Positions 1-64,000 of a DNA stretch of 64,000 bases are shown here, in pieces. Each line of letters begins with the position of its first letter. The stretch's first letter is position 1. The notes under the pieces were generated by a model. It was not told the origin of the DNA. It saw nothing but the letters and a program-made list of their open reading frames with translations, and ran no database searches. The stretch is from Obrimoposthia wandeli (lineage: Eukaryota). The position numbers and the translations under genes were made by a program. The stretch is from the NCBI GenBank assembly GCA_977020255.1, contig CDROCS010000882.1, positions 1 through 64,000 on the forward strand, in the 5' to 3' direction.

Positions 1-215
1 TGGGCCAGTTTTTGATTGAGTAAATGTACCCAACCTTGCGTGGGTTTCATCCCATAACTGGCACTGATACTATCACCCAAGAGTAAAATATTAGTGGTGG
101 GTGTGATACTAATGTTGCTATCAACCGTATTGGTCTGTTTATCTTGTACAACTGCATTAGCTGAAGAGATAAAACATAAGCTAATGAATAATATAAAAAG
201 TGGATAATTTTTCAT
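1..215 (-). CDS. tesA: Arylesterase / acyl-CoA thioesterase I (GDSL/SGNH hydrolase), 5' part; runs off the window start
   Basis: Hand translation from CAT at 213-215 gives [21 protein letters not shown]...NILLLGDSISASYGMKPTQGWVHLLNQKLA: signal peptide plus GDS(L) block I, divergent from ybbA as in E. coli. Not in the ORF track. Confidence 0.9.
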   Translation of the reverse strand, partial: MKNYPLFILFISLCFISSANAVVQDKQTNTVDSNISITPTTNILLLGDSISASYGMKPTQGWVHLLNQKLA

Positions 216-1005
216 GCATGTAAATTCCGAGAGTATTCTAAGCGTTAAAAACCTAACTAAATCAGTGCAAGTTGAAGATAAAACGCTTGTTTTACTTCAA
301 CAGCTCGATTTAAACGTCGCAGCAGGTGAATCAATTGCTATTGTTGGCTCGTCTGGCTCAGGTAAAACAACATTATTATCTATTTTAGCCGGTTTAGACT
401 TACCAAGTTCTGGACAAGTGTATCTTAAAAACCAGCCTTTACACCAGTTTAATGAAGAGCAACGCAGTACCGTGCGTGCACAACATGTTGGTTTTATATT
501 TCAGCAGTTCCTATTAATTAACAGTTTAACGGCGCTTGAAAATGTCATGCTACCGGCAGAATTAGCAAACATGCCTGATGCGCAAACACGTGGCGAGGCG
601 TTACTTGCACAAGTTGGCTTAGCTGACCGATTAGATCATTACCCATCCCAACTTTCTGGAGGTGAGCAACAGCGCGTGGCTATTGCGCGGGCATTTATTG
701 CTGAGCCAGATATTTTATTTGCGGATGAGCCAACCGGTAACTTAGATAGTAAGACCGGACAGCATATTACCGATTTAATTTTTGATTTGAATGCCAAGCA
801 GGGAACAACACTCGTGCTGGTAACTCATGACGCAAAATTAGCGGCAAGATGTCAACGCCAAGTTGAAATGGACAGTGGCGTATTGACTGAAGCGGCAACG
901 GTAATGGCTACGTCATCAGAAAAAAAGTTAGAGGCTACTGATTTTGGCAATCAAGGCGTGCATAGCGACCTTGAGACAAAAACCTCAACGTCACAAGTAG
1001 GTTAA
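214..1005 (+). CDS. ybbA: ABC transporter ATP-binding protein (YbbA/LolD-like)
   Basis: Walker [10 protein letters not shown], signature LSGGEQQ, Walker [12 protein letters not shown]; lies between tesA and a YbbP-like permease. Confidence 0.92.
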
Positions 1006-1007
1006 TC

Positions 1008-3635
1008 ATGAGTCGTTTGAATAAAAAATCATCATCGATGTGGTTTAGGCAATCATTGCGTTTGTTGCATCATGAGTTACGCCGCGGTGAGCTCACCATC
1101 ATCTTTCTCGCGATTGTACTTGCCGTTGCAACGGTATTTTCACTGACCGGATTTTCTGGGCAAATTAAACATGCCATTGTTGCTAATAGTACCAATACTA
1201 TTGGCGCTGATCGCGTATTGCGTATGTCGTCAGAGGCCGACAGCAGTATTCTTGCAAAAAGCCAGGCATTAGCATTAAAGTCAGCACGAAAAATAGAAAC
1301 TGAGTCTATGGCTTTCGCTGGCGACAATATGTTATTGAGTGAGCTTAATGCTGTATCTGATAGTTACCCTTTACGGGGTGAGCTGAGAATAAAAACGTCA
1401 TTAACTCAGGCACAAAGCATGATTGCTAGTGCACCTGAAGTGGGTTCTGTTTGGGTTGAGCCTAGTGTGCTAAGCCGCTTGAACGTTAACATTGGCGACA
1501 TAATAGAAATTGGTGTTGCACCGTTAACGATAGCCGGTATTGTCACTGATATTCCTGATCGCTCTTACCGCGCTTTTATTGCAGGCCCTACGGTAATTTT
1601 AAATATTGCCGATATGCCAAAAACTGAACTTATTCAACCCGGTAGTCGCATCACTTATAAATACTTGTTTGCAGGTGACACCGATGCGATTGAAAGCTTT
1701 GAAAGCTGGATTAAACCACAAATTAACGAAGCTCAACGTTGGTATGATGCAAAAGCCGCGCAAAATCGTTTATCGAGAATATTAGATACCGCAGAAAAGT
1801 TTCTCTCGTTGGCGAGTATGTTGGGTATTGTTTTAGCGGCGGTAGCGGTAGCTGTCGCGAGTCGTCGTTATGGTCAACGTCATCAATCAACCGTATCAGT
1901 GTTTAAAGCTCTTGGCGCTTCTATTTCTCATGTTAGAAAACTGTACACCCTACATTGGACTCTATTAAGCTGTATCAGCATTGCGGTAGGGTTATTGGTT
2001 GGCTACGGGCTAATGTTACTTGGGGTAAATGCCATTGCGAGCTATTTATCGTTGGATGACGCGCCATTGACCTTCGAGCCATTTTTAACAGCAATATTTA
2101 CCGGCTTATTATGCGCCATCGCTTTTGCTATTCATCCCATTATGTTGCTGGTGAAAAGCTCGCCATTAAATGTTATTCGCGGTTTTAGCCAAGAGAAAGT
2201 CGCACGTTTTGGTTGGCATCAATTGCCGCCAGTATTAGCCTTATTTGTATTGTTGTTTATTTTTAGTCAAGACCTTGTTATGAGTGCTGCGTTGTTGCTC
2301 GGTGGTGTAATTGTTTCCTTCATTTTGTTGTTATTTGGTCAAGGTTTGATGAGTGCAGGGCGCAGTGTTGGTACTAAAGCTGGAAAGTCTTGGCATCTAG
2401 CACTAGCGAATTTAAAACGTCGTGCTAGCGAAAACAGCGTGCAACTGGTCAGCTTTACGATTGCCATAAAGCTATTGCTTCTGATCACAGTAATGAAAAG
2501 TTCGATATTGTCGGAATGGGAACAACAATTCCCAGAAGATACCCCTAATCATTATTTGATTAATATTACCCATGATCAAATTGAGCCGTTAAAGCAGTTT
2601 GCCCATGAGAATAATATTGCCAATCAAGGCTTTTATAGTATTTATCGTGGTCGTTTGTCAGCAATAAATGGTGAAAAAACGGTAAAAGACGAGGACGGTA
2701 GTGCTGAACAAAACGTTCAACAAGACTCCGAGCAAAATGGCAACCAAAATACTGAGCAGAATGCTGAAACTAAAAGCACTGATAGCAAAAAGGCTAAGTC
2801 AAACGCTAGTGAGCGCCAAGGTCGACAAGGCATAGGGCGAGAGCTAGGCCTTACTTGGCGAGCAGATTTACCACCAGATAATGAGATAATAGCAGGCAGT
2901 TGGTGGCAAGCTGATGATAGTAAAGGTCAAATATCGATTGAAAGTGGCGTTGCTGAACGCTTAGACATTAAATTAGGCGATGAGCTAACCTTTACCATTG
3001 GGTCAGATGAGTTTAGCGTGCCGGTCACGAGTATTCGTGAAGTAAACTGGCAAAGCCGTCAATTGAATTTCTTTATGATTTTCAATCAAGCGGTGTTAGA
3101 GAAGTTTCCAACCACGGCTATTTCAGCGTGGACGGTATCAGATCAAGACCGTGATTTAGTCTATCGTTTCATGGCGAATTACCCGACCATTACCTTAATG
3201 GATTTTGCCGCTATTATGGAACAGCTTAATGGTATTATTGAGCAAGTATCTGTTGCGATACAGTTGATCTTAATTCTGGTTGTTCTTGCTGGCTGCTTGG
3301 TCTTAGTTGCCCAAGTACAAGCGAGTATGGAAGAAAGAGAGCGTGAATTGGCAATATTAAGAACCTTGGGTGCTAAAGGTAGCTTACTTCGCAACAGTGT
3401 GTTGTACGAGTTTGTCGCCTTAGGGGCCATTGCGGGTTTAATGGCAAGCATCGGTATGGAAATCGCCGTTTATATTTTACAAAGCCAAGTGTTTAACATG
3501 GCAGGCAGCTTCCATTTTCAGTATTGGTTAGTCGGCATAGGTGCAGGCGCACTTTTCGTTGGCACCATTGGTATGCTCAGTTGCTGGCGTTTATTGAATT
3601 TATCAAGCGTGACGTTGATTCGACGTACGATGTAA
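1008..3635 (+). CDS. ybbP: ABC transporter permease, FtsX/MacB-like (YbbP)
   Basis: 875 aa with two periplasmic domains and two TM blocks; ERERELAILRTLGA motif; operonic with ybbA. Confidence 0.88.
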   Translation: MSRLNKKSSSMWFRQSLRLLHHELRRGELTIIFLAIVLAVATVFSLTGFSGQIKHAIVANSTNTIGADRVLRMSSEADSSILAKSQALALKSARKIETESMAFAGDNMLLSELNAVSDSYPLRGELRIKTSLTQAQSMIASAPEVGSVWVEPSVLSRLNVNIGDIIEIGVAPLTIAGIVTDIPDRSYRAFIAGPTVILNIADMPKTELIQPGSRITYKYLFAGDTDAIESFESWIKPQINEAQRWYDAKAAQNRLSRILDTAEKFLSLASMLGIVLAAVAVAVASRRYGQRHQSTVSVFKALGASISHVRKLYTLHWTLLSCISIAVGLLVGYGLMLLGVNAIASYLSLDDAPLTFEPFLTAIFTGLLCAIAFAIHPIMLLVKSSPLNVIRGFSQEKVARFGWHQLPPVLALFVLLFIFSQDLVMSAALLLGGVIVSFILLLFGQGLMSAGRSVGTKAGKSWHLALANLKRRASENSVQLVSFTIAIKLLLLITVMKSSILSEWEQQFPEDTPNHYLINITHDQIEPLKQFAHENNIANQGFYSIYRGRLSAINGEKTVKDEDGSAEQNVQQDSEQNGNQNTEQNAETKSTDSKKAKSNASERQGRQGIGRELGLTWRADLPPDNEIIAGSWWQADDSKGQISIESGVAERLDIKLGDELTFTIGSDEFSVPVTSIREVNWQSRQLNFFMIFNQAVLEKFPTTAISAWTVSDQDRDLVYRFMANYPTITLMDFAAIMEQLNGIIEQVSVAIQLILILVVLAGCLVLVAQVQASMEERERELAILRTLGAKGSLLRNSVLYEFVALGAIAGLMASIGMEIAVYILQSQVFNMAGSFHFQYWLVGIGAGALFVGTIGMLSCWRLLNLSSVTLIRRTM

Positions 3636-3737
3636 ATTGTTGCCAAGTTGTTAGCCAATCATATCGAGTTTGAGCACTATTGGGGTGTTAACACTAACGA
3701 GCATGATATAAAATCAGGTATAGTTTTAATAACTTAC

Positions 3738-3766
3738 CCCGTGGCATTGAGATTAAATGCCACGGG
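3738..3766. terminator. Hairpin downstream of ybbP, probable terminator
   Basis: CCCGTGGCATT / AATGCCACGGG 11-bp stem; no strong U tract. Confidence 0.55.
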
Positions 3767-3969
3767 CTCTATTTAATTAGACTGCTATTCACTTGCTATC
3801 GTATTAATCAATTGCTTTGTTATTGAACATTATTAACGCTAAAAATAGATCATTAATTTAGTGTGATTGCTATAAGTCAAAAGATTAAACAAGCGTATTA
3901 TTTTAAGTAAGCACATTCTTTATTCAGGCAACTTTGCTCTGAAGAATGTGTTTTTATAAAGGGTTAAAA

Positions 3970-5007
3970 ATGGTTTTACAAGGAAAGACTGACGGCGCAG
4001 TGAAATTTTTGTTAGTCACCGCAGCATTATTTGTTGTACTGGCAGGGATAAAAACGGCAGCCACATTATTAGTGCCATTTTTACTCTCGGCATTCATCGC
4101 TATTATTTGTAACCCCTTGGTCGTTAAGGCGGCACAATACAAAATACCTAAGCCAATAGCGGTTATTTTTGTCATCGTTATTTTTGTTTCTATTGCTTTG
4201 TCGCTGGCTGGTTTAGTTGGTAACTCGTTAAATGAGCTCTCTGAGCTTATTCCTGAGTATCGCGCGCAGTTACAAGAGCAATTTGTCTGGTTGACTCAGC
4301 AACTTGATGCCTACAATATTAAAATATCGTCAGATTTGTTGATTGAATACTTTGATCCTTCAGCAGCCATGGGCCTAGCGGCCAACATGCTCAGCGGTTT
4401 AGGTGGCGTGATGGCTAATTTATTTTTAATTATTATCACCGTTATTTTTATGTTGTTTGAAGCGTCATCTGTACCACATAAATTGCATTTAGCACTTGAT
4501 GACCCTCAAGCGAGATTAAAGCAAATTGACCGATTTTTAACCTCGGTGAATAACTATCTCGCCATTAAAACCTTAGTTAGTATCGCCACCGGTGTTATTG
4601 TTTCAATTATGCTGTGGGCATTTGGTTTAGACTTTTTCTTATTGTGGGGCGTATTAGCTTTTTTACTTAATTACATCCCTAATATTGGTTCAATTATCGC
4701 CGCTGTGCCTGCTATGTCGTTAGCACTATTACAATTAGGGCCTGCAGCCGCCGGTTTTATTGGTTTGGGTTATTTAACCATAAATACCGTGATGGGCAAT
4801 GTGGTTGAACCGCGTTATTTAGGTCGAGGTCTTGGCCTTTCAACCTTAGTGGTATTTATTTCATTAATATTTTGGGGCTGGTTATTAGGTACTGTGGGTA
4901 TGTTGTTGTCAGTGCCATTAACTATGATCATCAAAATAGCGCTAGAAAACTCAGCTGAAGGCAGTTGGTTTGCGGTGTTATTATCTAGTGAAGAAGAAGC
5001 GTCGTAA
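3970..5007 (+). CDS. AI-2E family transporter (YhhT/TqsA-like)
   Basis: Multi-TM; LAFLLNYIPNIGS and VEPRYLGRGLGLS motifs. ATG 3970 preferred over 3946. Confidence 0.88.
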   Translation: MVLQGKTDGAVKFLLVTAALFVVLAGIKTAATLLVPFLLSAFIAIICNPLVVKAAQYKIPKPIAVIFVIVIFVSIALSLAGLVGNSLNELSELIPEYRAQLQEQFVWLTQQLDAYNIKISSDLLIEYFDPSAAMGLAANMLSGLGGVMANLFLIIITVIFMLFEASSVPHKLHLALDDPQARLKQIDRFLTSVNNYLAIKTLVSIATGVIVSIMLWAFGLDFFLLWGVLAFLLNYIPNIGSIIAAVPAMSLALLQLGPAAAGFIGLGYLTINTVMGNVVEPRYLGRGLGLSTLVVFISLIFWGWLLGTVGMLLSVPLTMIIKIALENSAEGSWFAVLLSSEEEAS

Positions 5008-5075
5008 TTGGTTAGTTTGTTAGTAGAACTTAATAATTAAACGTTAGTATAAAATATAGTTATCGTATTAATATT

Positions 5076-5099
5076 AAAGGGAAGGCGACTTCCCTTTTT
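5076..5099 (+). terminator. Rho-independent terminator
   Basis: AAAGGGAAG-GCGA-CTTCCCTTT followed by T run. Confidence 0.75.
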
Positions 5100-5359
5100 A
5101 TTAGTAAAATAAAATGTAGGGTTTTTTCTAGCTTCAGCTTTACCGTTATTAAACCTTCGTAACTGCTGCGCTAATGCTTAACTATCTTGTGATACTGGTA
5201 CTTGTGTATCACAAGATTGAAACGTTTATGCTCAGCTAAACATCTTACACTTTCTGACATTAAGCGTACGCTAACTGACAATATCGTTACTGAATTACAC
5301 ACCTGCTTTGTTTATTCTGGGTTTTATAATTACTGATATCCTACAAGAGCAAATAAAGC

Positions 5360-5986
5360 ATGTTGATGTTAAGAAAAAACAATCATGGTCAAGCAGTCAC
5401 CATACCATTTAAAAAGTACTTAATATTGGCATCATTAACCATTTTAGTGTGCTCAACTTTTGGTGTTAACGCTTTTGAAAGTCCAAAATTTGGTTTGTTT
5501 GTCAAAAATGAAATTAATGGCGATGATCATATTTCGGGTCTTGGCGCTGAAATGTGGTTTACCAGTAAAAATTCAAATTTTGGTGCGGCTATTTTAACGT
5601 CTATTGGCCATGCCACGGTAACTGATAGAGAAAAAGAGCAACATGATTATTTAGCTTGGGAAGCCGGTTTAAAGTTAGGTTATTTCTCTGATGTTTTTGC
5701 TTATGCTGAAGTGGGCTTTGATATTGGCGAATTAGTGCTACAAGACCGCAATGAAGATGATGAGTACCGCATTTATCATGGCGACAAAGATAATGACTTT
5801 GTCGCAACTAATCGCCGACGTTATGATGACGCTAATAACATTGATGGTTATGTCGGTGTTGGCGCTGGAATTAAGTTTGAGCATATTCAGATTGAAGCGT
5901 TTACACGCTTAAGACAAATTGATGGCGAGTATTGGAAAGCAGATAATCAAGCATTCACTGGCGCTAAATTATCTGTCGTATTTTAA
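5360..5986 (+). CDS. Hypothetical exported protein, probable small outer-membrane beta-barrel
   Basis: Signal-like N-terminus, alternating beta-strand pattern, C-terminal Phe (AKLSVVF). Confidence 0.6.
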   Translation: MLMLRKNNHGQAVTIPFKKYLILASLTILVCSTFGVNAFESPKFGLFVKNEINGDDHISGLGAEMWFTSKNSNFGAAILTSIGHATVTDREKEQHDYLAWEAGLKLGYFSDVFAYAEVGFDIGELVLQDRNEDDEYRIYHGDKDNDFVATNRRRYDDANNIDGYVGVGAGIKFEHIQIEAFTRLRQIDGEYWKADNQAFTGAKLSVVF

Positions 5987-6140
5987 ATTGATTGATCACA
6001 TGTAAACTGAAACTGAAATGAGATTTTAACGTCTTAATGACTAAGCTCAATGACGTAACTTGTGCCTAGGATGCGTCATCATTGCTTATAAAATCACCTT
6101 AACTTTTTTTGCTGTAACTCAATCGAGCATAAACTTTTAA

Positions 6141-6617
6141 TTAGCTTGGCTTTTTGCCGATTTTAAAGTAACCCGTTGACAGAAATTGTACAGCTTCGCT
6201 GCGTTTTTTAGCGATTAAAATAGCGCCATCATCCATAAATAGAAAGTTCTTCCAGCAACGTTGAAAAACAGCCCACGTGGTTTCGATAACATTATTACGC
6301 GCGCTGCAATAATAAACTACCGTGTTATTGTCCCATTGCAGATGGGCTGAAATCATTTCGGGCAACGCTGACTCTTCACTATCCCAAATGCCTTCCCATT
6401 TACCGTTATCCGTCCAAGATGTGGTGTTTTCTGGCCAATCACCTTTTTTAAAAAAATCAGGGTGATCAACTTGTTTACTAATAGCACCATCCCAAAGTAC
6501 CTTCGCACGTTGACTTGCCATAGGTTTTATTTTTGCACTGTCGCTATCACTAATAGGTAAGCTTTTGTGTTTGAAGATCCAGGCATTTTTTAATTCATCA
6601 ATCGATGTGTAATTCAT
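6141..6617 (-). CDS. Conserved hypothetical protein (DUF2947-like)
   Basis: 158-aa Trp-rich ORF; motifs WIFKHKSLP and WKNFLFMDDG recalled from this family. Confidence 0.7.
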   Translation of the reverse strand: MNYTSIDELKNAWIFKHKSLPISDSDSAKIKPMASQRAKVLWDGAISKQVDHPDFFKKGDWPENTTSWTDNGKWEGIWDSEESALPEMISAHLQWDNNTVVYYCSARNNVIETTWAVFQRCWKNFLFMDDGAILIAKKRSEAVQFLSTGYFKIGKKPS

Positions 6618-7228
6618 AGTGATTTATTGCTGACTTTAATTTTAGTTTTACTAGGAATGCCATTGTCTCATTATTTTACTTAAATTTGCAGGTTATAAAA
6701 TGAAAAATACCGTTAAAGCAATAGATAATTGATATTTCCCAGTAGCCAAATACAGTTTTAGCTAGCAGGGTTGTTTATGTGGCTTATTTTGGGACTCATC
6801 GGTAAGAAATTAATTAGTGTCAGTACTTATTGTCTAACAGGTGTTAAAGCAAATGCAGGTGTGTAGCAGTTAAGTATTTGAAGAATTCGATGAAGTTAAA
6901 ATTTTTTATAACGCAGTATTATCAATATCATGAAGCGCAGCGGCTTTGGCAAAGGAGTCTGTATAATAATATCAAGAAATAGGGTTCATTGAGTGTGGCA
7001 ATCATCTTTCGTCCAAACTTGAAAGCGTATGGCAACGGCAATAATGAGAAGATTAAAAAGAGATCAAGTCATCTGCCAAATATTTTAATAACAAAAAATC
7101 ACGATATAAATCAAATTGCTTCTGTAGGATGAAATAATAACGTTTGGATAATTATGGTTACTGTTTAAGTAAAAAAAATATGAGATAATTTCCTTATATT
7201 TATTAATTTATCTCTAAAGGAAGTGATA

Positions 7229-7852
7229 GTGCTTGCTAACTCGATAGTCGTACTCGATTTTGAAACCACGGGGCTATCTCCGGACCAAGGTGACCGAGCC
7301 ATTGAAATTGGTGCTGTAAAACTTGAAAATGGTATTATTACTGATCGCTTTCAAGCGCTAATGAACCCCGGTCGACGTATTAATAGTTTTATTGAAGGTT
7401 ATACTGGCATTAATAACCGTATGCTCGCTGTTGCATCGTCTTGTGCGAAAGTGATGACTGACTTCCATGGCTTTATTGGCGACAATAATTTACTTGCCCA
7501 TAATGCCTCTTTTGACTCTCGATTTCTTGATGCTGAATTTTCCCGTTTAGGTCAACAGGTACTGGGCGAATTTACCTGTTCGTTATTACTCTCACGTCGT
7601 ATTTACCAAGATGCGCCTAATCATAAGCTAGGCACCTTAATCAATTATAAGAATATTGCTGTCGATGGAAGTTTTCATCGGGCATTATTCGATGCAGAAA
7701 TGACAGCTGAATTATGGTTGGTTATGTTGGACGATCTCAGTGAACGATACGGCTTAGAGAATATTCCTTTTAGCTTGATAAAACGTTTAGTAAAAACACC
7801 AAAAGCGAAAATAGATAAATTATTAACAAGTTACGCCGCCAAGGTTAGTTAG
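7229..7852 (+). CDS. DEDDh 3'-5' exonuclease (DNA polymerase III epsilon-like)
   Basis: ExoI DFETTG, ExoII AHNASFD, ExoIII HRALFDA; GTG 7229 is suitably spaced from AAGGA. Confidence 0.9.
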   Translation: MLANSIVVLDFETTGLSPDQGDRAIEIGAVKLENGIITDRFQALMNPGRRINSFIEGYTGINNRMLAVASSCAKVMTDFHGFIGDNNLLAHNASFDSRFLDAEFSRLGQQVLGEFTCSLLLSRRIYQDAPNHKLGTLINYKNIAVDGSFHRALFDAEMTAELWLVMLDDLSERYGLENIPFSLIKRLVKTPKAKIDKLLTSYAAKVS

Positions 7853-8019
7853 TGGTTAAAGTACACAACGGGCAAACTAATATTTAATATACTGCGTGCA
7901 ATCTTGATTGTTATTTTTCGCATCGTTTTTAGTTCGACTTTTTTCTAAACCACGATTACTTTCTGCAGCGATGACGGTCTTGAATGCAAAAAGAATGACT
8001 TATTAAGGTTTTATTTGTT

Positions 8020-9024
8020 ATGAATATTGAAACATCAAAGCTTACACCGAAGCCTTCATCAAAGGCTATATCGAAGCCAACACGCGAATCAACAAAATTG
8101 ACCAGCACTGAGCTGACAAAATTTCGCTATAGCGCTGATGGTCGTGTATTACAACGTGATCATGTCATTATCGAACAGCCACTACAAATACGTTTATGCT
8201 GGCAAGCATCAGTAAATGTTGAGTACGAAAGCCAAATATTTTCCATTACGATGCGAACACCGGGTGACGACAAGGCATTAATCATTGGTTTAATGCAGTC
8301 AGAAGGTATTATTGAGCATTACCAACAACTTGACAGTGTGTTACCTGAAATTGACGGTTCTGAAATGGGCGATCTTGTTATGGATGATTATCTAGAAGAT
8401 ATTCATCAAAATGAGCACGAAAGTTCAACTGTGATTGAAAATCAATGGCAAGTGAAATTGGCCTGCGGCGTTCTACCCGATATCAAGTCACTTGAGCGCT
8501 TCCAAGTGACTTATAGCAGCTTTGTAGCCTGCAATGACTACAACGCGTCATTAAAGTCATTGGAAATGAAGAACCCACCGCGCTTAAATCAGCATAAAGA
8601 TTGGTTATCATTTAAGACTATTTGTGCCATGCCAAATATAATGCGCTTGGCGCAATCTCAGTTCGTTAAAACAGGGGGCTCACATGCTGCTGCGTTATTT
8701 GATGAACTAGGTCAGTTGATGTGCATTAAAGAAGATATTGGTCGGCATAATGCTCTAGATAAGTTGTTTGGTGCTAGTTTAATTCAGCAAGATATTCGTG
8801 GTTCAAAATGTAGTGTCTTAGTCAGTGGGCGGATTAGTTTTGAAATTGTCCAAAAAACGGTGATGGCTGGCGTCGCGGTATTAATCGCTGTAGGAGCACC
8901 GTCTGAACTAGCGATAGTTTCAGCCAAACGTTTTGATTTAACCTTGATCGGTTTCACTAAAGAAAGTGGTTTTAACTTATATCATGGCGATTGGCGGCTG
9001 AAGCCTTTTCCAAAACCGACTTAA
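8020..9024 (+). CDS. fdhD: Formate dehydrogenase accessory sulfurtransferase FdhD with altered Cys loop
   Basis: TMRTPG, TGGSHAAAL, EDIGRHNALDKL, SGRISFE and AVGAPS motifs; expected SSCGxCG reads SSFVACN. Confidence 0.88.
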   Translation: MNIETSKLTPKPSSKAISKPTRESTKLTSTELTKFRYSADGRVLQRDHVIIEQPLQIRLCWQASVNVEYESQIFSITMRTPGDDKALIIGLMQSEGIIEHYQQLDSVLPEIDGSEMGDLVMDDYLEDIHQNEHESSTVIENQWQVKLACGVLPDIKSLERFQVTYSSFVACNDYNASLKSLEMKNPPRLNQHKDWLSFKTICAMPNIMRLAQSQFVKTGGSHAAALFDELGQLMCIKEDIGRHNALDKLFGASLIQQDIRGSKCSVLVSGRISFEIVQKTVMAGVAVLIAVGAPSELAIVSAKRFDLTLIGFTKESGFNLYHGDWRLKPFPKPT

Positions 9025-9173
9025 AATGCTGTTTACGGCTCCAAGTGCATATTAATTGAGGGTACTCGATAATAATGAGGTTTATCACAGGTAATTATTG
9101 TACTTAATGGACTAAGACTCATCATGATAAGTTAGTGAACTATTTTAGCATGAATACATGTGCAATAGCGGGG

Positions 9174-9243
9174 CACTTGCTTGATTCTTACATGAGTGTA
9201 GCTAGTGTATAATATCGAAGCATACTGACGAGTAATAGCGGGC
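9174..9243 (-). repeat. Degenerate core fragment of repeat family 2 (ERIC-like)
   Basis: Reverse complement contains GCCCGCTATTACTCGTCAGTATGC and CATGTAAGAATCAAGCAAG, matching internal parts of the copies at 22356 and 42260. Confidence 0.65.
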
Positions 9244-9348
9244 CATTGCCCAACTGTACACCTTGAACTTGAACCTTTATCTTCATTGAATAAAGAGCAA
9301 AATTTGCTTCGTTTGGGGTAAATGCTGTTTTGAATCTCGTCAGTATAA

Positions 9349-9756
9349 TTATGTTACGGTTTCACTACTATTTATAATGGTTAGCTGCTCATTAAGCCAT
9401 TTGATTGCACTGGCTCGACCAAGATTTAGCCCTGAAAACTCTTTCATATTTAAATTATCAATGCGACGAACGTTCTTTAAATCAGTGGTTTGCTGCTCAC
9501 TTTCAGCTCCGTAGCTAATAATAGCGGTTGCTTTTTGGTTTTCTGCTGAGGCTATGGTTAAGAGCGCTTCAAATGCATAACGATAATTATTTATCTTGTT
9601 GACTAAAATAGCATAGTTTCCTGAGAAATTTTGTGCCATCACTGCATCGTATTCATCAACTATTTCTAGGGTGATCTCTACATTTTCATCGACAATAATC
9701 TCAGCAATGTTTGCCGATAGAATATTAATAAGGCCAAAGCTAGTGGTTATTTTCAT
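9349..9756 (-). CDS. Hypothetical protein, STAS/SEC14 (SpoIIAA-like) type
   Basis: 135 aa alpha/beta pattern ending in A-x-x-W-L; similar in style to 52382..52816. Confidence 0.55.
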   Translation of the reverse strand: MKITTSFGLINILSANIAEIIVDENVEITLEIVDEYDAVMAQNFSGNYAILVNKINNYRYAFEALLTIASAENQKATAIISYGAESEQQTTDLKNVRRIDNLNMKEFSGLNLGRASAIKWLNEQLTIINSSETVT

Positions 9757-10482
9757 ATGATCATTAGTTCCTATAGCTAATTTTTTAAGTCCTATTACTT
9801 CGCACTACAACAATGTAACTTTAAGCGTAGTTATAAAAATAGGTAATTTATCTGTTATTACCAATTATTGTATAAAATATGCTTTATCAGCAAGCAAATA
9901 GAAATAAGAATTGTTTCAAGTTTGTATCTGATCGGACCAGGGCCATTAAGACAAGTAAATATTTAGCAAACTCTCTTTATTTTGATATCAAGTTGGCTTT
10001 CTGGATTACTCACATTAGTCATTTTTTGAGAAATAGAACCAAGGTGAAATATAGTCAATAATCACTCTACTTACGTTAAATTAATGACAGATATTTTTAT
10101 TCTGTTGCATGCTGAAATAGACAAAAGCAAGCCATGATGTATGTTTAAGTGCCTTTGCATAGTAAGTTCAAACACCGCTTGTAAAATGACCAGATGTCAT
10201 TGATATTAATTTCATGGCGAATGGCTAAATATTTACTGAAATGATAGAAAACATTGTGCTTAGGGAGATTTATCCTAAGATGATTTGTAATGAAAAATCA
10301 GAAAGTAGTTTTCAGTAGAAGGACTTATGAACAAAAGTGTAGAGTTCAGTTATGTCAAATTGATAGACATAACAGGTAGAAAATAGTTGGTAAAAATTTC
10401 AGGTAAATATGAACAATAGAATAATTTACATTAAACAGTTTCATTGTGATTAATAGATTGAGCAACACGTTATTTAATTCTA

Positions 10483-10833
10483 TACCCAAACCATTTTAAG
10501 ATGTAGTTTCAGCGCTAAGCTAGAAAATCGCGCTGTACGAAGACAATGGTTACTCCCTTACCAAGTGCTGCAACACTTTTTTGCTCCCGGTAAAAGCTAA
10601 GGTCATACATCCGTGTATGCACAGCTGATATGGTTTTCTAGCTTAGCTCCTTTCGGGCAAGGGGATAAAGGGGCATCTGTGGCGTTATTGATTTCGATAA
10701 TGGAACAACCATTCTCGGCTCTGGCATCCTGCTTCGCCCTACCTTCACCATCCATGGCTTCGTCTTCAATCAATGCCTTGGTGCTAACCCTTTATCGACT
10801 TGCCCAATCCTACATATTCAAGTTGCTTGGGTA
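10483..10833 (-). mobile_element. ERIC-like MITE family 1, copy A (351 bp, two internal inserted modules)
   Basis: Terminal inverted repeats TACCCAAACCATTTTAAGATGTAG / CTACATATTCAAGTTGCTTGGGTA with TA on both sides; colinear in reverse with the copy at 59051. Confidence 0.9.
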
Positions 10834-10879
10834 TATATTCATTTTATAGTCAGTAGATAATAAACTGAAATTATAAAAA

Positions 10880-11335
10880 TTAAGCACGGCTTTCGATATA
10901 GCTTTGATAATCAGGAATGGATTTTTCATAGCTTTTATCAAAAAATGGAGAGTTTATAATAAAGTCTGCCGTGGCTTGGTTACACGCGACAGGAATATTC
11001 CAGACTGCAGCTAAGCGCAGTAAGGCTTTTACGTCAGGGTCATGAGGTTGAGCTTCTAAAGGATCCCAGAAAAAAATCAGCATATCAATTTTCTGTTCGG
11101 TGATAAGAGCACCTATTTGTTGATCTCCACCTAATGGACCGCTAATCAATTTATTTATTGTTAACGAGGTGTTGTTACTGAGTAGGTTGCCGGTTGTACC
11201 GGTAGCAAAAAGCTTATGAGTAGATAATTTGTCAGCATAGCGTTGACACCAAGCAAGTAAGTTCGCTTTCATATTATCATGGGCAACTAATGCGATAGAT
11301 TTAAGTTCGGTCGCGATAACGTCTTTGTATTGCAT
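10880..11335 (-). CDS. mgsA: Methylglyoxal synthase
   Basis: [24 protein letters not shown] and [12 protein letters not shown] motifs. Confidence 0.96.
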
Positions 11336-11899
11336 ATATTTCCTTTGAATTTTTAGTTGAGCATTGCTGCCGCTTGTGTTGCCTTAGGTGATTAATGTTT
11401 CAGTACTCAAATAATGACTTCATAACGCTTATAATTTTAATCATTAGGGGCCAATTTTAAGCAATATCATAAGCCGCTGTATTAACATTGATAAAACAGC
11501 AGACTAAAAATGATTATAACAAGCGTTAAACTATGAATAACATAGCATTATTCTCATTTTATACTGACACAGCCAGTATAAGGCTTTCAACAACTTATTT
11601 ATCTGTCTAATAACTATCCTATATTTGTAACCGTCATCGTCATTTTGTTAAAGTCATGCTCTGGTTGCCATAAAAGGCAGTAAATGATTGAACGATCTTA
11701 GAATGCTGAAAGCGGATCATATGAAAATATTGAGTTAACACTGTTTATAAAAAGGTAGTGACATGAATATGAGTATGTTGATTTTACTGAGTTGTAAAAT
11801 AACGACTCGCTGATATATTCTGATGCTAAGTCATTTGTCAGTAAAGATTTTTCAGGTATGCTGTTGTTATAATAAGATCATAAAAAACATGAGGGATTT

Positions 11900-12940
11900 A
11901 TGTTAAGTACAGAAACAACACAGACGGTTAAAGGCTTCGCTTTAGTGCTCAGTGATGACAGTGAATTAAAACCTTCTCAGCGTGTAATGCTTATTGAAAA
12001 AAAGCTACCCGCGCTTAAACCGGGACAAGTTCTCGTTAGAATGTTAGCTGCACCTGTCAATCCCTCTGATTTGGTGTATTTATTAGGAAAATATGGCCTA
12101 GCTCCTCAAGAAGGAGCTTTTGTTGGCTTTGAAGGCTGTGGCATTGTCGAACAAGCTAATGCGGGTCTTTATGGCAAATGGTTAAAAGGTAAGCGCGTTG
12201 CTATATCAGCGCAACCGGGCATTGATGGTGTTTGGGCTGAATATGCAATAACAAAAGCTAATTACTGTTTACCCGTTCGCAAAGAGTTAAGTGATGAACA
12301 AGCAGCAACCATAATTGTAAACCCTTGTACGTCTGTTTGTTTGGTTGAGCGTGCTATAACACTTGGCAGCAAAGCTATTGTCATTAATGCAGCGGCAAGC
12401 CAAGTAGGCAAGGGGGCTATTCGGTACGCGAAACTCAAGGGCATTAAAACGATCGCGACTGTGCGCAGTGAAGCTAATGTTGAGGTGTTAATAGCATTAG
12501 GAGCCGATTATGTTTTTTTGACTACAGAGCATGATTTTGACAAATCTTTAAAGCATTGTGCGCGAAAAATACAAGCCAATGTTTTATTAGATGCAGTCGC
12601 CGCCGAAGACACTCCACGTTTATTAAAGGCGATGCCTAATGGTTCTACCGCTTTGGTATATGGTCGATTGACTGAAACTCATGATCCGTTGGGTGGTCTA
12701 TTTAATGTTGCTGACGTGATTTTCCGTGATATTAAAATAGAAGGCTTTTGGCTGGCTAAATACATAGGTGATGCCTCTGCGCTGCAAGTACTAGCACTAA
12801 GTTCAAAAGTTCAGAAACTGTTTGCCCAAGGAATTTTTAAAACAGATATTTACGCGAGTGTTGGTTTTGATGATTTCCCACAAGCGCTAGATCATTATGC
12901 GCGGCATAAAAGTGACGGTAAAGTGATACTAAAATACTAA
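11900..12940 (+). CDS. MDR-family NAD(P)H-dependent oxidoreductase (quinone/enoyl reductase-like)
   Basis: APVNPSD, GFEGCG, AAASQVG nucleotide-binding motif and C-terminal GKVIL. Confidence 0.85.
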   Translation: MLSTETTQTVKGFALVLSDDSELKPSQRVMLIEKKLPALKPGQVLVRMLAAPVNPSDLVYLLGKYGLAPQEGAFVGFEGCGIVEQANAGLYGKWLKGKRVAISAQPGIDGVWAEYAITKANYCLPVRKELSDEQAATIIVNPCTSVCLVERAITLGSKAIVINAAASQVGKGAIRYAKLKGIKTIATVRSEANVEVLIALGADYVFLTTEHDFDKSLKHCARKIQANVLLDAVAAEDTPRLLKAMPNGSTALVYGRLTETHDPLGGLFNVADVIFRDIKIEGFWLAKYIGDASALQVLALSSKVQKLFAQGIFKTDIYASVGFDDFPQALDHYARHKSDGKVILKY

Positions 12941-12966
12941 AATACTAAAATACTAAAATATTAAAA
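12927..12966 (+). repeat. 8-bp tandem repeat (TACTAAAA)x4 plus one imperfect unit
   Basis: Read directly; overlaps the MDR stop codon and fills the gap to the convergent gene. Confidence 0.95.
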
Positions 12967-12968
12967 CA

Positions 12969-13712
12969 TTAGAAGTGATACTTGTGCTTTAGCTGCTGGT
13001 ATTCCGTACTGGCTTTAAACTCTCTCATCGCTTGATTAAATGCCTTCATGTTGGCATTGTTTTTAAAGGCAACTCGGTATGGACTTAATGGGAAAATATA
13101 ATGAAATGCGATGTCATTTTCTTCTAAATTGCTTTGGTGTTTGTCAAAATAGTAGAGAAATATTTTAATATCCATTACCAAAATATCGACTCGGCCTAGT
13201 AGCAATAGCTCTAGTTGTTTTTTTTGGTTGGCGACCTGAATAAACATGGGACTGCCCGCTGTTGTTCGTGAAAATTCATCACCTAGCACTTTATCAGCAA
13301 GTTGAAATGAAGCAATGGAGTAGTCAGCCATATCAGAGATGCTATTAAGTGTTATTGCATCTTTTTTTAGTGAAATGGCAACATTTTGATAATTAATGTA
13401 ATTTTCGCTTAAGTTGTTGTTGTGAGGAAACATTTGTTTGTTAACGGTAATAACGGCATCAATTTCAGGTAACTCGAGCATCTTTTCTGAACGGCCATAA
13501 GGTATAAAAACAAACTCAGGGGCTTTATCAATATTATTTAGTACCTGCTGGATTAATTCTAATTCGAAACCAGAGCGGCTTTCTTCAATAGCATAGGGGG
13601 GTTTAGAAAGACCAACCACAACTTTAAATGTGGCTTTAGCAAAACCCGTGGTAGAAAAAACACTGATAATAATGAAAAAAAGAATATTTATTGGCATAGA
13701 ATGTTTTATCAC
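12969..13712 (-). CDS. Periplasmic substrate-binding protein (family 3-like), stand-alone
   Basis: Signal peptide; KPPY, GFELEL and GRVDILVMD motifs. Confidence 0.8.
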   Translation of the reverse strand: MIKHSMPINILFFIIISVFSTTGFAKATFKVVVGLSKPPYAIEESRSGFELELIQQVLNNIDKAPEFVFIPYGRSEKMLELPEIDAVITVNKQMFPHNNNLSENYINYQNVAISLKKDAITLNSISDMADYSIASFQLADKVLGDEFSRTTAGSPMFIQVANQKKQLELLLLGRVDILVMDIKIFLYYFDKHQSNLEENDIAFHYIFPLSPYRVAFKNNANMKAFNQAMREFKASTEYQQLKHKYHF

Positions 13713-13732
13713 AACGTTACTTAAGTGCTTTA

Positions 13733-14203
13733 TTATTCCTTGATAATATGAGCATAAGTAGCTTGTAGCGATAGCGCAAGGTCACTTGGCGACAATTCAA
13801 TTTCTAAACCTCGTTTACCACCACTAACAAATAAGGTATTGAGCATTTCTGCACGCTTATCTACTAGGGTGACCAGAGGTTTTTTTTGCCCAAGAGGACT
13901 CACCCCACCAAGTACATATCCGGTAGAATTTTGTACTTTGTTAATCTCGGCCATTTTTATTTTTTTTGCTTTGAGCGCCTTGGCGAGTTTTTTCAAATTA
14001 AGCTTCTCTTGCGCAGGAATAATAGCTACGGCTAAGTAGCTATTATCAACGTCCACCACTAGGGTTTTAAAAACTAACTCAGCACTGACATTGAGTTTAT
14101 CAATAGCCTCTAGGCCAAATGACTTACAATTAACATCATGCTGATACTGGTGTAATTTATACGGTATCGCTAATTTATCTAATTGTTCAACTGCAGGTGT
14201 CAT
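13733..14203 (-). CDS. ybaK: Cys-tRNA(Pro) deacylase
   Basis: MTPA start, VFKTL, TGYVLGGVSPLGQKK and SGGKRGLEIEL. Confidence 0.95.
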   Translation of the reverse strand: MTPAVEQLDKLAIPYKLHQYQHDVNCKSFGLEAIDKLNVSAELVFKTLVVDVDNSYLAVAIIPAQEKLNLKKLAKALKAKKIKMAEINKVQNSTGYVLGGVSPLGQKKPLVTLVDKRAEMLNTLFVSGGKRGLEIELSPSDLALSLQATYAHIIKE

Positions 14204-14313
14204 ATTGCGGCCTTAACTCATTTTTAAGTCTGTACTTCGCTAAATTATCTACAGCTTGATACTATTAATTAATGCTTTGCAAGCGTTCGTCGTAGTAACC
14301 CTTTTATGGCGGG

Positions 14314-14925
14314 TTATTCAGTGGCTAAGTGGTTGCTGATGTCACTGGATAATAAGGTCATTGCTTGACGCATTTGTTGCACAGCATGCGGATAACCATC
14401 GACTGTAAGTGCTACCATCAATTTAAAATGGTGTTTTTTTAACACATGAGGCATTTTTCTCTCTTGTAACCAATAGCTACCCGCAAGTATGACTTGTGAT
14501 TGATGGGTGGCATGAAATGCGGTTACTTCAACTAGAAGCTCTGTATCGAAGGTTTGCCTACTTGGCATGGCTGCAATGACATAATGATGGCGCTGATCTA
14601 CGGTATTTAAATCCTGAGTTAAAGTGCGGACAATACTAGTTTGTAAGGTTTCTGCCCACATATGAAAGTTAGAATAGTGTAATTGATGATCAGACAGCTG
14701 TAAAACTAACCCAGGTTGTTTTAAATAGTCAGGTAACTCCAATACGTTAACGGTAATGGTTGGAGTGTTTGTATTTTTTATAATACGGGCACTATTTTTA
14801 TTGCTGACGCTGGTATTAAGTGTCGGGCTATTCAGTAAATAGTATTGCGTTTTTGGTGTATTGTTCGACGTACACGCACTCAAGAGGATAATTGATAAAC
14901 TAAATAGGCTTAACGCTCGTTTCAT
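14314..14925 (-). CDS. pqiC: PqiC-family outer-membrane lipoprotein
   Basis: Lipobox LSAC, YYLL, LPDYL and WAE motifs; last gene of the pqi operon. Confidence 0.88.
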   Translation of the reverse strand: MKRALSLFSLSIILLSACTSNNTPKTQYYLLNSPTLNTSVSNKNSARIIKNTNTPTITVNVLELPDYLKQPGLVLQLSDHQLHYSNFHMWAETLQTSIVRTLTQDLNTVDQRHHYVIAAMPSRQTFDTELLVEVTAFHATHQSQVILAGSYWLQERKMPHVLKKHHFKLMVALTVDGYPHAVQQMRQAMTLLSSDISNHLATE

Positions 14926-16583
14926 TACTGTGCTCCATTACGTTTTGTTGGCATTGGCTCAGTGCTGTCACCATCATTAAATACCAAGCTATTAGGTTTG
15001 TGTTTAAGCTGATTGAGCAGAGGTTTTAATTCATTCATAGTTGCTGTTAATGTGTTTAGTGTCGTGCGCAGGTCCTCATAACCAGTAGAACCAGACGATA
15101 AATCTTGAGTTAAACTATTAATGCCTTGTAAGGTTTTTTTCAGCTCTGCGCTAAGGTGCTGTTGCTCAACTTGGCTAAGTAGGCCCTCAAGATTTTGGCT
15201 TACACCTTGTAGCTCTTTTGCCGTTTGCGTTATTTCTAACATCAGTTGATTAGCATTATTACTTAAATTGTTAAGTGGAATATTATTTAGCTTATCCATG
15301 AACTGTTCAGCTTTCGCGGTGATTTGTGAAAAGTCATCGCTGCTAGTTGGAATAATAGGAAACTGATCATATTGTTCAATAACACTCACGGGTTGATCTA
15401 GGTTATGTTGTAAATCAACATACAGGCTGCCGGTTAAAATATTTCCTGTGCGTAATACGGCTTTTAAACCGTGTTTTATCCAATAAATATTTTGTTTAGA
15501 CATAATATCTTTGCCATTACTATCATCAGGTAAACCGACACGTCCGGGTTGCAAACTGATTAATACGGGAATTTTAAAATCTTCTTTTGTTAGGGTGTTT
15601 TTACTTAATGTCAGCGCCATATTGGTTGATTTAACTTTACCTATTTGTACGCCTCGATATTCAACAGGTGCGCCGATAGAAAGTCCTCTGATAGAGTCAC
15701 TAACGAGAACAACAAATTCGATAGAATGACGGTATCTTTCATCATCGGCGGCATCGTAACTCTCATAAATATCAAAATACGAACGTTCGCCAATTTTTTC
15801 GCCAACGCCCATACCTTCTGGAATACCAAAAGTGACGCCATTGGTCAGCATCGTTTCTAAATTACCGGTTTTTATAGAGATGCCGTCAGCATTTAAGTCA
15901 AATTGCAAACCACTAACATCCCAAAATTTGGTGTTACTCGTGATTAATTGATGATAAGGCGCTTTGATAAAAGCATTATAATAAACAACGCGCTCTTCAA
16001 AATTGAAATATATATCTTCGAACTGACCAACGGTTAATCCTTTATAAATAATGGGATCTCCCTTGGAATATGCGAACTGATCATTGCTATTAAGGGTGAC
16101 ATGTAGCCCTGGCGTGCCAACGGCGGTAACCGGAGGTGCATCTAAGGCTTCAAATTGATAACGCTCAGCATTGTTTTTTCCTGGTGATATCTCAATATAT
16201 ACCCCTGATATTAACGTACTGAGTCCAGATACTCCGGTATGTGATATTTGTGGAGAAACGACCCAAAACATACTATCAGTTACTAAGAAGTGCTCTGCCG
16301 TTTTCTTAATTTTTGCGGTAACAATAACACCGTCACCTTTATTGTTGAGCTCAATTTGGCTGATTTCACCAATATCTACATTACGTGATTTTATTTTGGT
16401 TTTTCCAGCTTCCATACCTTCAGCGGTAGAAAAATGAATTGAAATTTCTGTGCCTTCATTACTCCACTGATAATAAAGCATCCAACAGCCAATAAAAACG
16501 GCGATTAGAGGAACAAACCAAATGGTTGATACGCTTTTAACAGGTTTTATTGTCGCGTTCTCAGCGGGTTTATCATTGTTCAT
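14925..16583 (-). CDS. pqiB: Multi-MCE-domain intermembrane transport protein PqiB
   Basis: Three MCE-like repeats (AEGMEAGKT, GDPIIYKG, GAPVEYRG), single N-terminal TM. Confidence 0.93.
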   Translation of the reverse strand: MNNDKPAENATIKPVKSVSTIWFVPLIAVFIGCWMLYYQWSNEGTEISIHFSTAEGMEAGKTKIKSRNVDIGEISQIELNNKGDGVIVTAKIKKTAEHFLVTDSMFWVVSPQISHTGVSGLSTLISGVYIEISPGKNNAERYQFEALDAPPVTAVGTPGLHVTLNSNDQFAYSKGDPIIYKGLTVGQFEDIYFNFEERVVYYNAFIKAPYHQLITSNTKFWDVSGLQFDLNADGISIKTGNLETMLTNGVTFGIPEGMGVGEKIGERSYFDIYESYDAADDERYRHSIEFVVLVSDSIRGLSIGAPVEYRGVQIGKVKSTNMALTLSKNTLTKEDFKIPVLISLQPGRVGLPDDSNGKDIMSKQNIYWIKHGLKAVLRTGNILTGSLYVDLQHNLDQPVSVIEQYDQFPIIPTSSDDFSQITAKAEQFMDKLNNIPLNNLSNNANQLMLEITQTAKELQGVSQNLEGLLSQVEQQHLSAELKKTLQGINSLTQDLSSGSTGYEDLRTTLNTLTATMNELKPLLNQLKHKPNSLVFNDGDSTEPMPTKRNGAQ

Positions 16584-17751
16584 TATTTTTATTTTTCCAA
16601 ATCAACTGAGGTTCAAAACTCATTGCGGCGAGCATAGTGGCAACTACAACGCCTGAAAACGCTAACGTTGCAGCGCCTGGGGTTATACTCATTGTTGGTC
16701 CAAGTTGTATTAAGCTAGCTAGTACAATAACAACGAAAACATCTATCATTGACCAACGACCGACAAATTCAGCCAGACGATACCATTTTACTCTTTCTAA
16801 GCTTAATCTATCACTTTGTTTTTGAACACTATAATTTAGCCAAGCCAATACCAGTATCTTAGCTACTGGCACGACAACACTGGCAACAAAAATAATTGCA
16901 GCAATAGGGTAGGAGCCCAAATGCCAAAGTAATATAACGCCGCCTATAATCGTGCTTGGGTCGTCTTGCCCAAAGAGTCGAGTAGACATAATGGGGTACA
17001 TATTCGCAGGAATATATAAAATTACTGCGGTGATCAGTAGTGCCCAGGTTTTTTGTACGCTCATGAGGTGTGTTGCAGGATCTTCTTGAGCAATTTTGTG
17101 CTTGCTTTCTTCTATCTCAATATTATGTGCCTTTTCAATCTCGGCTAATAACTGATACAGCTGGCGTTTGTCTATATGTAAAACAACCAATGTCATCGAT
17201 AGTGCGAACAAAGTAAAAGCGTAAAAAGATAAGCCGAGTGCAATGTCAGCCATCGACATAATTTTTATTAAGCTGACTAAAGCGCCGATTAAAAATATTT
17301 CTACCATGCTCCAGGGGAGTAGTTTAAAAATCATGGCTAAAACACGTCGACCATTTTTTGGATACAAACCTTTATTCATTGGAATGAGTAAATAAAGCAC
17401 TGACACTAGAACAACACTAGGAATAGCAAAAATAGTCAGTAATTCAATCAAGGCTAGAATATGATAATTATTATCAATTAAGATAAAAAAAGTATTGATA
17501 ACATCAAAATGGTTTTCTAAACCATTGCTGCTAAATGACAAAAAGCTAAAAGGTAAAGAAGCCAATAAAAATATTAGCGCGGTAATAGCAAAGGCTATAA
17601 TTCTTTCATTGGCATTTTTATGTTTGGCACTCAAAGTGTAACCACAGCGAGGGCACTGTGCTTTTTGATTTTCTTTTAACTGAGGCAAGTTAATGGTCAG
17701 CCCACATTCATGGCACTGAACTTCAACGTGATGTTCTTCGATGTTTGGCAA
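16573..17751 (-). CDS. pqiA: Paraquat-inducible protein A (two PqiA domains)
   Basis: CHEC/CPRC zinc motif, PWSMVEIF and GRWSMIDVF. Confidence 0.92.
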   Translation of the reverse strand: MPNIEEHHVEVQCHECGLTINLPQLKENQKAQCPRCGYTLSAKHKNANERIIAFAITALIFLLASLPFSFLSFSSNGLENHFDVINTFFILIDNNYHILALIELLTIFAIPSVVLVSVLYLLIPMNKGLYPKNGRRVLAMIFKLLPWSMVEIFLIGALVSLIKIMSMADIALGLSFYAFTLFALSMTLVVLHIDKRQLYQLLAEIEKAHNIEIEESKHKIAQEDPATHLMSVQKTWALLITAVILYIPANMYPIMSTRLFGQDDPSTIIGGVILLWHLGSYPIAAIIFVASVVVPVAKILVLAWLNYSVQKQSDRLSLERVKWYRLAEFVGRWSMIDVFVVIVLASLIQLGPTMSITPGAATLAFSGVVVATMLAAMSFEPQLIWKNKNNEQ

Positions 17752-17947
17752 ATTATCTTGGCACTGTAAATGCCGTCCTCAGTTTGAGTAAAAATTATTA
17801 TTTTAAATTAGCATATATTAACAATAATTTACTTAATAATTTTATTGAAATTAAAGAATTATCTTTAAAGAATTATACTATGAATGATTCTTTAATCGGA
17901 ATTGATTACAGGTCTTTAATTATGCTTTTTAATAAAGTCTTAAGTGC

Positions 17948-18541
17948 TTAAACATATTTTTGAACTTGCGCCTGCAAGCTAGGAACCACATAGCTCTCAA
18001 ACCATGGGTTTTTCTTTAGCCATATATTATTTCGAGGGCTAGGGTGGGGAATTGGGATTACTGCGGGTATAGTCTTATGGTAATAGTTTTGCCAACTCTT
18101 AACGGTTTCGGTTAAGGTTTTTTCTTGGTTTTCTGGTAAATGCCATTGTTGAGCATAATGACCAATAGCAATAATTAACTCTACTTGCGTTAATTGTTCA
18201 AGGATTTGTTCTCGCCATGTTTTTGCACATTCAGGCCGTGGAGCCAAGTCGCCAGATTTGCCTTTGCCGGGATAACAAAATGCCATAGGTATAATGGCAA
18301 AGACTTTGTCATTATAAAAAGTGTCAGTATCAACACCTAGCCACAACCTTAGTCTTTCTCCACTTTTATCGTCAAAAGGAGTACCTGATTGATGTACTTT
18401 TAGCCCTGGTGCTTGACCCGCGATGATAATTTTAGACGATGGTGACATTTGTATTACTGGATTCACGCCATGTGGCAGAGATTCTTGGCAAAGCGTGCAT
18501 TGGCGTACATCATTGATCAATTGAGTGAATATATCGGACAA
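17948..18541 (-). CDS. Uracil-DNA glycosylase superfamily protein
   Basis: GQAPG, PMAFCYPG and HPSPRN motifs. Confidence 0.88.
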   Translation of the reverse strand: MSDIFTQLINDVRQCTLCQESLPHGVNPVIQMSPSSKIIIAGQAPGLKVHQSGTPFDDKSGERLRLWLGVDTDTFYNDKVFAIIPMAFCYPGKGKSGDLAPRPECAKTWREQILEQLTQVELIIAIGHYAQQWHLPENQEKTLTETVKSWQNYYHKTIPAVIPIPHPSPRNNIWLKKNPWFESYVVPSLQAQVQKYV

Positions 18542-18625
18542 TAGCGTGACCTTTTTTAGGATCTTTAGTTGTTCAAGGTAATGGAAATATCAGTGTTTGA
18601 AAAATTTAGGTATAGGAATAGGTAT

Positions 18626-18657
18626 AAAAAAGTGCTGTTATCAATAATAACAGCACT
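18626..18657 (-). terminator. Rho-independent terminator of the ompA-family gene
   Basis: AGTGCTGTTAT / ATAACAGCACT stem with an A run on the left, giving a U tract on the minus strand. Confidence 0.8.
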
Positions 18658-18693
18658 CTTGTGTTTAAATAATTTAGCTAAGTTAAAGCAATA

Positions 18694-19761
18694 TTAACGT
18701 TTAATCGCTACTTTATTTTTTACTGAAACTTTTGCTTCAATGCGTCTGTTTTCTGCATGTGCAGCAGCATTATTAGCAGAGTTTAGTAATTGCTCTTCAC
18801 CCATACCATTTGCCGTTAAACGTGAGGCATTGATACCAAAATCATGAGTCAACACGGCAACAATAGCATCTGCACGTTGTTGAGATAATTTTTTATTAAA
18901 TGCAGCAGCACCTTGGCTTGAAGTATGTCCAACAATCGTTAGTGACGTGTGTGGGTACTTTTTCATAAAGTCAGCAGCAGCTTTGATGTTGTCTAAATAT
19001 TCAGCTTTAACAACAGCTTTAGAATTATCAAAGTTCACTTGTAGGCGTAACTCGTCATTTTCTTCTGTAAATACTGTACAGCCATTGCTATCTACTTTAT
19101 CGGTTATTGGCGTGGCTTTACATTGATCTTTACTGTCGATAACACCGTCATTGTCGCTATCAAGCGGTTTAGCAACTACTGGCGCCGGTTGTACCGGTGT
19201 CGCAGGTCTAGCCTTTTTAGCGGTATCGCCAAAGAAGTAAACAAAACCGATTTGTGCACTAAGATCAGTATACTTATTATCGAATTGATAATGGCCGTTA
19301 CCTTCGAAGTATACCGCACTGCGGTCACTGACATAATGACGGTAACCAGCACCCACATTTGCTGATAAATCAGAATCAATAACGTCAATAACACTTGCGC
19401 CACCCATAACATAAAAGTTTTGTTTGGTTGGGAAGTATAAATAATTTGCTGCGATATTTTTACCAGAAGGCGAAGACGGTGCCCAGCCTGTTCTGCTTAA
19501 GTTAAGATGAGTGTAAGAAAGTCTCAATTCTGAGTACTCAGATAAACGATGGCCAAACTCAATACCATAACCATTTGCGTGGTCGATATAGTCAACACCA
19601 TTTGGCGCTAATCTGTCATCATCGGTGTTCATGCGCATACCGTGAATACCAAGATAGTTTTTTCCGACAAGATCTTCTGCTTTTGGCTGCTCTTGTGCAT
19701 TGACGGTAAATGCACAAAGTAAGCTTGAAATTAATAATAGTGATGTTTTTTGTTGACGCAC
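18694..19761 (-). CDS. OmpA/OprF-family outer-membrane protein
   Basis: N-terminal barrel, Pro-rich linker, DSDNDGVID Ca-binding repeat with Cys pair, C-terminal GHTS...LSQQRA...NRRIE. Confidence 0.93.
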   Translation of the reverse strand: MRQQKTSLLLISSLLCAFTVNAQEQPKAEDLVGKNYLGIHGMRMNTDDDRLAPNGVDYIDHANGYGIEFGHRLSEYSELRLSYTHLNLSRTGWAPSSPSGKNIAANYLYFPTKQNFYVMGGASVIDVIDSDLSANVGAGYRHYVSDRSAVYFEGNGHYQFDNKYTDLSAQIGFVYFFGDTAKKARPATPVQPAPVVAKPLDSDNDGVIDSKDQCKATPITDKVDSNGCTVFTEENDELRLQVNFDNSKAVVKAEYLDNIKAAADFMKKYPHTSLTIVGHTSSQGAAAFNKKLSQQRADAIVAVLTHDFGINASRLTANGMGEEQLLNSANNAAAHAENRRIEAKVSVKNKVAIKR

Positions 19762-19823
19762 AATGTATTCCTTCTGACATAAATGTTAATAAATTTTTTT
19801 GCTAAATTTATCTATTGTTATTG

Positions 19824-19869
19824 TATATTCAAGTGGTTTGGGTATATATATTCAAGTGGTTTGGGTATA
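19824..19869 (+). repeat. Two direct 23-bp copies of the MITE family 1 terminal repeat, without an element body
   Basis: TATATTCAAGTGGTTTGGGTATA at 19824 and again at 19847; matches the right end of the copy at 59051. Confidence 0.92.
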
Positions 19870-20054
19870 AATGTATAGTGACTCTAGCATAGACTATAAA
19901 TAGTAACCTTAATTGTGCTAAAAGTAATCATTGCCAATCGCTAATACCATAATTAGTGAGTAGTTTATCTAATTTTTATGAATTACGATAGGTGATTATA
20001 CCTTAGTCTATGACCTGTAAAAGCTGCACATCTACTATATTTGATAGCGCAACA

Positions 20055-20334
20055 TACCCCAAGCCACTTGAAGATGCAGGATTGTGCAAGTTGAAAAAGG
20101 GTTAGTACCAAGGCATAGATTGAAGAAAAGGGTTGTTCCATTGTCGAAATCAATAACGCCACAGATGACCCTTTATCGCCTTGCTCAAAAGAAGATAAGC
20201 TAGAAAACCAGCTCCGCGTTGCATACACGGATGTATGTACTTAGCTTTTGTCTGGAACAGAAAAGCTGTGCATACACGGATGTATGACCTTAGCTTTTGT
20301 CTGGAACCGAATGCAGATCCAAGCGGTTTGGGTA
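20055..20334 (+). mobile_element. ERIC-like MITE family 1, copy B (two tandem TGCA-bounded modules)
   Basis: Left end TACCCCAAGCCACTTGAAGATGCAG, right end TCCAAGCGGTTTGGGTA-TA; internal 49-bp period. Confidence 0.88.
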
Positions 20335-20613
20335 TATTATTAAGGCTGTTGAAAAGCCCTATGTTTTCATCGATACCCTAAAAAGATAATATTTTACTGA
20401 CATTTAAGCACTTAAGACATTATCTTATTTAATTTATTCAAACGGTTTTTTAAATTTATATCATTAAATTTCTTTAGATACATTTGATTGTTGCTATACC
20501 TAGGTATAATGCAATTTATCGCTGTGAATTAAAACAGAGACTTAACACAGATAAACAGATAATTACTGAGTAATTAAACTGAGTGTAAAACCAGACCAAT
20601 CGGATTAAATAAT

Positions 20614-21531
20614 ATGAATACAGAAACACCATACGCTATTGGCACATTTGGCAAAAAATGGACCGATGGTGACAAGGAAACATGGTTTCATCAGCAACAA
20701 AAAAAACGCAGCTATTTTGAACAGGTTGTTGCACAACTTGATGGCTTAAGCGCTGATTTTACTATTGAACAATACGGTAATTTACTTTATGACGCCGATA
20801 ATTATCCTTTATATGCTTTAAAAACAGCAACGTGGTTAGATGGTAAGCCGGTTATTTTGATTACCGGTGGCGTGCATGGCTATGAAACTAGTGGTGTACA
20901 GGGGGCTATTCGTTTTTTGAAAACGGCGGCGCAGCAATACCAAGATCAATTTAACTTTGTTGTACTTCCATGCGTTAGCCCGTGGGGCTACGAAACAATT
21001 AATCGTTGGAACCCATTAACTCTTGATCCAAACCGCTCATTTCATGAAAACAGCTTAGCGCAAGAATCAACTGCTGTTATGCAATATGTCAAAGCACTTG
21101 GCATGGAATTTCTTGCTCATATTGATCTACATGAAACTACGGATACAGATAATAGCGAATTTAGGCCAGCACTAGCGGCAAGAGATGCCATAGAGCAGAA
21201 AAATTGGAATATACCTGATGGCTTTTATTTAGTCGGCGATAGCACTAAGCCTCAAGCTATGTTCCAAAAAGCGATTATTGATTCAGTAGAAAAGGTGACA
21301 CATATTGCGCCTGCAGATGACGATGATAAACTTATCGGGGTCTCTTTAGCGCAATATGGCGTAATTAACTATGCGGGTCGTGAATTAGGTTTATGTATGG
21401 GCTTAACTGATGCGCCATATGTCACGACTACTGAAGTATACCCTGATAGTCCTCGTGCTAATGATGAGAATTGTATTCTTGCTCAGGTGGCTGTGCTCAC
21501 CGGTGCGCTGAATTACTTATTAACGCTATAA
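20614..21531 (+). CDS. M14-family metallocarboxypeptidase (succinylglutamate desuccinylase/aspartoacylase-like)
   Basis: GGVHGYE (HxxE), NRWN, IDLHET and TTEVYP. Confidence 0.88.
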   Translation: MNTETPYAIGTFGKKWTDGDKETWFHQQQKKRSYFEQVVAQLDGLSADFTIEQYGNLLYDADNYPLYALKTATWLDGKPVILITGGVHGYETSGVQGAIRFLKTAAQQYQDQFNFVVLPCVSPWGYETINRWNPLTLDPNRSFHENSLAQESTAVMQYVKALGMEFLAHIDLHETTDTDNSEFRPALAARDAIEQKNWNIPDGFYLVGDSTKPQAMFQKAIIDSVEKVTHIAPADDDDKLIGVSLAQYGVINYAGRELGLCMGLTDAPYVTTTEVYPDSPRANDENCILAQVAVLTGALNYLLTL

Positions 21532-21709
21532 CGTTTTCAAGACCACGCTGATTAGGTGTATTGGCACTAAAGTTGTTTTACAATACACCTGCAATAACGA
21601 TGATTAAGTAGGCATAGACGAGTATCAATAGGCATTTAGCCGATATTTTCTTGCATAATTAGTTATACATGTTATTTTTCCAGCATTAAATAATTTAGGA
21701 TGTTTTTTC

Positions 21710-22282
21710 ATGCCAAAAGCTAGTGATATAAAAAAGAATGCCGCGATAGAATATAACGGTAAAGTGATGATTGTTAGAGATATTGAACGTTCAGTACCTC
21801 AAGGCCGTGCCGGTGGTAGCTTATACAGAATGCGCATGTACGATGTCGTTACCGGTGGCAAAGTTGATGAAACATTTAAAGCCGAAGACATGCTTAACTT
21901 TGCTGATTTAACGCGTCGTCCTGCAATGTTTTCTTATATTGATGGTGAAGAATACGTTTTCATGGATAACGAAGACTACACGCCATACAACTTAAACAAA
22001 TCGTCAATTGAAGACGAAGCGTTATTCATTACTGAAGAGACTCAAGGGCTATTAGTTATTATTGTTGATGGTGTGCCGGTTGCTGTTGATTTACCATCAA
22101 GCGTTGAACTTGTGATCACAGAAACTGACCCATCTATTAAAGGTGGCTCAGCTACAGCTCGTACTAAGCCAGCTATTTTATCAACAGGTTTAACCGTTCA
22201 AGTACCTGAACATGTTTCAACCGGTGATAAAATTAAAGTTAACACCGAAGATCGTAAATTTATGGGCCGTGCTGACAAATAA
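21710..22282 (+). CDS. yeiP: Elongation factor P-like protein EfpL (YeiP)
   Basis: EF-P fold with an Arg-containing loop [19 protein letters not shown] and QVPEH. Confidence 0.9.
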
Positions 22283-22316
22283 TAGTCTAGCGACGAATCC
22301 TATTATAGAGATCAGT

Positions 22317-22347
22317 AAAGCCAACGATGAAAGTCGTTGGCTTTTTT
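22317..22347 (+). terminator. Rho-independent terminator after yeiP
   Basis: AAAGCCAACGA-TGAAAG-TCGTTGGCTTT followed by T run. Confidence 0.85.
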
Positions 22348-22355
22348 AATATTAA

Positions 22356-22566
22356 TACCAATTGAAATAACCAATTGATCATTTTAAGGCGGTTTAAATC
22401 TCCAATAACTGCGTTGCTTTCAATCACAATAGCTAGCTATTACTCGGCAATATGCTCCTGCATTGCGCTAATGACTTACCATTATCCATGTAAGAATCAA
22501 TCAAGCGTCTTATTCTTGAAAATTTACCCTCGCTTAACATTGATCGATAACTTATTACATTTGGTA
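22356..22566 (+). mobile_element. ERIC-like repeat family 2, copy 1 (about 211 bp)
   Basis: Imperfect terminal IRs TACCAATTGAAATAA...TTGATC / GATC...TTATTACATTTGGTA; colinear with 42260-42463. Confidence 0.82.
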
Positions 22567-22601
22567 TAACCCACCGGTTAAGCAACAATGAAAAGTGATA
22601 T

Positions 22602-23333
22602 TTATTTATAACAATGAAACCACTTTTTAAATAGAAATCCTTGTACATAATCAACCTTGATTTTTTGAGCAAACAGCATGTCGTTTTCAGTTTCTACTCC
22701 TTCTAGAATTATTTTCTTTCCTGCGCTATGGGCATAATTAATTAATGCTTCGACAAGTAGCATAAACTGCTTATTGTGTTTTTCTGCCACTACATGCTTA
22801 TCTAGTTTAATATAATCAACCAGTTGAATCACTGACGTTGAAACCATTGACAATGGATTACAAACATCATCAATGGCTGTGCTGATATCACTTTTCGCTA
22901 AAGTATCTATCATTGCTAAACTTTTAATCGCATCATTAATTTCTGAATTTTCGATCAACTCAACCACTATGTTGGCGTTTTTAAAGTTTTTGAATAATTT
23001 TAAAAAAGGGTTTTTGTCGTTGTTCTCACCAGTAGAAAAATATGAGTCTTGATCTAAATTGACAAATATATCGCTTTGACTTGGCGCGTGATCTAATTGT
23101 AATAATTTTTGTTGATACTCAACTTGAAACAGCGTCAAAGGACTATCATGCAATGCAGCATAAATAATGTCAGGGGGAATATTATTATTGTTTTTATCGC
23201 GAAAGCGGGCCAAGCACTCATAGGCCATAATTTCTTTTGATGCTAAATGAACGATCGGTTGATATTCAACACCGTAGCGCTGTGATTCAATGAGTTCTAT
23301 TAAATTTAAAGGAGAGATTTGTCTATTATTCAT
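22602..23333 (-). CDS. Stand-alone EAL-domain protein (putative c-di-GMP phosphodiesterase, variant motifs)
   Basis: EYQPI, ECLAR (for EAL), FVN, VELIE, AIDD, IKLD, EGVE and VQG. Confidence 0.85.
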   Translation of the reverse strand: MNNRQISPLNLIELIESQRYGVEYQPIVHLASKEIMAYECLARFRDKNNNNIPPDIIYAALHDSPLTLFQVEYQQKLLQLDHAPSQSDIFVNLDQDSYFSTGENNDKNPFLKLFKNFKNANIVVELIENSEINDAIKSLAMIDTLAKSDISTAIDDVCNPLSMVSTSVIQLVDYIKLDKHVVAEKHNKQFMLLVEALINYAHSAGKKIILEGVETENDMLFAQKIKVDYVQGFLFKKWFHCYK

Positions 23334-23395
23334 TTGTTATGGCAAATAAATCATTCATTTGCGTATATCCTACTGCGATATGAGAAAGGTATATT

Positions 23396-23410
23396 AAATG
23401 AGAATCATTT
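23396..23410. promoter_or_regulatory. Fur-box-like site upstream of the EAL gene
   Basis: AAATGAGAATCATTT matches the AATGATAATCATT Fur core at 12 of 13 positions. Confidence 0.55.
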
Positions 23411-23799
23411 GTATGTAAATGTTGGTATTTGATTGATCTCGTTGAATTTGTCACTTTAAAGGGTTAAAAATTAATGTTAGATGTTTTTGTGTACAAGAGC
23501 TAACTTATTAGTAATTGCTAGAATACTTATTGTTCATCTCAATTGCCTTTAACCTTATCGGATAAGTTGTACTTGTGATTAACTCATCGTCGTGACGAAA
23601 AAATAGCGGCAACTTAAGACGGTCTCATCCAGATAACTGATAAGTCATGTTGTTCTTCGTTAACCTTGTTATGGAATATGTCACGATAAAACAAAAGAAC
23701 TTTTATACTTCACGATAGAGTTAACGTAAGTGCCGATAACGATTGTTGTGTACTTACTCAGCCTCTAATACCTGTCATGAATCATCCATGTTAGTGCCG

Positions 23800-23829
23800 A
23801 TGAATACGTATGCATGAATACGTATTCAT
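23800..23829. promoter_or_regulatory. Two overlapping operator-like palindromes (LacI-type, central CG)
   Basis: ATGAATACGTATGCA (23800-23814) and the perfect palindrome ATGAATACGTATTCAT (23814-23829); related site at 45355. Confidence 0.7.
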
Positions 23830-23945
23830 CCTTCTTATCAACGTTTAATAAATACCAGTTACATATCATAACGAGGAACTTCAGCGCTTAATATTTACGT
23901 TGTGTTGCGACTAATAAAAATAAACAATATAACAAGGTGATTGTG

Positions 23946-24617
23946 ATGAAAATAAAAGAGTTTTTAACGGTGCTATTCGTGCTGTTATTTAGTGCAAATG
24001 CTTACAGTGGCATTATCAGTAATGGCGGCTTCCAAAGCTGTGATTTTCAAGGTTGGCAAAAAGACACTGACGGTTTTGGTGATCCTGGTGCAACAGGAGA
24101 TTTTAGCATCAATAATAATATCGGTGACTGCAGTGCGGTTATCAGTGTTGATCTATTAGATGGTGCTACCGCGTTTAATGCCAACACACTTTTCACAGCA
24201 TTAGATTTAACGGTTGCCAGTGGTGATTTACAACTTAGCTTTGATTGGAATTTTTCTGGTCTTGATGATGGTAGCTTCTTAGCCGATAGCTTCTTTGTCA
24301 GCTTAAGCAATGGCACAGGAGATTTATTTAACGCTAATGGTGAACTTGGCCATCTCATTGAAGCGACTAGTATCTACGACTCGGGATCTTTTTCCGTACT
24401 CTTAGATGATCGCTTTTATAATCAAACGAATTGGATGTTAGATTTTACCGTGCAAGCTGGATTTAATTCAACTTCGGTGTCTTCAAAACTCAATATTGAC
24501 AATGTTTCTTTAACTTCTGTGGCAACGCCCGTGCCAGAGCCTAGTACGCTTATCATGCTGTTTATTGCGATGGCGGGTTTAATTGGTCAACAGCGTTTCA
24601 ATGCCAAACGAGGATAA
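23946..24617 (+). CDS. PEP-CTERM sorting-domain surface protein
   Basis: Signal peptide, NGGFQ...GW jelly-roll-like start, C-terminal VPEPSTL plus TM plus basic tail. ATG 23946 follows AAGGTG; the ORF track starts at 23937. Confidence 0.88.
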   Translation: MKIKEFLTVLFVLLFSANAYSGIISNGGFQSCDFQGWQKDTDGFGDPGATGDFSINNNIGDCSAVISVDLLDGATAFNANTLFTALDLTVASGDLQLSFDWNFSGLDDGSFLADSFFVSLSNGTGDLFNANGELGHLIEATSIYDSGSFSVLLDDRFYNQTNWMLDFTVQAGFNSTSVSSKLNIDNVSLTSVATPVPEPSTLIMLFIAMAGLIGQQRFNAKRG

Positions 24618-24621
24618 TCGC

Positions 24622-27600
24622 ATGAGTTTTTATAAAAAATCTAGCTTGCAACTAACGCTGCTATTCACGCTATTGTTAACCTTACTGGCAACACCTTTAA
24701 GCCATGCAGCATGGGAAAATACAGCTGAAACTGACTTTAGTTATTCTCCTCGCCCCATTTATGATCGTATCAATAATCAATATTTATCTATTGTTACTAT
24801 CACCAACCAAGGCAGTGAAACATTAACCGGCCCATTTCGAGTTTTCATCCCGACAAGTAGCCATCAAGTACGCAATATTGATGGTAATGGCGATGGTATT
24901 CCTTATGTCAATTTGTCGATTGACGAATTAGCGGCAGGTGCCAGCCATAAATTTACTTTACAGCTTGAACTCAAACGTGCGCTTATTACTTTTGAATTAA
25001 GCAATAAAGTAGAAATAGTAGCAAACGGTACAGGGCTTGAGTTAAACGACGATCAAATTGCTATTTTTTATCAACGCGCAGATGGCAACTATGACGGTTG
25101 GGGATTACATCTATGGAATGGTGAAGGCTGTGGCAATTATGCGAGTCCGACCACTGACAGTGCTCATTTTTCTCAGTGGCCATCTCCATACCCTGTTGAC
25201 GGTGTACACCCAGAATATGGCGGCTATTATATTCTTAGCGTAGAGCCTGGTGCCGATTGCTATAACTTCATCATTCACAAAGGAAACGACAAAGCGCTGG
25301 GTGCTAATAATAGTCGTTTCGAGCCTGTAAAAGCTACGCAAGGCCAACAAGCATTTACCTTTAATGGCTACCCTGACATTTGGTATACGCCAGTAACCAC
25401 TCGACCTGTTTTTCTTGATGGAGCGCGTGTTCATTGGTTAGACACCAGCACGTTATTATGGTCAACCGATGTCAACAATGCCGACAGTTATCGTTTATAT
25501 TATGTAGCAGACGCCAGTATTGACGTTATCAGTCAAGCGCTACTAAATGACTTACCTTATAAAGCGCTAACAACTAAAGATGCTAACGCTAGTTACTATC
25601 AACAAAACCCTCACTTGAACGGCTTTAAAGGTTTTACGTTAGACATCGATGATACCCAAGCAAAACAGTTGGTTAAAAATCAATTACTCGTAGTCGCTTT
25701 AGATCAACAAGGTAATTTGCTCGATGCAACACGTGTACAGTCACCACGTTTATTAGATTATTTATATACCCGCAACAGTTCAGACGCTGATGAGGCGAGC
25801 TTAGGCCTTAACTATCAAGACGGTCAAGTCACAGCGTCAGTTTGGGCACCTACGGCAAGCCAAGTGGCGATAAAAATTTATAATGCCGCGAAGCAAGAAA
25901 CAGCAACTCAACCAATGATTGTCGATGAAGCAACAGGGATTTGGTCTTATAGCATGGAGAAGTCGGCTGTTGATCGCCTTTATTACCGCTATCAATTAAC
26001 CGTGTTTCACCCGCTGACCAGTAAAATAGAAAACTTAACGGTTACAGATCCCTATTCTATCGGTTTATCTACCAATGGTCGGTATAGTCAATTTGTTGAT
26101 TTAAGCGATGATGAATTAAAGCCACAAGGTTGGGATAACCATGTGGTACCGACAGTGGAAAACTTTGAAGACAGTATTATTTATGAAGGTCATATTCGTG
26201 ACTTTAGTGCATTAGATCAAAGTACAAGTGCAGAAAACCGCGGAAAGTACCTTGCTTTTACCGAAGCAAACTCTTTACCTATGCAGCATTTACAGCAACT
26301 TCAAGCGGCGGGATTAACCCATTTTCATGTTTTACCTGCTAACGATATTGCTTCAATTGAAGAAGAGCCAAGCAAACGTGTTGATGTTACTGATACGGTC
26401 GCGGATTTATGTCAACTTAACGCTAATGCGCCAGTATGTGGTGTCGAGAATGACAGTGCAGTATTACTAGATGTCTTAAAAAGTTATGACCCAAGCACAA
26501 CCCAAGCACAAGCATTGGTTGAGTCAATGCGCCGTTTCGACGGTTTTAATTGGGGTTATGACCCTCAACATTTTGCTGCGCCTGAAGGTAGTTACGCTTC
26601 AAACGCAGATGGTATTAGTCGTATTATTGAAATGCGTGCAATGAACCAAGCACTGCATGAAACAGGACTACGCGTAGTGCTTGATGTTGTTTACAACCAT
26701 GCGGCTTCATCTGGCCTTTATGATAATTCTGTTTTAGATAAAGTTGTACCGGGTTATTACCATAGATTAAATGAATATAGCGGTGCGATTGAAACATCAA
26801 CGTGTTGTGAGAATACGGCAACCGAGCATCGAATGATGGCTAAATTGATGAATGACTCCTTAGTCAGCTTTGCCAAAAACTTTGGTTTTGATGGCTTTAG
26901 ATTTGATTTAATGGGGCATATTCCGAAACAAGCCATTATTGATGCAAGAGATGCCGTATTAGCCGTAGATGCCGATAGCTATTTTTATGGTGAAGGTTGG
27001 AACTTCGGTGAAGTAGCGAATAACCGCCGCTTTGAACAAGCCTCACAGCTTAATATGGCTGGCAGTGAAATAGGTACATATTCTGACCGACAACGTGACG
27101 CAGTGCGCAGTGCTGCTTTGTTTAATAATGGTGGCAGTTTAGGTGAGCAAGATGTTATTCGTATTGGTTTAGTCGGTAATATTGATAGTTATCAGTTTGT
27201 TGCTGCTAGTGGTAACTACTTATCTACCTATGATTATCAATGGAACGGTCAACCTGCGGGTTACAGTAGTGATCCTGCGGATACCGTCAATTATGTCTCT
27301 AAGCATGACAATGAAACCTTATGGGATCAGCTGCAATACAATCTACCTACCCAAATGAGCCTTAGCGAGAAAGTGCGTGTGCAAAATATTGCGCTTTCTT
27401 TACCGCTATTAAGCCAAGGTATTCCATTTTTACAAATGGGCTCAGATTTAATTCGTTCAAAATCAATGGACAGAAATACCTATGATGCTGGCGATTGGTT
27501 TAACCGTATTGATTTCACTCAAGCACAAAGCAATTGGAATATTGGTTTACCGTTAGCCCAAGACAACCAAACTAAATGGTCAACCATTAGCGGTATTAGT

Positions 27601-28395
27601 GCTAATGCGAACAATGCTTTTGGCGCTCAAGACATCAACCTAACCAGTGCTTTGTTTAAAGAGTTCATTAATATTAGAGCCACCAGTAAGTTATTTAGAT
27701 TAACCACCGCAGAGCAAGTATCTAATCGTATTAAGTTTCACAACGTGGGTAAAGAACAGCGCCAAGGTTTAGTCGTAATGAGCTTAGATGACGGCTTAGG
27801 ACTAACAGATTTAGACCCAGCAAATGATGCCATTGTCGTGTTATTTAATGGTACTAGCAGCGAGCAATCATTTAGCATTGCTAATGCCAGTAATTTTGAA
27901 CTACATCAAAACCAGCAGAACTCGGCTGATACTCGCGTGCAAACTGCTAGCTTTAACAATGGTGATTTTGTTGTACCAGCACTAACCACTGCAGTATTTG
28001 TTAAGCCACAAGGTGAAGTACAAGGTTTTGGTTTATCGGCATTGCCGCCTTATGACACCAACACTATTTATTTACGTGGCGCGATGAATAACTGGGATAC
28101 ATCTTTACCTTTTACTTATATCGGTAATGATAAATACCGCTTGGCTGCTGACTTAACTCAAGGTGAATATCAGTTCAAAGTTGCTGACGGTAGTTTTTCA
28201 ACGGCAAATATCGGTGGCGGTTTTAATATGCCTATCGCTCAAGCCGCTAGTTTAATTAACGGCGGTGATAATTTAACCCTAAACCTTATTGCTGATGGCC
28301 AGTATGTTTTTGAATTAGACGCCAGTGACGGACAAAGCCCAAGTTTATTGTGCTGCCAGGATGATCAGTGCTTAATACCCGCACCTTTCATTTGA
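24622..28395 (+). CDS. Secreted multidomain type I pullulanase (alpha-1,6-glucosidase, GH13)
   Basis: Signal peptide; WGLHLWN pullulanase-associated/CBM41-like domain; YNWGYDP variant FNWGYDP; LDVVYNH, DGFRFDLMGH, YGEGW and YVSKHDN; C-terminal YLRGAMNNW module. ATG 24622 follows AGGA. Confidence 0.92.
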   Translation: MSFYKKSSLQLTLLFTLLLTLLATPLSHAAWENTAETDFSYSPRPIYDRINNQYLSIVTITNQGSETLTGPFRVFIPTSSHQVRNIDGNGDGIPYVNLSIDELAAGASHKFTLQLELKRALITFELSNKVEIVANGTGLELNDDQIAIFYQRADGNYDGWGLHLWNGEGCGNYASPTTDSAHFSQWPSPYPVDGVHPEYGGYYILSVEPGADCYNFIIHKGNDKALGANNSRFEPVKATQGQQAFTFNGYPDIWYTPVTTRPVFLDGARVHWLDTSTLLWSTDVNNADSYRLYYVADASIDVISQALLNDLPYKALTTKDANASYYQQNPHLNGFKGFTLDIDDTQAKQLVKNQLLVVALDQQGNLLDATRVQSPRLLDYLYTRNSSDADEASLGLNYQDGQVTASVWAPTASQVAIKIYNAAKQETATQPMIVDEATGIWSYSMEKSAVDRLYYRYQLTVFHPLTSKIENLTVTDPYSIGLSTNGRYSQFVDLSDDELKPQGWDNHVVPTVENFEDSIIYEGHIRDFSALDQSTSAENRGKYLAFTEANSLPMQHLQQLQAAGLTHFHVLPANDIASIEEEPSKRVDVTDTVADLCQLNANAPVCGVENDSAVLLDVLKSYDPSTTQAQALVESMRRFDGFNWGYDPQHFAAPEGSYASNADGISRIIEMRAMNQALHETGLRVVLDVVYNHAASSGLYDNSVLDKVVPGYYHRLNEYSGAIETSTCCENTATEHRMMAKLMNDSLVSFAKNFGFDGFRFDLMGHIPKQAIIDARDAVLAVDADSYFYGEGWNFGEVANNRRFEQASQLNMAGSEIGTYSDRQRDAVRSAALFNNGGSLGEQDVIRIGLVGNIDSYQFVAASGNYLSTYDYQWNGQPAGYSSDPADTVNYVSKHDNETLWDQLQYNLPTQMSLSEKVRVQNIALSLPLLSQGIPFLQMGSDLIRSKSMDRNTYDAGDWFNRIDFTQAQSNWNIGLPLAQDNQTKWSTISGISANANNAFGAQDINLTSALFKEFINIRATSKLFRLTTAEQVSNRIKFHNVGKEQRQGLVVMSLDDGLGLTDLDPANDAIVVLFNGTSSEQSFSIANASNFELHQNQQNSADTRVQTASFNNGDFVVPALTTAVFVKPQGEVQGFGLSALPPYDTNTIYLRGAMNNWDTSLPFTYIGNDKYRLAADLTQGEYQFKVADGSFSTANIGGGFNMPIAQAASLINGGDNLTLNLIADGQYVFELDASDGQSPSLLCCQDDQCLIPAPFI

Positions 28396-28396
28396 C

Positions 28397-28720
28397 ATGA
28401 GTTGTTACTTAAGAGGTTTAATGAATGAATGGGGCACTACTCGTCCGTTAACCTATCAAGGTAAGGGTATTTATAGTGGCAATTATCAAATTAGCGGTGG
28501 TCAGCATTCGTTAAAAATTGCTGATGCTGATTGGGGCGGAACCGGTGGTCCTAATTTAGGTGGAGCACATAATATCGCGCTAGGTGTTGGCGTTGAGTTA
28601 ACCCCAAACGCTAATGACAATCTCTCATTAACACTTATTAATACACAGACATTGGCTTTTGTACTTGATGCCAATGACATCAATAAACCACGCTTAACGA
28701 TAAGTGAAATAATAGAATAA
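28397..28720 (+). CDS. Second C-terminal YLRG-x-MN-x-W module of the pullulanase, separated by a +1 frameshift
   Basis: SCYLRGLMNEWGT...LKIADADW repeats the last domain of the upstream ORF; starts 1 nt after its stop. Confidence 0.75.
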   Translation: MSCYLRGLMNEWGTTRPLTYQGKGIYSGNYQISGGQHSLKIADADWGGTGGPNLGGAHNIALGVGVELTPNANDNLSLTLINTQTLAFVLDANDINKPRLTISEIIE

Positions 28721-28792
28721 CGCTATACAACTCCTTACCGGATCCTAGGATTCTAAAATACTGAGAAAGAAAAGTAGTGATAATGAATAATT

Positions 28793-28825
28793 ACGCTAAG
28801 CATTGGTTTACGCAATGCTTAGCGT
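28793..28825 (+). terminator. Terminator hairpin after the pullulanase locus
   Basis: ACGCTAAGCATTG / CAATGCTTAGCGT 13-bp stem followed by TTT. Confidence 0.75.
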
Positions 28826-29034
28826 TTTAATCAAATACGGTTAGTCGATTATTTATGTGATTTTTGACAAATAGAACATGTCGAATGACTAATAATCACT
28901 GGTAAGGCATTAAAACGATTAATGAAATTGTTCTTTAATTCCTTTAAGCTATAACTCATTTTTATTAAATCGACAGCCTAACCAATACAGGGTTATACCT
29001 TTTTGATGTTGTCAGCAGTCTACGGAAGATAAAT

Positions 29035-29460
29035 ATGCGTTCATGGAAGTTTTGCTTAAACATTGTTTTATTAAACATCGCCTTATTAGGTCTAGTTGTT
29101 TTGCCTGCAAATGCTTACGCTAATGATCAAATTAGTGGCATTTGGAAACATAGTGAAAAACCAGCATGGCTTGAAATTATATTTGAATCAGGCGTGGGTG
29201 CAGTTTCCATTCAACGTCATGACAATAATGTAGCAGCCGCAGGACTTAATATTATTAAGCATCTGGTTAAAGATATAAAGCTTGAGACAAATCAGCCACC
29301 TCAATGGCATGGACAGATGTATTCTGCCGCGGAAGATGGGTATGTTAGTGTTCGATTAATCCTCATTAACTCAACAACTATCACGGTATTTGAAAGTAGC
29401 GATGTAAAAGCATTAAACGAGATATTGAGAATAACGAAAGTACCACCAACAAACTCTTAA
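29035..29460 (+). CDS. Exported hypothetical protein (DUF2147-like)
   Basis: Signal peptide, ISGIWK start, WHGQMY beta-rich pattern. Confidence 0.55.
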   Translation: MRSWKFCLNIVLLNIALLGLVVLPANAYANDQISGIWKHSEKPAWLEIIFESGVGAVSIQRHDNNVAAAGLNIIKHLVKDIKLETNQPPQWHGQMYSAAEDGYVSVRLILINSTTITVFESSDVKALNEILRITKVPPTNS

Positions 29461-29742
29461 CATCGATCTTAAGTGGCATAGAAGGCTCTTATCCACTGCT
29501 GTCGAAGAGAATCGACATTTATCATTAATGTTAGTAAGTTATGATTTTTGTTACTTTAACAGTCTCAACATGACGGTCTCTACATAACCTATTAATAGCC
29601 CTGATTGTATTCGGCAAAGCTACTAATAATTGCTCAGAATTAAGCATTGAGTAATTTAATTTCAATCACCCAATACTGCTTCAACCAGTATTGAGTTTAC
29701 TGCAAACTTTATTTAAGAACTCCATTTTAAAAGGCTAATGAC

Positions 29743-30354
29743 GTGTTTGCTGAATTTTTAAAAATTGATACAACGTGTCCTAGCGAACTACGTGATTTTC
29801 CAGAATGGCATAAAGGAGTCAAATATTATGGCTTTTGGGCCATCGAAGTGTCGACAAAGGCTTGTCATAACGAAATAAATAAACATAAGACACATTTAGC
29901 TGACAAATTACATCCACATTACTTACGCCAACCTCATATTACTTTGATGGCATCAGGGCTATTATCAGAGCATCACTTCCATCAAGACTTAATCACGAAA
30001 CAAGTTAGTCAAATAAAAAAAAGTGCCTTTAAAGCATTTTCTTTAAAGTTATCAGCTTGCAATAGTTTTTCTGTTTGTCCTTATCTTGCGGTCCTTGACC
30101 CACTATGCAAACTGGACGCCATACGAGCGTGTTTAAATAACAGCGCTGAGCAAAATAATCCCGCTAAATATACACCACACGTTACGCTAGGCTTTTACAA
30201 TAAAGCTTATGCAACAACAGAAATAGTGAAAGATATTGTCGCCTTGAGCACTCAAAATATCGAGTTTACCGTTAATGAAATAGTCTTCGCTCAATATGAA
30301 ACTAAAGATGTGCAAGGTCCTTATCAAGTACTACATCGCATTAGGTTAGGTTAG
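29743..30354 (+). CDS. 2H phosphoesterase (2'-5' RNA ligase family)
   Basis: Two HxT motifs: QPHITL and TPHVTL. Confidence 0.85.
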   Translation: MFAEFLKIDTTCPSELRDFPEWHKGVKYYGFWAIEVSTKACHNEINKHKTHLADKLHPHYLRQPHITLMASGLLSEHHFHQDLITKQVSQIKKSAFKAFSLKLSACNSFSVCPYLAVLDPLCKLDAIRACLNNSAEQNNPAKYTPHVTLGFYNKAYATTEIVKDIVALSTQNIEFTVNEIVFAQYETKDVQGPYQVLHRIRLG

Positions 30355-30489
30355 GTCATATTAAGTTAGATTTAGCGGAACTCCGATGATAGATAAAATA
30401 ATAGTCACCTGAGCGTTAAATTATGTCATCACAAGGCTTGAAAAGTGAATGAAATTTTTGCTATCTTATTGATCAATTTCTAGTTTATT

Positions 30490-30513
30490 GCATCTTCAAG
30501 TAGCTTGGATATA
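30490..30513 (+). repeat. Solo terminal repeat of MITE family 1
   Basis: GCATCTTCAAGTAGCTTGGATATA against the family end GCATCTTCAAGTGGCTTGGGTATA (2 mismatches). Confidence 0.75.
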
Positions 30514-30531
30514 GAGATAATATTAGCTTTA

Positions 30532-30593
30532 GTGCTTGTCAGTACTCGTTTAGATAAAGGCTAAAGCCGAGTTTAACGAGTACTGACAAGCAC
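30532..30593. repeat. Perfect 19-bp inverted repeat with a 24-nt spacer
   Basis: GTGCTTGTCAGTACTCGTT / AACGAGTACTGACAAGCAC. Confidence 0.92.
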
Positions 30594-30611
30594 AACTTTA
30601 AATGGATTTAC

Positions 30612-32096
30612 ATGGATTTTTACATGACGATAAAAACAAAAATATTTAAGCGCTTTCTACTGAGCGCTTTATTAATTGTAACTGCTTCAAGCGTAGTTGC
30701 AGAGGCAGATATATCTAAAACGCCAGAACAATGGCGAAGTGTAACCGAGCGTGATATAGAAGCGATTTACAGCATTTCATCATTGAATCATCCGGGTATG
30801 TTCGACATTAACAACCCCTTATTTCCAGAATTGTTAAAACAGGCAAAAGCTGAAGCATTGATGTTATCCGCTAAAGCGAGTGGTGCACAAGCACATGTAG
30901 CGGCAATTGCGCGTTTTAGTACCTTATTACAAGATGGCCATGCTGGCGCTTTTTCAAGTGTTAAAAGGCCGGCTCGACGTTGGCCTGGTTTTAGTGCGGT
31001 ATGGCGGGGTAGTGCGCTAAAAGTGTACTACAGCGAAATCGACAATATCACTAAAGGCGACATTATTAGTCAGTGTGATGGCCAAAACACTGAGGCTTTA
31101 ATGCGTGAACGCGTATTTAAGTATCATGGTGAGGTTGAACAACCAGGGCATTGGTGGAGTCATGGTTGGCGTTTACTCATTGATGAAGGTAATCCGTTTT
31201 TATCACCCTTAAAAAATTGTGAATTTGTTAAACCTAATGGAGAAACCTACAGTAAAGTACTTAATTGGTCTGTAAGGCCTCAAGCGGTAAGAAAACATTT
31301 AACTGACGCTTACAACGGTGATGAACTCTCCATTGATTTAACATGGCCAGCGCGAGGCATAGCGTGGATTGCTATGCCGACCTTTGGGCCTAATGATGAG
31401 CAGGTTACTGATTATAAGAATGTATTTAAAAAAATAGCGACACAACGAGATGCGTTACTTAGCGCCAAAGCTGTCGTGTTAGATCTGCGCCATAATCAAG
31501 GCGGTTCGTCTTATTGGAGCTTAAAAATAGCCAAAGCATTATGGGGCGGAAAAATTGTAGAACAAGAAAATGCTGAACAGTCAAAAAATACACAGGTGTG
31601 GTGGAGGGCATCAAAAGGAAATACTGAATATGTACAGTCGTTGATTGATGTAGTGAAAGATCAACCCGAAATGCATCAAGTCATCACAACCGTTGCTAAA
31701 GGGATGGCGCAGTCACTGAAAAATAATAAACCTTTTTATATTGAATCAGAAGCTGACAAGTTGAGCCAAAGTGAAAGCAAGTTATTAACGAGTGATTTTA
31801 CCACTAAAGTATTTGTTATTGTGCCGCCGCAATGTGCGAGTGCCTGTTTGGGGGCGATTGATGTGTTTAAGCTTTTTCCTAATACCCAGCTATTTGGCGC
31901 ACCAAGTAGTGCCGACTCAACCTATATGGAAGTACGGTTAGTCGATTTACCTTCAGGGTTAGGTAAAGTCATTGTACCTAACAAGGTTTATGTCAACAGA
32001 GCGCGTGGTAAAGGTGATTATTACAAACCAGACATAGCGTATAACGACATTGACTGGACAACTGATTTATTACTAAAGCAAATTAACATGTATTAA
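30612..32096 (+). CDS. S41-family (tail-specific protease-like) exported peptidase
   Basis: Signal peptide, DGH, VLDLRHNQGGS and CASAC catalytic region. Confidence 0.8.
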   Translation: MDFYMTIKTKIFKRFLLSALLIVTASSVVAEADISKTPEQWRSVTERDIEAIYSISSLNHPGMFDINNPLFPELLKQAKAEALMLSAKASGAQAHVAAIARFSTLLQDGHAGAFSSVKRPARRWPGFSAVWRGSALKVYYSEIDNITKGDIISQCDGQNTEALMRERVFKYHGEVEQPGHWWSHGWRLLIDEGNPFLSPLKNCEFVKPNGETYSKVLNWSVRPQAVRKHLTDAYNGDELSIDLTWPARGIAWIAMPTFGPNDEQVTDYKNVFKKIATQRDALLSAKAVVLDLRHNQGGSSYWSLKIAKALWGGKIVEQENAEQSKNTQVWWRASKGNTEYVQSLIDVVKDQPEMHQVITTVAKGMAQSLKNNKPFYIESEADKLSQSESKLLTSDFTTKVFVIVPPQCASACLGAIDVFKLFPNTQLFGAPSSADSTYMEVRLVDLPSGLGKVIVPNKVYVNRARGKGDYYKPDIAYNDIDWTTDLLLKQINMY

Positions 32097-32208
32097 GTAA
32101 GCGATAATAGTCATTTAAAAATGAAGTGAGTGAATTTTATCACTACTTCAAAGAGCATCCGAAGGCTAACAGGGCGAAGAGCTATTTTAAGTGTGTAATG
32201 CAGGTATA

Positions 32209-32454
32209 TACCCAAGCCACTTGAAGATGCAGGATTCAGCAAGTCGATAAAGGGTTAGCACCAAGGCATTGATTGATGAGAATGGTTGTTCCATTGTCGA
32301 AATCAATAACGCCGAGATGACCAGCATCGGCTTAACGAAAGAAACTAAGCTAGAAAACCAACTCAGCGTTGCAGCGCTTGATAAGGGAATAACCATTGTC
32401 TTCGTGCTGCGCCTTGATCTTCGAAGCAGGCAAATCTTCAAGTCGGACTAGTAT
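32209..32454 (+). mobile_element. ERIC-like MITE family 1, copy C (divergent right end)
   Basis: TA-TACCCAAGCCACTTGAAGATGCAG left end, body colinear with 59051; right end GCAAATCTTCAAGTCGGACTAGTA-TA is degenerate. Confidence 0.85.
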
Positions 32455-32616
32455 ATGTCTGATAAAATCAAACTCAGCTAGTAGTTGAACACGGGGATAA
32501 ATGTAAGTTAAAGAAAACGAGTCATAATGCAGATGAAATAGTAAAATCAACAGTTACTGCTGACTTTTACTCGTATCTATCACATTGTAATCCATTATTT
32601 TATTCCTATTGACCGA

Positions 32617-34497
32617 GTGTTAAAACACTCATTTTATACTGAGCCGCCAATGTTGAAAAAAATATTATCGCTATCGTTATTTTTCACCTTAGCTTTAACT
32701 GTATTTTCCTTAAATATTGCTTATGCCACAAGCGATACCTCTATTGAAGCTGAGGTCAAAAATATTATCGAAAATGAAAACCTTGTTGGATTGTCCTGGT
32801 CAACTATTTCAAATGGCCATATTGAGAGCGGTAGCGCCGGCTATGCAAATATGTCAACGCTTGAGCCTATAAAACCTGATCAAAAAATGCATGTAGGCTC
32901 TGTTACTAAATCGGTTTTGGCCATCGGCATTCTGCATTTAATCTCTGAAGGAAAGCTCTCATTAGATAGTGATGTTGAGTCACTATTATCAACACTAAAT
33001 TTCGATAACCCTTGGTATCATCGTTCACCCATTAAGGTTAAAAACTTACTCGATCATACTGCGGGACTAGACAATATCAGAATGTGGCAGTTCTTAAGTA
33101 CAAAGCCTTTACCTAATACGCCATTAAAAGCAGCATTTTCTTCAAACAGTCGTAATTTATTAAAAATAAGAACTGAACCAGGAACGCAATATTCATATTC
33201 CAATATGGGCTATACATTACTTGGTATGGTGATAGAAGCTGTCACCCATCAGCCGTATGAAAAATATCTTGATGACAACCTTTTAGGGCCATTGGCAATG
33301 CATGATAGTAGTTTTGAGTTTATCAGCCAACAAGGTCAGTTTGCAGACGTATCATTGGCGATGGGCTACCATGAAAACAATGTTGCTCAAATTGCTGTTG
33401 CCAGTTATCTCAGACCTGCTGGGCAATTTACTACCACAGCGCTTGATATGGCTAAATTTATGATTTTTTTACTAGGTGATGGCAAAATCAATGGAAAAAT
33501 CTTTGTAAATTATAAGTATATGAAGATGCTTAATCAGCCTTTAGACACTAAGGCACAGATAGCAGGCTTAACTATTGGGCACGGATTAGCGTTTGCAAAT
33601 AGAGATAGGCATCACGTCATAAGCATGTGTCACCCCGGCACAACATTCGGGTTTAGAGCCTATGTTTGTCTTTTTCCTGAAGAAAAAAAGGGCTTTTTTT
33701 ATAGTACGAATACTGATAGTGAAACCGCTGACTATGAAAAGCTTAACAAACTATTTATCAATGGTTTAAACGTATCTTTAGCGCCAATTGTTAAGCCTAC
33801 AGACAAGCAAGGTGAGCTCTCAGCGTTACATGGCATTTACCTACCATCGCCTAATAATATGGTTGAATTTGAATTCATTGATATGCTGTTTAATTTTATT
33901 TGGTTAACACAATCAAATGAGCAACTGCTGATTAAATCACTGCAAAATACTGATAGACGATTAGTCCAAATTGATGAAGGCTTATTTAGAGACGTAAATC
34001 GGACACAAGCCTCTCACGTTATTTATACTGAAGATGAAAACCGCTTATTTATCAGTGATGGCCTTAAAACTTTTGAAAAAAACTCTGGTATAACACTATT
34101 ATTTTATTGGTTAAGTTTACTTTTAGGTTTGCTTGCGCTGTTTTATGTTTTTATAGTCGCTCTGATCAGAATAGCCAAGCGCGATAAAGATGGTTTTGGG
34201 CGTATTAAATGGGCATTCATAAATATGACACTGTTTAGCTTACCTGTATATTTCTATATGAATCAATCTTTTCTACAGTTTGGCGACATTACCGTGGCCA
34301 GTATTTGTTTAGCCTATTTATCAGGACTTTTACCCCTCACACTTTTGTTTTCTTTATGGGCTTCAGTATGGGAGTATTTAAAAGGAAAATCACACGGTAA
34401 GTTCATAATATTGGACATCATTTCACTTATAATGTCAGTACAATTTTGTTTAGTATTAATTGCTTGGGGCCAACTCCCAATTATATTTTGGCAGTAG
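32617..34497 (+). CDS. Serine hydrolase (beta-lactamase/class C-like) with C-terminal membrane helices
   Basis: SVTK (SxxK), YSN, LLDHTAG and HPG motifs; hydrophobic C-terminal segments. Confidence 0.85.
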   Translation: MLKHSFYTEPPMLKKILSLSLFFTLALTVFSLNIAYATSDTSIEAEVKNIIENENLVGLSWSTISNGHIESGSAGYANMSTLEPIKPDQKMHVGSVTKSVLAIGILHLISEGKLSLDSDVESLLSTLNFDNPWYHRSPIKVKNLLDHTAGLDNIRMWQFLSTKPLPNTPLKAAFSSNSRNLLKIRTEPGTQYSYSNMGYTLLGMVIEAVTHQPYEKYLDDNLLGPLAMHDSSFEFISQQGQFADVSLAMGYHENNVAQIAVASYLRPAGQFTTTALDMAKFMIFLLGDGKINGKIFVNYKYMKMLNQPLDTKAQIAGLTIGHGLAFANRDRHHVISMCHPGTTFGFRAYVCLFPEEKKGFFYSTNTDSETADYEKLNKLFINGLNVSLAPIVKPTDKQGELSALHGIYLPSPNNMVEFEFIDMLFNFIWLTQSNEQLLIKSLQNTDRRLVQIDEGLFRDVNRTQASHVIYTEDENRLFISDGLKTFEKNSGITLLFYWLSLLLGLLALFYVFIVALIRIAKRDKDGFGRIKWAFINMTLFSLPVYFYMNQSFLQFGDITVASICLAYLSGLLPLTLLFSLWASVWEYLKGKSHGKFIILDIISLIMSVQFCLVLIAWGQLPIIFWQ

Positions 34498-34862
34498 TTT
34501 GTGTGATTCATATCTTCAAGTCGAATCGATTCTACTAATAGGTCCCTCATTTTATTTATAAGCGTTTAAGCACCACTTTCTAAAAGTTTTAGTTACTGCT
34601 TTTACAGAAATTATAAGTTAATAGGACATCCATCCTAAATTAGTGTCCCTCATCTATAAAACTTATCTTATACAATCCGCTTAGCCACCAAAGCAGTCAT
34701 TGCATTACTCTAATTCGTTAGTAAGCTACACTATAAAAACAAAGACTACCTCAATGTATTGATTTAACGAATTTTTTATATTTTTTATTAATTATTTAGT
34801 ATATGAATTCACTTCTTACTGCTTTAGAATTATTCTTATTTCGAATATTAAAGGATTAAATT

Positions 34863-37481
34863 ATGACTCCAGTGGAAAGGATAGTTGATTGGGTTTCAGA
34901 CAAGCCAATTTGGTGGCACTTAGCTATCAAAATTACTCTACAAAATGGCAGTTTAACTGATGATAATATTCAGTTTCTCTTTAACACCGCGCAAGGCGAA
35001 TACGGTCTAGTCCCAAAACACCTCAAGTATGATTCTTTCACCTCCCCTATAGATATTACGGGTTTTACATCAGAAGAATATTCAGTAAAGCTAAATACCC
35101 TGAGTGGTGTTGAAGGTGTGGCGGCTCTGGCTGAGCAACAGTGCCTTGCTTTTGAGCCTAATGGCTTAACTATTGGTTATGGTGATAATGGTGCTGGAAA
35201 GTCTAGCTATGCAGCCATTTTAAAACATGCATGCTTAACTAGGGGATCTTTAAAGCCTATTGTCGGTAATGTCTTTTCTGCCAATAACAAGCAACCTCAA
35301 GCTTTACTAACTGTCGAGGTAAATGGCGCTAGCAAGTATTAACTGGACTCCTGATTCTAAGCCAGATAAAGATGCCAAATCGATTAGGGTATTTGATACT
35401 GCGTCTGCTCATCATTACTTATCAAGTGAAGATACATTAGGCTATAAGCCAGTTGGCTTAAACCTTCTAACTGAATTGACTAAAGCTGCTGATGGTATAA
35501 AAAGGCTGATCGAAGAAGATACCATGGGGACTAATGGTTTAGTATCGATATCTCCCCTACCATCAGGTAGTCCTGCATCTGTATTTTTAAAGTAAGCTAT
35601 CAGGCTTAGAAACTGAGCAAGAGGTTAATACTCATTGTGCAACTCAAGAAGAGATAGGTTCTATTGAAAGTCGAAAAACCGAGTTAATTCAATACAAAGC
35701 TCAATCCGCAGCTCAAATTAAGGCTGGTTTACTAAGTAAAAAGCAGTTATTGACTCCTCTAGCTAACTTTTTTTCATCACCACTAAAATTACTGAATGTA
35801 CAAGAATTTGACCGGCTTAAGCAACTTGAGCTTGATGTGATTGCTAAGCAAGAAATTGTAGATAAATTGAGATTACAAACACTATCTAATCTACCTTTTG
35901 AAAATATTTGCAACTCTGAATGGAGTCAATTATGGGCTGCTGCAAAAGCGTTTATCCAAGAAGAAGGCAAAGAGCTTGAATTCCCGCCAAATACAGGAGA
36001 CTCATGTCCATTATGTTTGCAGGATATAGGAATAGACAGCGCCAGCAAGTTAAAAGAGTTTGAAGCCTTCATACAAAATAGTGCAGCAAAGGACGCAAGG
36101 GCGGCATCTCAAGCACTGACAATAGCTAAACAAGCAGTAAACACGGTAAATCTTAACGTTAGTCAATATGAAGCGGCTCTTAATGAGGCGGAACACATTA
36201 AAAGTGGGCTTAAGAAAGTTAGATTAAATGAATTTGTAACTCAACCGAAAGAAAGAAAATTTTTTTAATTAAGAGACTACCAGCTTCTTTGGAGGGATTT
36301 GGTCTTTCGCCATATACAGATTTAACAGGTTTAATTACTGAATTGGATCAAGAGATTGGCAAAATTACTAACGATGATAACCAAGCTAAGTTCATAGCAC
36401 AAAAAGATGCTGACCTGACTGCTATACAAGACAGGAAGTACATTGCAGATCACCGAGATAATATTCTCAGTAATATAAAAAGGCTTCATACTGTTGCTAT
36501 GCTGCAACAAATAAAAAATGAGTGTAATACTCGTAGTGTATCTACTTTATCCTCTAGCATTTATTCTGATGGGGTAATTGAGCCATTAAAGCAGTCATTT
36601 CAATCAGAGCTTAATGCCTTTGGTTTCAATAGGTTTACCATCGAAGTTAAAACTAGGAATAAGGGTGGCCATCAACAGTTCAAGCTACATCTATCTAACT
36701 CAGGGGAGTCAGTAGTGGCTAAAGTTGCTAGTGAAGGCGAGCAACGATGCATAGCTATTGCTAGCTTCTTAGCTGAAATGAAAGCTGATGCTAGGGAATC
36801 TGCGGTAATATTTGATGACCCGGTAAATTCCTTGAGTCATCAATGGAGTGCTAGAGTAGCGGACAGGTTAGTAACGGAGTCATTAGAAAGGCAGGTAATT
36901 ATATTTACCCATGATATTGTTTTCTATAAGTTACTACTAGAAGCATCTGAGAGGTTATCACAATACAATATCGGTTACATAAGCCTAGAGCGATCGAGAG
37001 GTACATGAAAAACTGGTTAAGCTCAAATCCGCCTTGGGACGCTTTAACGACTAGCAAACGTATAGGGGTTTTAAATATCGAATTACAAAACTTGAGAAAT
37101 ATAGATGCTAATGGAACTGAAACAGAGTTTAGGGATGCTACTCGACCATTTTATAGCTTGCTAAGAGAGGCTTGGGAAAGGTTAGTTGAAGAAAAATTAC
37201 TCAACAAAGTAGTTAACAGGTTTGAGCGTGGTATACACATTCAGCGCCTAACTCGTCTAGACGATATAGCACAGGTTGATTTTGATACGATTAATTCAGC
37301 TTATGATAACTGCTGTAACAACTTTAGTGGTCACGATACATCTACAGGTATGGGGCATCCATTTCCTACAATTGATGAAGTGGCTAGAGATCTAAAAGCC
37401 ATTAAGCTTTACTTAGCTCACTTGCAAAAAGATAGAAAGCGAACATCAACCTGCCATTTCAGCGTCAGTTATAAGAATTAA
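34863..37481 (+). pseudogene. Fragmented Rad50/SMC-like ABC-ATPase with zinc hook, RloC-like (putative defence protein)
   Basis: The fragments join into one ~870-aa protein: Walker A GDNGAGKSS, CPLC hook, SEGEQ signature, IFDDPVNSL Walker B/D-loop, H-loop FTHD, and a C-terminal LREAWERLVE...SGHD domain. Frame changes near 35340, 35590, 36265 and 37005. Confidence 0.75.
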
Positions 37482-37707
37482 TCCGAACGGCAGCAATGAG
37501 CTTAAAGCTGCCCTAAAAGCTAGCAGGTTTTTAGGGCATTATTTAGGGAGGGGAGTTCCCATGCTATTTGTGAAGTTTTTTATAGTTTTATCACTATTTT
37601 GACGTGAAAATTTCAATGAATTCCCTCCAATCTTGCTTCAGTTCATAAAACCTTGCTCAAGAATCATTATAAGCTATGACGATCCACATAAGAGGAAATG
37701 ATAGTTA

Positions 37708-37742
37708 AGTACAAGAGTTGTAAGCAGATAAACTCTTGTACT
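37708..37742. repeat. 12-bp inverted repeat, possible terminator
   Basis: AGTACAAGAGTT / AACTCTTGTACT with an 11-nt loop. Confidence 0.55.
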
Positions 37743-37870
37743 GGCTATTTGACCACACAGGTCATAATGAGGTTGTAGAATGCCTCTGGCAGCCGATTCA
37801 AGTGATTGTAAAATAAATAACTATTACTTAGGTTTCAAATTTAAAGGGAAAAAGTTTTATTTTTCTGATT

Positions 37871-38293
37871 CTATCGGTTGACCGAATAGTCACCACCTTG
37901 GGTTTTACTTAAATCGACAACGACTGGCTTTCCACCGAAACCATGCTTATTGCACTTTGCTCGAACGATGACTTTAGTGATCTGTGAGGGTATTTTGATA
38001 TTGCACTGACTACGTGTAAAGGGCTGTTCATTATCATGAGGGTGACCAAGCACACGTTGACCAAGCTGATTGCCTTCTAAGTCTGTGACTTCCCAACCAT
38101 CCGCATAATGCTCCCAACTTTGGTCATTGTGGCGAACGGATGTGTCAAAGCACCAGTTATCGTTGGATCGTTGGCGCGCATTAACATGAGTGACCTGAGC
38201 AAAATCTAAAGAGGTAACATATTTAGAAATATCAGGTGCTGATGCAAATACAGATGCTGTAAATATGGATAATATCGGCAATAACTTTATCAT
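37871..38293 (-). CDS. Exported hypothetical protein
   Basis: Signal peptide; HYADGWEV and LGHPHDNEQPFTRS conserved-looking motifs. Confidence 0.75.
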   Translation of the reverse strand: MIKLLPILSIFTASVFASAPDISKYVTSLDFAQVTHVNARQRSNDNWCFDTSVRHNDQSWEHYADGWEVTDLEGNQLGQRVLGHPHDNEQPFTRSQCNIKIPSQITKVIVRAKCNKHGFGGKPVVVDLSKTQGGDYSVNR

Positions 38294-38361
38294 GTGAGTA
38301 GTCTCATATTTTATTTTTATGTATTGATGGATGTTAACGGTGCGTTATATTTTTAAACGTC

Positions 38362-38919
38362 TTATATTTTAAGGTATTCAGATTTAATTAAGCCAAAGCA
38401 TTTAAGGTCATGAAATTTATTTTTCCAGTAGCCACTTTGGCGCCTAATACCTTCCTCCTTGAAACCAACGTTTAAAAGCAGTGATTCTGAGGCTAAGTTC
38501 CCCGTTACTGTATCACCTTGAATGCGATTAAGTTCACCACAAGGTAATTCACCTGAAAATGCCGCGTTAACGATGCGATGAACCGCTTCACTGGTAAACC
38601 CCATACGCCAATATTTAGGTAATAAATCATAACCAATAACGGTTGTTTTCATTTTAGGACTCCAAGTGCTGAAGCCGCAAGTACCGATAAAGGTATTACA
38701 TTTTTTCAGGCGAATTGCCCAGCGAATACCTGAGCCATTTTCGAAACGCGAGTTAAAAAGTTCTATTAAATTATTGGCTTGTAATAAATCAGTAAAAGCG
38801 TCTAGATCATAATACTCGACAACTGAATTGTCTGAAAACAACTCAAATATGTTACTTGAATCATCGTTAGATAACTTATCTAACCTTAAGCGTTTTGTCT
38901 CTAGTATGGGAAATAACAA
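38362..38919 (-). CDS. GNAT N-acetyltransferase, RimJ/RimL family
   Basis: LETKRLRL, IGTCG, YWRMG, NLASESLL and GFKEEG. Confidence 0.9.
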   Translation of the reverse strand: MLFPILETKRLRLDKLSNDDSSNIFELFSDNSVVEYYDLDAFTDLLQANNLIELFNSRFENGSGIRWAIRLKKCNTFIGTCGFSTWSPKMKTTVIGYDLLPKYWRMGFTSEAVHRIVNAAFSGELPCGELNRIQGDTVTGNLASESLLLNVGFKEEGIRRQSGYWKNKFHDLKCFGLIKSEYLKI

Positions 38920-39051
38920 TATAAATCCTCCGTGAAATATAGCGTCTAAATAATAAGTAAAAATTTAATGAATACTCAACTAAAGAGGCTGTGTGCTGCT
39001 TTAGCTAAGTACTCTGTTTAGCCTAAAAAAGTTTAATCTCGAAAGTTATCA

Positions 39052-40746
39052 TTATGGTGAAATAATAAGAGATTTACCTCTACCGCCTAATTCTGCAGCG
39101 GCATCTAACTTTTGTTCGTTGGCAATGATCAGTTGCACATAACCAAACCGACCTTCTTTCAGCGTATAACCCATTCTTTTAAGGGCTGACTTTTCCTGTT
39201 CAGCGAGACCAGGATAATGTTTTATCACATCCTTAGGCAATAATTGGTGATGGAATCTAGGTGTATTTGCTGCTTGCTTAGCGTTCATGCCAAATTCGAT
39301 GACATTAAGAATTGACTGATAAACCGAACTAATAATAGTGGTGCCACCAGGTGAGCCAGTAACCAATTTAACCTGATCTCCTTTCAATAAAATAGTCGGG
39401 GTCATTGATGAAAGCATGCGTTTATTCGCTTGTATTTCATTGGCTTCGCCGCCCACCGCACCATAAATATTGGCGACACCGGGTTTAACACTAAAGTCGT
39501 CCATTTCATCGTTAAGAATAAAGCCTGCACCGTCGACCACAACACCACTACCAAAGGTATAGTTAATTGTGGTGGTATTTGATACGGCATTACCCCATTG
39601 GTCGATAATTGAAAAGTGTGTTGTGTCGGGACTTTCTTTTAGACCCGGTTTAATGTTTTTTGTGACTGAAATACGGTTGTCGGAAATATCACTGATACGT
39701 GATGTTAAGTAACTATCATTAAGTAACTTTTCTTGTGGTACATCGAAAAAATCAGGATCGCCCAAGTATTCAGCTCGATCAGCAAAAACACGTTTACCAA
39801 TTTCAGCTAAGCGGTGAATATATGTGGTGGAATTATGCGCTAAGGCTGGTTTATTTTCTGAGAGCAAGTCGTACATTTTTAACCACTGCAAAATAGCAAT
39901 GCCACCCGAGCTTGGCGGCGGGGCGGTTAATACTCGATGGCCACGCCAAGACTTCTCTAATGGTTTACGCCATGTTGCTCGGTAATTTTTTAAATCATCG
40001 TATCCAATAATACCGCCATGTTTTAACATGAACTCTGTAATTATTTTTGCCGTTTCCCCCTGATAAAAACCATCACGGCCTTGATCCGCAATACGCTGTA
40101 GTGTTTTTGATAAATTAACTTGTTTAAATAAAACACCTGTTTTTGCTTGAGCAAAGTGCGTCGAAAAATTTACCTTTATATTATCTTCTTCAAAGCTACT
40201 CATGCGCCACTGAATGTTTTCGGCAAGATTTTTATCTACAATAAACCCGTTTTTTGCTAGGTTTACTGCAGGCATTACCAATGACTTCCATGGCAGCGAA
40301 CCATATTTTTTATGGGCTTGCCACATACCATCAACGGTGCCCGGCACGCCGGAAGATAAAACGCCATAGAGTGATTGAAAGGGGATAACATCGCCGTTTT
40401 CATCTAGATACATATCACGATGTGCTTTCAACGGCGCGACTTCACGATAATCTAAAAAGTCGGCTTGGTTATCTTTATAAATCATCATAAAACCGCCACC
40501 GCCAATATTACCAGCTTCAGGGAAAGTAACAGCTAAAACAAACTGGGCCGCAATGGCCGCATCGACGGCATTTCCGCCTTGCGCTAGTATATTAGCGGCG
40601 ACATCAGCACTAAAACTATCGGGCATGGCTACACCCGCTTGCTGTTTCACCTGCCGCTCTTGGGCATAAGATGGTGACATGTGAGCTAGCGAATACGTTA
40701 ATAACGTAATTGAAATAAGTAATTTTTTTATCATCTTGACGAGCAC
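39052..40746 (-). CDS. ggt: Gamma-glutamyltransferase
   Basis: GGNAVDAAIA, DYRE, GVPGTV, TTHFS nucleophile Thr, LNDEMDDF, SSMTP and GSPGG. Confidence 0.96.
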   Translation of the reverse strand: MLVKMIKKLLISITLLTYSLAHMSPSYAQERQVKQQAGVAMPDSFSADVAANILAQGGNAVDAAIAAQFVLAVTFPEAGNIGGGGFMMIYKDNQADFLDYREVAPLKAHRDMYLDENGDVIPFQSLYGVLSSGVPGTVDGMWQAHKKYGSLPWKSLVMPAVNLAKNGFIVDKNLAENIQWRMSSFEEDNIKVNFSTHFAQAKTGVLFKQVNLSKTLQRIADQGRDGFYQGETAKIITEFMLKHGGIIGYDDLKNYRATWRKPLEKSWRGHRVLTAPPPSSGGIAILQWLKMYDLLSENKPALAHNSTTYIHRLAEIGKRVFADRAEYLGDPDFFDVPQEKLLNDSYLTSRISDISDNRISVTKNIKPGLKESPDTTHFSIIDQWGNAVSNTTTINYTFGSGVVVDGAGFILNDEMDDFSVKPGVANIYGAVGGEANEIQANKRMLSSMTPTILLKGDQVKLVTGSPGGTTIISSVYQSILNVIEFGMNAKQAANTPRFHHQLLPKDVIKHYPGLAEQEKSALKRMGYTLKEGRFGYVQLIIANEQKLDAAAELGGRGKSLIISP

Positions 40747-41109
40747 TGTTTTTATTATGTGCTGCTAGATTAACGCGTTGATAAAAAAAGTACAGAGTTA
40801 AGAGAGTAATAGTATTAAAACAAAAACTTAGAACATGAATTGGTGTTATCACTCTAGCATATTATTTAATTCTGTAATGCAACTTTCTAGAAAGTGTATT
40901 TGCATCGTCCATTAATTAAGTTGTTGATGAAAAGTGGTAAGTAAAGTGATTTAAGTTAATGTTTTAGTAATTATTTTTCAAAGTTACAGACGCGACATCA
41001 GAAAATTATTAAGTAAGATGATATCGCTTAATTGCAACATTTAAGTCAGTGCTTAGGGTAAGCATTTTAAAAATGTAATCCACAGCAAAAGCTTAAATCA
41101 ATAAACATA

Positions 41110-41161
41110 TACCCGCTCTACTTCAAGATGCAAAAACATGAACTTTGAAGTGGTTCGGGTA
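41110..41161. mobile_element. 52-bp minimal ERIC-like element related to family 1
   Basis: TA-[TACCCGCTCTACTTCAAGATGC-AAAAACAT-GAACTTTGAAGTGGTTCGGGTA]-TA. Confidence 0.75.
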
Positions 41162-41219
41162 TAGTCTGGGGACGATTTATAAACAACAATCTAGCGTAAT
41201 AAACACAAATGCTATGGCG

Positions 41220-41735
41220 TTATAACAGCTCAGCGACAATACGTTTTAGTAGGAAAGTTTCTCTTTCAATCGACAAGCCTTTTTTGTCACTATTTTTTAT
41301 CACCAATTCATTATGGCTAATCGCTTGATGAATATTCATCCAAAGTGGTTGCATGCCATTTCGTAATTCATGAGCTTCAAACTCTGGTGCTAACAGTTCT
41401 TGATCTATATTGCAGGTGTAACAATAAGACAGCATGTGAATAACATCGTAGTCATCTTTGTACCAATTTCGATATTCTTCATAGCAGCCAAAGGCTTTAA
41501 TGTTGGTGACATTTTGCGCGCCAGTTTCTTCACGTAATTCGCGAATAAGGCCAGTAATATTGTCTTCGCCTTCGTCAATGCCACCGCCAGGTAAGCTGTA
41601 ATCGTGATAGCGCTTAGTATAAAGCAGTAAAATACTTTCGCCGTTCATAACAATGGCACGAGTGGCTTTTCGTGTGAAGTGATGACTTTTGTTCGGGTGT
41701 AAATCGGTGACTTGGGTAGACTTTAATAAGCGCAT
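41220..41735 (-). CDS. NUDIX hydrolase
   Basis: Nudix box GGGIDEGEDNITGLIRELREETG. Confidence 0.93.
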   Translation of the reverse strand: MRLLKSTQVTDLHPNKSHHFTRKATRAIVMNGESILLLYTKRYHDYSLPGGGIDEGEDNITGLIRELREETGAQNVTNIKAFGCYEEYRNWYKDDYDVIHMLSYCYTCNIDQELLAPEFEAHELRNGMQPLWMNIHQAISHNELVIKNSDKKGLSIERETFLLKRIVAELL

Positions 41736-42027
41736 AAATATTTTGTTCGATGATTTTTTTTTCGATAAATGTAAGCTATAAGTTGGGCTAAACCTTCATA
41801 AATCAATGGTGGGTGTCGATATTGAGTCGTGAAAGCTCGATTGAAAGTACGATAATTTAGCTACTTAGGACGTAAAAATATAACTTTTTATAGCTAATTA
41901 TCTTTCGATTTGATTTTGGTTCGCGTTAAAGTTCTTTCGTTGTGAAACTTAATTTGCTTTATTACGAGTAAAATGAAACCTGTTGTGTAATAATACATAG
42001 GTGGTAACGTAATTTTAGGAGAGCATT

Positions 42028-42177
42028 ATGGCTCACGAAGAAACAGTGAATGTAATAGAATCTAGCGACAATGTTACGGAAATGGCAAAAACAATCGAGC
42101 AGCAATTAACTGATGCTAATGATGAAATAGCTGATTTAAAAATGCAAATAGCTTGGTTAGAGCGCTCTTACGAATAA
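42028..42177 (+). CDS. 49-aa acidic small protein with a coiled-coil-like C-terminus
   Basis: AGGAGA RBS; MAHEETVNVIESSDNVTEMAKTIEQQLTDANDEIADLKMQIAWLERSYE*; own terminator. Below the ORF-track cutoff. Confidence 0.75.
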   Translation: MAHEETVNVIESSDNVTEMAKTIEQQLTDANDEIADLKMQIAWLERSYE

Positions 42178-42192
42178 ATAATTATTATATTT

Positions 42193-42230
42193 AAAAAGGC
42201 CAAGGTGAAATACTCACCTTGGCCTTTTTT
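42193..42230. terminator. Rho-independent terminator (bidirectional geometry)
   Basis: AAAAAGGCCAAGGTGA-AATAC-TCACCTTGGCCTTTTT. Confidence 0.9.
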
Positions 42231-42259
42231 CATTTATCCAAAACTACCGTTATGACTTG

Positions 42260-42463
42260 TACCAATTGAAATAAGCAATCGATCTTTTTAAGGCGGTTTA
42301 AATCGTCAATAACTGCGTTGCTTTCAATCACACACGCCCGCTATTACTCGGCAATATGCTCCTGCATTGCGCTAATGACTTACATATATGTAAGTCATTA
42401 GCGCCTTGTTCTTGAACAATTTATCCGCGCTTAAAATTGATCAATAACTTATGATCTTTGATA
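42260..42463 (+). mobile_element. ERIC-like repeat family 2, copy 2 (about 204 bp)
   Basis: Colinear with 22356-22566; central perfect 36-bp palindrome at 42369-42404. Confidence 0.82.
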
Positions 42464-42505
42464 TTAGCGTCCAGTAGCTTTGTAATATATTTTTATATCA
42501 ATAAG

Positions 42506-43549
42506 TTACACTAAGCTAGTTAACATTTCTTCTGAATATGGCGTGATTTCCTCACCTTGACGTATTTTTTCAACATAGTCAGGGTTGGCAATAAATGGTC
42601 TGCCAATGGCGACTAAATCAAATTGCTCACGTTCAATCGCTGTGCTCGCAGTTTCAGCGGTATAACTACCTACACCCACCAAAGTCTTGTTGTAATGGGC
42701 TCTCACGTAGCTTGACGCTTTACCGCCAAGGTAATCAAACTCCATAGCATCGTCGAATATACCAATATGTAAAAATGCTAATGATCTTTTTTCTAGCGCT
42801 GGTAATAAATAATCGAATACTTCACGGTCTTTTGCATCAGTTGCCATATTGAAATAGGCACCAGGTGATACTCTTAACGCGGTTCTTTCATTACCAATGC
42901 GCGCAATTATCGCGTCGACAACGGCTAATGGAAAACGTGACATATTTTCTGGCGTAACACCATATTCATCAGTACGTTGATTACTGCCGTAATGCAAAAA
43001 TTGATCAATAAGGTAGCCATTAGCGCCATGAATTTCTACGCCGTCAAAACCTGCTGCCATTGCATTTTCTGCTGCTTGCGCATAATCAGCAATTAAGCCT
43101 TCAATATCGGCTAGTGTGACAGGTTTTGGTACTTGATAAGTTAGCTCTCGCATTCTTGGCACACTACCTTCCACAGCTATCGCTGAGGGTGCTAACACAT
43201 CGCCTTGTTGGAAAAAGTGTGGATGAGCAACACGGCCCGTATGCCAAAGTTGAGCAAATATTTTGCCGCCATTTTCATGAACCTTAGTGGTTACTTGCTG
43301 CCAACCAGTAATTTGTTCAGGGCTAAAAATACCAGGAGTATTTGGGTAACCTTGACCGTCTGGGCGAATAATTACCGCTTCAGAAATAATTAAGCCTGCA
43401 TCTGCACGGCGTGCATAATATTCAGCCATGGCGGTGGTAGGAACTAAGTTTTCATCAGCCATACAACGGGTTAAAGGCGCCATTAATATACGGTTATTTA
43501 AAGTGATTGCATCATTTAAGGCATAAGGTTGGAATAAGTTTTCGGTCAT
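42506..43549 (-). CDS. nemA: Alkene reductase / N-ethylmaleimide reductase (Old Yellow Enzyme)
   Basis: MAPLTR, QLWHTGR, EIHGANGYLIDQF and IGRPFIANPD. Confidence 0.88.
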   Translation of the reverse strand: MTENLFQPYALNDAITLNNRILMAPLTRCMADENLVPTTAMAEYYARRADAGLIISEAVIIRPDGQGYPNTPGIFSPEQITGWQQVTTKVHENGGKIFAQLWHTGRVAHPHFFQQGDVLAPSAIAVEGSVPRMRELTYQVPKPVTLADIEGLIADYAQAAENAMAAGFDGVEIHGANGYLIDQFLHYGSNQRTDEYGVTPENMSRFPLAVVDAIIARIGNERTALRVSPGAYFNMATDAKDREVFDYLLPALEKRSLAFLHIGIFDDAMEFDYLGGKASSYVRAHYNKTLVGVGSYTAETASTAIEREQFDLVAIGRPFIANPDYVEKIRQGEEITPYSEEMLTSLV

Positions 43550-43563
43550 GACAATATCTCTTT

Positions 43564-43632
43564 CTTGAATATGCGTTCAAGATACTCTTATTTGAATGCC
43601 CGTTCAAGTATTATTTTGAACAAACATTCAAA
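43564..43632. promoter_or_regulatory. Three TTGAAY-N4-RTTCAA palindromes, putative TetR operators
   Basis: CTTGAAT-ATGC-GTTCAAG (43564), TTTGAAT-GCCC-GTTCAAG (43591) and TTTGAAC-AAAC-ATTCAAA (43615) in the divergent nemA/tetR spacer. Confidence 0.75.
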
Positions 43633-43698
43633 TAAGAGTATGATGCTACTATAGCGTGCTAGGGTTCGAACCGTGATAATAAGCAAAAGTGAAAAATT

Positions 43699-44280
43699 AT
43701 GAGAAATGCCGAGTTTGATAAAGAAGCTGTACTCAGAGCGGCCATGATCGCTTTTATGGACAAAGGTTACACAAAAACCAGTATGCAAGATTTGAAAATA
43801 GCGACGGGGTTACATCCCGGTTCTATTTATTGTGCTTTTGAAAATAAACGTGGTTTATTGTTAGCCGCATTAGGGCAATATCGCGCCGACAGAGTCGAAG
43901 AGTTTCAACATTTTTTTTCTGGAGAAGTATCCGCGTTAGCAGCGCTGAAAACTTACCTTGATCACATTGTGCAAGAGTGTATTAGTTGTGAAGCTGCCCA
44001 AGCGTGTTTATTAACGAAAGCATTAAATGAATTGGCAGAGCAAGATGATGAAGTTCAGTCGATATTGATAGATCACCTGTCTGATTGGCAAGCTTCGATT
44101 GCTGATATTTTTCAGCAAGCAATTACTAACAAAGAACTCACGGGTGAGCGCTCAGCTGAACAATTAGCACGATTTTTTATTATGGGCATTTACGGGCTAC
44201 GTACTTATGCTCAAACACATCCTGAAGCAGATATCATGCATGAACTCGCGACACAATTATTTACTGATCTTTGTCTTTAG
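43699..44280 (+). CDS. TetR/AcrR-family regulator (NemR/ComR-like)
   Basis: N-terminal HTH (GYTKTSMQDL...PGSIYCAFENK); divergent from the alkene reductase. Confidence 0.9.
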   Translation: MRNAEFDKEAVLRAAMIAFMDKGYTKTSMQDLKIATGLHPGSIYCAFENKRGLLLAALGQYRADRVEEFQHFFSGEVSALAALKTYLDHIVQECISCEAAQACLLTKALNELAEQDDEVQSILIDHLSDWQASIADIFQQAITNKELTGERSAEQLARFFIMGIYGLRTYAQTHPEADIMHELATQLFTDLCL

Positions 44281-44402
44281 CTTCAATCGCCTTTTTAAAG
44301 AACGGTCATAATGTAAATAACGCTCACAATGTAAAAATGCCAATAACATTCAGTGTTACTGGCATGCTATTGGCAATTTCCGTCATTTGCTAAAAAAACA
44401 GC

Positions 44403-45227
44403 TTAACTTTCACGTTTATACATCAAGGTTGCGAAAATAAGTAAATTAATAATGAACCAGATATCTTTAATGATGAAGTGACCTGTTACCGTGAGTATGG
44501 TGTCGCTAGATATGGTTGCAGGCCAGCTTAGTAAGAAGGTTTGTGTCACGGCAAATACTGCACCAGACATTAAAACTGCCGGTATTAGTAATTGTCGCTT
44601 AAATATCGCTAACCCAAGCAATGTCATCGCAATGAGATCGTAAACACCGATAAAATTAGAAGTGGTTTGCAGATCCCAAACACTGTACATCCAGGACATT
44701 AGCGGCGAAGTACTGACTAAGCCTTCAATCCCTTTTGCTTCAATCAATGTAAACTTCATACCACCAATCCAAAGTAGTACCAGTATTACCGGAAAAGCAT
44801 TGAGCCAAATGGCTTTTTTTGTGTCTAAATAAGGTTTGCTTAGAAAGATACCAATGACCAATAGCGAGAAATACTTAATCACGCCTTGTCCTGCCCCAAT
44901 GGCTGGAAAACCACCTAATGATTTAATCCACATGCTGCTACCAAGTAACGGTAATAGTGCCACAATGCTAATGAAGATGAGAAAAACACCAAGTTTTTCT
45001 CTAAGTTCAATACGGTTAATAGCGAGAACAGCCCATAGCGCTGCAATTATGAAGGCTACAGCAGAAAGGCTATTGAAAATAGTACTGGGAAGTAAGTTGC
45101 TGATGCCATAAAAATCGGTGGTCATGGCAATTTGGCTATGATGTCCAATGAGTAAAGAGCTGAGTCCTAATAGTCCTGTTGAGATGGCAAGCAACGTTAA
45201 TAAAGCGGTAAAGTGTAATTTTTTCAT
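44403..45227 (-). CDS. DUF417/YkgB (RclC-like) inner-membrane protein
   Basis: WIGGMKF, EAKGIEGLV, SPLMSWMY and FIIKD motifs. ATG 45227 preferred over the 45338 ORF start. Confidence 0.75.
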   Translation of the reverse strand: MKKLHFTALLTLLAISTGLLGLSSLLIGHHSQIAMTTDFYGISNLLPSTIFNSLSAVAFIIAALWAVLAINRIELREKLGVFLIFISIVALLPLLGSSMWIKSLGGFPAIGAGQGVIKYFSLLVIGIFLSKPYLDTKKAIWLNAFPVILVLLWIGGMKFTLIEAKGIEGLVSTSPLMSWMYSVWDLQTTSNFIGVYDLIAMTLLGLAIFKRQLLIPAVLMSGAVFAVTQTFLLSWPATISSDTILTVTGHFIIKDIWFIINLLIFATLMYKRES

Positions 45228-45354
45228 TGAAAGATCTTTTGTAAGTTGAATCATAATGTGAAATATAAAGTTGACTAGGTTGCCACTGTTTACAGTAATC
45301 AGTCGACGATATCGTGAGAACACTGCAAAAGACCTCATAAATACTTTAACAAAA

Positions 45355-45369
45355 ATGAATTCGTATGCA
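45355..45369. promoter_or_regulatory. Operator-like site matching 23800-23829
   Basis: ATGAATTCGTATGCA, one mismatch to ATGAATACGTATGCA; about 110 bp before the GH13 start. Confidence 0.6.
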
Positions 45370-45479
45370 GTTGGTAAGGCTGCAATTAACTGTGTACTCT
45401 CAAAATCTGTCGTGGTTGTCGCTCAAGTCTGATTTTTCACTATATTTTCAGATGAGCCCGTAACTTTTAGGGTGCTTAA

Positions 45480-47534
45480 ATGCCTTGTTATTTATCTAAA
45501 TTATCTAGAAAGAATTCTTGGAAGTTTGTTGTAAGCAGTTTACTGCTAACGAGCTTTATAACTGCTTGTAGTGCTGAAAATGAACCGGTAGCTAAGGCCA
45601 CTGATTTAAACAAGGGACAGCCAAGTCTAATTCAGCAAGCGAAAGATGAAAAATTTTCAGTTCAGCAAAACACTTTTGACGGTATTGCGGGTGATGTTGT
45701 TGGTGTTAATACTGGTGTTAGTGATGTGACAGCACAGGCTGGAAAACCTGTTGTCTATCAGGTGTTCACACGTTTGTTTGGCAATCAAAATACAACCAAT
45801 AAACCTTGGGGCACTATGACTGAAAACGGTGTTGGCAAGTTTAGTGATTTTACTGACACAGCACTTCAAGGGATTAAAGAATTGGGTGTCAGTCATATTT
45901 GGTATACCGGTGTACCACACCATGCTTTGATTGGAGATTATAGTACATTTGGTATTAGCAATGACGACCCTGATGTAGTGAAAGGCCGTGCCGGTTCGCC
46001 TTATGCTGTGAAAGATTATTATAGTGTTAACCCTGACTTAGCCGACAATCCTGCTCAACGAATGGCAGAATTTGAAACATTAATAGCAAGAACGCATCAA
46101 CAAGGCATGAAAGTGATTATTGACATTGTGCCGAATCATATCGCCCGTGATTATCAATCATTAGGTAAACCTGAAGGTGTACATGACTTTGGTGCTAATG
46201 ACGACCTAACCGTAGAGTTTTCAGCGGATAACGATTTTTATTATGTTGTGGGTCAAAGCTTTAAGGTGCCTAAAGCTGAACAAAGTAAATCAACGCCTAG
46301 CTATGCGCCATTAAATGGTGAAAAACATCCGTTAGCTGATGGCTTGTTTAATGAATCGCCCGCGAAATGGACCGGCAATGGTTCTCGGGCTGCACAACCT
46401 AATATTAATGACTGGTATGAAACCGTTAAAGTTAATTATGGTGTTAGGCCTGATGGCAGTTACGCTTTTGAGCGCTTGCCAGAAGCTTATCGTTTCAAAA
46501 ACTATCAAGCACATAATGAATTTTGGCATAATAAAAAAGTACCGAGTGCCTGGATAAAGTTTCGCGATATAACACAGTTTTGGCTCGAAAAAGGTGTCGA
46601 TGGTTTTCGTTATGATATGGCAGAAATGGTGCCTGTTGAATTTTGGAGTTATTTAAATTCATCAATAAAAATGACCAATAAAGATGCATTTATATTAGCC
46701 GAAGTTTATAACCCTAAGCAATATCGAGACTATATCCAGTTAGGAAAAATGGATTATTTATATGACAAAGTTGATTTTTATGATCGGCTAAAAGATATTA
46801 TGCAAGGCCATGGTAATACGGGTGATTTAGCTAATATACAGCAGCGATACAGTGATATTGAATCGCACTTAATGCACTTCTTAGAAAATCACGACGAGCA
46901 ACGCATTGCTAGTGAGGGCTTTGCAGGTAACGCAAAAAAAGCGAAGCCGGCGATGGTTGTTTCTGCGCTCATTAGTCGTTCGCCTACCATGATTTATTTT
47001 GCTCAAGAGTTGGGTGAAGATGGCAGTGAAGAAACGGGCTTTGGCGACCCATCTCGTACTACTATTTTCGATTATGCCGGTGTGCCGAGTCATCAACGCT
47101 GGATGAATGGTGGAAAATTCGATGGTGCAACATTATCAGATGACGAGCGCGATTTACGTGATTTTTATCAACGACTATTAACTATCTCGGCCGAAAACCC
47201 CGCGATGAATGGCCAATACGTTAGTTTGCATGACGATAATCGTAAAGCTTTAAGTGCTTATAATCACCAGCAATTTGCTTTTGCGCGTTGGCAAGGAGAA
47301 GAGAGATTAATTGTTGTCAGCAATTTCGATAGTGAACAGCGATATCAATACAGTTTACAAATACCAAAAACACTGGTTAAAACATGGCAATTACCCACGG
47401 GACAATATCACTTAAACGATTTGCTTTATGGCAAAAATAGCAGTTTAACGGTGAATAGCGATCACACAGCAAGCATTGAACTTGATATAGCGCCGCTTGG
47501 CTCGTATGTTTTTCAGTTGGCGGTAACTAAATAA
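45480..47534 (+). CDS. GH13 alpha-amylase-family lipoprotein
   Basis: Lipobox ITAC; IDIVPNH, DGFRYDMAE, LAEVY and FLENHDEQR catalytic regions. Confidence 0.92.
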   Translation: MPCYLSKLSRKNSWKFVVSSLLLTSFITACSAENEPVAKATDLNKGQPSLIQQAKDEKFSVQQNTFDGIAGDVVGVNTGVSDVTAQAGKPVVYQVFTRLFGNQNTTNKPWGTMTENGVGKFSDFTDTALQGIKELGVSHIWYTGVPHHALIGDYSTFGISNDDPDVVKGRAGSPYAVKDYYSVNPDLADNPAQRMAEFETLIARTHQQGMKVIIDIVPNHIARDYQSLGKPEGVHDFGANDDLTVEFSADNDFYYVVGQSFKVPKAEQSKSTPSYAPLNGEKHPLADGLFNESPAKWTGNGSRAAQPNINDWYETVKVNYGVRPDGSYAFERLPEAYRFKNYQAHNEFWHNKKVPSAWIKFRDITQFWLEKGVDGFRYDMAEMVPVEFWSYLNSSIKMTNKDAFILAEVYNPKQYRDYIQLGKMDYLYDKVDFYDRLKDIMQGHGNTGDLANIQQRYSDIESHLMHFLENHDEQRIASEGFAGNAKKAKPAMVVSALISRSPTMIYFAQELGEDGSEETGFGDPSRTTIFDYAGVPSHQRWMNGGKFDGATLSDDERDLRDFYQRLLTISAENPAMNGQYVSLHDDNRKALSAYNHQQFAFARWQGEERLIVVSNFDSEQRYQYSLQIPKTLVKTWQLPTGQYHLNDLLYGKNSSLTVNSDHTASIELDIAPLGSYVFQLAVTK

Positions 47535-50215
47535 TGATGAAAAAATATAAACGTACACTTAATCAGTTTTTTGATATCGGTAATCGAAATAACCATGTTT
47601 TTCATCGTAAGGTTAGCGTTTTACATAAAAGCTTAATGTTATGTAAAAGCTCATTTGTTGCTACTTTACTGCTCGTGACACTGAGCGGACAAGTCCTCGC
47701 TCAAGGCTATGCTGCTCAAAAAACTGTTACTCAGGAGCTACTGACTCAAGACTATGTTAGCCGAAATTATGTTGCTCATGAACTCATGGGGAACACACTA
47801 AAAGTAAAAACTAGCGGTGGAATAGTCGACATTAATGCCCTTAATCAATCGGCATTTGAAGTTCACTATCAACCAACAGGCTTAAAGCAGTTACCGTCGT
47901 TTGCGTTAGCGAAAAAAATAAGCGGCGTTAACGATAAAAAAGACAGCATGTTAACTGTTGTCGATTCAGCAAAGCAGTTAACGCTTAGCAGTGAATTACT
48001 AGTGGCAATTATTACAAAATCACCTTTTAGCATTCGCTATACAAAGCCTAATGGTGAGTATATAGCAGCGGAAGAACAAGGTTTATTGCTTACTGAGCCA
48101 GTGAGGGCTTCATTAACAAAAAACACAGCAAACATTAAAGCAAGCGACGTGGCTATAAGCGCAAATCCTGCTTTTAATTTAGGCTTTCGTTTTAAGCTGC
48201 AGCCACAAGAAAAAATAATGGGTGGTGGTCAGCGTGTGCTTGGCATGGACCGTCGTGGTCATAAAATGCCGCTATATAACCGTGCGCACTATGGTTATGA
48301 AAACGAGTCTAGTCAAATGTACTATGGCTTGCCGGCGATTATGTCGAGTAACAAATACATCATTGTTTTTGATAATTCTGCCAATGGTGAATTAGATATC
48401 GCTGCCAGTGAAAAAAACATTGTGCAATTTAGCGCGATGGGCGGCCGAACCTCGTATTTGATAATCGTTGGTGAAAGCTATCCTAAGTTAATTGAAAATT
48501 TAGTCAGTGTTACGGGCAAGCAACCGCTACCTCCGCGTTGGGCGTTAGGTAATATTGCTAGTCGTTTTGGCTATCATAGTGAACAAGAAGCACGCAGCGT
48601 TGTACAAAAGTATCGCGACGAAGACTTCCCCCTTGATGCTATTGTTTTTGACCTCTATTGGTTTGGCCCTGATATAAAAGGGCACATGGGTAATTTAAAT
48701 TGGGATAATAAAGCGTTTCCAACCCCCGTTGATATGATCAAAGATTTTAAAGCACAAGGTGTGAATACCATTATGATCACCGAGCCTTTTATTTTAACGT
48801 CATCGAGTCAATGGCAAAGTGCGGTTGAAAATAATGCGCTAATGAAAAACCCATTAGGCCAAGCAGAAAAATTTGATTTTTATTTTGGTAATACCGGACT
48901 AGTTGATGTTTTTGAACCAAAAAGCCAAGACTGGTTTTGGCAATACTATCAAAAGCTTGCTAACCAAGGTGTGACCGGTTGGTGGGGCGATTTAGGAGAG
49001 CCTGAAGTGCATCCTGCTGATGCCTTGCATAACGTTGCTGGCAATAAGGTAACTGCAGATGAAGTTCATAATGCTTACGGCCATCAATGGGCTGAAATGC
49101 TTTATCAACGATTACGAAAATTTCAGCCTAACACACGTCCTTTTATTTTAATGCGCTCGGGGTTTATTGGCTCACAACGTTATGGCATGGTGCCTTGGAC
49201 TGGTGATGTTAGCCGCAGTTGGGCCGGTTTTAAGCCACAAGTTGAACTCGCTTTGCAAATGAGTTTACTTGGTTTGAGTTACACGCATTCTGATTTAGGT
49301 GGTTTTGCTGGCGATGGCCCTATAGATAAAGAGCTTTATATTCGTTGGCTACAATATGGTGTTTTTCAACCGGTATATCGTCCCCATGCACAAGAAAATG
49401 CTAAACCTGAGCCAATTTTTCATGATGTTGAAACTAAAGATATTCTTCGAGAGTATGTTAAATTACGCTATCGTTTAATGCCGTATATTTATTCGCTGAG
49501 TATAGAAAATAGCTTAACCGGCATGCCCATTATGCGCCCTATGTTTTTTGAGGACGAGAGCGAACTGAAACTCATTGATGAAAAAGACAGTTACTTTTAT
49601 GGTGACTCATTTTTAGTTACCCCCGTGACTGAGCAAGGTGCTGAAACGGTTAATGTTAATTTACCTAAAGGTACATGGTTTAATTTTTGGAGCGAGCAGC
49701 GTTATCAAGGTGAGCAAAACGTTACGATTGCAGCGCCTTTGGATCAAACGCCAGTGCTAGTGCGTGCGGGGGCTTTTATTCCCATGGTTGATAGCGTGCA
49801 ATCAACAAAAGATTACAATACTGAGCACTTGATCTTACATTATTACGCTGATACTTCGGTAAAATCATCCTCCTCTGTGATGTATAACGATGATGGACAA
49901 GACCCAAATTCTCTGACCAATGCTGATTATGAAAGCTTAACTTTTTCAGCAATTCAACGAGATGAAAAACTGTTGTTTGACTTACAACAACATGGTCAAT
50001 TTGTTAAAATGCCGATCACACGTCAATTGAGTTTAGTGATCCACAATTATCAAAATAATGCGGAAAACATAACCGTGGATAACAAACTGGTTAGGTTAGT
50101 AAATAGCAGAGAGCAATTTACTCAGCAGCCGCTAAGTGCTTGGTATGACGAAAGCAATAAACAATTGTTCATTAATACTGTTTGGCGAAAAAACATCAAA
50201 ATTACCATAGATTAA
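47534..50215 (+). CDS. GH31 alpha-glucosidase
   Basis: PPRWALG, DLYWF, WWGDLGEPE nucleophile region, WTGD and HSDLGGF; overlaps the GH13 stop. Confidence 0.92.
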   Translation: MMKKYKRTLNQFFDIGNRNNHVFHRKVSVLHKSLMLCKSSFVATLLLVTLSGQVLAQGYAAQKTVTQELLTQDYVSRNYVAHELMGNTLKVKTSGGIVDINALNQSAFEVHYQPTGLKQLPSFALAKKISGVNDKKDSMLTVVDSAKQLTLSSELLVAIITKSPFSIRYTKPNGEYIAAEEQGLLLTEPVRASLTKNTANIKASDVAISANPAFNLGFRFKLQPQEKIMGGGQRVLGMDRRGHKMPLYNRAHYGYENESSQMYYGLPAIMSSNKYIIVFDNSANGELDIAASEKNIVQFSAMGGRTSYLIIVGESYPKLIENLVSVTGKQPLPPRWALGNIASRFGYHSEQEARSVVQKYRDEDFPLDAIVFDLYWFGPDIKGHMGNLNWDNKAFPTPVDMIKDFKAQGVNTIMITEPFILTSSSQWQSAVENNALMKNPLGQAEKFDFYFGNTGLVDVFEPKSQDWFWQYYQKLANQGVTGWWGDLGEPEVHPADALHNVAGNKVTADEVHNAYGHQWAEMLYQRLRKFQPNTRPFILMRSGFIGSQRYGMVPWTGDVSRSWAGFKPQVELALQMSLLGLSYTHSDLGGFAGDGPIDKELYIRWLQYGVFQPVYRPHAQENAKPEPIFHDVETKDILREYVKLRYRLMPYIYSLSIENSLTGMPIMRPMFFEDESELKLIDEKDSYFYGDSFLVTPVTEQGAETVNVNLPKGTWFNFWSEQRYQGEQNVTIAAPLDQTPVLVRAGAFIPMVDSVQSTKDYNTEHLILHYYADTSVKSSSSVMYNDDGQDPNSLTNADYESLTFSAIQRDEKLLFDLQQHGQFVKMPITRQLSLVIHNYQNNAENITVDNKLVRLVNSREQFTQQPLSAWYDESNKQLFINTVWRKNIKITID

Positions 50216-50224
50216 TTAAGCTTT

Positions 50225-50257
50225 TAGACGAGTATTTAACTCATAAATACTCGTCTA
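50225..50257. terminator. Hairpin between convergent genes
   Basis: TAGACGAGTATTTA / TAAATACTCGTCTA 14-bp stem. Confidence 0.7.
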
Positions 50258-50310
50258 GCTAGCGCACCTTAATTCACCCTGCCTAAATTTGGGCGGCATG
50301 AGCTAAGCCA

Positions 50311-50583
50311 TTATTTATGTTGTGTCTTTTGCGGTAAAGAAAACTTGGCATAAATGGTGGTTGCGACACCGCCAACAAGCGCAAGCATAGCCAAACCAAA
50401 CATGGCATCACTTTGCCCTTTAAAAACTAATAGACTGACGCCTAATACAACAAAAAGTAAGCCAATGACGGCAAATACTTTTGGGTGAGAGGTGATCAAT
50501 CCTGACGATCTGGCCTTGCTCGTCGTTTTACTCTTAACATGAGTCGACGCTTTTCGTTTATGCTTATTGGCTGGCATGAGCAA
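50311..50583 (-). CDS. Small membrane protein (basic N-terminus, two TM helices)
   Basis: 90-aa ORF with two hydrophobic segments. Confidence 0.65.
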   Translation of the reverse strand: MLMPANKHKRKASTHVKSKTTSKARSSGLITSHPKVFAVIGLLFVVLGVSLLVFKGQSDAMFGLAMLALVGGVATTIYAKFSLPQKTQHK

Positions 50584-50747
50584 CTTCCTTTCTTAATGAA
50601 CGACATCAATCGAATAACGATGGTTGTTAATAATATAGCTGTTTATAATATTAAATGAAGTAAAAACAACTAATTATTAGCAATATATTGACGCTCATTT
50701 TATTAGCTCTTCACATGTTTTTTGCTTTATTGTTTCCCCAGCTTATA

Positions 50748-50995
50748 TACCCAAGCCACTTGAAGATTTGTGCAAGTTTAGCACCAAGGCATTGATTTGG
50801 TTGTTCCATTGTCGAAATCAATAACGCCGGAGATGACCCTTATCGCCTTGCCCGAAGGCTAGCTAGAAAACCAGCTCCGCGTTGCATACACGGATGTAAT
50901 GTGCAGCACTTGATAAGGGAATAACCATTGTCTTCGTGCTGCGCCTACCTGATTTCAGCTTAGCTCTGAAACTGCATATTCAAGTGGTTTGGGTA
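50748..50995 (+). mobile_element. ERIC-like MITE family 1, copy D (248 bp, one short TGCA-bounded module)
   Basis: TA-TACCCAAGCCACTTGAAGAT...ATATTCAAGTGGTTTGGGTA-TA. Confidence 0.9.
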
Positions 50996-51239
50996 TAGCA
51001 ACTGACAGTATAGAGGAGCAACTTTACTTAATAATATGTTTATTGTTGTTCAAGTGCTTGGAAGCAATCTAAGCGTTAATCTACTGCCTTCGCTTGACTT
51101 ATTTGTCTTGAGCACAATAAAATCGCCGACTGAACATGCCTTTATTCAATGTGACATGACTAATAAGCCATAGCAATGTCATGATTTGATATTTATTTTT
51201 TGATAGTTAATTTTCGATAGTTAATTACAGGTGCCTTAA

Positions 51240-51923
51240 TTGAAACTCAGTAAAAGATTACAACATATTGAGCAAATGATCCCCGCTGGCTATAGCCATA
51301 TTTGGGATTGCTGTTGCGATCATGGTTTGTTGGGGGCAAGCTTATTGTCTAACCAAGTTGCACCGAATATACATTTTGTTGATATCGTTCCTGAGCTGAT
51401 GACAACGGTGAAAAGCAAATTAGAAAAGTTCTATGGTAACTCGGCTTCTGCTTGGCAAACACATTGTCTCGATGTGGAAAAATTACCTTTATCTCAATAC
51501 CAAGGCAAGCATTTGATCATTATTGCAGGGGTTGGCGGCGATTTAATATTGCAATTTATCAATGAGATTTATCGCCAACATGCTCAACTAGAACTTGATT
51601 TTATATTGTGTCCGGTTAATCAACAATATGATGTTCGCCAGAGGCTGATAGCATTAAATTTTAGTTTGAAAAATGAAGTACTAGTAGAAGAAAATCGACG
51701 TTTTTATGAAGTGATGTTCGTTTCATCAATAAGTGATGAAGCTCATAAGGTAAGTACTGTTGGAGATAATATTTGGCGTTCAACTAGCGCCGAGCAAACA
51801 CAAGTAGTAAAAAAATATTTAGAGAAAACATTGAGTCATTACACTCGAGTTCAGCAGGGGAATACTGATAATGTTGACGACATTATTAGCGCCTATCAAA
51901 GCAAAACTGTAATGCTCACTTAG
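51240..51923 (+). CDS. tRNA (adenine(22)-N1)-methyltransferase family (TrmK-like)
   Basis: LSKRL, WDCCCDHGLLG, IAGVGG and ENRRFYEV. Confidence 0.82.
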   Translation: MKLSKRLQHIEQMIPAGYSHIWDCCCDHGLLGASLLSNQVAPNIHFVDIVPELMTTVKSKLEKFYGNSASAWQTHCLDVEKLPLSQYQGKHLIIIAGVGGDLILQFINEIYRQHAQLELDFILCPVNQQYDVRQRLIALNFSLKNEVLVEENRRFYEVMFVSSISDEAHKVSTVGDNIWRSTSAEQTQVVKKYLEKTLSHYTRVQQGNTDNVDDIISAYQSKTVMLT

Positions 51924-52058
51924 TGCTTTAGTGCTTATTGAGTGAGGGTATTAGTCGTTCGGCTTTCTAAACGAACAATATTCATCATGAGCATAACGAA
52001 TTAACTGTATGTTCGGCATTAACGACAAATTATCAGAACAATTTTTTTATGTCTTACT

Positions 52059-52305
52059 TTAAAGTGGCTTTAAACGTTTAGCTATACCATGAAAATGGAT
52101 TGGACCTCCTGACATTGTAGGGTTCATTTGAAAATCAATAGCAATTATTTCCCAGCCATCTGCGCCTAAAGTATGTAAATAAGCTTCGGTCTGAGCAAGG
52201 TTCTTCCCTTGAGGAAACCACCTTTTTCAGCCTTAGCTGAATTAATTATTGAGCATTATTTTAGTAATGTATTTAACAAGTTATCAGTAATAAATATTCT
52301 GTTCA
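52059..52305 (-). pseudogene. Degraded small ORF, DUF4177-like remnant
   Basis: Minus-strand pieces EKGGFLKGRTL and AQTEAYLHTLGADGWEII...AKRLKPL* lie in different frames; GGAGG upstream with no intact start. Confidence 0.4.
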
Positions 52306-52381
52306 GCCTCCTTTGCAATCTATTCGTTGTCGGTGACATATTAAAACTATTGAATTGTTTTTATTCTAGTGCAATGATGAA

Positions 52382-52816
52382 ATGACTATTGAAGTTCGAT
52401 TGGAAAAGCTATTGCTCGTAATACATGGTGAATATGATATTAAAGTTAGTAAAGGCATCATTAAAGTAACTGTTTCTGGTGCTTTTAACGATCTTGGTGC
52501 TAAAGCATTAACAACCGAGTTGAAAGCGGTTATTGTGGCACTTAATGATACCCCGTTTGTTATGCTTGGTGATTTACTTGATTTTAATGGTGGTACACCT
52601 GAAGTTTTTGCCGAGTCAGATGATTTTAATACTTGGCTCAATAGCCAAAATATGATTGCTAAAGCATTGATATTTACTTCACCTATTCACATCGCGATCG
52701 AAAAATCATTGGTAACATCAAAAGCTAAACAAAATATTCAATATTTTGAAGACGAACATGCTGCATTGAAATGGCTGGATGCTCAAATTGATAAGTTCAA
52801 TGCTAAATTGGCGTAA
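52382..52816 (+). CDS. Hypothetical protein, STAS/SEC14-like
   Basis: 144 aa; ends FEDEHAALKWL, typical of this small alpha/beta family. Confidence 0.55.
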   Translation: MTIEVRLEKLLLVIHGEYDIKVSKGIIKVTVSGAFNDLGAKALTTELKAVIVALNDTPFVMLGDLLDFNGGTPEVFAESDDFNTWLNSQNMIAKALIFTSPIHIAIEKSLVTSKAKQNIQYFEDEHAALKWLDAQIDKFNAKLA

Positions 52817-53052
52817 ATTAAACTCAATTGTTAATAATTGTACCGTGATTATATTAGATTCTATATTTTTTATTTATAGGGTTAAGCTTTAAGTTACTGT
52901 AAATATGTAGTTTTTATTGTTTTGAAGCTTTAAAACTTATCAATATTTAAAAAGTCTATTTTGCTATTAGCCAACTATGTTCACACCTTCGCAGTTGATA
53001 GCGATTAATAATTAACTTACACTGCTGTTTCATTTTTAAAAGAGTTGCCGCT

Positions 53053-53430
53053 GTGTTTAATCGTTTGTTAATACTAATGTTTGCCCTATTGTTTGCTAGC
53101 CAAACAATTGCTGCTGCATTTGATTCACACACTAACCATCAAACAGTGAACACCTCGCAAAACTTGTCTCATCTTAATTTAGATAAATCACATAAATCCC
53201 ATCAAGAAGGTGCATTCGTTGCTGCTAAAAGCAATCTTGATGCTGATGGTGAACAACAAGAAAAGTTTGATTGTCATCATTGTTGCCATTGTCACGCGCC
53301 AACCGGCCTTTACATCGGCAGTAGTATCGCCGGCAATTTAATACATAAAAGTACAATGAATGTTTTAACAGGTAAAACTGCATTATTGTCACTTTGGTTA
53401 ACACCTGCGCAACGCCCTCCAATAGTTTAA
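53053..53430 (+). CDS. Exported Cys/His-rich protein (CzcI/DUF2946-like) upstream of the metal-efflux genes
   Basis: Signal peptide, DCHHCCHCH motif, C-terminal RPP. Confidence 0.72.
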   Translation: MFNRLLILMFALLFASQTIAAAFDSHTNHQTVNTSQNLSHLNLDKSHKSHQEGAFVAAKSNLDADGEQQEKFDCHHCCHCHAPTGLYIGSSIAGNLIHKSTMNVLTGKTALLSLWLTPAQRPPIV

Positions 53431-53899
53431 AACTTACCCTTATAATTCCCTGTCAGTAATAAATTTACTGATGAATGGGCATACAACTTTGTAGTTCGAG
53501 TGAGTTTATTTATTCGTTATATCGCCTGAATTTTGCGTAACTGCTAACCAGAACATTAAATTACGAGTTTATTGTGTTACTTGATAAAGCTAAATAGCCT
53601 AAGACGGTAAGGTACTAAAATTATCACTGTGATAACGGTTGATTTAGTGTCTATGTATTCTGTTTAAGTACCTATGGATTTATTTATGTTTGTTTTACAA
53701 ATATATATTAGCTTTTTTATCCGTCACAAAAGCGAAAATTTAATCGCATTGATGTCAAATCAGTGGCCGTGGTTGCACTAAATACACATTCAGCATATTC
53801 ACATGTTAGGCCTATTTAAGCCTGATTTGGCCTAAACAGCCGTAAATAAGCACAATAACTCGCACTATAGTCTTAAATTTCGTTATTAAGAGTATTAAC

Positions 53900-55183
53900 A
53901 TGAGTAAGTTCAATTTCAACTCCAGCCTTAGTTGGTATCAACCTCAGATTCAGCGTCATAAAATTAGCCTAGGTTACCTTTGTGTAGCGACATTATTGAC
54001 CATTTTTTCAATCAATAGTTTTGCCGCAAAAACTCCAATATTATCTCCTCAATTAAGCCGTGTAGCGTCGGATACTCATACCGGTCATCAGCACGAAAAC
54101 ATAAGTGTCGATAGGATTAAATTAGCAACTAAACCTGCTACAGATGAAAATGCGCACGAAGAAGGTATTAGTTTCAGTGCTGCAAAAATGGCCATAGCAG
54201 GTATTGAAGTGGGCGCAATATCACCGAAAGTTTTTGCTCAACAGGTCTACGCACCAGGTGAGATCAAAGCGAATGGTTATAAAAGTTATATTGTTTCACC
54301 GCGCACTGAGTCGGTTGTGGTTTCTCGTCACGCGACACTTGGGCAGCATGTTGAAAAGGGCGATGCGTTAGTTACGTTATTTAGTGAATCTGTTGCAGAA
54401 GCACAAGCGACTTATCGTGTTGCTTACAATGACTGGCAGCGGAATAAAAAACTCGGTAAAGCAACGGTGAGCGAAAGTCGTCTATTGAGCGCTCAAACAG
54501 ATTATATTTCTGCTTATAGTCGCTTAAAAGCTTTTGGTTTAACTGAAACGGCTATTGCGCAAGTAGTAAAGGGTGATTTATCGAACGCAGATTTAGGTGA
54601 GCTTGGAGAGTATACGTTAATAGCTCAACGTGAAGGTGCGGTATTAAGTGATGATTTTTATCAAGGACAACGCGTGTCAGCAGGTGATGCCATCATGGTG
54701 CTTGCTGATGAAAGCGAACTTTGGGTCGAAGCTCGGGTATCACCGAACAAGCAATTAAACTTACCTAAGGGCACTGAAGCGATTATTGAAATGGCAGAGC
54801 AATTCTTTGTCGCTACCGTCATTCAAGAAGCACACACCATTGATCCCAAAACCCGTACACGCATTATTCGTTTAGCGGTTAAGAATGAATATGATCGGTT
54901 ACATCCGGGCATGTTTGTTAATGTAAATTTTAGTTTTGCAACAGACGCGACAGTAATGGCAGTACCTGAATCAGCACTGATGCGCTCAAGCGACGGTGAT
55001 TGGACGGTATTTATTGAAGATCACCCGGGCGAATTTAAGGCGGTTGAAATTGAATTAGGCCGCTCGTTAGGCGCGTATCGTGAAATATTAGGCTTAGCAC
55101 CAGGCAGCCGTATTGTCACGAAAGGGGCTTTTTTTGTTGCCTCTGAAATAGCAAAAGGCGGTTTTGACCCGCACAACCATTAA
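53900..55183 (+). CDS. czcB: Heavy-metal RND efflux periplasmic adaptor (CzcB/CusB family)
   Basis: His-rich N-terminus, lipoyl-like halves, DPKTRT, LHPGMFV, AVPESA and C-terminal FDPHNH. Confidence 0.85.
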   Translation: MSKFNFNSSLSWYQPQIQRHKISLGYLCVATLLTIFSINSFAAKTPILSPQLSRVASDTHTGHQHENISVDRIKLATKPATDENAHEEGISFSAAKMAIAGIEVGAISPKVFAQQVYAPGEIKANGYKSYIVSPRTESVVVSRHATLGQHVEKGDALVTLFSESVAEAQATYRVAYNDWQRNKKLGKATVSESRLLSAQTDYISAYSRLKAFGLTETAIAQVVKGDLSNADLGELGEYTLIAQREGAVLSDDFYQGQRVSAGDAIMVLADESELWVEARVSPNKQLNLPKGTEAIIEMAEQFFVATVIQEAHTIDPKTRTRIIRLAVKNEYDRLHPGMFVNVNFSFATDATVMAVPESALMRSSDGDWTVFIEDHPGEFKAVEIELGRSLGAYREILGLAPGSRIVTKGAFFVASEIAKGGFDPHNH

Positions 55184-55217
55184 TTTATTAATAGCGAAGA
55201 AGTAGGAGCAGAATATT

Positions 55218-58200
55218 ATGTTTAATAAAATAATAGATTTTTCTGTCAATAATCGCCTATTGGTGATGTTGATGTTAGTGGCAACGCTTATTGGGTCGGT
55301 ATTTATTATTCCAACATTGAATTTGGATGCTTTCCCTGATGTCACGAATGTACAGGTGGCGGTGAATACCGAAGCGCCGGGCTTAGCGGCCGAGGAAGTA
55401 GAGCAATTAATTACTTATCCTATTGAAGCGGTAATGTACGCTATGCCTGATGTTGAGCAAGTACGTTCAATTTCAAAAACGGGCTTGTCAGGGGTAACGG
55501 TAGTTTTTAAAGAGGGTACCGATATTTATTTTGCCCGTCAGTTAGTGTTTGAGCGTTTACAAGCCGCAAAAGAATTAATACCTGTGGGTGTGGGCACCCC
55601 CGAAATGGGTCCTAATACCTCAGGTTTAGGGCAAGTATTTCAGTATTTATTAATTGCCGATAAAGACTCTGGTTACGACTCTATGGCGTTAAGGAGCTTA
55701 AATGATTGGCTTGTTAAGTTGATGGTAATGCCTGTTGATGGTGTCACTGATGTCCTCTCGTTTGGCGGTAATGTACGTCAATACCAAGTAAATATTGAAC
55801 CGAGTAAATTACTGTCATACGAGCTTACGCAAGACGATATTGTAAGCGCTTTAGATAACAACAATAGCAATGTTGGTGGTTGGTACATGAACCGCGGTCA
55901 AGAACAGCTTGTGGTTCGTGGTACCGGTTGGTTTAGTGGCGGCGAATCAGGTATTACTGATATTAAGCAAGTGCCAGTTAAAACTGTTGATGGCACGGTG
56001 ATCACCGTTGCCGATGTTGCCACGGTTGAGCTTGGCAGCGAAATTCGCCAAGGCGCAGTGACCATGACTCGACGTAACGCACAGGGCGATATTGAAAGTT
56101 TAGGTGAAGTGGTTTCTGGCATTGTGCTTAAGCGTATGGGCGCGAATACAAAATCGACTATTGATGGCATTAATGCCCGTTTACCATTAATCGAACAAGC
56201 GTTACCGAAAGGCGTGAGCTTTGAACCTTTTTATGATCAATCTGACTTAATTGTTAAAGCGGTCGATACGGTCGTTACTTCACTTATTCTGGCCTTTATC
56301 TTTATTTCAATTGTGCTTGCTTTGTTTTTAATGAACTTGCGCGCGACTTTTTTAGTATTGATTTCAATTCCTATTTCTATCGCGATCACCTTAATGATCA
56401 TGGCTTATTTAGGTTTGTCGGCGAATTTAATGTCATTGGGCGGCATAGCAGTCGCCATTGGTATGTTAGTTGACGGCTCGGTTGTGATGGTTGAAAACAT
56501 GTTTAAACATCTTAATCGACTTGATGATACGCATGTAAACTCAGCAATTGCACGTAACGAACACAACAATGATCCGCATGACGTCGCACATGACAGGGCC
56601 GGTATTCCTTTAAGGCTTAAACAAGCAGGTAAAGAAGTTGCTCGACCGGTATTTTTTGCCGCAGCGATTATTTTAGTGGTATTTATGCCGTTATTTAGTT
56701 TTGAAGGTGTTGAGGCTAAGCTATTTCAACCAATGGCGATTAGTATTATTTTAGCGGTGATATCGGCTATTTTTGTCGCCTTAATCATAGTGCCAGCCAT
56801 AGCAACCTATATGTTTAAAAATGGCGTTAAGGAACGTGAAAGTTTTATTTTACGTCCGCTTGACCGTTGGTATCGCAAAAGTTTAGCGCTGGCGATGCAA
56901 CATACCAACGTTGTTATTGCGAGCTCATTGATATTGCTTTTGAGTGCGATAGCCTTAGTGCCACAAATAGGCACTGAATTTGTGCCAGAGTTGGAAGAGG
57001 GCACGATTAACCTTCGGGCGACATTGGCTCCTTCTTCAAGCTTAGCTACTGCCTTGCAAGTTGCGCCTATTTTAGAAGAAAAACTGATGGCTTTTCCTGA
57101 GGTAAATTATGCTTTAAGTCGAATGGGGCGAGCAGAAATCGGTGGTGATCCAGAGCCGGTCAATAACATCGAAATTTACATCGGCTTGAAGCCAGTAAGT
57201 GAGTGGACAAGTGCTAGCGATCGTTATGAACTACAGCGTTTAATGGCAATAGAGTTAGCGCAATTTCCAGGGCTGTTACTTAATTTTTCACAACCGATCG
57301 CCACCCGTGTTGACGAATTACTCTCGGGCGTAAAAGCGCAATTAGCGATTAAACTATTCGGTCCTGATTTAGACGTACTAGCGCTAAAAGGGCAAGAAAT
57401 AGCAGCCGCAATAAAGGCGGTAGATGGCGCGCGTGATGTCGCTATGGAGCAAATTGTTGGTGAAGCGCAATTAGTGATCAAGCCTAATCGACAACAATTG
57501 TCTCGTTTTGGTTTTTCTGTTGGTGATGTTATGTCACTAGTGAGAGATGGCATTGGCGGCACAACGGCAGGGCAAGTGATTAATGGTAACGAACGTTATG
57601 ATATTTATGTCCGTTTACAGGAGAAAAATCGTAATAGTCGCGATGCGATTGCAGAGTTACGGTTACAGTCGCCAACGGGAGCTTGGGTGCGTTTAGGAGA
57701 TATTGCTGATATTTCGCTTGAATCTGGTCCGCCACAAGTGCGTCGTGATGACGTTCAACGTCGAGTGGTGATTCAAGCAAATGTACAAGACCGAGACATG
57801 GGCAGTGTTGTCGCTGATATTCGGGCAATTATCGCCGCTAAAGTTGATTTACCTGCCGGCTATTCAGTCGCGATTGGTGGTCAGTTTGAAAACCAGCAGC
57901 GTGCACAAGCGCGTTTAGCCATCGTGCTACCAGTGTCATTAGGTTTAATCGCTTTATTATTATATTTTGCTTTTGGCTCGACAGGTCAAGCCATGCTAAT
58001 TTTAGTCAATGTACCGCTAGCTATTATTGGTGGGGTGTTCTCATTATATATTTCAGGGCAATACTTATCGGTGCCAAGCTCGGTGGGTTTTATTACTTTG
58101 TTTGGTGTTGCTGTGTTAAATGGCGTGGTAATGGTTGAAAGTATTAATCAACGTATTCAAGATGGCTTAGCAATATCAACAGCGGTATTTGAAGGGGCAA

Positions 58201-58415
58201 CATCGCGTTTACGACCCGTGTTGATGACCGCAATAACCTCAGCGTTGGGCCTAATTCCTATGTTAATGTCTAATGGTGTTGGCGCTGAAATTCAACGACC
58301 TTTAGCGAGTGTTATTGTTGGTGGTTTGGTAACGGCAACATTACTGACTTTGTTTGTGTTACCGGTGCTGTTTAGTTGGTTTTCAAAAGCGAAAATAGCA
58401 GAGCTAAAACGTTAG
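55218..58415 (+). CDS. czcA: Heavy-metal RND efflux permease (CzcA/CusA family)
   Basis: LDAFPDVTNVQV, GMLVDGSVVMVEN, PELEEG and RLRPVLMTA. Confidence 0.9.
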   Translation: MFNKIIDFSVNNRLLVMLMLVATLIGSVFIIPTLNLDAFPDVTNVQVAVNTEAPGLAAEEVEQLITYPIEAVMYAMPDVEQVRSISKTGLSGVTVVFKEGTDIYFARQLVFERLQAAKELIPVGVGTPEMGPNTSGLGQVFQYLLIADKDSGYDSMALRSLNDWLVKLMVMPVDGVTDVLSFGGNVRQYQVNIEPSKLLSYELTQDDIVSALDNNNSNVGGWYMNRGQEQLVVRGTGWFSGGESGITDIKQVPVKTVDGTVITVADVATVELGSEIRQGAVTMTRRNAQGDIESLGEVVSGIVLKRMGANTKSTIDGINARLPLIEQALPKGVSFEPFYDQSDLIVKAVDTVVTSLILAFIFISIVLALFLMNLRATFLVLISIPISIAITLMIMAYLGLSANLMSLGGIAVAIGMLVDGSVVMVENMFKHLNRLDDTHVNSAIARNEHNNDPHDVAHDRAGIPLRLKQAGKEVARPVFFAAAIILVVFMPLFSFEGVEAKLFQPMAISIILAVISAIFVALIIVPAIATYMFKNGVKERESFILRPLDRWYRKSLALAMQHTNVVIASSLILLLSAIALVPQIGTEFVPELEEGTINLRATLAPSSSLATALQVAPILEEKLMAFPEVNYALSRMGRAEIGGDPEPVNNIEIYIGLKPVSEWTSASDRYELQRLMAIELAQFPGLLLNFSQPIATRVDELLSGVKAQLAIKLFGPDLDVLALKGQEIAAAIKAVDGARDVAMEQIVGEAQLVIKPNRQQLSRFGFSVGDVMSLVRDGIGGTTAGQVINGNERYDIYVRLQEKNRNSRDAIAELRLQSPTGAWVRLGDIADISLESGPPQVRRDDVQRRVVIQANVQDRDMGSVVADIRAIIAAKVDLPAGYSVAIGGQFENQQRAQARLAIVLPVSLGLIALLLYFAFGSTGQAMLILVNVPLAIIGGVFSLYISGQYLSVPSSVGFITLFGVAVLNGVVMVESINQRIQDGLAISTAVFEGATSRLRPVLMTAITSALGLIPMLMSNGVGAEIQRPLASVIVGGLVTATLLTLFVLPVLFSWFSKAKIAELKR

Positions 58416-58506
58416 TTAAAGAATCGTTTTGGGTAGCGTGAATAAAGCTAATATTGCTCTTATTCACGCTGTTTTCATCAAGTTTAAGGTATTTTAAGAG
58501 GTAGAA

Positions 58507-59787
58507 ATGTCTGATCCTACAACTAACGGCTATAAAAATGAGCCGTCTCATCAGTCTGCTGAAAGTGCTGTGCATGGGACTAACCATGATGATTCTCACC
58601 AAGGTGGTCATGAACATAATCTTAATCAAAAGCACAGCCATACTCATAGCCACAGTCACAGCCATTCCGGTAATGGCAAGTTAACCATCGCGGTTTTTAT
58701 TAATGTGATTTTAACCGTTGTGCAAATTATTGGTGGCGTACTTTCGGGGAGCTTGTCATTAATTGCCGATGCCCTGCATAATTTAAGTGATGCTGGCGCG
58801 ATTGTTATTGCTATTTTTGCTCGTAAAATTTCGGCTAAAAAAGCAGATGAAAACATGACTTTTGGTTATCAAAGGGCTGAAATTATTGGCACCTTGATAA
58901 ATAGTATTACCCTGATTATTGTTGGTCTTTATCTTATCTACGAAGCCGTAAGTAAATATTTTAACCCCACCGAAATTAATGGCTGGATAGTAATTTACAT
59001 CGCGGGTGTTGCCTTGGTTATCGATATTGCTACTGCGGTATTAACATATATACCCAAGCCACTTGAAGATGCAGGATTCAGCAAGTCGAGAAAGGGGTAG
59101 CTCCAAGGCATTGATTGAAGAAAATGGTTGTTCCATTGTCGAAATCAATAACGCCGGAGATGCCCCTTTATCGCCTTGCCCGAAGGGAGCTAAGCTAGAA
59201 AACCAGCTCCGCGTTGCAGCACTCGATAAGGGAATAACCATTGTCTTCGTGCTGCGCCTTGACCTGATTTCCTAGCTTAGCTCTGAAACTGCATATTCAA
59301 GTGGTTTGGGTATATGTCAGGAGCAAAAAGTAGCATGAATTTACGGGCCGCTTTTATTCATAATGTTTCTGATGCTATGGCATCTGTTGCTGTGATCATT
59401 GCTGGCATGCTGATTATTTTTTATCAATGGTATGTTGTTGATGTGATTGCGACGGTATTAATTTCAGTCTATGTGCTTTATCACGGTGTATTACTCGCTA
59501 CCGAAAGTATTAAAATATTGATGCAAGCTGTGCCTGAAACTTGCGAAATTAATGAACTTAAAGCCGATCTCGAATTAAATTTATCGGTTGATCGTGCCTT
59601 TGATATTCATGTTTGGCAGCTTGATGAACATAAACTTTTTTTAGAATGCAAATTACAACTGGCAGCGCATGTTAACACAGTAAATTTAGCCGAAATCAAA
59701 GCCATGCTAGCAAGTAAATATGGTATTAAACACTCAACTATTGAAGTTAATCTCGCAGGTGAAATACTAGAGAATAGTTGTTACTAG
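58507..59787 (+). pseudogene. czcD: Cation diffusion facilitator (CzcD/ZitB family) interrupted by a MITE
   Basis: His-rich N-terminus, ADALHNLSD, TFGYQRAE, then RAAFIHNVSD in the downstream piece; removing 59051-59312 plus one TA restores LTY-MSGAKS in frame. Confidence 0.9.
59051..59312 (+). mobile_element. ERIC-like MITE family 1, copy E (262 bp, no extra modules), inserted in czcD
   Basis: TA(59049-50)-TACCCAAGCCACTTGAAGATGCAG...CTGCATATTCAAGTGGTTTGGGTA-TA(59313-14). Confidence 0.95.
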
Positions 59788-59946
59788 AGTTGTGCTGTTT
59801 GCCCGTTAATCATCGATATTATCGCTTGCTAAGGTCATATTTTTTCTAGTAATCTAGCTTTAAGCTGTTTTGTTTTTCAAGTTGATTCTATTTTGAATAT
59901 TATCAATGCGTGAGTTTGCTTTCATTGTACTGTAATGGGGATCGAC

Positions 59947-61389
59947 ATGATGAGTTTTGAACAAGTTATTGCCAGCATTAATAATGTGTTGTGGGGCGAA
60001 GGGCAAGTACTGATATACGTGTTGTTGTTCGCGGGTTTTTGGTTTTCTTATAAACTTAAATTTGTGCAAATTCTCAATTTTCGTCATATGTTTTCTGTTC
60101 TTAAAAACAGTACAAAGAAAGATGAAAACACCACTGGCAGCTCAGGCATAAGTTCACTACAAGCGTTATTTATTGGCTTGTCTGCTCGGGTAGGTACAGG
60201 TAATTTAGCGGGTGTTGCGGTTGCTATATCGCTGGGTGGCAGTGGGGCGATATTTTGGATGTGGGTTATTGCGCTATTAGGTATGGCAACAGGCTTTGCT
60301 GAAAGTATTTTAGGCCAGCTGTACAAAGTGAGCGACGACCATAAAGAATATCGAGGTGGCCCTGCTTATTACATTCAAAAAGGCTTGAACCAGCGATGGT
60401 TAGCCATTTTATTCTCATTATGCTTATTTTTAGGTTATGGCTTTAGCTTTAGCGCGATGCAAGCAAACACCATTGCCGACTCTTTAAATCATGCTTTTAA
60501 TATTCCCAGTATGTACTCCGGCGCGGTTATTACCCTGCTTGCTGGCGCTATTGTGCTTGGTGGATTAAAGCGTATTGCCCGTTTTGCCGAGCTCATTGTA
60601 CCGTTTATGGGCATTGCTTTTATTTTGGTTGCAGTCACGATCACTTTAATGAATATTAGCGCGGTCCCCGCCATGTTGTTCGATATTTTCACTTCCGCTT
60701 TTGGCTTACAAGAAGCCGGAGCGGGCATGTTAGGTGCGGCGATTAAAAATGGTATTCAGCGCGGTTTATATTCTAATGAGGCTGGCGCGGGTAGTGTGCC
60801 TCACGCGGCAGCAAGCGCAAGACCAGTACCGAATCATCCGGTTACCCAAGGTTATGTACAAATGTTAGGCGTGTTTTTAGACACTATGGTGCTATGTACT
60901 TGTACTGCGGTCATTATCCTACTAGCCGATATTAATATTAGTGGTGAAATGGAAGGTATTCGCTTAACGCAAAGTGCGATTACCTATCATTTAGGTGCTA
61001 ACGGAGTGTATTTTGTTTCTGCGGCTATTAGTTTATTTGCTTTCACTTCCGTTGTGGCTAACTACGCTTATGCTGAAAGTAATTTACACTTTTTTAAACT
61101 CGATAATAAAGTGGGGCGCACGTTATATACCGTGATGTATTTGGGCATGGTTTTTTGGGGCTCAAGTGCCAGTTTGAAACAAGTATGGAGTATGGCTGAT
61201 GTTGCATTAGGCTTGATGACCTTGGTCAATGTCATTGCTATTGTGCAACTTACGCCAACGATTGTCGCCTTAAGTAAAGATTATAATGCCAAACGTAAAA
61301 TGGAAAACGTTAGAGATGCTGATATGGAATTTAAAACCTCAGATATCGAGTTTCAAGGGAAAGTGGAATCCAATATTTGGTGTAAATAA
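59947..61389 (+). CDS. Alanine/glycine:cation symporter family protein (AlsT/AgcS)
   Basis: ARVGTGNLAGVA, GAIFWMW, RGGPAYYI, RGLYSNEAGAGS and FAFTS. Confidence 0.93.
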   Translation: MMSFEQVIASINNVLWGEGQVLIYVLLFAGFWFSYKLKFVQILNFRHMFSVLKNSTKKDENTTGSSGISSLQALFIGLSARVGTGNLAGVAVAISLGGSGAIFWMWVIALLGMATGFAESILGQLYKVSDDHKEYRGGPAYYIQKGLNQRWLAILFSLCLFLGYGFSFSAMQANTIADSLNHAFNIPSMYSGAVITLLAGAIVLGGLKRIARFAELIVPFMGIAFILVAVTITLMNISAVPAMLFDIFTSAFGLQEAGAGMLGAAIKNGIQRGLYSNEAGAGSVPHAAASARPVPNHPVTQGYVQMLGVFLDTMVLCTCTAVIILLADINISGEMEGIRLTQSAITYHLGANGVYFVSAAISLFAFTSVVANYAYAESNLHFFKLDNKVGRTLYTVMYLGMVFWGSSASLKQVWSMADVALGLMTLVNVIAIVQLTPTIVALSKDYNAKRKMENVRDADMEFKTSDIEFQGKVESNIWCK

Positions 61390-61603
61390 GATATTAATTA
61401 CAGGAGAGAATGCTCAGCGTTAGTTCGTTATCTAGCTTTAGCGCAGTGTATTTAGGCCGCTGTATAAAATATAATGCTAAATATTTGTAATTTTTTTTGA
61501 AATCATGACTAGACTGATGCTTGATAGAAATTAAAATCTTCCTATCAAGTGCCATGTCATCAGAAATCTTAATGGTAATTACTCTTATTATATTTCTGTT
61601 TGA

Positions 61604-61617
61604 TTGATTTAAATCAA
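61604..61617. promoter_or_regulatory. Consensus FNR box
   Basis: TTGAT-TTAA-ATCAA. A TGG-TAATAT extended -10 at 61638-61646 fits class II geometry. Confidence 0.7.
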
Positions 61618-61753
61618 AACCTACATTGACGTTGGTATGGTAATATTGTTTTAGCTAACCAACTAAATAACTATTTATTTATCATTGGTTTATGCTTAGC
61701 ATATAACTGTTGATTTAAATAAGATTAAATAACTCATATGAAAAGGATAGCTA

Positions 61754-63735
61754 ATGACGTTTTCTGATATCTCGTTTAAAAACAAAATTTTTATATTACT
61801 CGCATTACCACTACTGGGATTTTTGTGGCTCAGTATTCTCACCATAAAGCAAAACTACACCGTTAATCAGGAAATGGAAAACCTCGCCCACTCACTCGTT
61901 TTCAATCACCTACGGTGAATTAGTACATGAACTACAGAAGGAGCGTGGAACTACTGCAGGGTTTTTAGGTTCTAAAGGCAAAGAATTCGACAGTGAGTTA
62001 AGTAGACAGCGTCTTGCTACGGACACAAAAATAAATACCCGCAATGATTTTTTAGCGACTAACCATTTTGAAGAAAAGTTAATTATTAATTTAAATCAAA
62101 ATCTTGCTGCAGACCTAAGCATTTAGATACTATACGCTCACAGGTGAACAACTTGAGCATTGATAGTGCAAAAGCTTACTGCTAAGTCATAAGCAGCAAT
62201 ATAAACGCTAAATTACTTTCTGTTTCGACTTTGATAGCAGAGTTGAGTAGAGACGCCAATATAACCAAACAAACCATCGCTTATTATAACTTCCTCCAAG
62301 GTAAAGAGAGAGCTGGAATTGAACGCGCTGTGTTAAGTAGTACCTTTTCGCTAGATGAATTCAAAAGCGGTGGCAAGTCTGTTAAATTTATTGGCTTGAC
62401 ACAGCAAATACCTATATGGCTAATTTTTTAGCATTTACGACGCCTGAAAATATCGAATATTATAAAGAGGAAATGGCTCACCCAGCAGTTAAAGAAGTCA
62501 TGAAACTTCGTGAGATAGCAGAAAGTAATACCGCGAACTTTAATGTTGATGCCATACACTGGTTTAAACAAGCAACACTGAGAATAGGTCAGTTAAAGAA
62601 GGTTGAAAGCCGTATCAGTCATTTACTTTCATTGGCACAAAGCTCTCATGCTAAGGCATCTAATACTTTATTACTCGATGTTGCCTTGACAATTATTGTC
62701 GTAATGTTGGTAATTTTCATTACTATTGTGTCGATTAGAGACTTAACTTCATTGCAAAAAGAATTGACTCCATAAGTTATGGGCTGGAATAGAGAGCAAA
62801 ATGACTTAATTGCAAGAACAAAGTTATTAGGCAGCAGTGAGCTTGGTCAAATATCTATCGCGCTCAACCTGACTTTAGAGCAGTTTTCTAAAACTATTCA
62901 AGAAATTTCCACTTCAAGTTTGACCCTTTCTGCGGCTGCTGAAGAAACGTCGACCACGTGTGAATATAACGCTCAAACATTAACAGATCAGCAAGAAGAA
63001 ATTGGTGTTATCGCGGCCGCTGTAGAAGAGTTGTCGGCCACAGTGAAAGAAGTGGCAACAAACACACAATTAACATCAGACTCTGCTAAAGAGGCTGATG
63101 TGCAAGCTCAAAATGGCCTTAAGGTTGTGCAAACGTCTTATCACTCCATTGAAGTGTTGTCGCAAGAAATTGATAGCTTAGCTCAGCAAATTAATAATTT
63201 ACACAAAAGTAGTGGTGATATTACTAAAGTGGTTGACGTTATTAAGTCTGTCGCCGAGCAAACTAATTTATTAGCACTTAATGCGGCTATTGAAGCAGCA
63301 AGAGCTGGCGAACAAGGACGTGGTTTTGCAGTAGTTGCAGATGAAGTCAGAACATTAGCGCAGCGCACACAACAATCTACTTCTGAGATTGAATCGTTTA
63401 TTAGCTCTTTACAAACCGATGTCAATGCAGCCCATCAAGTTATTGAAGACAGTCAAAAGAAAGCCAATGACGCAGTTGATAACTCGAAAAATGTTGAGCA
63501 TACCCTAAGAGAAATCACAGTGGCTATTAGCCATATTTTTTCAATGACGGAGCAGGTTGCTACCGCCATTGAAGAGCAATCGATAGTGACGCAAGACGTT
63601 GCGCAAAATATTGTTAGTATTGAACATAAATCGACTGAAACAGCCACGGGTGCTACGCAAATAGCAGCAACAGCGAAAGAGCAAGCCTATCTTGCAACGT
63701 CAATGCAAGATTTAGCTAATAGGTTTATCGTTTAA
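61754..63735 (+). pseudogene. NIT (nitrate/nitrite-sensing) domain methyl-accepting chemotaxis protein, fragmented
   Basis: ATG 61754 with TM1; NIT motifs LVHELQKERG and FLQGKERAGIERA in different frames; TM2; in-frame TAA at 62773 in the HAMP region; intact signalling domain IAEQ-type motif [34 protein letters not shown]. Confidence 0.85.
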
Positions 63736-63749
63736 AGCCAATGTTGAGA

Positions 63750-64000
63750 GTGAGTAATAAAAATAAACTGATAGTAAGCTTTGTAACTCTCTTACTTATC
63801 GGTTTGATAGCGTCAACAACCGTTGCTTATTTGCATGTAAAATCAGGGTTAGAAGTGGCAATTCAAGGTGAATTGCAACTTAAAGCGAAATTTGTTGCTG
63901 CGGAACTAAATCACTGGACTAAAGGAACAATAGAGCAAGTTGATCATTTTGCATTACACCTTGAATTTTTAGATGATGACTTCCAACAACAGCCTAATGT
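63750..64000 (+). CDS. Membrane-anchored sensor (Cache-type periplasmic domain likely), 5' part; runs off the window end
   Basis: Open frame from GTG 63750 (ATG 63741 in frame): MSNKNKLIVSFVTLLLIGLIASTTVAYLHV...AELNHW. Confidence 0.6.
   Translation, partial: MSNKNKLIVSFVTLLLIGLIASTTVAYLHVKSGLEVAIQGELQLKAKFVAAELNHWTKGTIEQVDHFALHLEFLDDDFQQQPN

Follow-up and report, generated by a model that had tools for sequence, protein, structure and literature searches.

A structured 49-nt cassette in the slots of a Colwelliaceae MITE and its candidate role in CsrA binding

Five copies (A–E) of one TA-flanked MITE lie in the 64,000-nucleotide stretch of DNA analysed here (the window), and at one internal site they carry none, a remnant, one or two units of a short module. 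What kind of unit stacks at this site, how does its number change, and what might it do? The window is bacterial DNA (Colwelliaceae, Cognaticolwellia-like) within a 1.35-Gb host assembly. The explanation that we consider probable, with some reserve, is that the module is a discrete, structured 49-nt cassette held in MITE slots, with copy number of a slippage type and a candidate role in CsrA binding.

The repeat has the hallmarks of a MITE: many dispersed copies, unrelated flanks, and a length of 230–560 bp, which is too small for a transposase gene. About 49 MITE cores are present on bacterial contigs of the assembly (184 candidates at first look). Terminal inverted repeats are found in every complete copy, the left TATACCCAAGCCACTTGAAG... 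pairing with the right ...CAAGTGGTTTGGGTATA. TA...TA bounds 42 of 45 copies, a pattern equally compatible with a TATA-ended repeat. TA target duplication is a trait of IS630/Tc1-type elements. Three fixed optional slots are recognized: m1 after ATTGATTGAA, m2 at GCGT^TGCAGCAC and m3 at GATAAGG^GAATAACC. The m2 and m3 cassettes are two subtypes of one two-hairpin design, and arrays form in the m2 slot only. In six genomes, m1, m2 and m3 are filled in nearly all combinations. The features of the window are as follows.

10481..10835, minus strand: MITE copy A; m1 filled, one m2 cassette, m3 empty
10573..10621, minus strand: m2 cassette of copy A, 49 nt; variant with ACC linker and CCGGGAG loop; 37 bits with model R1
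10717..10764, minus strand: optional segment m1 of copy A, 48 nt; ACCATGGATGGT and GCAGGATGC motifs; weakly folded
19822..19869, plus strand: solo ends, two tandem 23-bp copies of the MITE right terminal repeat
20054..20336 (left end approximate), plus strand: MITE copy B; left end decayed, without m1, two m2 cassettes
20220..20268, plus strand: m2 cassette 1 of copy B, full 49 nt; 77 bits with model R1
20269..20311, plus strand: m2 cassette 2 of copy B, truncated to 43 nt; abuts the right terminal repeat (TGCA 20312); 30 bits with model R1
32205..32420, plus strand: MITE copy C; m2 slot empty (TGCA 32370), right end decayed
42336..42395, minus strand: m3-type cassette in a different repeat (type of L118); TATA in place of the hairpin-1 loop by mutation, GCAGGAGCA loop of hairpin 2 intact
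50744..50997, plus strand: MITE copy D; internal deletions in the left part
50883..50901, plus strand: m2 cassette remnant of copy D, 19 nt; hairpin 1 alone
59047..59314, plus strand: MITE copy E, short form of 268 bp; all three slots empty (TGCA 59215)

The locus was found in four public read runs, three of them estuary metagenomes, and the contigs stop at the MITE. One of the two 23-bp solo ends is missing in two estuary metagenome runs. The nearest genomes of the collection are 72–82% identical in the flanking genes, and neither copy A nor copy B is inserted in them. A clear gain is seen in genome G109, where mixed repeats take up about 265 bp versus 13–48 bp in three congeners, at a junction too diverged for a footprint.

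The preliminary description of the window, made from its letters, had listed five MITE copies with TGCA sites at 10569 and 10618 (copy A), 20220, 20269 and 20312 (copy B) and 50883 and 50902 (copy D), and all of these coordinates were recovered. Copies C and E have one TGCA site each and read GCGTTGCAGC there. The series of none (C and E), a 19-nt remnant (D), one 49-nt unit (A) and a full 49-nt plus a truncated 43-nt unit (B) likewise holds, as does the hairpin CATACA-CGGA-TGTATG, which pairs perfectly in A and B and imperfectly in D. The description further had every module closed by a second TGCA. This is true of first units; in copy A, for example, the cassette is followed by the MITE's own TGCA at 10569–10572. 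It fails at the end of copy B, where the TGCA at 20312 is part of the right terminal inverted repeat (CTGCAT.TTCAAG...). The R1/R2 body of this copy is deleted up to that repeat. Since about 100 bp are thus missing between unit 2 and the repeat, the period-43 module is a deletion product and no closed module. The remnant of copy D is read as a full unit with an internal deletion, because copy D groups within the cassette-bearing clade. The 16-mer core of the module has 30 exact occurrences in the 1.35-Gb assembly, all at the same site of this MITE, so the likeness between modules is homology and chance is excluded.

The cassette consists of TTGC-N, hairpin 1 (UACA-NGGA-UGUA), the linker GUACUUAG, hairpin 2 and a terminal CUG. 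Hairpin 2 has an 8-bp stem of freely covarying sequence with a 2-nt bulge, and a C-N-GGA loop. Alignment A2 holds 30 distinct cassettes, drawn from MITEs and from other contexts. Paired cells make up 95.2% of it, versus 84.6% in shuffles and 24–48% in slid controls. Two-sided changes occur at 8 of its 16 pairs, and the covariation score (0.254 versus 0.072) is matched by 0 of 500 shuffles. A G.U pair is kept in 28 of the 30 rows, and the closing pair of hairpin 2 varies as GC..GC, GU..GC and GU..AC, an RNA-type compensatory path. The plus strand gives the better fold, both for a single unit (-13.3 kcal/mol, versus -8.9 on the minus strand) and for a 561-nt MITE copy (-219.8 versus -203.7 kcal/mol). 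From covariation and single-unit folds, the module forms two local hairpins apart from the MITE frame. Folding of m1 is not significant (z -0.5). Rfam gave no match for 11 loci including two long MITE copies, tRNA excepted (E up to 1).

Model R1 recognizes cassettes in 46 of 121 family genomes, and counts for single genomes reach 48 or more. Outside this MITE, further contigs of the assembly have them, as do Colwellia, C. mytili and Psychrobium, and some stand in intergenic arrays that keep the 49-nt period. G005 has a period-49 doublet downstream of a gene, and in G017 a 78-bp mini-element with a cassette has at least six copies with unrelated flanks. In a second MITE type, the m3 slot holds a cassette in G057 and none in G123. 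The sequence before hairpin 2 is TGTAGG in non-MITE variants and TGTATG in the MITE variant. The cassette belongs to a small structured repeat family widespread in Colwelliaceae. To speak of an element within an element that stacks, as the preliminary description did, is fair wording for a discrete, self-folding cassette whose family is found outside the MITE. A cyanobacterial lead (Nostoc SDR and Nezha MITE), which had come from the AT-rich sequence and the terminal inverted repeats, was dropped when the scan of the collection gave Colwelliaceae and Psychrobium only.

The series could instead be a plain minisatellite, in which a long ancestral MITE gave rise to shorter forms by deletion or slippage and the unit has neither existence nor role outside the MITE. 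In its favour, the cassette-bearing copies of this genome form one clade (99/92 and 97/93), the 0-unit copies make up a shallow comb of recent amplification, and D, B and L064 evidently derive from longer forms by deletion. The same slot is also filled in a divergent subfamily (L113), so that presence may be ancestral. Against it, the cassette design recurs with other stem sequences in the period-49 doublet, the 78-bp mini-element and the second MITE type, and the flanks of these occurrences do not suggest decayed MITE copies. The indel, moreover, is the conserved family unit within one base, and its boundaries coincide with the conserved ends of the family. Filled and empty states are interleaved across species on the backbone tree, which requires at least 13 state changes, an interleaving that rests on 268 columns with a marginal AU test (p 0.048) for a group named after seeing the tree. 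Supported clades mixing 0-unit and 1-unit copies are found in C. aestuarii (100/98) and MAG G002 (96/85), and gene conversion between copies could also yield such interleaving. A single module-bearing clade explained by deletion or slippage had been named in advance as what would overturn the idea of a mobile unit. Such a clade exists within this genome, but the unit also occurs outside the MITE and its states are interleaved in other species. The minisatellite explanation is largely refuted by the non-MITE occurrences, and we regard it as unlikely.

About equally improbable is an autonomous site-specific micro-element with a dedicated enzyme, which would duplicate TGCA targets and build arrays by insertion into its own end. 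It would account for the precise presence or absence of the cassette at fixed slots in several species, for its sharing by unrelated element types, for the TGCA on both sides of the first unit and for the number of state changes on the backbone tree. Site-specific insertion with a 4-bp TGCA duplication was also what the preliminary description had proposed. The 5' TGCA, however, lies inside the conserved cassette (TTGC-N and the base of hairpin 1), and duplication at each occurrence is contradicted by other contexts, which are flanked by TTGCC...CTGACC, or by TGCC...CTGTGAT inside inverted arms, without boundary TGCA. The m3 and m1 slots have just 1–2 nt of boundary identity. A search for the module next to Y1/HUH transposase genes had been proposed, but none lies beside the cassettes examined; the Y1 transposase genes examined in relatives are not flanked by hairpins, and none was found in cassette-rich G005. 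Neighbour identity in the arrays is, finally, typical of in-situ duplication.

Under the slotted-cassette explanation, which we prefer, tandem duplication is a simpler source of the arrays than insertion. The m2 slot of this MITE is seen with 0, 1, 2, 3, 4 and about 5 units; in G012 and G049 it has 3. Counted as exact cores, m2 arrays have 1–4 units, and up to about 5 when decayed units are included. Neighbouring units are identical in 5 of 7 arrays, and decayed units stand beside fresh ones. From these array patterns we infer slippage as the probable source of copy number: the number of m2 units would change when tandem units slip in replication or recombine unequally, as with pneumococcal boxB. 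Loss of a whole unit would use the TGCA...TGCA microhomology between the hairpin 1 base and the MITE's own TGCA. The 0/remnant/1/2 series of the window would then represent paralogous copies at different stages and no record of insertions.

Very improbable is a REP/REPIN-type repeat moved by a RAYT (Y1/HUH) transposase, with the hairpins as DNA sites and the GGA loops incidental: the units are small and palindromic, often in mosaic arrays of alternating orientation downstream of genes (L112, L115, L168), and GTAG, which like CGTC is a tag of REP palindromes at the 5' end, adjoins hairpin 2 in non-MITE variants, but the MITE variant has GTAT, the five Y1_Tnp (PF01797) loci examined in G001, G003 and G004, out of six hits with one in G002, have 0–1 CANGGATG motif within about 1.5 kb, no Y1_Tnp was found in G005 despite its 31 hairpin cores, and the conserved G.U wobble and the better plus strand fold point to one strand. 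Some non-MITE arrays (L112, L115, L168) have GGA hairpins on either strand, a pattern as compatible with a palindromic repeat at the DNA level as with an RNA site.

Several known systems resemble the cassette-bearing MITE. In pneumococcal BOX elements (boxA-boxB(n)-boxC), a MITE-like frame with terminal inverted repeats surrounds a 45-nt internal module that is absent or tandem (Croucher et al., 2011, PMC3049150). The MITE described here shares this frame around an absent-or-arrayed module, of 49 nt in place of 45 nt. Both modules are self-folding with few contacts to the frame, and longer arrays vary more. Streptococcus suis boxB occurs within different end modules, just as the cassette occurs in MITEs with different ends. 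Differences are the three slots, the two cassette subtypes, the frameless occurrence of the cassette, and its loops with a CsrA-type ACA-NGGA-UGU motif, which is not described for boxB. BOX also belongs to another phylum; the likeness is claimed in working, and neither membership nor sequence kinship is claimed.

ERIC is reportedly a TA-flanked, imperfectly palindromic intergenic MITE, whose longer forms are said to be inserts at specific internal sites and whose shorter forms are deletions. The present MITE resembles it in the TA-flanked intergenic frame, the inserts at fixed internal sites and the deletion-derived short forms. ERIC inserts are about 70 bp long, and they are not known to form arrays. 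A blastn search with the 268-bp MITE form gave no match in 5,426 E. coli genomes, and relatedness to ERIC proper was not reproduced. In Nostoc, very small structured repeats (SDR) are said to be nested in MITEs and in copies of their own, with compensatory changes in support of their fold. Nested small structured repeats with compensatory changes are also what is seen here. The Nostoc SDR are cyanobacterial, 21–27 nt long and unlike the Colwelliaceae cassette in fold.

The Porphyromonas gingivalis MITE BrickBuilt (PMC4596501) is likewise intergenic and has a short tandem unit of variable number between a leader and a tail with inverted ends. Its unit has 23 nt, and the description does not present it as a structured cassette that also occurs by itself (PMC4596501). 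The CsrB, RsmY and RsmZ sRNAs have repeated GGA-loop hairpins and evolve by hairpin-module duplication (Kulkarni et al., 2006, PMC1488887), and the dense intergenic GGA in hairpin loops by which sponge sRNAs are recognized (PMC1488887) is found in the cassettes. Unlike these sRNAs, the MITE showed neither a GacA/UvrY box nor a promoter or terminator of its own in scans of the window and of copy B.

The possible function is suggested by hairpin 1. The invariant columns U6–U16 of A2 read UACA-N-GGAUGU, with a 4-nt loop closed by A-U, and match the CsrA SELEX consensus RUACARGGAUGU, which has GGA in a hairpin loop (PMC4347634). Each cassette has two GGA loops, and the long 561-nt copy has 16 GGA on the plus strand versus 4 on the minus strand. 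Six bacterial contigs of the assembly carry csrA genes. The Rfam CsrB model gives a weak, sub-threshold match to a cassette-type array in G002 (L188, E 9e-6). The likely true csrB of these bacteria is another locus, with a TGTAAG-N6-CTTACA box in G003 and a variant in G004 (L186, L187). With up to two mismatches allowed, this box was not found in the window, and no promoter or terminator signal was found on the plus strand at copy B. By crude ORF calls, 34 elements are co-oriented with the upstream gene and 19 are not; the bias is weak and not significant.

Tentatively, the most likely function of a cassette would be that of a predicted CsrA/RsmA dimer site on plus strand RNA. The folded strand would be RNA (the plus strand of the MITE), its two GGA loops would serve as the putative dimer site, and a transcribed MITE would add CsrA sites to the transcript in a number set by array length. 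An about equally tentative extension of this is that cassettes are portable putative CsrA/RsmA-binding modules, which by way of MITEs, mini-elements and arrays would plant tunable numbers of high-affinity sites in transcripts across Colwelliaceae. In the literature searched, no paper was found that ties CsrA sites to dispersed repeats or MITEs. A MITE review of 2024 does not mention CsrA.

Modular MITEs with a variable internal array are already known from BOX and BrickBuilt, and the role of such internal modules has so far been unclear. Added here is a module with strong covariation, a conserved G.U pair and invariant hairpin-1 bases equal to the CsrA SELEX consensus, which together make a concrete hypothesis, open to bench tests. 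If the CsrA hypothesis is true, CsrA titration or target recruitment would have a mobile layer, dispersed over the genomes, beside canonical csrB. Transposition and slippage of the 49-nt unit would be a fast way of rewiring or buffering a global post-transcriptional regulon, and the copies with 0 to 5 units would form a natural dosage series. If it fails, the cassette remains a clean example of a structured unit common to several unrelated small mobile elements, and as such it has a bearing on the way in which REP-, BOX- and ERIC-type repeats are built up.

Five copies (A–E) of one TA-flanked MITE, with the termini TATACCCAAGCC... on the left and ...GGTTTGGGTATA on the right, lie in the window and carry, in an internal slot called m2, none, one or two units of a 49-nt two-hairpin cassette, whole or truncated. 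A cassette of the related m3 type is found in another repeat.

10481-10835, minus strand: MITE copy A, with one 49-nt m2 unit
About 20054-20336, plus strand: MITE copy B, with one full unit and one 43-nt unit
32205-32420, plus strand: MITE copy C, with the uninterrupted site GCGT-TGCA-GCAC
42336-42395, minus strand: m3-type cassette in another repeat of the window, matched by the cassette covariance model R1
50744-50997, plus strand: MITE copy D, with a 19-nt m2 remnant
59047-59314, plus strand: MITE copy E, with the uninterrupted site GCGT-TGCA-GCAC

All TGCA coordinates of the preliminary description proved correct in the window. The TGCA at 20312 in copy B exists, but it does not close a module of period 43 as had been described, being part of the right terminal repeat. 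About 100 bp are missing between unit 2 and this repeat, and the "period 43" module is thus a deletion product; copies B and D and locus L064 are deletion derivatives. At 20290-20336, hairpin 2 is similar in its 5' arm and loop (TTAGCTTTTGTCTGGAAC) to the MITE subterminal segment CTTAGCTCTGAAAC, and the deletion in copy B joins the one to the other. This likeness hints at common ancestry of cassette and frame, or at similarity driving deletions. At 19822-19869, 180 bp upstream of copy B, the 23-bp right terminal repeat occurs twice in tandem with the MITE body absent. In two estuary metagenome runs, contigs skip 23 bases at 19824 and so lack one of these copies; the mini-duplication is therefore polymorphic between populations.

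The contig belongs to a 1.35-Gb eukaryotic host assembly of 6,912 contigs that includes bacterial ones. A scan with the unit core (one genome per species) gave matches only in Colwelliaceae (Cognaticolwellia aestuarii, C. mytili, Colwellia and Cognaticolwellia MAGs) and in one Psychrobium MAG; the initial lead, cyanobacterial small dispersed repeats, thus pointed to the wrong taxon. Flanking genes have 72-82% identity to the nearest genomes of the collection, and near-identical sequence to the window is present in three estuary metagenome runs. Several bacterial genomes are contained in the host assembly, among them contig C253 (4.68 Mb), a Colwelliaceae-like chromosome that is nearly complete. 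It has a divergent subfamily of the window MITE, whose m3-type cassette has compensatory stem changes (L116). A separate repeat of about 215 bp at 22353-22572, unrelated to the MITE, recurs at several places in MAG G002 at about 95% identity, as against 78-82% for the flanking genes; it is probably a further MITE family, recently exchanged or conserved.

The assembly has 30 exact occurrences of the 16-mer hairpin core, every one at the same site of this MITE; they are spread over 16 elements on about 10 contigs. The number of MITE cores is about 49 (at most three mismatches). Arrays in m2 have one to four exact cores, and up to about five units if decayed ones are counted. Two further optional 48-nt segments exist, m1 after ATTGATTGAA and m3 between GATAAGG and GAATAACC, and nearly every combination of filled slots occurs. 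Related genome G005 has m3 only, one G002 copy m1 only, and C. aestuarii copies have none, m2, or m2 and m3.

The m2 and m3 segments share a common design: hairpin 1 (YNUACA-YGGA-UGUANR), a short linker ending in UAG, and hairpin 2 with a GGA-bearing loop; stem differences between the two are compensatory. The m1 segment has two GGA motifs, and its folding is not significant. In an alignment of 30 distinct m2-type cassettes from MITE and non-MITE contexts, 95.2% of cells pair in the two-hairpin structure, compared with 84.6% after shuffling and 24-48% with partners slid. Changes on both sides are seen in 8 of 16 pairs, and the covariation score (0.254 vs. 0.072) was reached by none of 500 shuffles. 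The hairpin-2 stem is free to vary, e.g., AGCUUUUG/CAAAAAAGCU vs. AGGUUUAG/CUAUAAACCU or AUGAUUUG/CAUAAAUCAU, while its length, a 2-nt bulge and the loop are constant; in hairpin 1, UACA-N-GGA-UGUA is invariant. The G.U pair at the hairpin-1 base is kept in 28 of the 30 rows, the hairpin-2 closing pair varies among C-G, U.G, and U-A, and folding is better on the plus than on the minus strand, which together point to one folded strand, most simply RNA.

The cassette is not tied to this MITE. The search for the unit elsewhere, proposed along with its description as an element within an element, found related cassettes in a number of contexts. Small GGA-loop hairpins form intergenic mosaics in Colwellia MAGs, C. 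mytili, Psychrobium, and other contigs of the assembly, and G005 has a period-49 cassette doublet downstream of a gene. On one contig of genome G017, a 78-bp mini-element, in which inverted arms of 12-14 nt (CGTCATCCCGYACA ... TGATRCGGGATCTC) flank a single cassette, recurs at six or more sites whose surroundings are unrelated (L200, L220-L224), the copies being 89-99% identical; it ranks among the smallest repeat units with a mobile appearance. In a second MITE type with different ends, the slot AAGG^GAATAACC holds a cassette in G057 and none in G123. Of 121 genomes of the family, 46 have cassettes matched by the R1 model, with a maximum of at least 48 per genome. The 49-nt indel of the MITE and the conserved family unit (TTGC...CUG) differ in extent by no more than one base.

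Simple loss from a long ancestor had been expected to leave the cassette-bearing copies in a single clade. Such a clade exists in this genome (support 99/92 in one tree, 97/93 in another), where the 0-unit copies form a shallow comb. Well-supported clades with both states occur in C. aestuarii (100/98) and MAG G002 (96/85). Copies of about 268 and about 316 bp are both present in all five related genomes examined, and the tree requires at least 13 state changes. The single-clade test in C. aestuarii gave p-AU 0.048 for a group named after the tree was seen. Gene conversion between copies could also produce the mixed states and slot pattern. As to array growth, five of seven arrays have identical neighboring units (a-a or b-b), and decayed units adjoin intact ones, which is the signature of in-situ tandem duplication.

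The TGCA borders had been described as a 4-bp boundary duplication. The 5' TGCA is the hairpin-1 base within the conserved cassette, the 3' TGCA is sequence of the MITE itself, and no TGCA pair borders the cassette in the intergenic mosaics, the G005 doublet or the G017 mini-element. Border identity at the m1 and m3 slots is only 1-2 nt. TGCA is read as repeat-phase overlap or microhomology, rather than a target duplication. An association with Y1 transposases, and with it a REP/RAYT reading, is unsupported: Y1_Tnp (PF01797) has six matches in four of five relatives, the flanks of the five loci examined (in G001, G003, and G004) contain the CANGGATG motif once at most, and G005 has no match despite 31 hairpin cores.

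The invariant part of hairpin 1 corresponds to the CsrA SELEX consensus, RUACARGGAUGU with GGA in the hairpin loop (PMC4347634). GGA is also displayed by hairpin 2 and both m1 motifs, a 561-nt MITE copy has 16 GGA on the plus strand vs. 4 on the other, and csrA genes are found on six bacterial contigs of the assembly (C253, C506, C1295, C2171, C2834, and C3916). Against a role as CsrA sites stand the weakness of the orientation bias relative to the upstream gene, hairpins on both strands in some arrays, and the lack of a GacA box in the window MITEs and of a promoter or terminator in copy B. That the cassettes are CsrA sites is possible, though less likely than not.

Two other loci, L187 (G003:C47:12860-13188) and L186 (G004:C1:345214-345545), match the Rfam CsrB family below its threshold (E 7e-7 and 3e-10, respectively) and have many AGGA hairpins and a terminator. 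A perfect TGTAAG-N6-CTTACA box lies upstream of L187, and a variant of this box upstream of L186. These two loci, separate from the MITE and below the family gathering score, probably represent the actual csrB genes of these Colwelliaceae. Cassette-type arrays ending in terminators (L169, L188, and L207) look sponge-like. L188 (G002:C114:55413-55683) and L207 (G108:C4:17900-18800) are tandem arrays of GGA-loop hairpins on one strand only. Each is flanked by the end of a gene on one side and a terminator on the other, and both use the hairpin toolkit of the cassettes; five units of 51 nt make up one array, and two units of about 250 nt, with 14 hairpins, the other.

Inserts at fixed internal positions are a feature of ERIC elements, but blastn of the MITE against E. 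coli genomes found no similarity. By analogy, the pneumococcal BOX element comes closest among known systems: there, boxA and boxC surround zero to many tandem, self-folding boxB modules, and in Streptococcus suis the same boxB lies between different end modules (PMC3049150). BrickBuilt of Porphyromonas gingivalis is another minisatellite inside a MITE (PMC4596501). Given these likenesses, the window MITE is classed as a BOX-like modular MITE in a gammaproteobacterium. Beyond BOX, it has a structured cassette with good support, which is also in circulation outside the frame and bears a CsrA-type motif.
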